In this document: positions 1 through 64,000 of the stretch, one piece after another
Numbering within the stretch: the first letter of the stretch is position 1
Layout of the letters: each line of letters opens with the position of its first letter
Origin: Glaucostegus cemiculus
Taxonomy: Eukaryota
DNA length: 64,000 nucleotides
Direction of reading: 5' to 3'
NCBI GenBank assembly: GCA_976551045.1
Contig: CDPCPM010000125.1
Span: 62,001-126,000 of the forward strand
Translations under genes and position numbers: made by a program
The notes under the pieces: generated by a model
The model's database searches: none
Told to the model about the DNA's origin: nothing
The model's input: only the letters and a program-made list of their open reading frames with translations

Positions 1-626
1 AAGTGGAGGTTCGCTTCTACCGGCATCGACTGTTGATGGAGGTGAAGAGACTAGAACTCCAGAGGAGCTTTAGACAAGGAAAGTTTGAGGGCCTATAATT
101 TGAAGGTGAACATTGTCAGAAGGCAGAGAAGATATCACAAGCAAGATTATTGGATGCGAGGAAGCGTGGCATGCACAGCCAGGGCGAACTCATATAATCA
201 TCAGAAATCAGTAACACGTGCGGCCGTGATAACAGAGGAACAGTGAAATGTGCTCCAGCTACGGAGGCTGCACTCGATTGGAGAAAAGGATAAATCTCTG
301 ACTGGAATATGAATCGAGGATTTTTGAGGACAGCCAGTCAGTGTCGAGATGAGGATTTGACAAGAGCAGGTTCCTTGACTGTGTTTGATGAAAGAAAGAG
401 TGATTGAGATCCAGCCTGAGACAGATTTTCATGACAGGCTGCTTTGCACTCGGGCTGCTGTTCTCACACGACAATTGTATACCAGAGGAACTGCTGGGGG
501 GTGTGGGGGCGGGGGGGGTGGGGTGGAGGGGGGTGGTGGACAAAAGCCTTTTCCATGGTTGATTGGATATAAATCAATCTTGGCATATAAAGCATTCTTG
601 GTCTGCGTGCGTTTGATTTGTCAGTT

Positions 627-698
627 TCCCTGGTGGTCTAGTGGTCAGGATTGGGCGCTCTCACCGCTGCGGCCCGGGTTCTTTTCCCGGCCAGGGAA
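627..698 (+). pseudogene. tRNA-Glu(CTC) pseudogene
   Basis: tRNA-Glu body with broken B box (GGTTCTTTTCC) and anticodon-stem changes. Confidence 0.8.
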
Positions 699-1901
699 GT
701 GTGTTTTGGCAACTGGAATATGTCGGAATCTTCGGACCTGCAGCCACTGGTCCAGTATCAGCTCTGCTGACACAGTGCTTCTGCCGGCAGAATGATCAAG
801 GTATCTTCCACTTCGCTGTGAAGCTACGGGACATGCTAGCAAATACTGGAATGCACAAGTCGAGTTGATTTTTATCAACTTTGAGCAAACAGAAACGGGC
901 ACTGATCTCAGCCATGAATGAAGTGTGACGCCAATGAGTCGGCTCAAGCGGAGAGATGTCACTGGAAGTACGGCTGATCAGAGGGTACAATCTGACTTGG
1001 TTGCTTTGCGAAGCTGCACACTGCTTCAGACCCCTAAGCCGATGTCTTGTAAAAGGAGCCCATCCACAGTAAATCAGCCTGTCCCCCGAGATTTACTTCC
1101 GAATTCATCTGACGAAACCAAGCAATCCAACGGAACCCAGGGCGACGGGGTACAGTGCACCCAACAGCGGAAATGTAACGCCTGCTCATGGTACATCTGG
1201 AACGGCTCGGCGGCAGTGCTTGCAGCCATGCCGGCCTGGGGCCCTGCATGGTGTGTGTGTGCCATTTCAGATCGGGTCAATTGGAGATTGTCAGCAGACG
1301 GCGTCGACATCTGGTGAATGTTAATTGAATAAACATCGTCTGTGCCCGTCAGTTTAAGTGAAGCAAAATTTATAAATTGAATTATAGCTAATCTCGGGGA
1401 GAAGATAGAAAGTATAACAGAAGAAAGATCTTTGATTTTCGAAAGGTGACTTAATCGGATACGGCCATTTGAAATAAAACCGGAATGGGCCTGTCCGTAA
1501 CATGAAAGAAATGCATGGTGTTTGTTCAACTGCGCATGCATCGCAGCAGTTGAATGAAGCAGCAGCAATGAAGAAGGCAGGGTAAAGTGCTGATGAGCTT
1601 GACGTGAAGATATGGGAAAAGGACGATTCTCTCAGTTGATTGTCAATGGTAGTTGGCTGAGGCGATATTGGCGACTGAGGATTCCAGCGAAGCACCTTTG
1701 ACCCTTGTATATGTTGAGAATGGAGGTGGCTTCGCTTGCCGCTTGAGTGAAACGATGAGATCAGTGTCCATTTGGCCGGGGCGAATTTAGCTGCCTGTAC
1801 GTCTGCCGGGACTTGAAGAGAAAATCATTTTGGATAATTATTTTCTGATTTGTGAGCTTGGCAAACAGAATATTGGTGAGCTGTGTTGATTTCAGTCAGA
1901 T

Positions 1902-1973
1902 TCTCTGGTAGTCCAGTGGTCAGGGTTCGACGCTTTCACCGCCGCGGCCCGGGTTCGATTCCCGGTCAGGGAA
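1902..1973 (+). pseudogene. tRNA-Glu(TTC) degenerate copy
   Basis: Full length with intact B box but several acceptor, D-arm and anticodon-stem substitutions. Confidence 0.75.
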
Positions 1974-2866
1974 GTAAGTTTTGAAAGCTGCGACAAGAAG
2001 TAAGTTTGAGAACCTTCATCTGCAGCACAAACCAGCGACATATCAATCAACGTCTCTCTGGATACAGTGAACACGGCCTCCTCCACCGAGTGAGCAGGCT
2101 ACCTTCCAGGAATCAGGCTTCCTTGACTGTAAATCAGTGGCAGAGTTGATAGAATTTACCCCAAGATGAATAACGTCCCATCCAACTCGTATCCGTCGAC
2201 CTCATCTTTCAATCAGTCAGCTGCACTCGCGACCCATTAGATAGTCCCTAAATAACAGAGTCAATCGAAGGCGATTGTATTTTGTAAAGAAACAGGAGTA
2301 CAGATTGAAAGAGTTGAGCGCTATCCACGTCAAGGTGAAGATTGTTAGAAGGCAGAGAAGATATCACAGTCATGACTAATGCACGCTTGGGGGCGTGGGA
2401 TAAACAGCTACAGTGAACTCAAATCATCAATCATCAGAAATGTGTATGTGGCGTGAAAGGAATGCATGTACTTCTATCGGTTTTGTCAGCAAAATGTGAT
2501 GCGGCCGTGAAGAATATAGAAAGAGCAAAATGTTCTCTAGCGACAGAGGTTGCATTCAATTTAGAAAAGGAAAATTCCCTGACTGGAATGTAAAGCGTAG
2601 ATTTTTGGGGAAAGCCAGTCAGTGTCGAGATTAGGATTTGTCAAGAGCATGTTCCTTCACTGTGTGTTTTTTTTGAAAGACAGAGTGATTGAGAAACAGC
2701 CTGAGCCATATTTTCATGGCAGGACGCTTTGCAGTCAGGCTGCTGTTCTCGCACGACCACTATTTTGCCCGAGGAGCTGCTGGGAGGTGGATAGAAAGCC
2801 TTTTCTGTGGTTGGCTGGATAGAAATGAAAGCCGTTCTTGTTCTGCGTGCGGTATGTTCATCAGGT

Positions 2867-2932
2867 TCCCTGGTGGTCTAGTGGTTAGGATTCGGCGCTC
2901 TCACCGCCGCGGTTCGATTCCCGGCCAGAGAA
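2867..2932 (+). pseudogene. tRNA-Glu(CTC) pseudogene
   Basis: 6-nt deletion at the variable loop/T stem. Confidence 0.8.
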
Positions 2933-3886
2933 GTGTGTTTTGGCAACTGGTACCAGTCAGAATCTTGGGAGCAAGCAGCCACTGGTCCACCGTCAGATTT
3001 GTTGACACAGGTCTTCTGCCGCCTTAATGAACAAGGTATGTTCCACGTCGCGGTGAAGCTCCTGGACAGGCAAGCGGGTATTAGAATGCATCAGTCGAGT
3101 TGATTTTTATCCACTTTGACAAAATAGAAACTCGCTCAAACCTCAACCATGAATGAGGTGTGATGCCAACGAGACGTCGTAAGCGTAGAGATGTCACTGG
3201 AAGTATGGCTGATCAGCGGCACAAATTAACTGCGCTGCTTTGTCTGCGCATCTGCAGGCTGCTTCCGACTCCTGAGCCGAGATCTTGGAAAAGGGAATCT
3301 TTTCACGGTAAATCAGGCTTTGCCCTGAGAATTCCTCAGAAACGATAGGGGTAAACCACGCAAAGGACAATGGTGTCCAGTGCACCCAATAGCGGGAAAT
3401 GTAACGCCTGCTAATGCTATATCTGGAACGGCTCGGCGGCAGTTCTTGGCCTGCCGGCCTGGGGCCCTGCACAGCGGAAAGGGCCTGTCCTTAACATGAA
3501 AGATATGCATGGTGCAGTTTCACCTGTTCATGTACAGTAGGTATCTCAGCAATGAAGACGGCAGGGCAAACGTGCTGATGATCTTGAGGTGAAGATGTGG
3601 GAGAAGGAAGATGGTCTCAGTTGTTTATCAATGGTAGTTGGCTGGGACGATATTGGCGACTGAGGATTCCAGCAAAGCAACTTTAATGCTTGTGTATGTT
3701 GAGAGTGGAGGTGTCTTCGCTTGCAACTTGAGTGAATAGATGAGATTTGCGACAATTTGACTGGGGTGAATTCAGCTGCCTGTACGTCTGCTAGGACGTG
3801 TTGAGATAATCATTTTGAATAGCTGTTTTCTAATTTGTGAGCATAGCAAAGAGAATCTTGCTGAGCTGTGGTGAATTCAGACAGAT

Positions 3887-3958
3887 TCCCTGGTGCTCTT
3901 GTGGTTAGGATTCGGCGCTTTCACCGCCGTGGACCGGGTTCGATTCCCGGTCAGGGAA
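3887..3958 (+). pseudogene. tRNA-Glu(TTC) degenerate copy
   Basis: A box/D arm mutated (G10C, A14T); rest near canonical. Confidence 0.7.
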
Positions 3959-4841
3959 GTAAGTTTTGGAAACTGCGACGTGATTACTTCCAGTGTCTTC
4001 ATCTGCACCACAAACCAGCGATATATCAATCAACGTCTCTTCTGGATGCAGTGAGCACGGCAGCCTCCACCGAGTGAGCCTGGTAGCTTGCAGGGAACTG
4101 CATTCCCTGGATGTAAATGAGCAGCTGAGTTGATAGAATTTGCTCAAAGATCAACCAGCTCTCATATCACTCATATCTTTCGCCCTCAGCTTTCAATCAG
4201 TTAGCCGTAGTCGCGACCCATTAGACAGTCGCTAATTAACAGAGTAAATCTTACGTGCTTGTGACTTGGAAGGAAACAGGTGCACAGATTGAAAGACTTG
4301 AGGGCCAGCAATGTGAATGTGGATATTGTCAGACGGCAGAGAAGATATCGCAATTATGATTAATGGGTAACTGGAGGCGTCGGGTAAGCAGCCACGGTGA
4401 ACTCAAATCATCAACCATCAGAAATATCAACATGACGTGAAAGGAATGCCTGTCCTTTTTTCATTTTTGGAAGCAAAGTGTGATTCGGCCCCTCAGATAA
4501 ATGAGTGAAATGTTCTCTAGCTCAGGAGGTTTCATTGGATTGGAGAGCAGGATAAATGTGAATGACTAGAATGTGAATGAAAATATTTTGAGCACAGCCA
4601 GTGTCGAGATGGGGATTTGACAAGAGCATGTTCCTTCGCTGTGTTTGTTTGTAAAAAAAGTGTGATTGAGAAACAGCTTGTGACCGATTTTCATGCAGGT
4701 TGCTTTGCACTCGGGCTGCTGTCCAGGCAAGACAATTATATTACCTGAGGATCTGCTGGGAAGTGGAGAGAAATCCCTTTCTATGGTTGTCTGGATATAA
4801 ATGAAAGCCATTCTTGGTCTGCGTGCGTTGTATTGTCAGGA

Positions 4842-4914
4842 TACCCGGTTGTCTAGTGGTGAGGATTCGGCGCTCTCACCGCCGCGGCCCAGGTTTCGAT
4901 TCCCGTCCAGGGAA
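4842..4914 (+). pseudogene. tRNA-Glu(CTC) pseudogene
   Basis: Acceptor and T-stem mismatches, 1-nt insertion. Confidence 0.78.
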
Positions 4915-6115
4915 GCTTGTTTTGGCAACTGGAACCAGTCAGAATCTTCGGAACCAGCAGACACTAGACCAGCATCAGATTTGCTGACACAGGGCTTCTA
5001 CTGGCAAAATGAACAAGGTACCTTCCAGTTGGTTGTGAAGATCCTGGACAGACAAGCGAGATTCAGAATTCATAAGTCGCGTCGATTTTTATCCATGTTG
5101 ACCAAATAAAAACTCGTACTGTTCCCAGCTGTGAATGAGGTGTGATGCCACATAGTAGTAGCAAGCGTAGAGATGCCACTGGCCGTGCGGCTGATCAGCG
5201 GGCACAATAAACTGGTTTGCTTGGTCTTCGAATCTGAAGGCTGCTTCGGACTCCTGAGCCGAGTTCTTTCAAAAGGAAGCCTTTTCACGGTAAATCAGGC
5301 TGTGCCCTGAGAAGTCCTTCAGAAAACATTGGGCTAATCCGCGCAATCCCAAGGGACCAAAGCCCAATGTTGTCCAGTGCACACAATAGCGGGAAATGTA
5401 ACGCCTGCTCATGCTATATCAGGAACGGCTTAGCGGCAGTTCTTGCAGGCGTGCCGGCCTGGGGCCCTGCTTGTTTTGTGCCACTTCGGTTCGGGCAATT
5501 GGAGATTGCCAGTTGATGGCCTCGACACATGGTGAACGATCATTGAATAAACAACGACTGTGCCGGCCAGTTTAAGACAACAAGCAAAATTCATAAATTG
5601 ACTTGAAGGAAATCTCGGGGAGCAGGTAGAAAGTGCAGCGGAAGGAAGAGTTTTGATTGTCGAAAGGTGACATAATCAGAAACGGCCGTTTGAAAAAAAA
5701 ATCAGCGGAAAGGGCCAGTCCGTAACATGAATGAAATGCATGGCGTTGATTCAACTGCGCATGTACATAAGGTATCGCAGCAATGAAGAAGTAGGGCAAG
5801 CGTGCTGATGATGTTGAGGTGAAAAGTGGTAAAAGGAAGATTGTCTCAGTTGATTGTAAATGGTAGCATCTTGAGACGATATTGGCCGCTGAGGATTCCA
5901 GCCAGGCAGCTTTGACGCCTGTGTATGTTGAGAATGGAGGTGGATTCGCTTGCAGCTTGAGTGAAAAGATGAGATCAGTGTCCATTTGGCTGGGGTGTAT
6001 TTAACTGCCTGTACGTTTGCTGGGACGTGATGAGAGAATCATTTTGAATACTTGTTTTCTGATTTGTGAGCTAGGCAAATAGAATGTTGGTGAGCTGTGG
6101 TGATTTCAGACAGAT

Positions 6116-6199
6116 TCCCTGGTGGTCTAGTGTCGAGGCGCATTAGGGTGTTCTAGTGCTTTCACAGCCGCGGTCCGGGTTCGATTCCCGGTCAGGCAA
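6116..6199 (+). pseudogene. tRNA-Glu(TTC) pseudogene with D-arm insertion
   Basis: D arm replaced by a longer sequence compared with the paralog at 43404. Confidence 0.78.
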
Positions 6200-7066
6200 G
6201 TATGTTTTGAGGCTATGACAAGTGATAACTTTCGGAATCTACATCTGCACCAGAAACCAGTGATATATCAGTCAACGTCTCTTCTGGAGACAGTGAGCAC
6301 GGCATATTCCACAGAGTGAGCCAGCGAGCTTGCAGGAAACAGACTTCCCTGCCTGTAAGTCAGTAGCTGAGTTGATAGAACTTGCTCATAGATGAACCAG
6401 CTCTTATCCCACTAGTATCCGTCGCCCTCATCTCTCAATCAGTCAGCTGCAGTCGCCACCCATTTGACAGTCGCTAAATAACAGAGTAAGTCTCGAGTGC
6501 TTGTGACTTGGAAAATAAGAGACGCACAGATTGAAACTTGAGGGCTAAGAATTTCAAGGTGAATATTGTCAGTTGGCAGATCATAATGAATGGATTACTG
6601 GTGGCGTGGGGTAAACAGCCACGCTGAATCCAAATCATCAGACATCAGAAATCTCCACATGACGTGAAAGGAATGCGTGTCCTTTCGTGTTTGGAATCAA
6701 AACGTGATGGGGCCGCGTTGAAAAAAAATAAAGAGTGAAATATTCTCCAGCTACGGAGGTTGCATGCGATTAGATAGCATGACAAATCTCTGACTGGAAT
6801 GTGAGTCGAAGATTTTTAATGATCGCCTGTCAGTGTCGAGATGAGGATTTGACAAGTGCTTGATCCTTGACTGAGTTCGAAATATTGATTGAGAAACAGC
6901 CTGAGACAGATTTTCATGGCAGGATGCTTTGCACTCGGGCTGCTGTTCTCGCACGACCACTGTCTTGCCCGAGGAACTGCTGCGAGATGGATAGAAAGCC
7001 TTTTCCGTGGTTGGCTGGATATAAATGAAAGCCAGACTTGGTCTGCGTGCGTTTTATTTATCAGGT

Positions 7067-7112
7067 TCCCTGGTGTTCTAGTGGTTAGGATTCGGTGCTC
7101 TCACCGCAGCGG
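7067..7112 (+). pseudogene. 5' fragment (46 nt) of tRNA-Glu(CTC), left junction of the GPCR cassette
   Basis: Homology ends in the variable loop; no T arm. Confidence 0.82.
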
Positions 7113-7214
7113 AGGAAGAGAGGTAATTTTCTCTGATTTAATGTTAGATCCTTTGATAGCTTTTCAGATGGCATTGGGACCCTGACTGGTTTCACATCGA
7201 CATAGATTGTTACT

Positions 7215-7610
7215 AATATAGAAAACCGAGCAAAACCACAGAAACATCACAGGAGGAGATCAGTCTAGAGCTCGGCCCGCTCCGCTCTTCAATAAGATCA
7301 CGCCGATGCTGCCTTCGCCTCAGCTCCGAATTGTATCTCATTCCACGTGCTCCTTGCCTCATTTCTGACGTCAAAGTCCAGCAGTCTCCACCCTGAGTTT
7401 ATTCAGAGTTTCATCTCCACAGATATCAGGAGTAGAGAAATGCAAAGTGCCGCAACACTCTGAAAGAACCACCCCCACCCCTCCCTCATCCGTGTCTTCA
7501 TTAGGCGATGTATTATATTAGAAGCGAGCCCTGTAGTTCAGGATACTCACTGGAGGAGACCTTCACTCAGCATCAGTCCCGCTCAGAATCTTCATTATTT
7601 GCAGAAAATT
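7215..7610 (-). mobile_element. Old CR1-type 3'-end remnant upstream of the receptor gene
   Basis: Resembles the reverse complement of CR1 3' ends (gctccgctcttcaataagatca; ctccacag..gtagagaaat). Recognised from memory only. Confidence 0.5.
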
Positions 7611-8598
7611 TTTCTCTCAGTCTCCCAAGTTGCGGTAAGTTTTGTCCCAAAATGTTCGCCCTTGCTCTCTATGCCAACCCCTTCATGTGGGAATCATCAC
7701 GGTGAACCTCGGCACTGCTGCAGCACAGGAAAACCGCGCCTCATGTATGAGATAACCCCCCCCACTTGCGAAGTTCTCTTCTCCCGTTTACTGCCCCACC
7801 CCCATATCACTTGTTGAGGGAAGATGAGAATGTAAGTACATGGAGGAGTAGTGGGCCGCACGGCCGATCAAGGCTGTTCCGCACTGAATATCATCGTTCC
7901 TCCCAATGGGAACCCGCCTCATGAAATATCCTTGTACGGAGATCAATCCCTGAACCAGGGAGAGATTGAAAACTATAACAATCAAATCAATAACAGTAAG
8001 AGCCAGGTCGGGAGCGGTGACCTTCCCTCAATCTCTAACCTTAACCAGCGTTGTCCACACAATTTCTCATCCGCAATCAAACACTCGGTTGTTGGGCTTA
8101 GTCTCATTCATTTGAAAGTGTAGTTTCTTCACTGATCCACACATTGTACAGAACGGCGGGAAACTTCACCAACACACTTTGCGAACGGCAGGTTCTCATG
8201 CAGAAGTTCCACTGCAATATTTATTCGCTGTTGAGTCAGTCTGAAGCTGCCATCAGCCGCCGTGTGTCGAGCGGTAAATGCCGAGGCCGTCTCCCACTTG
8301 CAACTCCGTTTCTCCGGAGATCGAGAAATTCCACTCGCTTTCCGAGGTCTTTGTTTCTCTACTGCTTCACCGCACGTAATAACTACTCAATGAGAGCTGG
8401 ACAGAAAAGAGTTAATGCCATTTGTTTGTTCAGTGTGTGTGACAAATCAGTGACACCAATTCCATCCAGAGAGGTTTGCTCTGCTATTAATAGAGGCGCC
8501 TGTCCAACGTGTCCTCCCAGCGCGTCAGCGAGAGCTTCCCCACTTCAACCCGGAGAATCATCAAGCTCCAAACACGGGGAATTGTTGTCGATGAAACA

Positions 8599-8677
8599 AT
8601 GTCGCTTGATATCTATTCTTTCTCGGATTATTTTGAGAAATTATACTTCCCCGTGCTCGCTTCCATCGCTGTTCCAG
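8599..8677 (+). CDS. GPR139/142-like class A GPCR copy 1, coding exon 1 (MSLDIYSFSDYFEKLYFPVLASIAVP + 1 nt)
   Basis: ATG at 8599. Donor CAG|GTATGC at 8677/8678, phase 1. Joins exon 2 in frame to give TM1 'ASIAVP-VNAVTIVILS'. Conserved in all four copies. Confidence 0.85.
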
Positions 8678-9061
8678 GTATGCACCTGTAATGGGAGTAT
8701 TAAATCCGCAGAACATGACTTGTTCCGTCACCGTTCATTTAACTCGTTCTCAGTGGATATGGATATTAGATCCACGTTCCGTACTCGGCCTGGCGGACCT
8801 TTAACTGTTAGTTTTATACTGCAGAGGTTTCAGTTAGTTATCAGTTCAGTAAATTTCAGGTCCTCGGTTTCCTGCACCTCATTAATGTCCGTTAAGATGA
8901 AGATAATCGGTCGCTTCTTTAAAGTAACTGGGAACGAAAACTCCGCTCAAAACGGGAAAAGGTCCCAGTCTGGCGGCTGCGCCATCGGACGTCAGTGAGA
9001 GCGTCTCGCTGGTACCTGGAGAATCGGCAGCTTCAAAACACACTGGGGCTCACACTCACAT

Positions 9062-9137
9062 CCTGTCTTTGTCTCTGTCTGTCTGTCTGTCTCTGTCTGC
9101 CTGTCTGTCTGTCTCTGTCTCTCACACACACACACAA
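9062..9137 (+). repeat. (TCTG)n/(CA)n microsatellite in the GPCR intron
   Basis: Directly visible. The paralogous positions in copies 3 and 4 are N-runs (40300-40548, 46328-46535). Confidence 0.85.
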
Positions 9138-10704
9138 ACAAGAAAACATTCTCAGATGTAAACAGACGCAGACCCCGAATGTGTTTTTGTTCAGTTCATT
9201 CAGTGTCCGTGCACCTGCCTGTCACAAACACCTCCTGATTTTTGCGGGACGTTACCTTCACTTACCTCGATGTGAATCTTGTGAAGTCGTTATTCTGCTC
9301 GGAATTGAATGAATTCCAACTCCAAAGTCTCGCCCCTTCCCTCACACCACCGTTCTATTTTTTTATAATGTGAAGGGAATTGGTTGAGTTTCCGAAGTAA
9401 AAGCGAGCCCACAGTTCCTATTCCGCTCGACGTAGGCAGTGAGGCACTAGTTTGGTTCTGTGGAGCTCAGAGAAATGTCAAAATATTTCACTCAGTCTTC
9501 TGGTCCGACCGCACGGATCACGTTCCTCCAGTGAGGATGAATATTTCTCCCGATGCTCTCACATTACAAGCACGGATGTGTAGTCTGTCAGAGAGCAAGT
9601 CACTGCGCTGTTCGTTCTCACTGTTCTTTTCCGATCGTTGGCAGAAATCATCTCTGTCAGCCTAAAATTATCCATGTCAATTTCGTCTCCACTGTGAATT
9701 TGACCGTGTGACTCTAGTGTGTGTGTGAGGAATCCCGGGGTTTTCCAAGGTTCACCGCCGCCCGGTTCAAACAGACCCTGAGTGACGGTAATGTTACAAC
9801 AGCTCTGGTTGTTGCAGTGATACCGTTGGGATGTCTCCGATGTTAAGAGCTCGACTGTGATTTACGTTGGAAAATGACAACACAATTGAAACATCTTCTG
9901 TAATTTAAGGTCCCGCCGCTAGGCGACCATTTCCCATTCGAGAACCAAAGACAAGTACCCCGGTACGAAAAAAAAAATTGTTGGGAACTCGCATCAGGTC
10001 AAGAAGCGTCACTGGAAGATGAATCCGAGTTAACGTTTCAGGCTGAAAGTGTGAACTCTGTTTCTCTTTCTGCTGACGCGACCTCGACTGCTCAACGTTT
10101 GCGGCATTTGTGTTTTAGTCTGATCGTGCGTTTTTAGGTCTATAATTTGAGGGGGTCTTGAGAGAAATGAACATGTTATGAGTGGTCACGGACAAGAAGC
10201 AGAAACGTTGTCTAATTCCCCGGACTCACGCAGGGTCACCGGGTGATGAGCAGAAACAGCAACCTCAGCTGATGTCCCCACACTGACCCAGGGACATGGG
10301 CAATGATCAGAAGCGGTGAATTTCCCTCAATCACTGACATTACCTGTGTACGCCGAGGTGTCTTCTGTTCCCAGCAGTGAACTCTTGGCTCTCGATCTCC
10401 GTGTACCTGTTGTACTTTATGGTTCTATCAAGTGAAAGGTGAATAAGCGGCAGACAGCGACATCAGTCGGTCCCGCTGGAACGGCTCTTTCTCATCTGCA
10501 GTGTCATCTCCAACATTAAATACCATTCACTGATTTCCAGTCTGATCAGTGATCCCGTGTCCAAGGGGTAACCCGCCAATATTTTCACTATTTCTCTGTG
10601 TCACTGGCCGAGGAACAGAGGCGAACATGAAAGGTAATACTCAGTCAAACGAGTAACTGCGTTTCATGTTGTTGTACAAATGCAGTTTGTATTTCTCTTC
10701 TCAG

Positions 10705-11603
10705 TCAATGCCGTGACCATCGTGATCCTGTCGCGGGGGAAGTGCGGTCTCTCCAAGTGCGTCACTCGCTACCTGGTGGGCATGGCAGTGACGGACCTGC
10801 TTGTCACTGTCCTCGACCTGATACTGCGGCACATCCCAACTGCTTACTGGCAACAGTTTTCATTCCTGTTTTACTCCCGCGGGTGTCAGACGCACGCCTT
10901 CCTGCTGAAAGTGTCCACGGACTGTTCTGTCTGGTTCACCATCGCGTTCACCTTTGATCGGTTCGTGGCAATTTGTTGCAAGAAGCTGAAAACAAAATAT
11001 TGCACCGAGAGAACGGCGGCCGTAGTTCTGGGGACAGTGACTGTGCTGAGCTGTTTCAAGGACATCACCTGGTATTTTCTGCTCGCGGATGAATATAGTT
11101 TAATTGAAGACCCAAAGATCTGTTTTTCCTCGGCCAATACTTTGTTTTCAGAGGTCTGGGGAATGATTGAGCTCCTCCACTATATCCTCACCCCTGTGGT
11201 CCCATATGTCCTGGTTCTGCTGCTGAATGTTTTAACCATCAGACACATTTCAGTGGCGAGCAGAGCCCGCAGGAGACTCCGGGGTTCCTGCAGCGTGGAG
11301 GGTGTCAGAGACCCGGAGATGCAGAACCGCAGGAAATCAATGGTTTTACTGCTGCTTATCTCGGCTAATTTCATCCTTTCATGGCTGATGCTCATCCTGT
11401 ACAATGTGTGGCGGGAATTGTATTGGTTTTGGATCGCTGTGCCTCCGCCTTACTGGTTACAACAAATGGGATTCTGGTTCCAGCTGCTGAGTTGTTGCAC
11501 GAACACTCTGATTTATGCCGTGACCCAGACTAAGTTCCGGCAGCAGCTAAAGCTTGTGCTGAGATTTCCCCGAACTCTCGTTGTAAAATGCATCGGAAGG
11601 TAA
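10705..11603 (+). CDS. GPR139/142-like class A GPCR copy 1, exon 2 (intact; spliced protein 325 aa)
   Basis: Polypyrimidine acceptor tttctcttctcag|TC. Seven hydrophobic segments. Motifs: N1.50, MAVTD (D2.50), TM3 Cys plus ECL2 Cys, FTFDRFVAIC, TPVVPY, FILSW, SCCTNTLIY. Stop TAA at 11601-11603. Confidence 0.9.
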
Positions 11604-11612
11604 CGGGACCGG

Positions 11613-11618
11613 AATAAA
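11613..11618 (+). promoter_or_regulatory. Candidate poly(A) signal of GPCR copy 1
   Basis: AATAAA about 10 nt after the stop. Kept in copy 4 (49007-49012), mutated in pseudogene copy 2. Confidence 0.45.
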
Positions 11619-11904
11619 CCACAGCAGCAGAACTCGTCCACGTCTCGTATTCTCACTGTCCCTGTCCTACAGTCTGCGCTGCCCGCTGCGCCACGCTCTC
11701 ATAATGTAGATTCACACTCACACGGTGCCAACCATCTCAGGAGTCAACATTATTCCGTGACACGGTGCACAGCCTGCGGGCTGTGTTTACTGGGGAAATG
11801 CGCTCTCCCGATTTTGAGCAATCGCTGCCCCGCGTCCGTGCCTCTCCGGTACCCGCCTATGTGCGTCTCCACAGTCCTCATTTTGTTTCTCATTGTCCCT
11901 TCGG

Positions 11905-12125
11905 TTTCTTTACTTTCTCACTCTTCCTCTCTCTCTCCCACTCCCTCTCCCCCTCTCCCTCCCCTCACTTTTTCCACCTCTCCCTCTTTGTCTCTCCCTC
12001 TCTCTATCTCTCACGCTGTCTCTTTTTGTTCTCAGTTTCCTACTGTTTCCGTGCTTTTCCGCTGCCCCACTCCCCTCACCACCTCCCTGTCCTTCCCCTC
12101 TCACACGCTCATCCTCTCTCCTCTT
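11905..12125 (+). repeat. CT-rich low-complexity tract downstream of the GPCR (paralogs ~29220-29490 and ~49310-49535)
   Basis: Directly visible polypyrimidine tract. Confidence 0.8.
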
Positions 12126-13559
12126 GTGTAAATATTGTATTGCAACCGTTGTATATAATTTGTTTATTTATGTTTTCTTTGCGAATGCTGATGTTACCAG
12201 CCTGTGATAAAGTTATTCATTGCAGCTCTGCATTAGTGTACTGCGCACATGAGAATAAAATCGACTTAAACTTTCGCCTTTCACTCTCTGTCTCACTTTC
12301 TCCTCGTTTTGCAAGCGAACCCCACACTGACACCGCTCCCATCACACACAAAGTGCAGACATACACAAGTGCAAACGTGTGCGAGTAAAAGAACTCATAT
12401 AAACACACAGACACCGGAACACCCTGATGCTCTCACCCACACAGCGGCGCACACAAACACCCCAGCACCACACGCGAGCGCAGACGGACATCAACAGAAA
12501 CGGAAATAAACATAGAAAGACACAGGCATACATCTGCTTTCCAGTATCCACATTAAACACTGATGTGTACACGTTTCAGCCGCTCATCTTTCTCCGTTTC
12601 CCTCTTCGACAATATTCTGCCTCCTTCCCTGCTCACTGTGCTGTTCATCGTTCTGTGGCTCCTACTCAGCAGCAACACTGTCCGCAGCGGAGCCTAACAC
12701 CTGGCANNNNNNNNNNNNNNNNNNNNNNNNNNNNNNNNNNNNNNNNNNNNNNNNNNNNNNNNNNNNNNNNNNNNNNNNNNNNNNNNNNNNNNNNNNNNNN
12801 NNNNNNNNNNNNNNNNNNNNNNNNNNNNNNNNNNNNNNNNNNNNNNNNNNNNNNNNNNNNNNNNNNNNNNNNNNNNNNNNNNNNNNNNNNNNNNNNNNNN
12901 NNNNNNNNNNNNNNNNNNNNNNNNNNNNNNNNNNNTGTTTTGAAGACTGTCCGCAGCGGAGCCCAACAACCGACAGAGGAAATGATCGGGATAGAGGGAG
13001 AGAGAGAGAGGGAGAGAGAATCCTGATAGACGGAGAGAAGAAGGAGAGAGTCTCAGATAGAGAAAAAGAGAGGCGTAAAAGAAGGGGAGAAAGAAAGACG
13101 AGATGAGGTGGTCTCTGAACGGCCCACCTTTGGATCNNNNNNNNNNNNNNNNNNNNNNNNNNNNNNNNNNNNNNNNNNNNNNNNNNNNNNNNNNNNNNNN
13201 NNNNNNNNNNNNNNNNNNNNNNNNNNNNNNNNNNNNNNNNNNNNNNNNNNNNNNNNNNNNNNNNNNNNNNNNNNNNNNNNNNNNNNNNNNNNNNNNNNNC
13301 ATAAACAGGCCCACAAATTCACAGAAACAGGTGGTGATGTGAGATGCTGGCTTTCCGTCCCAGCGACTCCGATAGAAACCAACCCGCCGGTACTGTCTGT
13401 GGGAAGTTTGCCCGTCCTCTCTGTAACCTCGACTATTATCCAAGATGCTCCATTCCCTTCCACATCCCAGTGACGTGCTGACTGTGTGAGACTTAGCCAG
13501 AATGTGTTGCCGCATGTGGTTGGACGAGAGGTAGAATGTGAGAGGGCTTGATGTGAATG

Positions 13560-15790
13560 CGATTGGTGCGCGATTGAAACACGTGGCATCCATGGAGACC
13601 TGGTCGACTGGATTCGAAATCGACCTGACAGTGGGAGACCACGAGTAGTGATGGAGGGTGCAGTTCTGATTAGTCTGTGACAAGTGGGGTTCCACAGGGA
13701 TCAGTGCTGGAACGTCTGTCTGTGATTTGTAAATAATTGGAACGAAAGCACAAGTAGGCTGATTAGCAAATTTGCAGACAATACGAAAATTGGCGGCGAG
13801 GTGTAACGGGGGAAGCATTTGAAAAGATGCGCAGAGAATTAGCAAATAGAATTTAATCCTGAGCAATACGAGACGTTGCACATTGGGATCTGAAATATTG
13901 TTGGAAAGTATGGAATCAGTTATACAGATCTTAGGGAGTATTGATGTTCAGAGGGATCTTGGTGTGTAAATCCATAGGTCCCTGGAAGTGTTAACGCCGG
14001 CAGTTTGGGTGGTAATGAAGCCGTACGGGATACTTGCCTTCCAGGCCAGGGCTTTGAGTATAAACGCTTGGAAGTTAGGTGGCAGGTACAAATGACTTTG
14101 ACCGGGCCACAATTGGAATGTTGTGCGAAGTTGTGCTCTCCGATTACAGGAGCGATGTGGACACTTTGGGAAGGGTGCAAAGCGGTTCACATGGATGCTG
14201 CCTGGATTCGCGAACATTAGCTATAACGATAGGTTGGACAAACTTGGAATGTTTTACTCTGGAGCGGCGGAGGACGAACAGTCATCTGATTGAAGAAAAT
14301 TGAATTCTCGGATACACAGTGGAGGTGTTTAGGGTATCTGTCCCAGAGTGATATGTTGAATTGCCAGTCCTGCTCTTCTATCAGCCACGTCCCACCGACA
14401 GCAGCAACACTACATTCCCATGCGCTGACCAATGCTCTCAAGTTCATCTGCCTCAACAGTCAGACCGCTTGCATTTAACACAGCTGCAGTTTAGCCATTG
14501 CATCCTTCCACACGCCTTGTCATACTGACGTCTGCTGTGCCTCCTCGAACGACTTAGTGTTTCTATGGATGACTGAACCTCACTCCAACTGTTCACCTAC
14601 TCTGTGTCCCACCCGCTGCCAAATTAAGTTCGAACCTCCCCAACAGCACGAGCGACGTCACCCACTGCCCCAGCAGGAATATTGGACCAGTTAAGCTGCA
14701 ACCCTTCCTGCTGGTACAGATACAACATAACCCAGAGAGTGTCCCAATGATCTAAAGGCCCCCAAAACCCTCCAACCACCTAAAGCTCTCCCTCCTCTCC
14801 CTTCCCTGCAGACACACAGTTCTGCTGACCTGTCTGTCCTTTCCTATGGTTACCAGCGTGCGGCTCTGGCAGTAATCCAGAGAGGAGGACAACAGAGGTC
14901 CGTCTCTTTAATCTGCTCTCTAACTCCCTACGTTCACGGTGGTGGACCAATAACAAGGTGAGTGGTAGGAGATATAAAGGGGTTCTGAGGGTAGTTTCTT
15001 TACACAGAGAGTGTTTTATATCAGGAACGCTCTGCCAGAGGAGGTGGTGGAATCAGATAAATCACAACATTAAAGAGACATTTAGACCAACGCCTGAATA
15101 AGCAAGAATAGTAAGAGAAAAAGAGCGAATGTGGGCGTGGAGCAATGTAGATGAGTGAAAATGTCGGCCCGAATGCGGTGGACCAAAGGGCCCGGTTCTG
15201 TGCTGTACAACTCCATAATTCAATGACTCTATGACCTCAACCCCTTTTCTACCCGTGGCGCTAGTAGCCACGGGTATCACGGCCACTGACTGTTTAGTGT
15301 CCCCATTCAGCAGCTCTGAGAGATCACATCCCGGCACCAGGAAGCTAACGTCCTGTTCGAGTCTCGTTCGTAGCTGCAGAAACAACTCGCTGCTTTCCCT
15401 ACAACTGACACCCTGTCACCCCCAACCAAGCAGCCCCATGCGCAGCAGAGCCAATCGAGTTATTACAAACTTGAATGTTGTTGCTTTTCGTCAGGAGGCC
15501 ATGTCCCTGCTCCGCCAGCAGTACCTAAGGCGTTATAACTGTTTAAGAGGGGAATGGTTACCGAGAACTCTCCCACTACCTGCCCACACATACCACTGCC
15601 CCCAGAGTCCCAGGCTATGAATAAACAAGGAAACGTGATGTTGAATCTTTATAAAAAACTGAGCCTGCCTCACCTGGACTATTGTGTTCGATTCTGGGAA
15701 GGGTGTGAACACGTTCGAGAGGGTCCAGAAAAGATTTTCAAGAATGGTTGCTCGGGTGAGAGACTGTAGTTACAAGGGCCGATTAGAGGC
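13560..15790. mobile_element. Mosaic of decayed CR1-type LINE fragments on both strands
   Basis: Plus strand: RT remnants (VTSGVPQGSVL, ISKFAD) and a CR1-like 3' end near 14945-15235. Minus strand: endonuclease remnant (TWLIEEQDWQFNI). Boundaries approximate. Confidence 0.75.
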
Positions 15791-16389
15791 TGCAACTGTG
15801 TTCTGTGAAGAAGAGAGGAAAGAGGGGGGATCTGACCGAAGAGCAGGAGACAATGAGGCGCCTGGACAGATTGGAGAGCGGGCAGCAGTGCCCTCTGGCT
15901 GCCTAGTCGAGCATGGGTTGTCACAGGAATCAAATAACTGAAGAGTGATGTGAAGGGAAATCGTGTGGTCAGAATCAGGAAGGCGCCGCCTACAGATGTG
16001 GTAGAGGCAGGTTCTAATGTGACCGTCAGAAGGGAATCGGATGAGCATACAGTGGGAAAGATTCGGAGAAAGTGCCAGTGGGTGGAAGGAAGGTGCTCTG
16101 GCAGAGAGCCGAAATGGACATGTTAAAGCCGGAGAGACATCGAGTTACTCAGCACTGAAACAGGCTCGTCGGCCCCAATCACCCACGGACCTAACTTTTG
16201 TGTCATCTGGTCAGCTCTCTCTCTCTCCCAAACGTAGAAGCAGATCCTCGGTCTCTTTTAGAAATATACCTTTAGTGATAATTATCAATAAAGTGATGAA
16301 CTCCCCGGAAACTGTCTTTTCAGATAGTTTGCGTCTGTCTGGTCTGTCCAGAACAACTGCTCATTCCCCCATTGTATTATCGGGTTTAG

Positions 16390-17480
16390 TTCAGAAGAGT
16401 TCATTGTCATATTCATGAGTCGTGTGAAGCTGAAAGAGTTCACAGTCGTCATTATAATAAACACAACAATAAAGACAAGAAGAAACACTTTGAGCACAAA
16501 ACAGCCGAATGGTCCAAACTGAAGAGGTGCAAAATGAAATGCTGAGGTGACAATAACGGCAGAGGTAGAATTCAAAGTTCAAAAACGTGGCTGCAGCACC
16601 GGGAAGGGGATGTGAAAGAGCTGGTTGGTTCAGGTTCTGAACGCAGTGGGGAAGAAGCTGTTCTTGATTTTGGTTGTCCGGGATTTCAAGCGCCCGTGTC
16701 TTCTCCTCGTAGGCAGGAGAGAGAAGGGAATGGCCCGGTTGGTAGGCACTCTTGACGATGCCGTTCGCCTTCCCGATGCAACGCACCACGAAGGTGGTCT
16801 GCATGGAAGGAAGTGAATCTGTGACGGACCGGGCAGTTTTACCGTTCTCTGCCGGTTCCGTCGGTCGAGAGCAGAGCAGGTGCCGTCCCAGGCTGAGGTG
16901 TAACCTATCGGGATGGTTTCTGTAGCCCATTGTAAAAGTTAGAGAGAATCCTCGTGGACAGGCCGAATCTTCTCAGCATCTTCAAAGAATCTTCTAAGAA
17001 AGTAAATACGTCGATGCACTTTCCTGATCTCCGCATCAGTGTGGCGGAGACCCGGAGACGTTGCTTGCGATACGGATGTCTCGGATTTAGAAACTGTCGA
17101 CCATCTCTACAGCAGCTCTGTTGATGAGGACAGGGCTGTGTTCACGCACGTCCGCTTTCCTTACGTCAACAACAGGTCTTTCTCTTGCCGATGATAGGGA
17201 GTAGGTTGTTATTCTGGCAGCATAACAGAAGGTTTACGATGTTTCCTGTACTCTGTCTCATCATTGCTGATCCGGCTGATAACAGAGGTGTCACCGGCGA
17301 AATTGAAAATCCATTTGGCACTGCATTTGGCCTCACGAGTATGGGTGTACAGGAAGTCGAGTAGGGAACTGAGCACTCCACATTGGGGAGCACTCTGGAC
17401 TGGCTGACCGCCTTCTGGACTCTGACCACACTCGGGTCAGAGTCCAGAAGGCGGTCAGCAAGTCCAGAAGCCAGTTCCGA
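16390..17480 (-). mobile_element. Decayed Rex1/Babar-type LINE 3' portion
   Basis: Minus-strand remnants like PGHSLLS and KSRTTKIKNSFFPTA; the paralog at 34 kb shows TGAPQ and FAGDTSVISRIINDETEYRK. Boundaries approximate. Confidence 0.7.
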
Positions 17481-18050
17481 TGGAAGACCGTTGCATACAG
17501 AGGAAAATGAAGTGGTTTGTTTTGCAGGTGTAATGTTAGACAAGAACGTTAATTCCATCGAATTCTGGTGTTGAATCACAGGCGATTAATTGTCTATTAG
17601 AAAATCTGGTCATTTGGACGCAGGTCAAGGAACGAGAATTGAAAAATGTAATTCCTTTACATCTATCATACTGCAAGACATAACATGAGATACCTGTCCA
17701 ATTTGCAGTATACAACCAGTTTTACACACACATTGATTTAACTTCAATGCTATCCTCTTCTCAAGCATCCACTTGCCTCTGTGTCACAACTCACCACTAG
17801 CACCCCTCCTCCCCACAACGGGTTCGATTTGCACGTTGTCCTTCTCCCTTGCTCGGTCAACTAATCCCTCTGACCCCCGTCTAACTCCTCGCCTCTTCTT
17901 TATATTGCCAAGTTCCACTCCACGCTTAGTCCTGATGCACGGCAATTATATACCCGTGGAACAGCGAGGAGGTGGACAGAAGCAGTTTCCATGCATGGCT
18001 GGATATAATTGAAAGTCATTCTTGGTCTGCGTGCGTTGGATTTGTCAGGT

Positions 18051-18122
18051 TCCCTGGTGGTCTAGTGGTTAGGATTCGGCGCTCTCACCGCCGCGGCCCG
18101 GGTTCGATTCCCGGCCGGGGAA
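18051..18122 (+). tRNA. tRNA-Glu(CTC), probably functional
   Basis: Canonical body. Acceptor stem pairs with one G-U. Intact A and B boxes, TTTT downstream, TATA-like motif upstream. Confidence 0.85.
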
Positions 18123-19303
18123 GTGTGTTTTGGCAACTGGAATTCGTCAGAATCTTCGGAGCTGCAGCCACTGGTCCAGCATCAGCTCTGCTGACACAGG
18201 GCTTCTGCCGGCAGAATGATCAAGGTATCTTCCACTTCGCTGTGAAGCTACGGGACAGGCTAGCGAATATTAGAATGCATATGTCGAGTTGATTTTTATC
18301 CACTCTGACCAAATAGAAACGGGAACTGATCTCAGCCATGAATGAAGTGTGACGCCACCGAGTCGGCTCAAGCGTAGAGATGTCACTGGACGTACGGCTG
18401 ATCAGAGGTTACAATTTGACTTGGTTGCTTTGCCAATCTGCACACTGCTTCAGTCCCCTGAGCTGCTATCTTGTAAAAGGAGCCCATTCACAGTAAATCA
18501 GTCTGTCCCCTGAGAACAACTTCTGAATTCTTCGGACGAAACCAGGCAATCTTACGGGAATACAGAGCGATGGTATACAGTGCACACAATAGCGGGAAAT
18601 GTAACGCCTGCTCATGGTACATCTGGAATGGCTCGGCGGCAGTGCTTGCCGCCGTGTCGGCCTGCGGCCCTGCATGCTGTGTGTGTGCGCCATTTCAGAT
18701 CGGGTCAACTGGAGATTGTCAGATGTTGGCGTCGACATCTGGCGAGTGATCATTGAATAAACATCGTCTGTGCCCGTCAGTTTATGTCAAGCAAAATTTA
18801 AAAATTAAATTATAGGAAATCTCGGGGAGAATAGAAAGTATAGCAGAAGAAAGATCTTTGATTGTCAAAAGGTGACTTAATCGGACACGGCCATTTGAAA
18901 TTAAACAGCGGAAAGGGCCTGTCCGTAACATGAAAGAAAGGCATGGCGTTATTTCAACTGCACATGTACTGAAGGTATTGCAGCAATTAAGAAGGCAGGG
19001 CAAAGTGCTGATGAGCTTGACGTGAAGATGTGGGAAAAGGACGATTCTCTCAGTTGATTGTCAATGGTAGTTGGTTGAGGCGATATTGGCGAAGCACCTT
19101 TGACCCTTGTGTATGTTGAGAATGGAGGTGGCTTCGCTTGCAGCTGGAGTGAAACGATGAGATCAGTGTCCATTTGGCCGGGGCGAATTTAGCTGCCTGT
19201 ACGTCTGCCGGGACCTGAAGAGAAAATCATTTTGGATAATTATTTTCTGACTTGTGAGCTTGGCAAAGAGAATGTTAGTGAGCTGTGGTGATTTAAATCA
19301 GAT

Positions 19304-19375
19304 TCTCTGGTGGTCCAGTGGTCAGGATTCGAAGCTTTCACCGCCGCGGCCCGGGTTCTATTCCCGGTTAGGGAA
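19304..19375 (+). pseudogene. tRNA-Glu(TTC) pseudogene
   Basis: B box GGTTCTATT and anticodon-stem mismatches. Confidence 0.78.
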
Positions 19376-20279
19376 GTAAGTTTTGAAAGCAGCGACGAGG
19401 TAAGTTTGAGAACCTTCTTCTGCAGCATAAACCAGCGATATATCAATCAATGTCTCTCTGGATACAGTGAACACGGCCTCCTCCGCCGAGTGAGCAGGCT
19501 TCCTTGCAGGAATCAGGCTTCCTTGACTGTAAATCAGTGGCAGAGTTGATAGAATGTACCCCAAGATGAATAACGTCCCATCCAGCTCGTAACCGTCGCC
19601 CTCATCTTTCAATCAGTCAGCTGCAGTCGCGACCCATTAGACAGTCGCTAAATAACAGAGTCAATCGAAGGCGATTGCATTTTGGAAAGAAACAGGAGCA
19701 CAGGTTGAAAGAGTTGAGGGCTAACCACTTCAAGGTGAAGATTGTTAGAAGGCAGAGAAGATATCACAGTCATGATAAATGTACGCTTGGGGGCGTGGGA
19801 TAAACAGCTACCGTGAACTCAAATCATCAATCATCAGAAATGTGTATGTGGGGTGAAAGGAATGCCTGTCCTTCTATCTTTTTGTCAGCAAGCTGTGATG
19901 CGGCCGCGACGAATAAAGAAAGAGCAAAATGTTCTCTAGCGACAGAGGTTGCATTCGATTGGAGAAAAGAAAAAATCCCTGACTGGAACGTAAAGCGTTT
20001 TTGAGGAAAGATTTTTGTGGAAAACCAGTCAGTGTCGAAATTAGGATTTGTCAAGAGCATGATTCTTCACTGTGGGTGTTTTAGTTTGAAAGACAGAGTG
20101 ATTGAGAAACAGCCTGAGCCATATTTTCATGGCAGGACGCTTTGCAGTCAGGCTGCTGTTCTCGCACGACGACTATTTTGCCCGAGGAACTGCTGGGAGG
20201 AGGATAGAAAACCTTTTATGTGGCTGGCTGGATATAAATGAATGCCATTCTTGTTCTGCGTGCAGTATATTCATCAGAT

Positions 20280-20351
20280 TCCCTGGTGGTCTAGTGGTTA
20301 GGATGCGGCGCTCTCACCGCCGCGGCCCGGGTTCGATTCCCGGCCAGGGAA
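20280..20351 (+). tRNA. tRNA-Glu(CTC), probably functional
   Basis: All stems pair; U26>G hinge change; T5 terminator follows. Confidence 0.85.
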
Positions 20352-21291
20352 GTGTGTTTTTGCAACTGGAACCAGTCGGAGTCTTGGGAGAAAGCAGCCA
20401 CTGGTCCACCATCAGATTTGTTGACACAGGACTACTGCCGCCGAATGAACAAGTTATGTTCCACTTCGCAGTGAAACTCCTGGACAGGCAAGCGGGTATT
20501 AGAATCCATAAGTCGAGTTGGTTTTTATCCACTTTGACCAAGTAAAAACTCGTTCAGACCTCAACCATGAACGAGGTGTGATGCCAACTAGACGTCGTAA
20601 GCGTAGAGATGTCACTGGAGGTACGGCTGATCAGCCTGCAAAATTTGACTGCTCTGCTTTGGGAGTCTGGAGGCTGCTTCCGACTCCCGAGCCGAGATCT
20701 TGTAAAAGGGAGTCTTTTCACGGTAAATCAGTCTGTGCCCTGACAATTCCTCTGAAACCACCGGGGTAAACCGCTCAATATTAAAGGAGCAAAGTACAAT
20801 GGTGCGCATTGCACCCAATAGCGGGAAATGTAACGCCTGCTCATGCTATATCGGCGGCAGTTCTTGCAGGCGATCCAGCCCGGGGCCCTGCACAGCGGAA
20901 AAGGCCTGTCCGTACCATGAACGAAATGCATGGCGTAGTTTCAGCTACTCATGTACAATAGATATCTCAGCAATGAAGAAGGCAGGGCAGACGTGCTGAT
21001 GATCTTAAGCAGAAGATGTAGGAAAAGGAATATTCCTCAGTTGTTTGTCAGTGGTAGTTGGTTTAGACGGTATTGGTGACTGAGGATTGTAGCGAAGCAG
21101 CTTTGACCCTTGTTTATGTTGAGAATGGAGGTGGCTTCTCTTGCAGCTGGAGTGAAAAGATGAGATGAGCGTCCATTTGACCTGGGTGAATTCTGTTGTG
21201 ACGTGTTGAGATAATCATTTTGAATACTTGTTTTCTGATTTGTGAGCTTAGCAAAGAGAATGTTGGTGAGCTGTGGTGAATTCAGACAGAT

Positions 21292-21362
21292 TCCATGGTG
21301 GTCTAGTGGTCAGGATTTGGTGCTTTTACCGCGGTGGACCGGTTCGATTCCCGGTCAGGGAA
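21292..21362 (+). pseudogene. tRNA-Glu-derived pseudogene (anticodon decayed to TTT)
   Basis: Many substitutions and a 1-nt deletion. Confidence 0.75.
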
Positions 21363-22441
21363 GTAAGTTTTGGGAACTGGAACCAGTCATAATCTTCGGA
21401 ACCACAGCCACTGGAATGCCATCAGATTTGCGATCCCAGGGATTGTGCCAGCAGAATGATTAACGTTGCTTCCAATTCGCTGCGAAGCTCTCGGATAGGC
21501 AAGCTAGAATGAGAATGCGTAACTCGAGTTGATTTATATCCATTTTGACCCAATATAAACTGGCTCCGATCTCAGCCATGAATGAGGTGTGATGCCAGCG
21601 AGACGTCACAAGCGTAGAGATTCTACTGGAAGTACGGCTGATCAGCCGGCACAATTTGACTGGATTGTTTTATTTGCGAATCTGCAGGTTTCTTCCGACC
21701 CCTCAGCCGGTACCTTGCAGAAGTGAGCCCTTTCACTTTACGTCAGACTGTGCACTGAGAATTCCTTCCGAATCCATCGGACTGAACCACGCAATCCGAA
21801 GGGACCAAAGGGCAATGTTGTACAGTGCACCTGATAGCGGGATAAGTATCGCCTGCTCATGCTATCTCTGAATCCTTCAGGTGAAGACAACAAGTAAAAT
21901 CATAGATGATTTTTCGGAAATATCATGGAGAAGATGGAAATAGAGAGAGAATTAAGATTTTTTGATTGTCGGCAGGTGATGTAATCGGATCCGGCGATTT
22001 GAAATAGAGCAGGAGAAAGGGTCTACCCGAAACATGACAGAAATGCATTGAGTATTTTCTACTGCGCATGTGCAGAATGTATCACAACAATAAGCAAGAT
22101 AGGGAAACATGCTCATGAACGTGAAAATGTCAAAAGTGGATGTGAAAATGTCAGAAAAGAAAGATTTTCTCAGTTGATTGTCAATGGTAGTTGGTTGAGA
22201 GACGATACTGGCGACTGAGGATTCCAGCGAAGCAGCTTTGGCCCTTGTGTATGTTGAGAATGGAGGTGGCTTCGCTTGCAGCTGGAGTGAAAAGATGAAT
22301 TCAATGTCCACGTGGCTGGGGTGAATTTAGCTGTCTGTAGGTCTGCTGGGACATTATGCGAAAATCAGTTTTAATACCTGTTTTCTGATTTGAGAGCCAG
22401 GCAAAGAGAATCTCGGTGAACTGTGGTGCTTTCAGTCAGTT

Positions 22442-22513
22442 TCCCTGGTGGTCTAGTGGTTAGGATTCGGCGCTTTCACTGCCGCGGCGCGGGTTCGATT
22501 CCCTGCCAGGGAA
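22442..22513 (+). pseudogene. tRNA-Glu(TTC) degenerate copy, TTC-type leader with CTC-type trailer
   Basis: T-stem mismatches; flanks are hybrid. Confidence 0.72.
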
Positions 22514-23715
22514 GAGTGTTTTGGCAACTGGAACCAGAAAGAATCTTAAGAGCCAGCAGCCACTTGTCCACCATCAGATCTGCTGACACAGGGCTTCTAC
22601 TGGCAGAACGACCAAGGTATCTTCCACTTCGTTGTGAAGCTCCTGGACGGACAAGCCAGTATCAGAATTCATAAGTCGCGTCTATTTATATCCACTTTGA
22701 CCAAATAAAAACTCACACCGTTCCCATCTGTGAATGAGGTGTGATGCCACATAGTGGTCGCAAGCGTAGAGATGCCACTGGACGTACGGCTGATCAGCGG
22801 GCACAATTTGACTGGATTGCTTGGTCTGCGAATCTGAAGGCTGCTTCGGACTCCTGAGCCGAGTTCTTTCAAAAGGAAGCCTTTTCACGGTAAATCAGGC
22901 TGTGCCCTGAGAATTCCTTCAGAAAGCATTGGGCTAAACCACGCAATCCTAAGGGACCAAAGCCCAATGTTGTCCAGTACATCCAATAACGGGAAATGTA
23001 ATGACTGGTCATGCTATATCGGCATTGCTCGGCGGCAGTTCTTGCAGGCGTGCCGACCTGGGACCCTGCTTGTTTTGTGCCACTTCAGTTCGGGCAATTG
23101 GAGATTGTCAGCTGATGGCGTCGACACCTGGTGAATGATCATTGAATAAACACCGTCTGTGCCCGTCAGTTTAAGACAACAAGCAAAATTCACAAATTGA
23201 GTTGTAGGAAATCTCGGGGAGAATCTAGAAAGTAGAGCAGGAAAAAGAGTTTTGATTGTCGAAAGGTGACATAATCGTAAACGGCCGTTTGAAATAAAAC
23301 AGCGGAAAGGGTCTGTCCGTAACATGAACGAAATGCATGGCGTTGATTCATCTGCGCATGTACAGAAGGAATCGCAGCAATCAAGAAGGCAGGGCAACCG
23401 TGGTGATGATGTTAAGGTAAAAAGTGGTAAAGGGAAGATTGCCTCGGTTGATTGTCAATGGTAGTTTTTTTTAAGACGATATTGGCGACTGAGGATTCCA
23501 GCGAAGCAGCTTTGAACCGGTGTATGCTGAAAATGGAGGTGTCTTCGCTTGCAGCTTGGGTGAAAAGATGAGATCAGTGTCCATTTGGCTGGGGTGAATT
23601 TAGCTGCCTGTACGTCTGCTGGGACGTGATGAGAAAAATCAATTTGAATGCTGGTTTTCTGATTTGTGAGCTAGGCAAATAGAACGTTGGTGAGCTGTGG
23701 TGATTTCAGACAGAT

Positions 23716-23787
23716 TCCCTGGTGGTCTATTGGTTAGGATTCAGCGCTTTCACAGCCGCGGCCCGGGTTGGATTACCGGCCAGGGAA
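23716..23787 (+). pseudogene. tRNA-Glu(TTC) pseudogene
   Basis: B box GGTTGGATTAC and anticodon-stem mismatches. Confidence 0.78.
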
Positions 23788-24081
23788 GTTACTTTTGGAA
23801 GCTGTGACAAGTGATAACTTTCGGAATCTTCATCTGCACCAGAAACCAGTGATATGTCAGTCAACGTCTCTTCTGGATACAGTCAGCACGGCGTGATCTT
23901 ATTGAAGAGTGGAGCGGGTGGAACTCTAGACTGATCTCCTCCTGTGGTGCTTCTGTGGTTTTGATCGGTTTTCTATATTAGTAACGATGTATGTCGATAT
24001 GAGACCAGTCAGGGTCCCAATGCCATCTGAAAAAAAATGAAAGGACCTAACATTAAATCAGAGAAAATTATCTCTCTTTCT

Positions 24082-24127
24082 CCGCGGCTGTGAGAGCGCC
24101 GAATCCTAACCACTAGGCCACCAGGGA
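24082..24127 (-). pseudogene. 5' fragment of tRNA-Glu(CTC) inside an inverted segment
   Basis: Reverse-complement paralog of 7067-7112. Confidence 0.8.
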
Positions 24128-25993
24128 ACCTGACAAATAATACATATCCAGCCAACCACGGAAAAGGCTTTCTATCCACCGCCCAGCAGTTCCTCGGGCA
24201 CAATAGTGTCTGTGCGAGAACAGCAGCCCGAGTGCAAAGCATCCTGTCGTGAAAATCTGTCTCAGGCTGTTTCTCAATCACTATTTCTTTGAAACAAACT
24301 CAGTGAAAAATCATGCACTTGTCAAATCCTCATCTGGACACTGACAGGCGATCATTAAAAATCTTCGACTCACATTCCAGTCAGATATTTTTCACGCTTT
24401 CCAATCGTATGCAACCTCCGTAACTGGAGAACAATTAACTCTTTATTTTTTTCAACACGGCCCCAATACGTTTTGATTCCAAACACGAAAGGACAGGCAC
24501 TCCTTTCACGTCATGTGGAGATTTCTGATGATTGATGAATTGGATTCACTGTGGCTATTTACCCCACGCCACCAGTTATCCATTCATTATGATCTGCCAA
24601 CTGACAATATTCACCTTGAAATTCTTAGCCCTCAAGTCTTTCAATCTGTGCGTCTGTTTCCTTCCAAGTCGCAATCACGCGAGACTTACTCTGTTATTTA
24701 GCAACTGTCTAATGGGTCGGGACTGCAGCTGACTGATTGCGAGATGAGGGCGACGGATACGAGTGGGATGAGAGCTGGTTCATCTATGACCAAGATCTAT
24801 CAACTCAGCTACTAACTTACAGGCAGCGAGGCCAGTTTCCAGCAAGATAGCTGGCTCACTCTGTGGAGGATGCCGTGCTGACTGTATCCAGAAGAGACGT
24901 TGACTGACATATCACTGGTTTCTGGTGCAGATGAAGATTCTCACTGGAGGAGACCTTCACTCAGCATCAATCCCTCTTTCATTATTTGCCTCCATTTTTG
25001 TCTGTCTCCGAATCTGCAGTAACATTTGTCCCAAAATGTTCGCCTTTGATCTCTATGCCAGACGCTTCATGTGGGAATTATCACGGTGAAGCTGGGCACT
25101 GCTCCAGCACAGGAAAACCGCGCCTCATGTATGAGATAACCACCCAGCCTCACTCCCAAAGTTCTTTCCTCTTTATTAACCCCCCGTCCGACCCCCACCA
25201 ATATCACTTTTTGAGGAATCATGAGAACGTAAGAACATGGAGCAGCAGCGGGCCGCAAGGCCGATCAAGGATGCTCCGCACTTAATATCGTCGTTCCTCC
25301 CAATGGGAACCCGCCTCATGAAATGTCGTTGCACCGAGGTCAACCCCTGAGTCAGGGATAGATTGAAAACTACAATAATCAAATCAACAACAGTGACAGC
25401 CAGGTCGAGAGTGGTGACCTGCCCTCAATCTCTAACCATATCCAGCGCTGGCGACACAAATTTTCATCCCTGAACAAACGCTCGGTTGTTGGGTTTAGTC
25501 TCTTTCATTTGAATGTGTAGTTCTCTTCACTGATCCACACGTTGCACAGAACAGCAGGAAACTTCACCAACACACATTCCGAACGGGAGGTTCTCTTGTA
25601 GAAGTTCGCCTGCAATATTTATTCGCTGTTGAGTCAGTCTGACACTGCGAACAGCCGCTGTGTGTCGAGTGGTAAATGCCGAGGGCGTCTCCCACTCTCA
25701 GCTCCGTTTCTCCGGAGATCGAGAAATTCCACTCTCTTTCCGAGGGCTTTGTTTCTTTACTGTTTCACCACACGTAACAGCTACTCAATGAGAGCTGGAC
25801 AGAAAAGAGTTAATGGCATTTGTTTGTTCAGTGTGTGTGACTAGTCAGTGACACCAATTCCATCCGGAGAGGTTTGCTCTGCTGTTAATAGCGGTGTCTG
25901 TCCAACGTGTCCTCACAGGGAAGCGAGAGCTTCCCCACTTCAACCCGGAGAATTAGCAAGCTTCAAACACGGGGAATTGTTGTCGATGAAACA

Positions 25994-28986
25994 ATGTCGT
26001 TTGATATCTATTCTTTTTCTGATTATTTTGAGGAAGTATACTTCCCCGTGCTCGCTTCCATCGCTGTTCCAGGTATGCACCTGTAATGGGAATATTGAAT
26101 CCGCAGAACATGACTTGTTCTGCCAGCGTTCATTCAACTCGCTCTCAGTGGATATGGATATTAGATCCACGTTCCGCACTCGGCTTGGCGGATTTTTAAC
26201 TTTTAGTTTTATTACTGCAGACGTTTCAGTTAGTTCTAAGTTCGGTAAATTTCAGGTCCTCGGTTTCCTGCACCTCATTATTGTCCGTTAAGGTGAAGAT
26301 AATCGGTCGCTTCTTTAAAGTAACTGGGAACGAAAACTCCGCTCAAAACGGGGAGATGTCCCAGTCTGGCGGCTGCGCCATCGGACGTCAATGAGAGCGT
26401 CTCGCTGGTACCTGGAGAATCGGCAGCTTCAAAACACACTGGCGCTCACACTCACATGCTCTCTCTCTGTCTCTGTCTCTGTCTCTGTGGGTGTGTCTCT
26501 CTCTCTCTCACACACACACAACAAGAAAACATTCAGATGTAAACAGACGCAGACACCTAATGTGTTTTTCTTCATTTCATTCAGAGTCCGTGAACCCACC
26601 TGTCACAAACACCTCCTGTTTTTTTGCGGGCCGTTACATTCACTTACCTCGATGTGAATCTTGTGGAGTCGTTATTCTGCTCCGAACTGAATGAAGTCCA
26701 ACTCGAAAGTCTCGCCCCTTCACTCACACCACCGTTCTATTTTTTTTTAATGTGAAGGGAATTGTTTGCTTTTCGGAAGTTAAAGCGAACCCACATTTCC
26801 GATTCCGCTCGACGCAGGGAGACATCCGACAGTGAGGCACTCGTTTGGTTCTGTGGAGCTCAGTAAAATGTCAAAATATTTCACTCAGTCTCCGGGTCCG
26901 ACCGCACGGATCACGTTCCTCCACCCGGCGTGAGGATGAATATTTTTCCCGATGCTTTCACAATACAAACACGAATGTTGTAGTCTGTCAGAGAGCATGT
27001 CACTGCGCTGTACGTTCTGTCTGTTATTTTTCGATCGTTGGCAGAAATCATCTCTATCAACGTAAGATTATGCATGTGCCGTTCGTCGCTCCACTGTGAA
27101 TTTGACCCTGTGACTGTAGCGTGTGTGTGAGGAATCCCGGGAGTTTCCAGGGTTGACAGTCCCCGGGTTCTAACAGACCCTGAGTGACGGTAATGTTACA
27201 ACAGCTCTGGTTGTTGCAGTGATACCGCTGGGATGTCTCCGATGTTAAGAGCTCGACTGTGATTTACATTGGAAAATGACAACACAATTGAAACATTTTC
27301 TGCAATTTAAGGTCCCGCCGCTAGACGACAATTTCCCATCCGAGAACCAAAGACAATTACCCCGGTACGAAAAAAAAAAATTGTTGGGAACGCGCATCAG
27401 GTCAAGAAGCGTCACTGGAAGATGAATCCGAGTGAACGTTTCAGGGCGAAAGTGTGAACGCTGGTTCTCTTTCTACTGACGCGACCTCGACTGCTCATCC
27501 TTTGCGGCATTTGTGTTTTAGCTTGATCGTGCGTTCTTTAGGTCCATATTTTGAGCGGATTTGGAGAGAAATGAACATGTTATGAGGGGTCACGGACAAG
27601 AAGCAGAAACGTTGTCTAATTCCCCGGACTAACGCAGGGTCACCGGGTGACGAGCAGAAACAGCAACCTCAGCTGATGTCCCCACACTGACCCAGGGACA
27701 TGGGCAATGATCAGAAGCGGTGAATTTCCCTCAATCACTGATATTACCTGCGGACACCGAGGTGCCTTCTGATCTCCGTTGTGAACTCTTGGCTCTCGAT
27801 CTCCATGTACCTGTTGTAATTTATGGTTCTATGAAGTGGAAGATGAACACGCGGCAGACAGCGACATCAGTCGGTCACGCTGGAACGGCTCTTTCTGATC
27901 TGCAGTCTCATCTCCAATATTAAACACCATTCACTGATTTAATGTCTGATCAGTTATCCGGTGTCCAAAGGGTAACCCGGTAATAATTTAACTATTTATC
28001 TGTGCCACGAACATGAAAGGTAATACTAATTCAAACGAGTAACTGCGTTTCATATTGTTGTACAAATTCAATTTGTATTTCTCTTCTCAGTCAATGCCGT
28101 GACCATCGTGATCCTGTCGCGGGGGAGGTGCGGTCTCTCCAAGTGCGTCACTCGCTACCTGGTGGCCATGGCAGTGACGGACCTGCTGGTCACTGCCCTC
28201 GACCTGATACTGCGGCACATCCCAACTGCTTACTGGCAACAGTTTTCATTCCTGTTTTACACTCGCCGGTGTCAGACCCACGCCTTCCTACCGAATGTAT
28301 CCACGGACTGTTCTGTCTGGTTCACCATGGCGTTCACCTTTGTTCGGTTTGTGGCTATTTGTTGCCAGAAGCTGAAAACAAAATATTGCAACGAGAGAAC
28401 GGCGGCAGTGGTTCTGGGGACGGTGACTGTGCTGATCAGTTTCAAGGACATCACCTGGTATTTTCTGCTCGCGGATGTATATAGTTCAGTTGACTACCCA
28501 AATATCTGTTATGTCTCGGCCAATACTTTGTATTCAGAGATCTGGGGAATGATTGAGCTCCTCCACTATATCCTCACCCCTGTGGTCCCATATGTCCTAG
28601 TTCGGCTGCTCAATGTTTTAACCATCAGACACATTTCAGTGGCGAGCAGAGCCCGCTGGAGACTGCGGGGAAACTGCAGTGGGGAGGGTGTCAGAGACCC
28701 GGAGATGCAGAGTCGCAGGAAATCCATGAATTTACTGCTGCTTATCTCCGCTAATTTCATCCTGTTATGGCTGATGCACATCGTGTACAATCTGTGGTGG
28801 CAATTGTATTAGTTTTGGTTCTATGTGTATCCACTTTACTGGTTACAAATGGGATTCTGGTTCCAGCTCCTGAATTGTTGCACGAACACTCTGATTGATG
28901 CCGTGGCGCAGAATATGTTCCGGCAGCAGCTGAAGCTTGTGCTGAGATTTGCCCGAACCCTCGTTCTAAAATGCATCGGAAGATAA
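25994..28986 (+). pseudogene. GPCR copy 2 pseudogene (exon 1 25994-26072; exon 2 28091-28986)
   Basis: Premature TAG at 28810-28812, before TM7. DRF>VRF, L>P in TM3, L>R in TM5, NTLIY>NTLID, one codon deleted. Downstream AATAAA mutated to AATAAT. Confidence 0.88.
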
Positions 28987-30519
28987 CGGGGCCGGAATAA
29001 TCGGGAGGAGCAGAACTCGTCCACGTCTCGTATTCTCACTGTCTCTGCTCCACAGGCTGCGCTGCCCGTTCCGCCACGGTCTCATAATGTAGATTCACAC
29101 TGACTCTGTGCGAACATCTGAGTAGTCAACATTATGCCCTGACACGGTCCACAGTCTGCGGGGTGTGTTCACTGGAGATTTCGCTCTCCCGATTTTGTGC
29201 AATCGCTGCTCCGTGACTTTCGTTCTCTCTGCCTCTCTGTCTCTCCCTCTCTCTCTGACTCTTCACTCTCTCCCTCTCCCTCCCTCTCTGTCATGCTCTC
29301 CCTCTCCCTCTCTCTTTTTCCCTCTCTTCCTCCCTCTCCGTCTTTCTCTCCCTCGCTCTCTCTCCCTCTCTCTATCTCTCCCGGTCTCTCTTTCTGTTCT
29401 CAGCTTCCTACTGTTTCCGTGCTGTCCCGCTGCCCTCACTCCCCTCACTTCCTCGCCGTCCTTCCCCCTCACACTCTCATCCTCTCCCCTCTCGTGTAAA
29501 TATTGTAATGTAACCGTTTTATATAATAAATGTATTTTATGTTTTCCTTGTGAATGCTGGTTATGTGCCTGTGATGGTTTTTCATTGCACCTGTGCATTA
29601 GTGCACTGCGCTCATGACAATAAAATCGACTTCGACTTTCGCCTTTCACTCTTTCTCTCACTTTCTCCTTGTTTCCCAAGCGATCCCCACACTGACATCG
29701 CTCCCGTCACACACAAAGTGCAGACATGCACAAGTGCAAACATGTGCGAGTAAAATAACTGATAAAATAACTGATAAACACACAGACACCGGATCTCCAT
29801 AACGCTCTCACCCACACAGCGGCGCACACAAACACCCCAGCACCACAGTCGAGCGCAGACGGACGTCGACATAAATGAAAATAAACAAAGAAAGACACAG
29901 TGACACATCTGCTTTCGAATGTCCACTGACGTTTACATGTCTCAGCCTCTCATCTTTCACCGTTTCCCTCTCTGGGACAATATTCTGCCTCCCTCCCCGC
30001 TCACGGTGTGTTCGGCAGCAACACTGTCCGCACCGGGGCGAAACACCCGGCAGTTGGAAAGATCGGAAGAGAGAGAGAGAGAGAGAACATTCTGATAGAC
30101 GGAGAGAAGATGGAGGGTGGCGGAGAGAGAGAGGGAGAGAAAAAGTGAGGGGAAAAAGAAGGGGGGAGAGAAAGACGGGATGAGGTGGATTCTGAACGGC
30201 CCACCTTTGGATCCTTTAAATCCTGCACGCACACGCACACACACACACGTAAACACTCCCAATAATTCACTCAAACAGATGGCAAGGGAAAGTGCTGTCT
30301 TGCAGTCCCAGCGACTCCCATACAATCCAATCCGCCGGTGCTGTCTGTGTGAAGTTTGCCCGTCCTCTCGGTAACATCGACTATTTTCGCAGATGCTCCA
30401 TTCTCTTCCACATCCCAATGACATGCGGGCTATGTGATATTTAGCCAGAATCTGTTGCCGGGTGTGGTTGGACGTGACGTAGATTGTGAGAGTGCTTGAT
30501 GGGAATGCGATTAGTGCAC

Positions 30520-32800
30520 GATTAAGGCAGTGGCATCAATGACCTAGTCGACTGGATTCGAAATCGGCTTGACACTGGGAGACCACGACTCGTGGTGGAG
30601 GGTGCAGTTCTGATTGGTCTGTGACTAGTAGGGTTCCACAGTGATCAGTGCTGGAACATCAGTCCGTGATTTCTAAATAATTGGGAAGAAAGTACAAGTG
30701 GGCTGATTAGTAGATTGGCAGACAATAAGAAAATTGCCGGGAAGGTGTACAGGGAGGAAGGATGTCAAAATGTAAAGCATTTGGAAATATGCGCAAGAGA
30801 AGTAGCAAATGGGATTTAATACGGAGCAATACGAGACGTTGCACATTGGGAGCTGAAATATTGTTGGAAAGTATGCAATCAATTATACAGATCTTTGGGA
30901 ATATTATTGTTGAGAGGCATCTTGGGGTGTAAATCCTTAGGTCCCTGGAAGTGATAGCGCCAGCAGTTTGGGTTGTAATGAAGCCATCCGGGATATTTGC
31001 CTTACAGGTCAGGGCGTTGAGTATAAATGTTTGGAAGTCATGTGGTAGGTGTAAATAACTTTGATTGGGCCACAATTAGAATGTTGTGCAAAGTTGTGCT
31101 CTCCGATTACAGGAAAGATGTGGACGCTTTGGGAAGGGTGCAAAGAGGTTCACTAGGATGCTGCCTGGATTCGAGAACATTAGCGATATGGAGAGTTTGG
31201 AAAATTGGAATGCTTTCTCTGGAGCGATGGAGGACGAGCAGCCATCTGATTGAAGAAAATTGCATTTTCGGATGCACACAAAGTGGAGATGTTTAGGGTT
31301 TCTGTTCCAGTGTGGGATGTTGATTTGCCAGTCCTGTCCTTCTTTCAGTTGCGTCCCAGCGACAGCAGCAACACCACATTCCCATGCCTTGACAATGCTG
31401 TCAAGTTCATCTGCCTCATCAGTCAGACCCCTTGCACTTAACACAGCTGTATTCAGCCATTCCATCCTTCCACACGCTTTGTCACACTGACGTCTGCTCT
31501 GCCCACTCGAACGACCTCGTGGTTCTATGGTTGACTGAACCTCACTTCAACTGTACACCGACTCTGTGTCCCACCCGTTGCCAAATTAAGTTCGAATCAC
31601 CCCAACAGTACGAGCAACGCCTCCAAACGCCCAAGCAGGCGTTTTGAACCAGTTAAGCTGCAACCCTTCCTGCAGGTACAATCCCACCTACCCCAGAAAG
31701 TTTCCCAATGATCTAAAGCCCCCCAAAGCCCGCCAACCACCTAAACCTCTCCCGTCCATGCAGAAACACAGTTATGCTGACCTGTCTGCCCTTTCCTATG
31801 GTTACCAGCAGGTGGCTCTGGCAGTAATCCAGAGAGGACAACCTCAGAGGTCCCTCTCTTTAATCTGCTCCCTAACTCCCTACGTTCACGGTGCTGGACC
31901 AACAACAAGGTGAGTGGTAGGAGATATAAGGGGGATCTGAGAGGTATTTTCTTTACACAGAGAGTGTTTTATATCTGGAACGCTCTGCCAGAGGAGTTGG
32001 TGGAATCAGATAATTCACTTCATTTAAGAGACAATTAGACCAACGCCTGAATACGCGAGGGAAAAGGAACGAATGCGGGCGTGGAGCAATGCAGATGAGC
32101 GAAAAAGTCGGCCCGGAGGCGGTGGACCAAAGGGCCCGATTCTATGCTGTACAACTCCATAATTCAATGACTCTATGAGCTCAACCCCTTTTCTACCCGT
32201 GGCGCTAGTGCCGACCTGTATCACGGCCACTGACTGTTCACTCTCGCCATTCAGCCGCTCTATGACATCACATCCCGGCACCAGGAAGCTAAAGTCCTGT
32301 TCGAGTCTCGTTCGTAGCTGCAGAAACAACTCGCTGCTTTCCCTACAACTGAAACCCTGTCACCCCCAACCAAGCAGCCCCATGCGCAGCAGAGCCAATC
32401 GAGTTGTTACAAACTTGAATGTTGTTGCTTTCCGTCAGGAGGCCAATCCCCTGCTCCCCCAGCAGTATCTAACATGTTATAACTGTTTAAGAGGGGAGTG
32501 TTTACAGAGAACTCCCACACTACCACACACACGTGCCACTCCCCCTGTGTGCACAAATCATTAAAAGTGACCGGTCGGGTTGAGAAAGCAGATAATACGG
32601 CATGGAATATCCTGCGTTTTATCATCAAAATCCCAGGCTATGAATAAACAAGGAAACGTCGTGTTGAATCTTTATAAAACACTGAGCCTGCCTCACCTGG
32701 AGTATTGTGTTCGAATCTGGGAAGGGTGTGAGGGCGTGCCAGAGGGTCCAGAAAAGTTTTACTAGAGTGGCTCTTCGGGTGCGAGTCTGTAGTCAGAAGA
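30520..32800. mobile_element. CR1 fragment mosaic (paralog of 13560-15790)
   Basis: Colinear homology. Confidence 0.72.
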
Positions 32801-33444
32801 GCCGATCAGAGGCTGCAGCTGACTTCTGTAAAGAATAAAGGAAAGAGGGGTGATATGACCGAAGAACAAGAGGTAACAAGGTGGATGGACAGATTGGAGA
32901 GCGGGCAGCAGTGCCCTTTGGCGGCCGTGTCGAGGATGAGTTGTAACAGGAATGAAACAAAGAGGAAATAACTGAAGAGTGACATGAAGAGAGATCGGTG
33001 GTTGGAATCTGGAAGGCGCAGCCTGCAGGTGTGTTGGAGGCAGGTTCCACTGTGACCTTCAGGAGGGAATAGGATGAGTATACAGTGGGAAATATTAGGA
33101 GAAAGTGCCAGTGGGTGGGTGGAAGGTGCTCTGGTAGAGAGCCGGCATGGACATGTTAAAGCCAGAGAGACATCGAGTTACTCACCACTGAAAGAGGCTC
33201 TTCGGCCCCAATCACCGACGGACCTAACGTCCTCCTTCTGTGCTATAACTCTTGTCTGATCTCGTCTGGTCTCTCTCTCCCACACGTGGTAGCAGACCGT
33301 GGCTCTCTTTTAGAAGTATGCCTTTTGTGATAATTATCAAAAAAATAGTCAACTCCCCGGAAACTGTCCTTTCAGATATTTTGCGCCTGTCCTATCCGTC
33401 CACAGCAGCTGTTCGTGTCCCCATTTTATACAGATTCAGATTAG

Positions 33445-34520
33445 TTCAGGTGAGTTCATTGTCATATTCTTGAGTCGAGTGAAGCTCACAGAGTTCACAG
33501 TCGTCATTGTAATAAACACAACATTGAATACAATAAGCAATACCTTGAGCGCAAAACAGCGGAAAGATCCAAACTAAAGTAGTGCAAAATGAAATACTGA
33601 GGTGACAATAACAGCAGAGGTAGAATTCAGGTTTCAAGATTGCGGCTGCAGCACCGGGAAGGGGATGTGAAAGAGCTGGTTGGTTCAGGGGTCTGACCGC
33701 AGTGGGGAAGAAGCTGTTCTTGATTTGGTTGTCCGGGATTTCAAGCGCCCTATCTTCTCCTCGCAGGTAGGAGAGAGAAAAGGGAATGGCCTGGGTGGCG
33801 GGCGCTCTTGATGATACCGTTCGCCTTCCTGATGCAATGCACCACGAAGGTGGTCTTGATAGAAGTAAGTGAGTCTGTGACAGATAGGGCGGTGTTACCG
33901 CTCTCTGCAGGTTCCATCGGTCCAGAGCAGAGCAGGTGCGATCACAGGCTGAGGTGCAACCTATCGCGATGGTTTCTGTTGCGCATCTGTAAAAGTTCAA
34001 GAGAATCCTCGTGGACAGGCCGATGCACCTTCTAAGAACCTCCTACGGAAGTAAATACGTCGATGCACTTTCCTGATCACCGCATCAGTGTGGGGGCGAC
34101 CCGGAGATGTTGCTTGTGATATGGATGTCTCGGAACTATAATCTGTCGACCATCTCTACAGCAGCTTTGTTGATGAGGACAGGGCTGTGTTCACCCACGC
34201 TCGCTTTCTTTGCGTCAACAACCAGCTCTTTTCTCTTGCTGATGTTAGCGAGTAGGTTGTTGTTCTAGCACCATGAGAGAAGGTTTACGATGTTTCCTGT
34301 ACTCTGTCTCATCATTGATGATCCGGCTGATAACAGAGGTGTCACCGGCGAAATGGAAAATCGATTTGGCACTGCATTTGGCCTCACGAGTATGGGTGTA
34401 TAGGAAGTCGAGCAGGAGCTTGAGCACTCCATACTGGGGAGCACCTGTTGTAAGGGTCAGAGTCCAGAAGGCGGTCAGCATGTCCAGAGGCCAGTTCCGA
34501 GGGCAGACCATTGCATATAG
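33445..34520 (-). mobile_element. Rex1/Babar-type LINE remnant (paralog)
   Basis: RT-like remnants in ORFs 34245-34511 and 33446-34000. Confidence 0.72.
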
Positions 34521-35067
34521 AGGAAAATGCAGTGGTTTGTTTTGCAGGTGTAACGTTAGACAAGAACGTTAATTCCATCGAATTTTGCTGTTGAACCACT
34601 GGCGATTAATTGTCTATTAGAAAATCTGGTCATTTGGACGCAGCTCAAGAAACGACAATTGAATAATATAATTCGTTTACACCTATAATATTACAAGACA
34701 TAACATGAGATACTTGTCCAATTTGCAGTGTACAAACAGTTTTACATGCATTTTGAATTTACTTCAATGCTAACCTCTTCTCAAGCATCCACGTGCCTCT
34801 GTGTCCCAACTCACCACTAGCACCCCTACTCCCCTCAACGGGTTCGATCTGCCCGTTGTCCTTCACCCTTGCTCGGTCCACTAATCCCTTTTACCCCTGT
34901 CTAACTCCTCCCCTCTCTTTATATTGCTATGTTCCCGACACGCTTAGTCCTGATGCACGGCAATTATATACCCCAAAAACTGCTGGGAGGTGGACAGAGC
35001 CTCTTATATGCTCGGCTGGATATAAATGAAAGCCATTTTTGGTCTGCGTGGGTTGGATTTGTCAGGT

Positions 35068-35139
35068 TCCCTGGTGGTCTAGTGGTTAGGATTCGGCGCT
35101 CTCACCGCCGCGGCCCGGGTTCGATTCCCTGCCAGGGAA
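35068..35139 (+). tRNA. tRNA-Glu(CTC), near-intact
   Basis: Canonical except one T-stem mismatch (CCCTG). TATAAA upstream, TTTT downstream. Confidence 0.7.
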
Positions 35140-35920
35140 GTGTGTTTTGGCAACTGGAACCAGTCAGAATCTGCGGAGAAAGCTGTCACTGGACCAACAT
35201 CAGATTTGCTGACACAGGGCTGCTGCCGGCGGAATGATCAAGGAATCTTTCTCTTCAATGTGAAGCTCCTGAACAGGGTGGCGAATATTAGAAGGCACAA
35301 CTCGTGTTGATTTTTATCCACTTTGTCCAATTAAAAACTCGCAGCGATCTCAGCTCTGAATGAAGTGTGATGCCAACGATCAGTCGCAAGCGTCGAGGTG
35401 CCACTGGAAGTACGGCTGTTCAGTCGGCACAATTTGACTGGGTTGATTTGTCTGCGAATCTGCAGGCTGCTTCCGACTCCTGAGCCGAGATCTTGTAAAC
35501 GGAAGACTTTTCACGGTAAATCAGGCTGTGCCCTGAGAATTTCTTCGGAAACTATTGGACAAAGCCACGCAATCCTAAGGGACCAAAGGGCAAAGGTGTC
35601 CTGTGCACGCAATAGCGGTTAATGTAACGCCCGCTCATGCTATGTCGGGAACGGGTCGGCGGCACTTGCATGCATGCCAGCCTGGGGCCCTGCTTGCTTT
35701 GTGCCACTTGAACTCGGGGCAGTTAAAGACTTTCAGCTGATAGCGTCGACATCTGGTGAATGTTCATTGAATAAACATACTCCGAACTCGTCAGTTTAAG
35801 ACAACAAATAAATCTCCTAAATTTAATTTTCGGAAGAAGATGGAAGTAGAGAGAGAAGAAAGATTTTTGATTGACGGAAGGTCACGTAATCGGAGCCGGC
35901 TATTTGAAATACAACAGGAG

Positions 35921-37513
35921 GCCTTGCCTAATTTTAGATTATATTATTGGGCAATCAACGTCAGATATTTAATTTTTTGGACACAAGACTTAAAGGTTAT
36001 TCAGTGCCCTAAATGGGTACACCTTGAGTGTCAATCAACACTTGAATTTTCATTATTCTCTATTTTAGTAGCTTCACTCCCTTTTGCACTTACCAAATTA
36101 GGTAAATATATGACTAACCCAATCATTAAACATACATTACGAATATGGTTTCAATTACGTAAATTTTTTGGATTGACTAAATTTGTTTTGTCAAGTCCTA
36201 TACAATCTAATTTTTTTTTCAACCATCTATACTAGATACAGCTTTTTCCTTATGGAAAAAGAAGGGAATAGTATGCTTTCGAGATCTATTCATTGGTAAC
36301 TGTTTTGAATCTTTTGAACAGTTGTCTAATAAATATAATTTACCTAGATCACATTTTGTTCGATATTTGCAGATTAGAAATTTTTTAAAAACGACTATAC
36401 CCTCCTTTTCTTTTCTTCATAAAGACGAAATCATTGATAACCTTTTAGGTTTATACCCCATCAGGAGGGCTTGACAGCAATAATTTATGATTTAATTATG
36501 AAAATACGGTCAGACTCACTGGACAAAATTAAAAAAAAAATGATTGTGAAAGTGAACTCCAGATATCTATATCTATAGAGACTTGGAAGAAAATTCTTCA
36601 TTTAGTTAACACATCCTCAATGTGTGCCAGACATTCATTGATACAGTTTAAAGTTGTGCATGGGGCCTATATGCCCAAAGATAAGCTAGCTCGTTTTTAT
36701 GACCGTATAAATCGTATATGTGACAGATGCAATTTGAATGTGGCTTCTTTGACACATATGTTTTGGTCCTGGAAAAATATTAGAAAGACATTTTTAATAT
36801 TATTTCAGATGTATTGAAGATCAATTTACAACCTCACCCTATTACTGCAATTTTTGGATTACCATGGACAAAGTCTGGCCATTTACCTGCTTCTGCTAAT
36901 CGTATGATTGCTTTTGTTACATTGTTGGCCAAACGAGCCATTCTGCTTAAATGGAAGGATCCAATCCTCCCCCCCCCCACCCCACTAACTTTCAATGGTT
37001 CTCTCAAACTATATCATGTCTTAATTTGGAAAACAAATTAGGAGTGGTACTGTTGATTATTCTCTTAAATTTGAAGATATTTGGAGTCCATTTATTCAAT
37101 ACTTTCATGATGTAGTTTCCCCTTCTATAACTTTTTTTTATTTTAGAGAAACGGAACTGACGACACTATATTGCTCTATTTCTATTGAAAATTTTAGCCC
37201 AGTTTTTTTCTTGATTTGTTTTTTTTAATCGTTTTCGGTTTAATTTGCCTCATATTATTATGTTTTTTATTGATTTGGGGGGTCATTTGTTTTTTCTTCT
37301 AATTATATAACAAATATTTTTCTTTTCTATCTTTTACATTACACTTAAGAACCAAGAGATCGTTGGAACTATTTCTTTTATATATATCATACTTTATTGT
37401 TGTTTTATGATTACCTACGATTGTTACTTGATATTTCTATAGTACATGTGTAAACATTGTTGTTATATATTTTAACCTGTATTGATTGGTTATCAATAAA
37501 AAAGATTGAAAAG
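35921..37513 (+). mobile_element. 5'-truncated L1-clade LINE (ORF2 C-terminus plus 3' UTR) with 115-bp flanking direct repeat
   Basis: AT-rich. Frameshifted ORF2 remnants ALPNFRLYYWA, LIQFKVVH, and CDRC..ASLTHMFW (Cys/His knuckle region). AATAAA and A-rich 3' end. Confidence 0.85.
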
Positions 37514-38035
37514 AAATAAATCTCCTAAATTTAATTTTCGGAAGAAGATGGAAGTACAGAGAGAAGAAAGATTTTTGATTGACGGAAGGTCACGTATTCG
37601 GAGCCGGCTATTTGAAATACAACAGGAGAAATGGGCTGGCCGTAACGTGAAAGAAATGCACTGAGTTCGTTCCACTGAGCCTGTACAGAATGTATCCCTA
37701 CAATGAGAAATGCAGGGAAACGTGCTCATGGTCTTGAACGTAAAAATGTCGGAAGGGGAAGATTTTCTCAGTTGATGTCAATGGCAGTTGGTTGAGGCAA
37801 TCCGAGCGACTGGATGATACCGAAGAACTAGCATTGCCCCTTGTGTACGTTGAGACTGGAGGCAGCTTCGCTTGCAGATGAGTGAAACGCTGAGATCAGT
37901 TTCCTTTTGGTCTTTGTGATTTTGGCTGCCTGCACGTTTGCTGGGACGTGATGAGAAAGTTATTTTGAATGCTTGTATTCTGATGTTGAGCAAGGCAAGC
38001 AGAATCTTGGTGAGCTGTGTTGATTTCAGTCAGAT

Positions 38036-38107
38036 TCTCTAGTGGTCTAGTGGTTAGGATTCGGTGCTTTCACCGCCGCGGCCCGGCTTCGATTCCAGGT
38101 AAGGGAA
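38036..38107 (+). pseudogene. tRNA-Glu(TTC) pseudogene
   Basis: Acceptor and T-stem mismatches. Confidence 0.78.
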
Positions 38108-38337
38108 GTAAGTTTGGGAGCTGCGACAAGTCATAACTTTCAGAATCTTCATCTGAACCAAAAACCATTGATATATCAATCATCGTCTCTTCTGGATACA
38201 GTGAGCACGGCATCCTCCACAGAATGAGAAGGCCATCCTGCAGGAATCGGCTTCCCTCACTGTAAATCAGTGGCTGAATTGTTAGAATTTACCCCAAGAA
38301 AGCCATTCTTGGTCTGCGTGCGTTTTATTTGTCAGGT

Positions 38338-38383
38338 TCCCTGGTGTTCTAGTGGGTAGGATTCGGCGCTCTCACGGCCGCGG
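38338..38383 (+). pseudogene. 5' fragment of tRNA-Glu(CTC), cassette junction
   Basis: Same truncation point as 7067-7112. Confidence 0.8.
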
Positions 38384-39858
38384 AGAAAGATAGATAATAT
38401 TTTCTGATTTAATGTTAGATCCTCTCATAGATTTTCAGATGGCATTGGGATCTTGACTGGTCTGACATCGACATACGTTGTTACTAATATAGAAAACCGA
38501 ACAAAACCACAGAAACAGCACAGCTGAAGGTCAGTCTAGAGCTCGGCCCACTCCGCTCTTCAATAAGATGACGTCCGATGCTGCCTTGGCCTCAGGACCT
38601 CATGTTATCTCATTCCACGTGCCACTTGCCGCACATGACGTCAACGTCCAGCAGTCTCCACCCTGAGTTTATCCAGTGTTTTACCTCCACAGATCTCAGG
38701 AGTAGAGAAATGCAAGGTGTCACAACACTCTGAAAGAAATCCCCCTTCATCCGTGTCTTCATTAGGCGATGTGTTATATTAGAAGCACGCCCTCTAGTTC
38801 AGGGTACTCATCGGAGGAGACCTTCTCTCAGAATCAATCTCTCACAGAAACTTTATTATTTGCAGAACATTTTTCTCTCAATCTCTGAAGTTGCAGTCAA
38901 TTTTGTCCGGAAATGTTCGCCCTTTCACTCCATGCCAACCTCTTCATGTGCGAATCATCACGGTGAACCTCGGCACTGCTCCAGCACAGGAAAACCGCGC
39001 CTCATGTATGGGCGACTGAGGTAAATCTACCCCACTCCCGAAGTTCTCTCTTTTTTACTCCCACACCCCCCCCCCCCCCCCATATCACTTGTTAAGGGAA
39101 CATGAAAACGTAAGAACATGGAGCAGCAGTGGGCCGCAAGGTCGATTAAGGCTGCTCCGTACTGAATATCATCGTTACTCCCAATGGGAACCCGCCTCAT
39201 GAAATATCCTTGCACGGAGATCAATCCCTGAACCAGGGAGGGATTGAAAAGTATTACACGAAATCAACAACAGTGACAGCCAGGTCGAGAGTGGTGACCT
39301 TATCCAGCGCTGGCGACACAAATTCTCATCCCTGAACAAACGCTCGGTTGTTGGGTTTAGTTTCTTTCATTTGAACGTGTAGTTCTCTTCACTGATCCAC
39401 ACGTTGCACAGAACGGCAGGAAATTTCACCAACACACATTCCGAACGGGAGGTTCTCTTGTAGAAGTTCGCCTGCAATATTTATTCGCTGTGGAGTCAGT
39501 CTGACACTGCGAACAGCCGCTGTGTGTCGAGTGGTAAATGCCGAGGGCGTCTCCCACTCTCAGCTCCGTTTCTCCGGAGATCGAGACATTCCACTCTCTT
39601 TCCGAGGGCTTTGTTTCTCTACTGTTTCACCACACGTAACAGCTACTCAATGAAAGCTGGACAGAAAAGAGTTAATGGCATTTGTTTGTTCAGTGTGTGT
39701 GACTAGTCAGTGACACCAATTCCATCCGGAGAGGTTTGCTCTGCTGTTAGTAGCGGTGTCTGTCCAACGTGTCCTCCCAGCGCGTCAGCGAGAGCTTCCC
39801 CACTTCAACCCGGAAAATCATCAAGCTCCAAACACGGGGAATTGTTATCGATGAAACT

Positions 39859-42525
39859 ATGTCGCTTGATTTCTCTTCTTTCTGTGATTATTTTGTCAAA
39901 GTATACTTCCCCGTGCTCGCTTCCATCGCTGTTCCAGGTATGCACCTGTAATTGGAGTATTAAATCTGCAGAACACAACTTGTTCTGCCAGCGTTCATTC
40001 AACTCGTTCTCAGTTGAAATGGATACGAGAGCCACGATTCGCACTCGGCTTTGCGGAGTTTTAACTTTTAGTTTTATTACTGCAGACGTTTCAATTAGTT
40101 CTAAGTTCAGTACGTTCAGGCCCTCGGTTTCCTGCACCTCATTAATTTCCGTTAAGGTGAAGATGAAGATAATCGGTTGCTTCTTTAAAGCAACTGGGAA
40201 CGAAAACTCCGCTCAGAACGGGAAAAGGTCCCAGTCTGGCTGCTGCATCATCGGACGTCTGTGAGAGCGTCTCGCCGGTACCTGGAGGAATCGGCAGGAN
40301 NNNNNNNNNNNNNNNNNNNNNNNNNNNNNNNNNNNNNNNNNNNNNNNNNNNNNNNNNNNNNNNNNNNNNNNNNNNNNNNNNNNNNNNNNNNNNNNNNNNN
40401 NNNNNNNNNNNNNNNNNNNNNNNNNNNNNNNNNNNNNNNNNNNNNNNNNNNNNNNNNNNNNNNNNNNNNNNNNNNNNNNNNNNNNNNNNNNNNNNNNNNN
40501 NNNNNNNNNNNNNNNNNNNNNNNNNNNNNNNNNNNNNNNNNNNNNNNNAGATGTAAACAGACGCAGACACCGAATGTGTTTTGGTTCATTTCATTCAGAG
40601 TCGGTGCACCCAGCTGTCACAAACACCTCCTGTTTTTTTGCGGGACGTTACATTCACTTACCTCGATGTGGATATTGTGGAGTCGTTATTCTGCTCTGAA
40701 CTGAATGAATTCCAACTCTAAAGTCTCGCCCCTTCCCTCACACCACCTTTCTATTTTTTTTATTGTGAACGGAATTGTTTGCTTTTCCGAAGTAAAAGGG
40801 AACCAACAATTCCGATTCCGCTCGACGCAAGGAGACATCCGACAGTGAGGCACTCGTTTGTTTCTGTGGAACTCAGTAAAATGTCAAAGTATTTCACTCA
40901 GTCTCCTGGTCCGACCGCACGGATCACGTTCCTCCACTCGGAGTGAGGATGAATATTTCTCCCGATTCTCTCACATTATAAACACGGATATTGCAGTCTG
41001 TCAGTGAGCATGTCACTGCAGTGTTCGTTCTGAGTGTTCTTTACAGATCGTTGGCAGAAATCATCTCTATCAGCCTAAAATTATCCATGTCCCGTTCGTC
41101 TCTCCACTGTGAATTTGACCGTGTGACTCTAGCGTGTGTGTGAGGAATCCCGGGGGTTTCCAGGGTACACTGTTCCCGGGTTCTAACAGACCCTGAGTGA
41201 CGGTAATGTTACAAAAGATCTGGTTGTTGCAGTGATACCGTTGGGATAACTCCGATGTTAAGAGCTCGACTGTGATTTACATTGGAAAATTAGAACACAA
41301 TTTTAAACATATTCTGCAATTGAAGGTCCCGCCGCTGGACGACCGTTTCCCATCGGAGAACCAAAGACAAATACCCCGATACCAACAAACAAATTGTTGG
41401 GAACACGCATCAGGTCAAGAAGCGTCACTGGAAAATTAATCGGCGTTAACATTTCAGGGCGAAAGTGTGAACGCTGGTTCTCTTTCTACTGAAGCGACCT
41501 CGACTGCTTAACGTTTGCGGCATTTGTGTTTTAGCCTGATCGTGCGTTCTTTAGGTCCATATTTTGAGGGGATTTTGAGAGAAATGAACATGTTATGAGG
41601 GGTCATGGACAAGAAGCAGAAACGTTATCTCATTCCCCGGACTAACGCAGGGTCACCTGGTGATGAGCAGAAGCAGCAACCTCAGCTGATGTCCCCACAC
41701 TGACCCAGCGACATGTGCAATGATGAGAATCGGCCAATCTGCCACAATCACTGACTTTATCTGGGGACACCGAGGTGTCTTCTGTTGCCCGCAGTGAACT
41801 CTTGACTCTCTATCTCCGTGTTACTTATTGTAATTTATGGTTCTAGGAAGTGAAAGATGAACAAGCGGCGGATTGGACATCAGTCGGTCCCGCTGGAACG
41901 GCTCTTTCTCAGCTGCAGTTTCATCTCCAACATTAAATACCATTCACTGATTTCATGTTCGATCAGTGACCCCGTGTCCAAAGGATAACCCGCCAATAAT
42001 TTAACTATTTCTCTGTGTCTCTGGCCGAGGAACACAGGCGAACATGAAAGGTATTACTCAAACGAGTAACTGCGTTTCATGTTGTTATACAAATTTAGTA
42101 TGTATTTCTCTTCACAGTCAGTGCCGTGACTATCGTGATCCTGTCGCGGGGGAAGTGCGGTCTCTCCAAGTGCGTCACTCGCTACCTGGTGGCCATGGCA
42201 GTGACGGACCTGCTGGTCACTGTCCTCGACCTGATACTGCGGCACATCCCAACTGCTTACTGGCAACAGTTTTCATTCCTGCTTTACACCCGCGGGTGTC
42301 AGACCCACGCCTTCCTGCTGAATGTATCCACGGACTGTTCTGTCTGGTTCACCATCGCGTTCACCTTTGATCGGTTTGTGGCCATTTGTTGCCAGAAGCT
42401 GAAAACAAAATATTGTACCGAGAGAACGGCGGTCGTGATTCTGGGGACGGTGACTGTGCTGATCAGTTTCAAGGACATCACCTGGTATTTTCTGCTCACG
42501 GATAAATATAGTTTAGTTCACAACC
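39859..42525 (+). pseudogene. GPCR copy 3, 3'-truncated in ECL2 (exon 1 39859-39937; exon 2 from 42118)
   Basis: Exon 2 homology stops after 'KYSLVHN' and runs directly into tRNA-spacer sequence matching 5234 onward. N1.50>S. TM5-7 are absent. Confidence 0.88.
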
Positions 42526-43403
42526 TGAAGGCTGCTTCGGACTCCTGAGCCGAGTTCTTTCAAAAGGAAGCCTTTTCACGGTAAATCAGGCTGTGCCCTG
42601 AGAAGTCCTTCAGAAAACATTGGGCTCATCCGCGCAATCCCAAGGGACCAAAGCCCAATGTTGTCCAGTGCACACAATAGCGGGAAATGTAACGCCTGCT
42701 CATGCTATATCAGGAACGGATCAGCGGCAGTTCTTGCAGGGTGCCGGCCTGGGGCCCTGCTTGTTTTGTGCCACTTCGGTTCGGGCAATTGGAGATTGTC
42801 AGCTGATGGCCTCGACACATGGTGAACGATCATTGAATAAACAACGACTGTGCCGGCCAGTTTAAGAGAACAAGCAAAATTCATAAATTGACTTGAAGGG
42901 AATCTCGGGGAGCAGGTAGAAAGTGCAGCGGAAGGAAGAGTTTTGATTGTCGAAAGGTGACTTAATCAGAAACGGCCGTTTGAAAAAAAACCCAGCGGAA
43001 AGGGCCAGTCCGTAACATAAATGAAATGCATGGCGTTGATTCAACTGCGCATGTACATAAGGTATCGCAGCAATGAAGAAGTAGGGCAAGCGTGCTGATG
43101 ATGTTGAGGTGAAAAGTGGTAAAAGGAAGATTGTCTCAGTTGATTGTAAATGGTAGCATCTTGAGACGATATTGGCCGCTGAGGATTCCAGCCAGGCAGC
43201 TTTGACGCCTGTGTATGTTGAGAATGGAGGTGGATTCGCTTGCAGCTTGAGTGAAAAGATGAGATCAGTGTTCATTTGGCTGGGGTGAATTTAGCTGCCT
43301 GTACGTTTGCTGGGACGTGATGAAAGAATCATTTTGAATACTTGTTTTCTGATTTGTGAGCTAGGCAAATAGAATGTTGGTGAGCTGTGGTGATTTCAGA
43401 CAT

Positions 43404-43475
43404 TCCCTGGTGGTCCAGTGTTTAGGATTTGGCGCTTTCACAGCCGCGGTCCGGGTTCGATTCCCGGTCATGCAA
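43404..43475 (+). pseudogene. tRNA-Glu(TTC) pseudogene
   Basis: D-loop and acceptor-stem substitutions. Confidence 0.78.
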
Positions 43476-44343
43476 GTACGTTTTGAGGCTATGACAAGTG
43501 ATAACTTTCGGAATCTACATCTGCACTAGAAACCAGTGATATATCAGTCAACGTCTCTTCTGGATACAGTGAGCACGGCATCCTCCACAGAGTGAGCCAG
43601 CTAGCTTGCAGGAAACAGACTTACCTGCCTGTAAGTCAGTAGCTGAGTTGATAGAACTTGCTCATAGATGAACCAGCTCTTATCCCACTAGTATCGGTCG
43701 CCCTCATCTCTCAATCAGTCAGCTGCAGTCGCCACCCATTTGACAGTCGCTAAATAACAGAGTAAGTCTCGAGTGCTTGTGACTTGGAAAATAAGAGACG
43801 CACAGATTGAAACTTGAGGGCTAAGAATTTCAAGGTGAATATTGTCAGTTGGCAGATCATAATGAATGGATTACTGGTGGCGTGGGGTAAACAGCCACGC
43901 TGAATCCAAATCATCAGACATCAGAAATCTCCACATGACGTGAAAGGAATGCGTGTCCTTTCGTGTTTGGAATCAAAACGTGATGGGGCCGCGTTGAAAA
44001 AAAAATAATGAGTGAAATATTCTCCAGCTACGGGGGTTGCATGCGATTGGATAGCATGACAAATCTCTGACTGGAATGTGAGTCGAAGATTTTTAATGAT
44101 CGCCTGTCAGTGTCGAGATGAGGATTTGACAAGTGCATGATCCTTGACTGAGTTTGAAATAGTGATTGAGAAACAGCCTGAGACAGATTTTCATGGCAGG
44201 ATGCTTTGCACTCGGGCTGCTGTTCTCGCACGACAACCGTCTTGCCCGAGGAACTGCTGCGAGATGGATAGAAAGCCTTTTCCGTGGTTGGCTGGATATC
44301 AATGAAAGCCAGACTTGGTCTGCGTGCGTTTTATTTATCAGGT

Positions 44344-44389
44344 TCCCTGGTGTTCTAGTGGTTAGGATTCGGTGCTCTCACCGCAGCGG
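44344..44389 (+). pseudogene. 5' fragment of tRNA-Glu(CTC), cassette junction
   Basis: Same as 7067-7112. Confidence 0.82.
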
Positions 44390-45872
44390 AGGAAGAGAGG
44401 TAATTTTCTCTGATTTAATGTTAGATCCTTTGATAGCTTTTCAGATGGCATTGGGACCCTGACTGGTTTCACATCGACATAGATTGTTACTAATATAGAA
44501 AACCGAACAAAACCACAGAAACATCACAGGAGGAGATCAGTCTAGAGCTCGGCCCGCTCCGCTCTTCAAAAAGATCACGCCGATGCTGCCTTCGCCTCAG
44601 CTCCGAATTGTATCTCATTCCACGTGCCCCTTGCCTCATTTCTGACGTCAAAGTCCAGCAGTCTCTACCCTGAGTTTATTCAGAGTTTCATCTCCACAGA
44701 TATCAGGAGTAGAGAAATGCAAAGTGCCGCAACACTCTGAAAGAACCCCCCACCCCCCCTCATCCGTATCTTCATTAGGCGATGTATTATTTTAGAAGCG
44801 AGCCCTGTAGTTCAGGATACTCATTGGAGGAGACCTTCACTCAGCATCCGTCCGCTCAGAATCTTCATTATTTGCAGAAAATCTTTCTCTCAGTCTCCCA
44901 AGTTGCGGTAAGTTTTGTCCCAAACTGTTCGCCCTTGCTCTCTCTGCCAACCCCTTCATGTGGGAATCATCCCGGTGAACCTCGGCACTGCTGCAGCACA
45001 GCAAAACCGCGCCTCATGTATGAGATAACCCCTCCCCACTTGCGAAGTTCTCTTCTCCCGTTTACTGACCCACCCCCATATCACTTGTTGAGGGAAGATG
45101 AGAATGTAAATATATGGAGGAGTAATGGGCCGCACGGCCGATCAAGGCTGTTCCGCACTGAATATCATCGTTCCTTCCAATGGGAACCCGCCTCATGAAA
45201 TATCCTTGTACGGAGATCAATCCCTGAACCTGAGAGAGATTGAAAACTATAACAATCAAATCAATAACAGTAAGAGCCAGGTCGGGAGCGGTGACCTTCC
45301 CGCAATCTCTAACCTTAACCAGCGCTGTCCACACAGTTTCTCATCCGCAATCAAACACTTGGTTTTTGGGCTTAGTCTCATTCATTTGAACGTGTAGTTC
45401 TCTTCACTGATCCACACATTGTACGATCGGCGGGAAACTTCACCAACACACTTTGCGAACGGCAGGTTCCCATGTAGAAGTTCCCCTGCAATATTTATTC
45501 GCTGTTGAGTCAGTCTGAAGCTGCCAACAGCCTCTGTGTGTCGAGTGGTAAATGCCGAGGCCGTCTCCCAGTTGCAGCTCCGTTTCTCCGGAGATCGAGA
45601 AATTCCACTCGCTTTCCGAGGTCTTTGTTTCTCTACTGTTTCACCACACGTAACAGCTACTCAATGAGAGTTGGACAGAAAAGAGTTAATGCCATTTGTT
45701 TGTTCAGTGTGTGTGACTAATCAGTGACACCAATTCCATCCAGAGAGGTTTGCTCTGCTATTAATAGAGGCGCCTGTCCGACGTGTACTCACAGCGCGTC
45801 AGCGAGAGTTTCCCCACTTCAACCCGGAGAATCATCAAGATCCAAACACGGGGAATTGTTGTCGATGAAACA

Positions 45873-45951
45873 ATGTCGCTTGATATCTATTCTTTCTCGG
45901 ATAATTTTGAGAAAGTATACTTCCCCGTTCTCGCTTCCATCGCTGTTCCAG
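45873..45951 (+). CDS. GPR139/142-like GPCR copy 4, coding exon 1 (MSLDIYSFSDNFEKVYFPVLASIAVP)
   Basis: ATG at 45873, donor CAG|GTATGC, paralog of 8599-8677. Confidence 0.85.
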
Positions 45952-48098
45952 GTATGCACCTGTAATGGGAGTATTAAATCCGCAGAACATGACTTGTTCT
46001 GTCACCGTTCATTTACCTCGTTCTCAGTGGATATGGATATTAGATCTACGTTCCGCACTCGGCCTGGCGGACCTGTAACTATTAGTTTTATACTGCAGAC
46101 GTTTCAGTTAGTTCTCAGTTCAGTAAATATCAGGTCCTCGGTTTCCCGCACCTCATTAATGTCCTTTAAGACAATCGGTCGCTTCTTTAAAGTAACTGGG
46201 AACGAAAACTCCGCTCAAAACGGGAAAAGGTCCCAGTCTGGCGGCTGCCTCATCGGGTGTCAGTGAAAGCGTCTCGCTGGTACGTGGAAATTAGCAGGTT
46301 GAAAACACACTGAACTGACACTCACATNNNNNNNNNNNNNNNNNNNNNNNNNNNNNNNNNNNNNNNNNNNNNNNNNNNNNNNNNNNNNNNNNNNNNNNNN
46401 NNNNNNNNNNNNNNNNNNNNNNNNNNNNNNNNNNNNNNNNNNNNNNNNNNNNNNNNNNNNNNNNNNNNNNNNNNNNNNNNNNNNNNNNNNNNNNNNNNNN
46501 NNNNNNNNNNNNNNNNNNNNNNNNNNNNNNNNNNNTCAGATGTAAACAGACGCAGACCCCGAATGTGTTTTTGTTCAGTTCATTCAGTGTCCATGCACCT
46601 GCCTGTCACAAACACCTCCTGATTTTTGCGGGACGTTACCTTCACTAACCTCGATGTGAATCTTGTGGAGTCGTTATTCTGCTCTGAACTGAATGCATTC
46701 CAACTCCAAAGTCTCGACCCTTCCCTCACACCGTCATTCTATTTTTGGAATGTGAGAGGAATTGTTTGCTCTTCCGACGTAAAAGCAAATCCACAATTCC
46801 GTTTCTGTTCGCCGCAGGGAAACATCCCACAGTGAGGCCCTCGTTCTGTGGAGCTCAGTGAAATGTCAAAATATTTCACTCAGCCTCCTGGTCGGACCGC
46901 ACGGATCACGTTCCTCCAGCCGAGTGAGGATGAATATTTCTCCCGATGCTCTCACATTACAAACACGGATGTTGTAGTCTGTGAGAGAGCATGCCACTGC
47001 TCTGTTCGTTCTGACTGTTCTTTTCCGATAGCTGGCAGATGTCATCTCTGTCAGCCTAAAATTATCCATGTGCCGTTGGTCTCTCCACTGTGAATTTGAC
47101 AGTGTGACTCTAGTGTGTGTGTGAGGAATCCCGGGGTTTTCCAAGGTTCACCGTCCCTGGGTTCTAACAGACCATGACTGACGGTAATGTTACAACAGCT
47201 CTGTTTGTTGCAGTGATACCGTTGTGATGTCTCCGATGTTAAGAGCTCGACTGTGATTTACATTGGAAAATGACAACACAGTTGAAAGATCTTCTACAAT
47301 TTAAGGCTCCGCCGCGAGACGACAATTTCCCATCCGAGAACCGAAGACAAATACCCGGGTACCAAAAAAAAAATTGTTGGGAACACGCATCAGGTCAAGA
47401 AGCGTCATTGGAAGATGAATCCAAGTTAACGTGTCAGGCCGAAAGTGTGAACGCTGTTTCTCCTTCTATTGACGCGACCTCAACTGCTCAACGTTTGCAG
47501 CATTTGTGTTTTAGCCTGATCGTGCGTTCTTTAGGTCTGTATTTTGAGGGGATTTTGAGAGAAATGAACATGTTATGAAGGGTCACGGACAAGAAGCAGA
47601 AACGTTTTCTCATTACCTGGACTCACGCAGGGTCACCGGGTGATACCAGAAACAGCCTCAGCTGTCTTCACCAAGCTGACCCAGGGACATGGGCAATGAT
47701 CAGAAGCGGTGAATTTCCCTCAATCACTGACATTACCTGGGGAAACAGAGGTGTCTTCTGTTCCGCGCAGTGATCTCTTGGCTCTCGATCTCCGTGGTAC
47801 TTGGTGTAATTTATGGTTCTATGAAGGGAAAGGGGAACAAGAGGCAGGCAGCGACATCAATCGGTCCCGCTGGAACAGCACTTTCTCATTTGCAGTGTCA
47901 TCTCCAACATTAAACACCATTCACTGATTACCTGTATGATCAGTGATCCCGTGTCCAAAGCGTAACCCGCCAATATTTTAACTATTTCTCTGTGTCACTG
48001 GCCGAGGAACAGAGGCGAACATGAAAGGTAATACTCAGTCAAACGTGTAACTGCGTTTCAAGTTGTTGTACAAATGTAATTTGTATTTCTCTTCTCAG

Positions 48099-48997
48099 TC
48101 AATGCCGTGACCATCGTGATCCTGTCGCGGGGGAAGTGCGGTCTCTCCAAGTGCGTCACTCGCTACCTGGTGGGCATGGCAGTGACGGACCTGCTGGTCA
48201 CTGTCCTCGACCTGATACTGCGGCACATCCCAACTGCTTACTGGCAACAGTTTGTATTCTTGTTTTACACCCGCGGGTGTCAGACCCACGCCTTCCTGCT
48301 GAATGTGTCCACGGACTGTTCTGTCTGGTTCACCATCGCGTTCACCTTTGATCGGTTTGTGGCCATTTGTTGCAAGAAGCTGAAAACAAAATATTGCACC
48401 GAGAGAACGGCGGCCGTTGTTCTGGGGACGGTGACTGTGCTGAGCTGTTTCAAGGACAGCACCTGGTATTTTCTGCTCTCGGATGAATATAGTTTAGTTG
48501 ACGACCCAAAGATCTGTTTTGTCTCGGGCAATACCTTGACTTCAGAGGTCTTGGGAATGATTGAGCTGCTCCACTATATCCTCACCCCTGTGGTCCCATA
48601 TGTCCTGGTTCTGCTGCTGAATGTTTTAACCATCAGACACATTTCAGTGGCGAGTAGAGCCCGCAAGAGACTCCGGAGTCACTGCAGTGGGGAGGGTGTC
48701 AGAGACCCGGAGATGCAGAACCGCAGGAAATCCATGATTTTACTGCTGCTTATCTCCGCTAATTTCATCCTCTTATGGCTGATGCACATCGTGTACAATC
48801 TGTGGTGGCAATTGTATTTGTTATGGTTCTATGTGGGTCCACCTTACTGGTTACAAGAAATGGGATTCTGGTTCCAGCTGCTGAGTTGTTGCACGAACAC
48901 TCTGATTTATGCCGTGACCCAGAATAAGTTCCGGCAGCAGCTGAAGCTTGTGCTGAGATTTCCCCGCACTCTCGTTGCAAAATGCACCGGAAGGTAA
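48099..48997 (+). CDS. GPR139/142-like GPCR copy 4, exon 2 (intact; spliced protein 325 aa)
   Basis: Acceptor ttctcag|TC, open frame to TAA, all class A motifs as in copy 1. Confidence 0.9.
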
Positions 48998-51059
48998 TGA
49001 GAGCGGAATAAACGGCAGCCGCAGAACTCGTCCACGTGTCGTATTCTCACTGTCGCTGCCCCACAGTCTGCGCTGCCCTCTCCGTCACGGTCGCATAATG
49101 TAGATTCATACTCACTCGGTGACAACCATCTCAGAAGTCAACATTATTCCTTGACACGGTCCACAGCTTGCGGGCTGTGTTCACTGGGGAAATGCGCTCT
49201 CCCGATTTTGAGCAATCGCTGCCCCGTGCCTGTACCTTTCCGGTACCCGCCACTGTGTGTCTCCACAGTTCTTATTTTGTCTCTCATTGTCCCTTCGGTT
49301 TCTTTACTTTCTCACTCTGCCTCTCTCGCTCTCTCTCTCTCCCACTCCCTCTCTCCCCTCTCTTTTTCCCTCTCTCCCTCTCCCTCTTTCTCCCTCTGTC
49401 TCTCCCTCTGTCTCCCTCCCTCAATCTCCCACGCTGTCTCTTTCTGTTCTCAGTTTCCTACTGTTTCCGTGCTTTCTCGCTGCCCCACTCCCCTCACCAC
49501 CTCCCTGTCCTTGCCCTCTCACACTCTCATCCTGTCACCTTTCGTGTAAATATTGTATTGGAACCGTTGTATATAATTTGTTTATTTATGTTTTTGTTGC
49601 GAATACTGATGTTACGAGCCTGTGATGGAGTTTTAATTGCTGCTCTGCATTAGTGCACTGTGCACATGACAATAAAATCGACTTTGACTTTCGCCTTTCA
49701 CTCTCTGTCTCACTTTCTCCTCGTTTTCCAAGCGAACCCCACACTGACACCGCTCCCATTACACACAAAGTGCAGACATACACAAGTGCAAACATGTGCG
49801 AGTAAAATAACCCATATAAACACACAGACACCGGAACTCTCTGACACTCTCACAGCGGCGCACAAAAACACCCCAGCACCACACGCGACCGCAGACGGAC
49901 ATCAACAGAAACGGAAATAAACATAGAAAGACACAGTCATACATCTGCTTTCCAGTATCCTCATTAAAGACTGATGTTTACAAGTCTCAGGCGCAAATCT
50001 TTCTCCGTTTTGCTCTATGGACAATATTCGGCCTCCCTCCCCGCTCACCGTTCTGTGGCTCCCACTCAGCAGCAACCCTGTCCGTAGCGGAGTCCAACAC
50101 CCGGCAGGGAAAGATCGGGTGAGATAGAGAGAGGCGGGGAGTTGGCAGAGAGAGGGAGTGGGAGACAGAGGGGTTGGTGGTGGGTGGGAGAGAGGTGAGA
50201 GTGTGAGGGTTGGAGAGAGANNNNNNNNNNNNNNNNNNNNNNNNNNNNNNNNNNNNNNNNNNNNNNNNNNNNNNNNNNNNNNNNNNNNNNNNNNNNNNNN
50301 NNNNNNNNNNNNNNNNNNNNNNNNNNNNNNNNNNNNNNNNNNNNNNNNNNNNNNNNNNNNNNNNNNNNNNNNNNNNNNNNNNNNNNNNNNNNNNNNTGTT
50401 TTGAACATTGTCCGCAGGGGAGTCCAACAGCAGGGAGTGGGAATGATCGGAAGAGAGGGAAAGAGAGAGAAAGAAAGAGAGAGAGAGCGAATTCTGATGG
50501 AGAGGAGAGAGCCGCAGATAGAGAGGGAGAGAAAAAGAGAGGGGGAAAAGAAGGGGAGAGAGAAAGACGGGATGAGGTGGCCTCTGAACGGCNNNNNNNN
50601 NNNNNNNNNNNNNNNNNNNNNNNNNNNNNNNNNNNNNNNNNNNNNNNNNNNNNNNNNNNNNNNNNNNNNNNNNNNNNNNNNNNNNNNNNNNNNNNNNNNN
50701 NNNNNNNNNNNNNNNNNNNNNNNNNNNNNNNNNNNNNNNNNNNNNNNNNNNNNNNNNNNNNNNNNNNNNNNNNNNNNNNNNGATAAACAGGCCCACGAAT
50801 TCATAGAAACAGGTGGTGAGGTGTGGTGCTGGCTTGCCGTCCCAGAGACACCGATAGAAACCAACCCGCCGGTACTGTCTGTGTGAAGTTTGCCCGTCCT
50901 CTCTGTAACCTCGACTATTTTCCAAGATGCTCCATTCCCTTCCACATCCCAGTGACGTGCTGACTGTGTGAGACTTAGCCAGAATCTGTTGCCGAGTGTG
51001 GTTGGACGAGAGGTAGAATGTGAGAGGGCTTGATGGGAATGCGATTGGTGCGCGATTGA

Positions 51060-53240
51060 AACACATGGCATCCATGGAGACCTGGTCGACTGGATTCGAA
51101 ATCGGCTTGACAATGGGAGACCACGAGTACTGATGGAGGGTGCAGTTCAGATTGGTCTGTGTCCAGTGGGGTTCCACAGGGATCAGTGCTGGAACGTCTG
51201 TCGGTGATTTGTAAATATCTGAGACGAAAGCACAAGCAGGCTGATTAGTAAATTTGCAGACAATAAGAAAATTGGCGGGGAGGTGTACAGGGGGGAAGGA
51301 TGTCAAAAATGTAAAGCATTTGGAAAGATGCGCAGAGAAGTAGCAAATAGAATTTAATCCTGAGCAACACGAGACGTTGCACATTGGGATCTGAAATATT
51401 GTTGGAAAGTATGCAATCAATTATACGGATCGTAAGGAGTATTGATGTTCAGAGGGATCTCGGGGTGTAAATCCATAGGTCCCTGGAAGTGATAACGTCA
51501 GCAGTGTCGGTGGTAATGAAGCCGTACGGGATACTTGCCTTACAGGACAGTGCTTTGAGTATAAACGCTTGGAAGTTATGTGGCAGATACAAATGACTTT
51601 GACTGGGCCACAATTGGAATGTTGTGCGAAGTTGTGCTCTCCGATTACAGGAGCGATGTGGAGGTTTTGGGAAGTGGGCAAAGAGGTTCACATGGATGCT
51701 GCCTGGATTCGAGAACATTAGCTATAACGATAGGTTGGACAAACTTGGAATCTTTTACTCTGGAGCGGCGGAGGACGAACAGCCGTCTCTGTCCAGGGCG
51801 GGATGTTGAGTTGCCAGTTCTGCCCTTCCTTAAGCCACGTCCCACCGACCGCAGCAACTCCACATTCCCATGCGCTGACCAATGCCATCAAGTTGATCTG
51901 CCTCACCAGTCAGACCCCTTGCACTTAACACCCTGCAATTCAGCCATTGCATCCTTTCACACGTATTGTCACACTGACGTCTGCTCTGCCTCCTCGAACG
52001 ACCTAGTGTTTCTATGGATGACTGACCCTCACTACAACTGTACACCTACTCTGTGTCCCACCCGCTGCCAAATTAAGTTCGAACCTCCCCAACAGCACGA
52101 GCGACGCCACCCACCGCCCCAGTAGGAATATTGGACCAGTTAAGCTGCAACGCTTCCTGCTGGTACAGATTCCACCTGACGCAGAAAATGTCTCAATGAT
52201 CTAAAGGCCCCCAAAATCCGCCAACCACCTAATTCTCTCCCTCCTCTCCCTTCCCTGCAGACACACAGTTCTGCTGACCTGTCTGTCCTTTCCTATGGTT
52301 ACCAGCGGGTGGCTCTGGCAGTAATCCAGAGAGGACAACCTCAGAGGTCCCTCTCTTTAATCTGCTCCCTAACTCCCTACGTTCACGGTGCTGGACCAAT
52401 AACAAGGTGAGTGGTAGGAGATATAAAGGGGTTCTGAGGGGTATTTTCTTTACACAGAGAGTGTTTTATATCCGGAACGCTCTGCGAGAGGAGGTGGTGG
52501 AATCAGATAAATCACTACATTAAAGAGACATTTAGACCAACGCCTGAATAAGCAAGACAGTAAGAGAAAAAGAGCGAATGCGGGCGTGGAGCAAAGTAGA
52601 TGAGTGAAAATGTCGGCCTGAAGCGGTGGACCAAAGGGCCCGTTTCTGTGCTGTACAACTCCATAATTCAATGACTCTATGAGCTCAACCCCTTTTCTAC
52701 CCGTGGCGCTAGTGCCGACCTGTATCACGGCCACTGACTGTTCACTCTCGCCATTCAGCCGCTCTACGACATCACATCCCGGCACCAGGAAGCGAAAGTC
52801 CTGTTCGAGTCTCGTTCGTAGCTGCAGAAACAACTCGCTGCTTTCCCTACAACTGAAACCCTGTCACCCCCAACCAAGCAGGCCCATGCGCAGCAGAGCC
52901 AATCGAGTTATTACAAACTTGAATTTTGTTGCTTTCCGATAGGAGGCTATTTCCCTGCTCCGCCAGCAGTACCTAAGGCGTTATAACTGTTTAAGAGGGG
53001 AATGGTTACCGAGAACTCTCCCACTACCTGCCCACACATACCACTCCCCCCAGAGTCCCAGGCTATGAATAAACAAGGAAACGTGATGTTGAATCTTTAT
53101 AAAAAACTGAGCCTGCCTCACCTGGACTATTGTGTTCGATTCTGGGAAGGGTGTGAACACGTTCGAGAGGGTCCAGAAAAGATTTTCAAGAATGGTTGCT
53201 CGGGTGAGAGACTGTAGTTACAAGGGCCGATTAGAGGCTG
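51060..53240. mobile_element. CR1 fragment mosaic (paralog)
   Basis: Colinear homology. Confidence 0.72.
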
Positions 53241-53837
53241 CAACTGTGTTCTGTGAAGAAGAGAGGAAAGAGGGGGGATCTGACCGAAGAGCAGGAGATA
53301 ATGAGGCGCCTGGACAGATTGGAGAGCGGGCAGCAGTGCCCTCTGGCGGCCTAGTCGAGCATGGGTTGTCACAGGAATCAAATAACTGAAGAGTGATGTG
53401 AAGGGAAATCATGTGGTCAGAATCAGGAAGGCGCCGCCTACAGATGTGGGAGAGGCAGGTTCTAATGTGACCGTCAGAAGGGAATCGGATGAGCATACAG
53501 TGGGAATGATTCGGAGAAAGTGCCAGTGGGTGGAAGGAAGGTGCTCTGGCAGAGAGCCGAAATGGACATGTTAAAGCCGGAGAGACATCGAGTTACTCAG
53601 CACTGAAACAGGCTCTTCGGCCCCAATCACCCACGGACCTAACTTTTGTGTGATCTGGTCAGCTCTCTGTCTCTCCCAAACGTAGAAGCAGATCCTCGGT
53701 CTCTTTTAGAAATATGCCTTTAGTGATAATTATCAATAAAGTGATGAAATCCCCGGAAACTGTCTTTTCAGATAGTTTGCGTCTGTCTGGTCTGTCCAGA
53801 ACAACTGCTCATTCCCCCATTGTATTATCGGGTTTAG

Positions 53838-54930
53838 TTCAGAAGAGTTCATTGTCATATTCATGAGTCGTGTGAAGCTGAAAGAGTTCACAGTCGTCAT
53901 TATAATAAACACAACAATAAAGACAAGAAGAAACACTTTGAGCGCAAAACAGCAGAATGGTCCAAACTGAAGAGGTGCAAAATGAAATGCTGAGGTGACA
54001 ATAACGGCAGAGGTAGAATTCAAAGTTCAAAAACGTGGCTGCAGCACCGGGAAGGGGATGTGAAAGAGCTGGTTGGTTCAGGGTTCTGAACGCAGTGGGG
54101 AAGAAGCTGTTCTTGATTTTGGTTGTCCGGGATTTCAAGCGCCCGTGTCTTCTCCTCGTAGGCAGGAGAGAGAAGGGAATGGCCCGGTTGGTAGGCACTC
54201 TTGACGATGCCGTTCGCCTTCCCGATGCAACGCACCACGAAGGTGGTCTGCATGGAAGGAAGTGAATCTGTGACGGACCGGGCAGTTTTACCGTTCTCTG
54301 CCGGTTCCGTCGGTCGAGAGCAGAGCAGGTGCCGTCCCAGGCTGAGGTGTAACCTATCGGGATGGTTTCTGTAGCCCATTGTAAAAGTTAGAGAGAATCC
54401 TCGTGGACAGGCCGAATCTTCTCAGCATCTTCAAAGAATCTTCTAAGAAAGTAAATACGTCGATGCACTTTCCTGATCACCGCATTAGTGTGGCGGAGAC
54501 CCGGAGACGTTGCTTGCGATACGGATGTCTCGGATTTAGAAACTGTCGACCATCTCTGCAGCAGCTCTGTTGATGAGGACAGGGCTGTGTTCACGCACGT
54601 CCGCTTTCCTTACGTCAACAACAGGTCTTTCTCTTGCCGATGATAGGGAGTAGGTTGTTATTCTGGCAGCATAACAGAAGGTTTACGATGTTTCCTGTAC
54701 TCTGTCTCATCATTGCTGATCCGGCTGATAACAGAGGTGTCACCGGCGAAATTGAAAATCCATTTGGCACTGCATTTGGCCTCACGAGTATGGGTGTACA
54801 GGAAGTCGAGTAGGGAACTGAGCACTCCACATTGGGGAGCACTCTGGACTGGCTGACCGCCTTCTGGACTCTGACCACACTCGGGCCAGAGTCCAGAAGG
54901 CGGTCAGCAAGTCCAGAAGCCAGTTCCGAT
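53838..54930 (-). mobile_element. Rex1/Babar-type LINE remnant (paralog)
   Basis: Near-identical to 16390-17480. Confidence 0.72.
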
Positions 54931-55499
54931 GGAAGACCGTTGCATACAGAGGAAAATGAAGTGGTTTGTTTTGCAGGTGTAATATTAGACAAGAACGTTA
55001 ATTCCATCGAATTCTGGTGTTGAATCACAGGCGATTAATTGTCTATTAGAAAATCTGGTCATTTGGACGCAGGTTAAGGAACGAGAATTGAAAAATGTAA
55101 TTCCTTTACATGTATCATACTGCAAGACATAACATGAGATACCTGTCCAATTTGCAGTATACAACCAGTTTTACACACACATTGACTTAACTTCAATGCT
55201 ATCCTCTTCTCAACCATCCACTTGCCTCTGTGTCCCAACTCACCACTAGCACCCCTCCTCCCCACAACGGGTTCGATTTGCACGTTGTCCTTCACCCTTG
55301 CTCGGTCAACTAATCCCTCTGACCCCTATCTAACTCCTCGCCTCTTCCTTATATTGTCAAGTTCCACTCCACGCTTAGTCCTGATGCACGGCAATTATAT
55401 ACCCGTGGAACAGCTGGGAGGTGGACAGAAGCAGTTTCCATGCATGGCTGGATATAATTGAAAGTCATTCTTGGTCTGCGTGCGTTGGATTTGTCAGGT

Positions 55500-55571
55500 T
55501 CCCTGGTGGTCTAGTGGTTAGGATTCGGCGCTCTCACCGCCGCGGCCCGGGTTCGATTCCCGGCCGGGGAA
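55500..55571 (+). tRNA. tRNA-Glu(CTC), probably functional
   Basis: Same sequence as 18051-18122. Confidence 0.85.
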
Positions 55572-56751
55572 GTGTGTTTTGGCAACTGGAATTCGTCAGA
55601 ATCTTCGGAGCTGCAGCCACTGGTCCAGCATCAGCTCTGCTGACACAGGGCTTCTGCCGGCAGAATGATCAAGGTATCTTCCACTTCGCTGTGAAGCTCA
55701 GGGACAGGCTAGCGAATATTAGAATGCATAAGTCGAGTTGATTTTTATCCACTCTGACCAAATAGAAACGGGAACTGATCTCAGCCATGAATGAAGTGTG
55801 ACGCCACCGAGTCGGCTCAAGCGTAGAGATGTCACTGGACGTACGACTGATCAGAGGTTACAATTTGACTTGGTTGATTTGCCAATCTGCACACTGCTTC
55901 AGTCCCCTGAGCTGATATCTTGTAAAAGGAGCCCATTCACAGTAAACCAGTCTGTCCCCTGAGAACAACTTCCGAATTCATCGGACGAAACCAGGCAATC
56001 TTACGGGAATACAGAGCGATGGTATACAGTGCACACAATAGCGGGAAATGTAATGCCTGCTCATGGTACATCTGGAACGGCTCGGCGGCAGTGCTTGCAG
56101 CCGTGTCCGCCTGCGGCCCTGCATGCTGTGTGTGTGCGCCATTTCAGATCGGGTCAACTGGAGATTGTCAGATGTTGGCGTCGACATCTGGCGAGTGATC
56201 ATTGAATAAACATCGTCTGTGCCCGTCAGTTTATGTCAAGCAAAATTTAAAAATTAAATTATAGGAAATCTCGGGGAGAATAGAAAGTATAGCAGAAGAA
56301 AGATCTTTGATTGTCAAAAGGTGACTTAATCGGACACGGCCATTTGAAATAAAAAGCGGAAAGGGCCTGTCCGTAACATGAAAGAAAGGCATGGCGTTAT
56401 TTCAACTGCACATGTACTGAAGGTATTGCAGCAATTAAGAAGGCAGGGCAAAGTGCTGATGAGCTTGACGTGAAGATGTGGGAAAAGGACGATTCTCTCA
56501 GTTGATTGTCAATGGTAGTTGGTTGAGGCGATATTGGCGAAGCACCTTTGAACCTTGTGTATGTTGAGAATGGAGGTGGCTTCGCTTGCAGCTGGAGTGA
56601 AACGATGAGATCAGTGTCCATTTGGCCGGGGCGAATTTAGCTGCCTGTACGTCTGCCGGGACTTGAAGAGAAAATCATTTTGGATAATTATTTTCTGACT
56701 TGTGAGCTTGGCAAAGAGAATGTTAGTGAGCTGTGGTGAATTAAATCAGAT

Positions 56752-56823
56752 TCCCTGGTGGTCCAGTGGTCAGGATTCGAAGCTTTCACCGCCGCGGCCC
56801 GGGTTCTATTCCCGGTTAGGGAA
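56752..56823 (+). pseudogene. tRNA-Glu(TTC) pseudogene
   Basis: Paralog of 19304; broken B box. Confidence 0.78.
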
Positions 56824-57727
56824 GTAAGTTTTGAAAGCTGCGACGAGGTAAGTTTGAGAACCTTCATCTGCAGCACAAACCAGCGATATATCAATCAACG
56901 TCTCTCTGGATACAGTGAAAACGGCCTCCTCCGCCGAGTGAGCAGGCTTCCTTGCAGGAATCAGGCTTCCTTGACTGTAAATCAGTGGCAGAGTTGATAG
57001 AATGTACCCCAAGATGAATAACGTCCCATCCAGCTCGTATCCGTCGCCCTCATCTTTCAATCAGTCAGCTGCAGTCGCGACCCATTGGACAGTCGCTAAA
57101 TAACAGAGTCAATCGAAGGCGATTGCATTTTGGAAAGAAACAGGAGCACAGGTTGAAAGAGTTGAGGGCTAACCACTTCAAGGTGAAGATTGTTAGAAGG
57201 CAGAGAAGATATCACAGTCATGATAAATGTACGCTTGGGGGCGTGGGATAAACAGCTACAGTGAACTCAAATCATCAATCATCAGAAATGTGTATGTGGG
57301 GTGAAAGGAATGCCTGTCCTTCTATCTTTTTGTCAGCAAGCTGTGATGCGGCCGCGACCAATAAAGAAAGAGCAAAATGTTCTCTCGCGACAGAGGTTGC
57401 ATTCGATTGGAGAAAAGAAAAAATCCCTGACTGGAACGTAAAGCGTTTTTGAGGAAAGATTTTTGAGGAAAACCAGTCAGTGTCGAAATTAGGATTTGTC
57501 AAGAGCATGATTCTTCACTGTGGGTGTTTTAGTTTGAAAGACAGAGTGATTGAGAAACAGCCTGAGCCATATTTTCATGGCAGGACGCTTTGCAGTCAGG
57601 CTGCTGTTCTCGCACGACCACTATTTTGCCCGAGGAACTGCTGGGAGGAGGATAGAAAACATTTTCTGTGGCTGGCTGCATATAAATGAATGCCATTCTT
57701 GTTCTGCGTGCGGTATATTCATCAGAT

Positions 57728-57799
57728 TCCCTGGTGGTCTAGTGGTTAGGATGCGGCGCTCTCACCGCCGCGGCCCGGGTTCGATTCCCGGCCAGGGAA
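57728..57799 (+). tRNA. tRNA-Glu(CTC), probably functional
   Basis: Same sequence as 20280-20351. Confidence 0.85.
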
Positions 57800-58739
57800 G
57801 TGTGTTTTTGCAACTGGAACCAGTCGGAGTCTTGGGAGAAAGCAGCCACTGGTCCACCATCAGATTTGTTGACACAGGACTACTGCCGCCGAATGAACAA
57901 GTTATGTTCCACTTCGCAGTGAAACTCCTGGACAGGCAAGCGGGTATTAGAATCCATAAGTCGAGTTGGTTTTTATCCACTTTGACCAAGTAAAAACTCG
58001 TTCAGACCTCAACCATGAACGAGGTGTGATGCCAACTGGACGTCGTAAGCGTAGAGATGTCACTGGAGGTACGGCTGATCAGCCTGCAAAATTTGACTGC
58101 TCTGCTTTGGGAGTCTGGAGGCTGCTTCCGACTCCCGAGCCGAGATCTTGTAAAAGGGAGTCTTTTCACGGTAAATCAGTCTGTGCCCTGACAATTCCTC
58201 TGAAACCACCGGGGTAAAACGCTCAATATTAAAGGAGCAAAGTACAATGGTGCGCATTGCACCCAATAGCGGGAAATGTAACGCCTGCTCATGCTATATC
58301 GGCGGCAGTTCTTGCAGGCGATCCAGCCCGGGGCCCTGCACAGCGGAAAAGGCCTGTCCGTACCATGAACGAAATGCATGGCGTAGTTTCAGCTACTCAT
58401 GTACAATAGATATCTCAGCAATGAAGAAGGCAGGGCAGACGTGCTGATGATCTTAAGCAGAAGATGTAGGAAAAGGAATATTCCTCAGTTGTTTGTCAGT
58501 GGTAGTTGGTTTAGACGGTATTGGTGACTGAGGATTGTAGCGAAGCAGCTTTGACCCTTGTTTATGTTGAGAATGGAGGTGGCTTCTCTTGCAGCTGGAG
58601 TGAAAAGATGAGATGAGCGTCCATTTGACCTGGGTGAATTCTGTTGTGACGTGTTGAGATAATCATTTTGAATACTTGTTTTCTGATTTGTGAGCCTAGC
58701 AAAGAGAATGTTGGTGAGCTGTGGTGAATTCAGACAGAT

Positions 58740-58810
58740 TCCATGGTGGTCTAGTGGTCAGGATTTGGTGCTTTTACCGCGGTGGACCGGTTCGATTCCC
58801 GGTCAGGGAA
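58740..58810 (+). pseudogene. tRNA-Glu-derived pseudogene (TTT)
   Basis: Paralog of 21292. Confidence 0.75.
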
Positions 58811-59689
58811 GTAAGTTTTGGGAACTGCGACATGTGATAATTTCCAGAGACTTCATCAACACCACAAACCAGCGATATATCAACCAACGTCTCTTCTGGA
58901 TGCAGTGAGCACGGCATCGTCCACGGAGTGAGCCTTCTAACTTGCAGCATACTGGCCTCCCTGCATGGAAGTGAGTAGCTGAGTTGATAGAATTTGCTCA
59001 AAGATCAACCAGCTCTCACTTAACTCGTATCCGTCGCCCTCAGCTTTCAATCAGTGAACCGTAGTCGCGACCCATTAGACAGTCGCTAAATAACAGAGTA
59101 AATCTTACGTGCTTGTGACTTGGAAGGAAACAGGTGCACAGATTGAAAGACTTGAGGGCCAGCAATGTGAAGGTGAAGATTATCAGATGGCAGAGAAGAT
59201 ATCGCAATTATGATTAATGGTGGGGTGGGGTAACCAGCCGCGGTGAATTCAAATCACCAACCACCAGAAATGTCAACATGACGTGAAATGAATGCCTGTC
59301 GTTTTTTTCATTTTTGGAAGCAAGGCGTGATGCGGCCCCTAAGAAAAATGAGAGAAATGTTCTCTAGCTCAGGAGGTTTCATTGGATTGGAGAGCAGGAT
59401 AAATCTCTGACTGGAATGCGAATGAAAGGTTTTTGAGCACAGCTTGTCAGAGTCGAGATGAGGATTTGACGAGAGCAGGTTCCTTCACTGTGTTTGTTTG
59501 AAAGAAAGTGTAATTGAGAAAGAGCCTGAGACAAATTTCCATGCAGGATGCTTTGCACTCGCGCTGCTGCCCACACAAGACAATTAAATTTCCCGAGGAA
59601 CTGCTGGGAAGTGGAAAGAAATCCCTTTCTATGATTGGCTGGATATAAATGAAAGCCATTCTTGGTCTGCGTACGTTGTATTGTCAGGA

Positions 59690-59761
59690 TCACCGGTGGT
59701 CTAGTGGTTAGGATTCGGCGCTTTCACCCTCGCGGTCCGGGTTCGATTCCCGGCCAGGGAA
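59690..59761 (+). pseudogene. tRNA-Glu(TTC) degenerate copy in CTC-type flanks
   Basis: Leader and trailer are CTC-type but the anticodon reads TTC; stem mismatches. Confidence 0.75.
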
Positions 59762-60848
59762 CCTTGTTTTGGCAACTGGAACCAGTCATAGTCTTCGGAA
59801 CCACAGCCACTGGACTGCCATCAGATTTGCGATCCCAGGGATTGTGCCAGCAGAATGATTAACGTTGCTTCCAATTCGCTGCGAAGCTCTCGGATAGGCA
59901 AGCGAGAATGAGAATGCGTAACTCGAGTTGATTTTGACCAAACACACCATTTTGACCAAATATAAACTGGCTCCGATCTCAGCCATGAATGAGGTGTGAT
60001 GCCAGCGAGACGTCACAAGCGTAGAGATTCTACTGGAAGTACGGCTGATCAGCTGGCACAATTTGACTGGATTGTTTTATTTGCGAATCTGCAGGTTTCT
60101 TCCGACCCCTCAGCCGGTACCTTGCAGAAGTGAGCCCTTTCACTTTACGTCAGGCTGTGCACTGAGAATTCCTTCCGAATCCATCGGACTGAACCACGCA
60201 ATCCGAAGGGACCAAAGGGCAATGTTGTACAGTGCACCTGATAGCGGGATAAGTATCGCCTGCTCATGCTATCTCTGAATCCTTCAGGTGAAGACAACAA
60301 GTAAAATCATAGATGATTTTTCGGAAATATCATGGAGAAGATGGAAATAGAGAGAGAATTAAGATTTTTTGATTGTCGGCAGGTGATGTAATCGGATCCG
60401 GCGATTTGAAATAGAGCAGGAGAAAGGGTCTACCCGAAACATGACAGAAATGCATTGAGTATTTTCTACTGCGCATGTGCAGAATGTATCACAACAATAA
60501 GCAAGATAGGGAAACATGCTCATGAACGTGAAAATGTCAAAAGTGGATGTGAAAATGTCAGAAAAGAAAGATTTTCTCAGTTGATTGTCAATGGTAGTTG
60601 GTTGAGAGACGATATTGGCGACTGAGGATTCCAGCGAAGCAGCTTTGGCCCTTGTGTATGTTGAGAATGGAGGTGGCTTCGCTTGCAGCTGGAGTGAAAA
60701 GATGAATTCAATGTCCACGTGGCTGGGGTGAATTTAGCTGTCTGTAGGTCTGCTGGGACATCATGCGAAAATCATTTTTAATACCTGTTTTCTGACTTGA
60801 GAGCCAGGCAAAGAGAATCTCGGTGAACTGTGGTGCTTTCAGTCAGTT

Positions 60849-60920
60849 TCCCTGGGGGTCTAGTGCTTAGGATTCGGCGCTTTCACTGCCGCGGCGCGGG
60901 TTCGATTCCCTGCCAGGGAA
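60849..60920 (+). pseudogene. tRNA-Glu(TTC) pseudogene
   Basis: Paralog of 22442 with further A-box changes. Confidence 0.76.
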
Positions 60921-62123
60921 GAGTGTTTTGGCAACTGGAACCAGAAAGAATCTTAAGAGCCAGCAGCCACTTGTCCACCATCAGATCTGCTGACACAGGG
61001 CTTCTACTGGCAGAACGACCAAGGTATCTTCCACTTCGTTGTGAAGCTCCTGGACGGACAAGCCAGTATCAGAATTCATAAGTCGCGTCTATTTATATCC
61101 ACTTTGACCAAATAAAAACTCAAACCGTTCCCATCTGTGAATGAGGTGTGATGCCACATAGTGGTCGCAAGCGTAGAGATGCCACTGGACGTACGGCTGA
61201 TCAGCGGGCACAATTTGACTGGATTGCTTGGTCTGCGAATCTGAAGGCTGCTTCGGACTCCTGAGCCGAGTTCTTTCAAAAGGAAACCTTTTCACGGTAA
61301 ATCAGGCTGTGCCCTGAGAATTCCTTCAGAAAGCATTGGGCTAAACCACGCAATCCTAAGGGACCAAAGCCCAATGTTGTCCAGTACATCCAATAACGGG
61401 AAATGTAATGACTGGTCATGCTATATCGGCACTGCTCGGCGGCAGTTCTTGCAGGCGTGCCGGCCTGGGACCCTGCTTGTTTTGTGCCACTTCAGTTCGG
61501 GCAATTGGAGATTGTCAGCTGATGGCGTCGACACCTGGTGAATGATCATTGAATAAACACCGTCTGTGCCCGTCAGTTTAAGACAACAAGCAAAATTCAC
61601 AAATTGAGTTGTAGGAAATCTCGGGGAGAATCTAGAAAGTAGAGCAGGAAAAAGAGTTTTGATTGTCGAAAGGTGACATAATCGTAAACGGCCGTTTGAA
61701 ATAAAACAGCGGAAAGGGCCTGTCCGTAACATGAACGAAATGCATGGCGTTGATTCATCTGCGCATGTACAGAAGGTATCGCAGCAATCAAGAAGGCAGG
61801 GCAACCGTGCTGATGATGTTAAGGTAAAAAGTGGTAAAGGGAAGATTGCCTCTGTTGATTGTCAATGGTAGTTTTTTTTTAAGACGATATTGGCGACTGA
61901 GGATTCCAGCGAAGCAGCTTTGAACCGGTGTATGCTGAAAATGGAGGTGTCTTCGCTTGCAGCTTGGGTGAAAAGATGAGATCAGTGTCCATTTGGCTGG
62001 GGTGAATTTAGCTGCCTGTACGTCTGCTGGGACGTGATGAGAAAAATCAATTTGAATGCTGGTTTTCTGATTTGTGAGCTAGGCAAATAGAACGTTGGTG
62101 AGCTGTGGTGATTTCAGACAGAT

Positions 62124-62195
62124 TCCCTGGTGGTCTATTGGTTAGGATTCAGCGCTTTCACAGCCGCGGCCCGGGTTGGATTACCGGCCAGGGAA
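62124..62195 (+). pseudogene. tRNA-Glu(TTC) pseudogene
   Basis: Paralog of 23716. Confidence 0.78.
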
Positions 62196-62496
62196 GTTAC
62201 TTTTGGAAGCTGTGACAAGTGACAAGTGATAACTTTCGGAATCTTCATCTGCACCAGAAACCAGTGATTTGTCAGTCAACGTCTCTTCTGGATACAGTCA
62301 GCACGGCGTGATCTTATTGAAGAGTGGAGCGGGTCGAGCTCTAGACTGATCTCCTCCTGTGGTGTTTCTGTGGTTTTGATCGGTTTTCTATATTAGTAAC
62401 GATGTATGTCGATGTGAGACCAGTCAGGGTCCCAATGCCATCTGAAAAAAAATGAAAGGATCTAACATTAAATCAGAGAAAATTATCTCTCTTTCT

Positions 62497-62542
62497 CCGC
62501 GGCTGTGAGAGCACCGAATCCTAACCACGAGGCCACCAGGGA
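62497..62542 (-). pseudogene. 5' fragment of tRNA-Glu(CTC) inside an inverted segment
   Basis: Paralog of 24082-24127. Confidence 0.8.
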
Positions 62543-64000
62543 ACCTGACAAATAATACATATCCAGCCAACCACGGAAAAGGCTTTCGCACAATAGTGTC
62601 TGTGCGAGAACAGCAGCCCGAGTGCAAAGCATCCTGTCGTGAAAATCTGTCTCAGGCTGTTTCTCAATCACTATTTCTTTGAAACAAACTCAGTGAAAAA
62701 TCATGCACTTGTCAAATCCTCATCTCGACACTGACAGGCGATCATTAAAAATCTTCGACTCACATTCCAGTCAGATATTTTTCACGCTTTCCAATCGTAT
62801 GCAACCTCCGTAACTGGAGAACAATTAACTCTTTATTTTTTTCAACACGGCCCCAATACGTTTTGATTCCAAACACGAAAGGACAGACACTCCTTTCACG
62901 TCATGTGGAGATTTCTGATGATTGATGAATTGGATTCACTGTGGCTATTTACCCCACGCCACCAGTTATCCATTCATTATGATCTGCCAACTGACAATAT
63001 TCACCTTGAAATTCTTAGCCCTCAAGTCTTTCAATCTGTGCGTCTGTTTCCTTCCAAGTCGCAATCACGCGAGACTTACTCTGTTATTTAGCAACTGTCT
63101 AATGGGTCGGGACTGCAGCTGACTGATTGCGAGATGAGGGCGACGGATACGAGTGGGATGAGAGCTGGTTCATCTATGACCAAGATCTATCAACTCAGCT
63201 ACTAACTTACAGGCAGAGAGGCCAGTTTCCAGCACGATAGCAGGCTCACTCTGTGGAGGATGCCGTGCTGACTGTATCCAGAAGAGACGTTGACTGACAT
63301 ATCACTGTTTTCTGGTGCAGATGAAGATTCTCACTGGAGGAGACCTTCACTCAGCATCAATCCCTCTTTCATTATTTGCCTCCATTTTTATCTGTCTCCG
63401 AAGCTGCAGTAACATTTGTCCCAAAATGTTCGCCTTTGATCTCTATGCCAGACGCTTCATGTGGGAAATATCACGGTGAAGCTGGGCACTGCTCCATCAC
63501 AGGAAAACCGCGCCTCATGTATGAGATAACCACCCAGCCTCACTCCCAAAGTTCTTTCCTCTTTATTAACCCCCCGCCCGACCCCCACCAATATCAATTT
63601 TTGAGGGATCATGAGAACGTAAGAACATGGAGCAGCAGCGGGCCGCAAGGCCGATCAAGGATGCTCCGCACTTAATATCATCGTTCCTCCCAATGGGAAC
63701 CCGCCTCATGAAATGTCGTTGCACCGAGATCAATCCCTGAGTCAGGGATAGATTGAAAACTATAATAATCAAATCAACAACAGTGACAGCCAGGTCGAGA
63801 GTGGTGACCTGCCCTCAATCTATAACCATATCCAGCGCTGGCGACACAAATTCTCATCCCTGAACAAACGCTCGGTTGTTGGGCTTAGTCTCTTTCATTT
63901 GAACGTGTAGTTCTCATCACTAATCCACACGTTGCACAGAACGGCAGGAAAATTCACCAACACACATTCCAAACGGGAGGTTCTCTTGTAGAAGTTCGCC

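Follow-up and report, generated by a model that had tools for sequence, protein, structure and literature searches.

Receptor Genes and tRNA-Glu Blocks in the Window

The 64-kb window, by which we mean the whole stretch of Glaucostegus cemiculus DNA analysed here, carries two-exon class A GPCR genes that alternate with blocks of tRNA-Glu genes, as the first-pass annotation of this DNA had described. The four first exons that it had placed at 8599, 25994, 39859 and 45873 were borne out, each being 79 nt long and followed by a GT donor, and the second exons start after an AG acceptor at 10705, 28091, 42118 and 48099 (copies 1 to 4). Copy 1, on the forward strand, is composed of exon 1 (8599–8677; 26 codons plus one base, with a phase-1 donor) and an intact exon 2 with a 7tm_1 domain (10705–11606). 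Its spliced product has 325 aa and scored 72.9 bits against Pfam 7tm_1 (cut-off 30.5). Copy 4 (45873–49000, forward strand; exon 1 45873–45951, exon 2 48099–49000) is likewise an intact 325-aa receptor above the curated 7tm_1 cut-off of 30.5, and its exon 2 is 90% identical to that of copy 1. Copies 2 and 3, also on the forward strand, are pseudogenes: in copy 2 (25994–28989; exon 1 25994–26072, exon 2 from 28091) a stop after 266 aa leaves the product without TM7, and VRF stands in place of DRF, while copy 3 (39859–42518; exon 1 39859–39937, exon 2 from 42118) has an exon 2 that is truncated at 42518 and fused to tDNA spacer. The previously noticed upstream flank of a fifth copy begins at 63326 and runs to 64000 (forward strand); the exons of this copy lie past the window end, exon 1 by 387 bases, and its frame is shifted after 54 aa. 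The early stop in copy 2, the truncation of copy 3 and the frameshift in copy 5 had not been mentioned in the annotation.

The spacer at 13300–17950, with copies at 30250–34950 and 50783–55400, contains decayed LINE-type reverse-transcriptase fragments on both strands. Its resemblance to reverse-transcriptase-like ORFs of other loci, with matches at 13567–14254 (+), 16633–17391 (−), 30544–31254 (+) and 33683–34294 (−), confirmed the LINE debris reported before, and a Pfam scan of 63 pieces returned a single sub-threshold zf-RVT match.

BLAST detected 27 tRNA-Glu-like units in the window, of which 22 are full-length and 5 end at base 46; ARAGORN called 17 tRNAs, including two Lys(ttt) calls that represent mutated copies of the Glu gene. 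The units form five forward-strand blocks. Block A (627–7112) holds six full-length units about 1–1.3 kb apart and a half tRNA at 7067–7112, and block B (18051–24940) holds six full-length units and an inverted junction segment at 23881–24940. Block C (35068–38383) has two full units, a half tRNA at 38338 and an AT-rich interspersed repeat at 35920–37519, and block D (43404–44389) consists of a single degenerate unit together with the half tRNA at 44344. Block E (55500–63338) contains seven full-length units and an inverted junction segment, and is 96–97% identical to the block B region (a 37.4-kb higher-order duplicate).

One Junction Between tRNA-Glu and the Receptor Flank

At 7067–7116 on the forward strand, bases 1–46 of tRNA-Glu run straight into sequence from about 1.5 kb before exon 1. 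This junction recurs at 38338 and 44344, as well as in inverted form at 24127 and 62542, and all seven downstream gene copies on contig C125 carry the identical tRNA/receptor-flank fusion. In the contig's first gene (C125:27336) the same upstream DNA is present but lacks the half tRNA, and the 27 kb before this gene contain no tDNA. Copies 1 to 4 each have tDNA on both sides, as the annotation had described. Elsewhere on the contig, the tRNA array goes on without receptor genes for 75 kb (C125:153–228 kb). Matches to the array spacer were confined to C125 (44/44), and an exact 34-base tRNA-Glu stretch occurred 40 times genome-wide, compared with 5,289 and 2,938 sites for two receptor motifs.

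These features show a starting point at which a single receptor gene preceded an ordinary tRNA-Glu array. One tRNA gene broke after base 46 and was joined to the sequence some 1.5 kb before exon 1, which produced a head-to-tail unit of gene, LINE debris and first tRNAs, with the junction in all seven later copies. The unit may then have been multiplied by unequal crossing-over, the twins being 19 kb and about 38 kb long with 96–99% identity, and the later history of the array probably included a deletion, an inversion and the decay of four of its eight genes into pseudogenes. Receptor genes would lie between tRNA genes because one local duplication carried both along. We consider it probable that one local duplication took the tRNA blocks with it as passengers and that the receptors are members of a several-thousand-gene class A GPCR family, likely a birth-and-death repertoire of chemical sensors.

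The first-pass annotation had instead proposed that receptor expansion rides on tDNA and that the members may be separately insulated, a model in which recombination at tRNA genes drives the expansion and TFIIIC insulates each gene. The founding break inside a tRNA gene and the end of the copy 3 deletion in tDNA spacer accord with this proposal, and the repeated tDNA units could serve as a substrate for unequal crossing-over at the C125 locus alone. About half of the interspersed tRNA genes retain their A and B boxes, so TFIIIC could bind. However, in the co-location survey, which the annotation itself had put forward as a test, none of 70 loci outside C125 was near tDNA in 900 kb of sequence, the same-subfamily tandem arrays on C524, C567 and C677 included; 39 of the 70 were read only about 4.5 kb on each side, the short fragment L127 fell below the length rule, and a 'tRNA-Stop' that ARAGORN reported within the C1 block was judged spurious and omitted. 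A second tRNA cluster, on C744 (48 tRNAs), had no receptor in 90 kb, and at other loci the family expands likewise without tDNA. Only one junction was found rather than many, and it explains all the interspersed blocks. Pseudogenes are flanked by tRNA genes just as intact genes are, and interspersed tRNA genes are no better kept than those of the gene-free array (both boxes intact in 17/32 vs 29/69, p = 0.39), showing no excess conservation. The combined driving and insulating role is therefore very improbable, and tDNA-driven expansion as a general mechanism is largely refuted; insulation confined to the C125 locus may still occur. In itself the coupling of tRNA genes and receptors is ordinary, a clear-cut case of a single duplication junction at an array's edge.

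Lineage of the Receptors

In an alignment of 88 family rows, the class A positions N1.50 (87/88), D (88/88) and R (87/88) of the DRY motif and W6.48 (88/88) were found, with F or T at the third DRY position and P6.50 absent. The predicted structure has seven long helices and helix 8, but its mean pLDDT is 52.6. When solved structures were searched with one sequence, GPR139 was not among the matches at E ≤ 0.001; with the family profile, human GPR139 was the best PDB match at 54 bits (next 42.7), and in an Atlas search the neighbours were chordate 'probable GPR139' clusters.

GPR139 and GPR142 are orphan receptors of class A that L-Trp and L-Phe activate. True GPR139 and GPR142 of this genome lie on C73 and C301, separate from the family and single-copy, whereas the family runs to thousands of copies. 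Family members reached at most 61 bits where the C73 GPR139 and C301 GPR142 reached 580 and 320, and we rejected them as GPR139 orthologues; identity to GPR139/GPR142 was 22–25% by BLASTP and 25–34% in another comparison. The binding residues lead to the same rejection. Among those named for GPR139 in the part of PMC5430874 drawn on here (F109, H187, W241 and N271), H187 (His5.43) is kept in 78/88 rows and W241 (Trp6.48) in 88/88, but F109 (Phe3.33) is replaced by Y in 51 and N in 29, and N271 (Asn7.38) by F in 48 and T in 20, with N in 2, so that two of the four are not kept. The family also carries a TM3 cysteine that GPR139 and GPR142 of this genome do not have.

In this genome, GPR139, GPR142 and the family all have a phase-1 intron that lies two bases ahead of the Asn codon of TM1. 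An AG stands at this site in GPR139, GPR142 and 76/82 family rows, the six misses being rows in which the script did not locate the Asn, and the PrRP-type receptor L177 reads through without the intron. The phylogeny placed the family in one clade with GPR139/GPR142 (100/99 and 100/100) against 7–15 other peptide receptors; the outgroups were of PrRP, NPY, somatostatin and angiotensin/apelin type, labelled by sequence reading, with TRH and neuromedin-U types left out. The 'GPR139-like' assignment of the first-pass annotation thus stands as far as relationship and shared intron are concerned, but the receptors are not GPR139/GPR142 paralogues in the narrow sense and form a separate lineage. The GPR139/142 group is in turn placed as sister to protostome peptide receptors in the relevant part of PMC8557429.

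The closest bony-vertebrate relative found is a conserved gene of amphibians with a sturgeon relative, annotated as 'probable GPR139' (Pleurodeles XP_069092602.1, Xenopus tropicalis P0408, Acipenser P0424). In the tree, the chondrichthyan family has the salamander proteins as its sister group (99/96). The two share LSKS, WLTVAFTFDRY and DPE..RR..S motifs at 29–34% identity. Unlike the ray family, the amphibian gene is 66–74% identical across frogs, salamanders and a caecilian; 20 amphibian rows gave one 90% cluster per species, and the gene is therefore apparently not expanded. The Latimeria and teleost proteins P0356, P0359 and P0377 form the next branch out (97/96). They are tentatively taken to be GPR210; GPR210A/B are orphans of coelacanth, gar and teleosts presented as extra GPR139/142-related subtypes (PMC6504862). 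GPR210A/B comprise a handful of genes, and that paper mentions neither sharks nor cartilaginous fishes.

Family Size, Selection and a Shared Promoter Element

One exact receptor motif had 5,289 sites in the G. cemiculus genome (control 5) and a second had 2,938, from which we estimate more than 5,000 copies of the family in this cartilaginous fish. The main exon was intact in 10/20 and 4/12 sampled loci, about a third to a half; in this scoring, three C108 genes counted as broken have frames that span the profile and were missed by the acceptor rule. The exon-1 finder located 35/53 first exons, and its four misses on C125 arose because the wrong twin had been matched. Between contigs, twin copies are 98.8–100% identical, so part of the count may be uncollapsed haplotypes. 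The motif counts, pseudogenes, sampled intactness and shared intron support the earlier idea of a birth-and-death repertoire related to GPR139/GPR142, a large multigene family far larger than the window showed.

The codon model, applied to intact copies only, gave omega values in two recent subfamilies (30 and 19 distinct sequences) of 1.27 and 0.89 for the extracellular loops and 0.29 and 0.32 for the rest. Omega = 1 was rejected outside the loops (2ΔlnL 112.5 and 88.7) but not for the loops (2.6 and 0.7), so loop omega above 1 is not significant. Purifying selection acts on the helices and on the cytoplasmic face; the three loops change about 3.5 times faster, with entropies of 1.5–2.2 vs 0.6–0.9. 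A loop omega near 1 also fits relaxed constraint.

A promoter element, GTTAA-N7-TGTTTGTTCAGTG, lies at 8411–8439 on the forward strand upstream of copy 1 and also at 25809, 39671 and 45685, with a TATA-like stretch about 60 bases downstream. The element was present in 35/39 exon-1 flanks, is the same in two distant subfamilies, and has 1,491 exact copies in the genome (control 0). Among the copies listed, 9/20 elements stood 2.0–2.7 kb upstream of the receptor motif and 0/20 on the other side.

Much of the family might be genomic hitch-hiking, in which duplication-prone regions are copied neutrally around a small functional core. Many broken copies, identical twins within and between contigs, non-coding flanks about 77–85% identical among dispersed members and the loop omega near 1 are in keeping with this. 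The low core omega of intact copies, the occurrence of subfamilies common to sharks and rays, and the retention of the promoter element across subfamilies whose introns can no longer be aligned argue against it, and we regard it as improbable. Movement as a transposon-like cassette with fixed ends is more doubtful still. A module of about 5 kb is common to 19/20 dispersed members in both orientations on many contigs, but the intron is retained, and pairwise homology comparison showed ragged ends (left about −1.8 to −5 kb, right +1.2 to +5.7 kb) with no common terminus.

Discussion

Cartilaginous fishes are described as poor in GPCRs and olfactory receptors (PMC8455134; PMC10869828), with only 20–62 olfactory-type receptor genes, the largest OR set being 2,399 in the part of PMC10869828 drawn on. 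Thousands of one GPCR type in a ray genome stand in contrast to this picture, and databases hide them as 'probable GPR139'. Our literature search, whose scope took in few subscription papers, found no description of the receptor family or of a tRNA-GPCR array. A term search did not find GPR139 in the main text of PMC8455134, PMC11979771, PMC10620051, PMC11406177 or the preprints 2025.06.08.657570 and 2026.10.27.761883; the tandem-cluster table of the former preprint, outside the search, could name the family. About half of the PMC8455134 supplement was searched, with no match. Abundant clustered tRNA loci, co-occurring with histone clusters, are typical of elasmobranch genomes (bioRxiv 10.1101/2025.06.08.657570), but co-amplification with a GPCR is not mentioned in the sections of that preprint drawn on.

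The family probably represents a large and so far undescribed repertoire of chemical sensors. Its members would couple to a common G protein and differ in the ligands they bind, and the shared promoter would switch them on in one cell type. Our best guess, by analogy with GPR142 and GPR139, is that they sense small molecules or peptides at an epithelial surface. Were the family expressed in sensory or immune cells, it would fill a long-noted gap between the sensory ability of sharks and rays and their small known receptor sets. Through the relative in Xenopus and axolotl, the ancestral cell type and ligand become open to test in laboratory animals.

The family could also be an innate-immune repertoire for non-self recognition, comparable to formyl-peptide and Mrgpr receptors, rather than an external chemosensory one. 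Peptide recognition would fit an extracellular face that varies while the signalling face stays constant, the fast turnover of copies and the retained TM3-ECL2 cysteine pair, and likewise the relationship of the GPR139/142 group to protostome peptide receptors (in the consulted part of PMC8557429). However, olfactory-type receptors would give the same pattern, and the amphibian relative, conserved with one cluster per species, does not look immune-driven. We hold the immune reading to be rather unlikely. A further reading, rather less likely than not, is that the receptors form a seventh chemosensory GPCR family of cartilaginous fishes, which are regarded as having the smallest chemoreceptor sets of all vertebrates. 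The family would then have one to several thousand intact genes that match the biggest mammalian olfactory repertoires, derived from a GPR139-related lineage whose survivor in amphibians and sturgeon is a single conserved gene, and driven by one shared forkhead-type promoter element.

The vertebrate OR, TAAR, V1R and V2R repertoires are birth-and-death clusters of compact genes with many pseudogenes, a variable ligand side and a shared promoter motif. The ray family has this general pattern too, with a ligand side that is putatively diversified, but the olfactory repertoires belong to a different GPCR lineage.

The tRNA-Glu and receptor array of contig CDPCPM010000125.1

Reading of the window (62001-126000 of the contig) bore out the alternating unit described in the first-pass annotation: a tRNA-Glu block is followed by a two-exon receptor gene, with LINE-type debris in the spacer between units. 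Exon 1 (79 nt) spliced to exon 2 encodes a 325-aa protein with a 7tm_1 domain. Five copies lie wholly or partly in the window; of these, copies 1 and 4 are intact, copy 2 ends prematurely (266 aa, then a stop), copy 3 is truncated at window position 42518, and copy 5 is frameshifted. The tRNA-Glu-like units comprise 22 full-length and 5 half units. A 1.6 kb AT-rich interspersed repeat with a weak zf-RVT match, which matches up to 22 distant loci read, is inserted between two tRNA genes (window positions 35920-37519). On the minus strand of this contig (C125), at 41005-41627, 60841-61463 and 151527-152189, three units carry inside the spacer old, inverted remnants of a more distant family member (67-68% DNA identity) that were copied together with the spacer.

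We read C125 over 1 to 256 kb and found eight closely related receptor genes at 27-146 kb, four of which are intact. There is no tDNA within 27 kb upstream of the first gene. One junction is common to the C125 copies: in all seven other genes, tRNA-Glu bases 1-46 are fused to the receptor upstream DNA with no visible microhomology, and the first gene has the same DNA upstream of exon 1 without the tRNA half. Two copies carry the junction on an inverted 1.1 kb segment. Past the last gene (153-228 kb), the tRNA array goes on with no receptor, and the 19 kb and ~38 kb twins on the contig show 96-99% identity. The common junction, the lack of tDNA upstream of the first gene and the gene-free continuation of the array point to one duplication followed by multiplication of the unit. 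A receptor gene at the array edge was duplicated once, taking the first few tRNAs along, and the gene and tRNA unit then multiplied, for which we infer unequal crossing-over.

In the first array gene (C125:27336-35352) the intron exceeds that of the copies by about 6 kb, yet the frame is intact. Within C125:196-228 kb (L167-L170), anticodon mutations lead ARAGORN to call tRNA-Glu copies as Lys, Ala, Gly, Asp and SeC(tca); such decayed copies could inflate reported rare-tRNA counts in cartilaginous-fish genomes.

Test of tDNA coupling elsewhere in the genome

The further claim that receptor genes are co-amplified with tRNA-Glu arrays and individually partitioned by them did not hold as a general feature. 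None of 70 loci outside C125 had tDNA in 900 kb read (39 of them read over only ~4.5 kb per side, one spurious 'tRNA-Stop' call excluded), which sets an upper 95% bound of ~4% on the tDNA-associated share of family loci. The window's subfamily (79-87% identical) also forms tandem arrays on contigs C524, C567 and C677, where 60, 20 and 180 kb of sequence, respectively, contained no tRNA; none was found at twenty dispersed members or twenty motif-picked loci, nor in 200 kb of C1 or 40 kb of C108. The other main tRNA-Glu cluster, on C744, holds 48 tRNAs in 90 kb and no receptor, and the C125 array spacer matched C125 only. On C125 itself, interspersed tRNAs were not better kept than those of the gene-free array part (A and B boxes retained in 17/32 vs 29/69, p=0.39). 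These results indicate that tRNA partitioning of receptors is real but a local accident. We found no description of a tRNA-GPCR array in the literature searched, whose supplements and subscription papers may contain one; abundant, clustered tRNA loci are normal in elasmobranch genomes (bioRxiv 10.1101/2025.06.08.657570).

A better-kept array lies at C744:10673117-10739410 (L159-L165), where 27 tRNA-Glu run straight into a tRNA-Gln(CTG/TTG) tandem repeating every ~1.5 kb.

Size and database relatives of the family

In the assembly (2.85 Gb, 1,511 contigs), the exact 11-codon TM3 pattern occurred at 2,938 sites (control 0) and the cytoplasmic-loop pattern at 5,289 (control 5). The patterns overlap only partly, since the cytoplasmic-loop pattern was present at 25 of 42 TM3-pattern sites in C1:0-6.1 Mb and at 9 of 20 promoter-element sites; this puts the total at probably 6,000 to about 10,000 loci, a rough figure with one contig as its basis. 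Of the motif-picked loci, 10 of 20 had an intact main exon, as did 4 of 12 loci in the C1 block; taking a third to a half of the 5,289 sites as intact, we estimate ~1,750-2,650 intact genes. Twins on separate contigs (98.8-100% identical) may be haplotypes, and that estimate could then be halved; the single occurrence each of GPR139, GPR142 and ordinary peptide receptors counts against such inflation. A separate subfamily on C108 and C590 numbers at least 60 genes over 3.6 Mb; it has DRT in place of the DRY motif and short first two extracellular loops.

Among the matches listed, relatives of two family proteins were all from sharks, skates and rays (240/240), and one subfamily's best match was a stingray protein (70%); a family member also exists in a chimaera. 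The protein database contained 2,125 clusters at E<=1e-10, and all 120 among the matches listed bore the name 'probable GPR139'. Three Heptranchias perlo proteins (P0001-P0003, 462-493 aa) scored above what identity explains and may contain duplicated receptor segments or be fused models. In the cluster of a Chiloscyllium punctatum member (P0294), one entry bears the name RING-type domain protein, and P0294 is possibly a fused gene model.

As far as searched, the family is catalogued under a misleading name and undescribed: no published description was found in the literature searched, whose supplements and subscription papers may contain one. PMC10869828 gives 20-62 olfactory receptor genes in cartilaginous fishes and 2,399 for the largest such set, and PMC8455134 states a 'relative paucity' of GPCRs for these fishes.

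Selection, promoter and likely role

For two recent subfamilies, represented by 30 and 19 distinct intact sequences, dN/dS outside the extracellular loops was 0.29 and 0.32, and omega=1 was rejected there; inside the loops it was 1.27 and 0.89, and omega=1 was not rejected. Mostly neutral copying seems an improbable account of the family. Segment exchange or misalignment may account for the elevated synonymous change also seen in the loops. Upstream of exon 1, 35 of 39 flanks carry a promoter element, GTTAA-N7-TGTTTGTTCAGTG, with a TATA-like stretch after it. The element spans subfamilies ~62% identical with non-aligning introns, and exact copies numbered 1,491 genome-wide (control 0). We take its core to be similar to a forkhead site. 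Judged from sequence, this anatomy would suit a repertoire in which many inputs feed a single output. Such a repertoire may quite possibly serve external or gut chemosensing; immune or non-self recognition is a rather unlikely role.

Relationship to GPR139 and GPR142

The best solved-structure match of the family profile was human GPR139, a weak one (54 bits) that was absent from the single-sequence search of solved structures. The true GPR139 (C73) and GPR142 (C301) of the same genome are single-copy, and share with the family a phase-1 intron placed two bases ahead of the TM1 Asn codon. As the first-pass annotation had proposed, the family grouped with GPR139/142 against other peptide receptors (support 100/99 and 100/100), in trees whose branches are long and whose outgroup is limited. 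Among several prolactin-releasing-peptide-receptor-like genes (C284:4279466 and 4297353; C456:1624844; C428:474375-481516), two lie 18 kb apart in inverted orientation and one has an intron.

Closer relatives emerged when 1.84 billion representatives were searched with the profile and names were looked up for 20 of the 150 matches. A salamander gene was sister of the family (support 99/96), followed outward by a coelacanth-teleost branch and then amphioxus. A word-limited search with the salamander protein listed 25 matches, among them 20 amphibian clusters (66-100%) and a sturgeon protein (46%); amniotes and teleosts were absent from the list. The expansion of the family is thus a feature of chondrichthyans, but its lineage extends beyond them. 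Extra GPR139/142-like orphans, GPR210A/B, are reported from coelacanth, gar and fishes in PMC6504862, in the seen part of which sharks go unmentioned. Of the four binding residues of GPR139 given in PMC5430874, the family retains His5.43 and Trp6.48 but not Phe3.33 and Asn7.38.

Follow-up and report, generated by a model that had tools for sequence, protein, structure and literature searches.

Signatures of positive selection on the outer face of a large class A receptor gene family in Glaucostegus cemiculus

Receptor genes of the window and the extent of their family

The window, a stretch of 64,000 nucleotides of a Glaucostegus cemiculus contig, contains a portion of a tandem array made up of class A G-protein-coupled receptor (GPCR) genes, which represent a family present in thousands of copies genome-wide. 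Copies 1 and 4 are intact, and each encodes a 325 aa protein in two exons with GT/AG intron borders. The features of the window, all on the forward (+) strand, are as follows:

8599..8677, +, copy 1 exon 1: N-terminus and first half of TM1, with ATG, GT donor and phase-1 intron
10705..11603, +, copy 1 exon 2: remainder of the 7TM receptor (PF00001, E 3.8e-20)
11082..11150, +, copy 1 ECL2: codons 153-175, main cluster of positively selected sites
11379..11465, +, copy 1 outer TM6-ECL3-TM7: codons 252-280, with 12 differences from copy 4
25994..26072, +, copy 2 exon 1
28091..28986, +, copy 2 exon 2: pseudogene, stop at codon 267 (28810-28812)
39859..39937, +, copy 3 exon 1
42118..42525, +, copy 3 exon 2: broken off within ECL2
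45873..45951, +, copy 4 exon 1
48099..48997, +, copy 4 exon 2: intact 325-aa gene
48476..48544, +, copy 4 ECL2: codons 153-175
48773..48859, +, copy 4 outer TM6-ECL3-TM7: codons 252-280
63326..64000, +, upstream flank of a fifth unit, the frameshifted exon 2 of which lies outside the window (G000:C125:128551)

Exon 2 of copy 2 has also lost one codon near position 279 and has an altered DRF motif, while that of copy 3 is fused, past the break in ECL2, to DNA 96% identical to the sequence upstream of copy 1. The units of the array were duplicated at the DNA level with the intron retained, and their pseudogenisation is frequent. None of the 11 intergenic open reading frames tested had a Pfam match. 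Copies 1 and 4 score 72.9 bits against 7tm_1 (cut-off 30.5), the only Pfam family matched by the receptor copies, with no match to the OR, TAAR, V1R, V2R, and T2R families. Among the microswitch motifs, D58, DRF, and W253 are present, position 6.50 is occupied by M instead of P, and NPxxY reads NTLIY.

The TM3 motif of the family has 4,126 exact matches in the genome, and exon 2 is open in 17 of 40 sampled copies, which together suggest about 1,100-2,400 open copies before the removal of assembly duplicates. The two-exon layout is common to the sampled genomic copies. The spread of the family as a mobile cassette with sharp ends was considered and rejected, as 12 dispersed copies show no common boundary: their flanks gradually lose similarity at different distances from the TM3 motif, about 2.4-4.7 kb on the upstream side and 0.5-3 kb on the downstream side.

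Divergence of paralogs on the outer and inner face

The first-pass annotation estimated by eye that copies 1 and 4 differ at about 33 of 325 residues, about 25 of them on the ligand-facing side, and these values proved exact. The outer differences are located in the N-terminus (2; residues 11 and 15), ECL1/TM3 (3; 79, 84, and 95), the TM4 tip-ECL2-TM5 tip region (8; 147-178), and outer TM6-ECL3-TM7 (12; 252-280). The inner ones number eight (216, 220, 221, 224, 240, 302, 320, and 323), including four in ICL3 and that at 240, which were absent from the earlier account. With the two halves delimited by conserved motifs, 25 of 140 outer residues differ vs. 8 of 185 inner ones (Fisher p=7e-5), in support of the proposed clustering. 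TM5, described earlier as identical, is so from residue 179 onward, but W178L falls in its first turn (modelled helix start at about 176).

The ratio of nonsynonymous to synonymous differences between these copies is 30:5 in the outer half and 9:13 in the inner half (p=0.0009). Synonymous changes, the equal clustering of which was to speak against selection, are not clustered (5 of 18 outer, p=0.47), so the outer pattern cannot be put down to conversion tracts. Nor are the protein-identical stretches of the two copies recent conversion tracts, since their synonymous divergence (pS=0.089) equals the mismatch rate of the intron (0.084). Taken alone, the pair does not exceed neutrality (30 nonsynonymous of 35 outer changes, p=0.24); the only stretch that diverges above the intron rate is TM6-ECL3-TM7 (14 of 89 sites, p=0.016, post hoc choice).

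When 40 paralogs of the genome are compared, dN/dS reaches about 3-5 at sites of ECL2, ECL3, and helix tips alone. Single-tree site models favour selection (LRT 238 for M8 vs. M7 and 209 for M8 vs. M8a), and the 18 sites whose posterior is >0.5 all lie on the extracellular side. In copy 1, the selected sites are residues 154, 156, 160, 161, 163, 164, 168, 170, 173, and 174 of ECL2, and residues 271, 273, and 280 of outer TM6-ECL3-TM7. The dN/dS of N-terminal residues 2-13, based on 15 exon-1 sequences, is 5.2 (LRT 7.2). These results indicate positive selection at a small share of the sites of ECL2, ECL3, and the N-terminus, and purifying selection on the inside of the receptors. The earlier proposal of a diversifying outer face and a conserved inner face is thereby borne out by site models on genomic paralogs, except in two regions. 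ECL1, when analysed with its own tree, gives no significant signal in the subfamily of the window (LRT 0.7 and 0.0), while selection there is seen in a second clade (p=0.02). ICL3 alone is only weakly constrained (dN/dS 0.55, p=0.06 vs. 1).

Pocket, lid, and possible interpretations of the pattern

The structure model of exon 2 (pLDDT 69) resolves TM2-TM7 and H8 and leaves TM1 partly unresolved; ECL2 is predicted to form a beta-hairpin. The best fold match is GRPR (Z 17.9, rmsd 4.0, 257 residues aligned). Peptide receptors rank highest among the structural matches, but those listed (Z 15.5-17.9) also include lipid, nucleotide, and amine receptors, and the fold therefore does not single out peptides. 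In the subfamily of the window, purifying selection acts on 17 positions of the deep pocket (dN/dS 0.24-0.30, p≤0.005), and their dN/dS is low in the second clade too (0.34-0.48), which places the diversification in the lid and not in the pocket floor. Certain pocket states are fixed differently between the clades: mostly H vs. F at 6.51, mostly N vs. S at 6.55, and mostly N vs. Y at 3.33.

Loops that evolve faster than neutral, together with the conserved inner face and deep pocket, make it probable that the family is a birth-and-death repertoire in which many external ligands are recognised but a single signalling output is shared. The pocket floor (D99, H185, W253, and Q286) would hold on to whatever feature these ligands share, and the variable lid above it would read the part in which they differ. 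Such an arrangement may suit small odorants less well than peptides or large ligands of other kinds. Coupling to G proteins is suggested by the DRF motif and by the conservation of ICL2. A large repertoire, birth-and-death turnover, and outer-face positive selection are chemoreceptor-like traits observed here. It is conceivable, if rather doubtful, that cartilaginous fishes carry in these genes a seventh chemoreceptor family of vertebrates, hitherto unrecognised and descended from a GPR139-like ancestor; certain species would then have about a thousand functional genes or more, comparable to the largest olfactory repertoires of mammals. The selected sites listed above provide a map for loop swaps.

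Selection on exposed loops is predicted equally well by an arms race, in which the loops escape pathogens, parasites, or their surface-binding proteins and a single endogenous ligand continues to bind the conserved pocket of every paralog. In its favour, the selected sites are those that the receptor exposes most; the purifying selection on the deep pocket in the subfamily and its low dN/dS in the second clade are also consistent with it. Such escape does not, however, readily explain the retention of about a thousand open copies or the different fixation of pocket states 6.51, 6.55, and 3.33 between the clades, and we consider it unlikely.

A further alternative is that constraint on the loops is relaxed and that gene conversion, together with multi-nucleotide mutations and rate differences along the gene, mimics dN/dS above 1; a part of the data agrees with it. 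The mean dN/dS of the outer half is 0.92 and whole outer regions are near 1, so much of the clustering reflects relaxed constraint with a minority of selected sites; whole-loop means of 1.2-1.5 lose significance once double hits are permitted. The dS of ECL2 is about twice that of other regions, and segment trees are in conflict (ΔlnL up to 75), which indicates that gene conversion is real. Null simulations with recombination and rate variation yield plain LRTs up to 31.8, so the single-tree LRTs are inflated, but the ECL2 value of 52.8 was reached in none of the 16 simulations. That value comes from the control for recombination, in which each segment was given its own tree and which the claimed selection withstood (LRT 52.8 for ECL2, 29.0 for TM6-C, and 0 for both intracellular segments). 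With segment trees, multi-nucleotide hits, and rate variation combined, the LRT is 10.7 for ECL2 (p=0.005) and 11.5 for ECL3/TM6-C (p=0.003). In a set of 21 non-redundant, indel-free copies it is 35.7 (ECL2) and 31.7 (TM6-C); this set and masking exclude the ECL2 indel and near-identical alleles as sources of artefact. A CpG hot spot in the loops is ruled out as well (0.122 vs. 0.117 CpG per codon).

A second, independent clade of 22 paralogs shows the same selection pattern, and there, too, the signal outlasts all three corrections. Sites chosen in either clade have dN/dS of 2.6-2.8 when tested in its counterpart (p≤0.003 in both directions), a result matched by 1 of 39 worst-case null replicates. 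Private inner-half changes are 49:49 nonsynonymous to synonymous in intact copies vs. 36:8 in pseudogenes (p=0.0004), and changes in pseudogenes are evenly spread, albeit in a low-power test (p=0.23). Relaxed constraint as the whole explanation is thus quite improbable.

Reproductive and immune recognition genes often show such a pattern of selection. That the family would mediate self or gamete recognition between cells (e.g., in testis or immune tissue) rather than environmental sensing seems very unlikely, the other point in its favour being the expression of some catshark V2R genes in two non-nasal tissues, testis and rectal gland (PMC11979771).

Significance and relationship to known receptors

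Selection on the outer face of a duplicated GPCR family is familiar; what is unusual is the family itself, with a minimum of 4,126 copies in a single genome and with purifying selection on the inside and positive selection on the outside. To our knowledge, cartilaginous fishes are thought to hold the smallest chemoreceptor repertoire among vertebrate groups, and that they have so few olfactory receptors despite large olfactory organs is a puzzle. The number of complete olfactory receptor genes given for them in PMC10869828 is 20-62. Chondrichthyan surveys counted the six known families alone, and the main texts of PMC10620051, PMC10869828, and PMC11979771 do not mention GPR139. Our search of the openly accessible literature found no paper on this receptor family, and within that reach it is apparently known solely under an automatic, misleading name. 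Should the array genes prove sensory, the puzzle of the few olfactory receptors would look different; should their role lie in immunity or reproduction, a recognition system of very large size has seemingly been overlooked.

The array genes belong to the elasmobranch family annotated as "probable GPR139", with 2,125 clusters at E≤1e-10. All 120 of the matches listed, from six shark, skate, and ray species, bear the name "probable G-protein coupled receptor 139", which is assigned automatically by NCBI/UniRef. These proteins are mostly about 58-65% identical to those of the array at 96-100% coverage and share the two-exon layout of the copies sampled here. The copies of the window form their own clade in a quick tree (12 of 12 rows, SH-aLRT 100), with no protein of another species inside it among the matches listed.

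Nevertheless, the array genes are not orthologues of GPR139, an orphan class A GPCR of vertebrates, because the same genome contains a true GPR139 at a separate locus (one motif match, C73), only 25% identical (64/253) to copy 1. A single-sequence PDB search did not find GPR139, nor was it among the best 50 fold matches, but a search with the family profile recovered it as the top solved-structure match (PDB 7VUG and 9M42, E 3e-14); the quick tree has a single long outgroup branch and does not include GPR142 or other receptors. Both GPR139 and the array genes have a splice acceptor at an equal place in TM1. Agonism of GPR139 requires F109, H187, W241, and N271, according to PMC5430874. Two of these four residues are conserved, H187 and W241 corresponding to the family-invariant H185 and W253, while F109 aligns to N, Y, or K and N271 to F, S, or T. 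In the profile alignment, GPR139 also lacks cysteines at the positions aligned to the Cys87-Cys166 pair of the family.

The protostome-expanded family related to MIP/sex-peptide receptors clusters with GPR139/142 according to PMC11004728. Neighbours of the array family in the protein atlas include clusters in which 16-74% of members carry an Srw annotation. The invertebrate MIP/sex-peptide-receptor-related and Srw-type expansions may be viewed as a lead only. The OR, TAAR, V1R, V2R, and T2R chemoreceptors resemble the array family in their large birth-and-death GPCR repertoires, tandem arrays, many pseudogenes, and outer-face diversification. While the variation of ORs is located in TM3, TM5, and TM6, that of the family described here sits in the lid.

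The receptor array and its duplicated surroundings

The assembly under study comprises 2.85 Gb, and the window (G000:C125:62001-126000) contains four tandem receptor units, all on the + strand, each consisting of a 79-nt exon 1, a phase-1 intron of about 2 kb and exon 2. Copies 1 and 4 are intact and encode 325-aa proteins, both matching Pfam 7tm_1; a stop at codon 267 interrupts copy 2, and copy 3 ends abruptly within ECL2. The AlphaFold model, which covers exon 2 only (pLDDT 69, pTM 0.54), has helix limits consistent with the boundaries set beforehand from conserved motifs:

Residues 42-73: TM2
Residues 87-120: TM3
Residues 128-152: TM4
Residues 153-168: ECL2 hairpin
Residues 176-218: TM5
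Residues 230-268: TM6
Residues 276-300: TM7
After TM7: helix 8

Pocket positions follow motif-based Ballesteros-Weinstein numbering and a general list of class A pocket positions, not model coordinates.

The broken end of copy 3 joins DNA 96.2% identical to the upstream flank of copy 1 (window 42522-46327 vs. 5231-9061). A larger duplicated block is evident from the matching pairs 13301-21393 and 50783-58841 (96.3%) and 21297-25610 and 59695-64000 (97.4%); its flanks resemble each other more closely than do the introns of copies 1 and 4, which are about 90% identical. The next unit upstream (L001/L113, G000:C125:49602-55995), which is 98.9% identical to window 6700-12700 (40 mismatches in 6 kb), with an identical exon 2 and a 100% match in exon 1, is a very recent duplicate of copy 1 without coding change. 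The spacers are filled by a degenerate repeat with a period of about 2 kb and 75-88% identity between repeat copies, an inverted piece of which lies just 5' of the receptor units; a Pfam search of eleven spacer ORFs gave no matches.

Window 219-7300, 17900-24940, 34950-35920, 37500-38600, 42520-44590, 55390-63340: spacer repeat

Selection on the outer and inner faces

The inner face and pocket floor of these receptors are under purifying selection, and loop sites are under positive selection. The first-pass annotation had counted about 33 differences in 325 residues between copies 1 and 4, placed them mainly on the ligand-facing side and proposed diversifying selection. The count is exact, as is the concentration (25 of 140 outer-half residues vs. 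8 of 185 inner-half residues, p=7e-5), but four ICL3 changes were missed. A further 18 codons differ only synonymously, and synonymous changes, the equal clustering of which the annotation had set against its own proposal, are unclustered (p=0.47). The N:S ratio is 30:5 in the outer and 9:13 in the inner half (p=0.0009). Since inner pS (0.089) is on a par with intron mismatch (0.084) and inner pN is far lower (9 of 409 sites, p=1e-7), the protein-identical stretches reflect purifying selection; the match of inner pS to the intron rate excludes conversion as their cause. From this pair alone, dN/dS>1 is not demonstrable (p=0.24).

A genome search gave 132 scored matches; those at ≥79% identity number 54 and lie on four contigs. 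Of these, 53 were fetched, the remaining one being copy 2. Exon 2 is open in 45 of the 53, and removal of eight broken copies and five exact duplicates left a subfamily set of 40 paralogs. Copy 1 is unusual among them in having in-pocket changes too, with K95 present in 1/40 and L256, R263 and E264 in 2/40. Near-identical copies are common to contigs C567 and C677, and many copies are identical or identically scoring across each of the pairs C567/C677, C122/C131 and C122/C270, a likely sign of haplotigs or of segmental duplication in the very recent past; such copies inflate the counts.

Codon models were written in Python (M0 lnL -6153.84 vs. -6153.89 in IQ-TREE), with naive empirical Bayes site posteriors. 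On one tree of the 40 paralogs, the LRT was 238 for M7 vs. M8, the comparison suggested in the annotation, 218 for M2a vs. M1a and 209 for M8 vs. M8a (dN/dS 5.5 at 6% of sites), values that are inflated, as indicated by conflicting segment trees (ΔlnL 18-75), raised dS in ECL2 (2.8 vs. about 1.2 in other regions) and LRTs of up to 31.8 in 16 simulations of the null that included recombination and rate variation. Every one of the 18 sites whose posterior exceeds 0.5 is extracellular (79, twelve within 154-174, 179, 271, 273, 275 and 280). The recombination control called for by the annotation, in which each segment had its own tree and branch lengths and indel-adjacent codons were masked, left the signal in place in 142-189 (LRT 52.8, reached by 0/16 nulls) and 252-325 (29.0), with 0.7 in 28-99 and 0 in both intracellular segments. 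When double and triple hits as well as rate variation among sites were also allowed, 142-189 and 252-325 retained LRTs of 10.7 (p=0.005) and 11.5 (p=0.003), respectively, at dN/dS of 3.3-3.5; in 21 non-redundant, indel-free copies the values were 35.7 and 31.7. Exon 1 was located within 4 kb at 19 of 20 loci, and in the gapless alignment of 15 distinct exon-1 sequences N-terminal residues 2-13 have a dN/dS of 5.2 (LRT 7.2).

Lid, pocket floor and possible function

The deep pocket (17 positions) is conserved, with dN/dS of 0.24-0.30 in the subfamily and 0.34-0.48 in a second clade; for the upper pocket the values are near 1 and 0.5-0.6, respectively. With the deep pocket conserved and the loops changing, the lid thus varies above a conserved pocket floor. 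Average loop dN/dS does exceed 1 (1.2-1.5), but significance is lost once double hits are allowed; ICL2, ICL3 and H8 together have 0.25-0.42, and ICL3 alone 0.55 (p=0.06). The proposed diversifying selection therefore holds in a refined form: it concerns the lid and not the pocket floor, loop averages are modest, and ICL3 is weakly constrained. In pseudogenes, private nonsynonymous changes per codon are evenly spread (loops 0.27, other outer 0.15, inner 0.21), and inner-half private N:S is 36:8 there vs. 49:49 in intact copies (p=0.0004).

The second clade, whose members share about 62% identity with the window copies, was represented by 22 sequences. Of 17 outer hits fetched, 13 were used and four from C633 set aside as belonging to a separate subclade; of 17 open copies on contig C1, 10 were used and seven more divergent ones excluded; one duplicate was removed. 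Its LRTs are 39.8, 43.4 and 36.6 in the three outer segments (strict model p=0.02, 0.002 and 0.0008), against 1.1 and 0 in the two inner segments. Site sets picked in either clade, when tested in the opposite one, have dN/dS of 2.6-2.8 (p=0.0005-0.003). This result was matched by 1/39 replicates of a worst-case null in which each site had its own random tree, or effectively perhaps 1/29, as ten replicates never left the starting value. A quick tree places the second clade with proteins of skates and rays (SH-aLRT 98). Its N-termini (L071-L110, on C1) are longer, with at least 45 aa before TM1, and look highly variable; a more distant third clade (about 50% identity) is interleaved with it on C1.

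On sequence grounds, we lean towards a repertoire that tells many ligands apart: the variable lid above the conserved floor would discriminate the ligands, probably large molecules such as peptides, and the receptors would share a single signalling output. Loop change as escape from pathogens appears unlikely. Relaxed constraint combined with modelling artefacts is somewhat less likely still, and cell-cell or gamete recognition is the least probable reading.

Family size and relation to known receptors

Exact matches in the genome number 4,126 for a 29-nt TM3 pattern (reversed control, 0), which puts the family at no fewer than 4,126 copies, and 3,626 for a 32-nt TM7 pattern. Over the initial 6.35 Mb of C1 the lists hold 100 and 77 matches, with 42 loci common, giving a rough capture-recapture total near 7,500 for the genome. 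The genome search had hits on dozens of contigs, and TM3 matches occur about once every 63 kb, on both strands, over the first 6.3 Mb of C1; at this density, the family would fill a sizeable portion of the genome. Exon 2 is open in 17 of 40 C1 copies (95% CI 27-59%; three near-identical pairs) sampled by position from the 100 TM3 matches, about every second one, with some skipped where a stretch duplicated an earlier one. The resulting estimate of about 1,100-2,400 open copies is extrapolated from one contig, refers to exon 2 only and includes any haplotig duplicates. Family copies arise by DNA-level duplication and undergo birth and death; sampled copies retain the intron and their flank similarity fades without a shared endpoint, which fits segmental duplication.

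The family is very large and appears unstudied: a search of the openly accessible literature found no paper on it. NCBI annotation already shows the expansion. The pattern of outer-face diversification itself is of a known kind. For comparison, complete olfactory receptor genes number 20-62 in cartilaginous fishes, and the largest olfactory receptor repertoire is 2,399 (PMC10869828).

A protein search gave 2,125 clusters at E≤1e-10, and 120 of the 120 matches listed, from six elasmobranch species, are named 'probable/putative G-protein coupled receptor 139', which points to an elasmobranch as the source of the DNA. Judging by sequence identity, this name is misleading, since the genome has a separate GPR139 locus, with low identity to copy 1:

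G000:C73:25528067-25531098 (L111): true GPR139 exon 2, the one GPR139 motif match in the whole genome

At the protein level it shares 25% identity with copy 1 and 22-36% with the 120 listed family proteins. Among the best 50 fold matches listed, all within Z 15.5-17.9, peptide receptors rank first, and lipid, nucleotide and amine receptors are included; GPR139 is the top solved-structure match of the family profile (E 3e-14). GPR139 agonism requires four residues, F109, H187, W241 and N271 (PMC5430874); F109 and N271 are without an invariant counterpart in the family copies, whereas the residues opposite H187 and W241 are the same in 40/40 copies.
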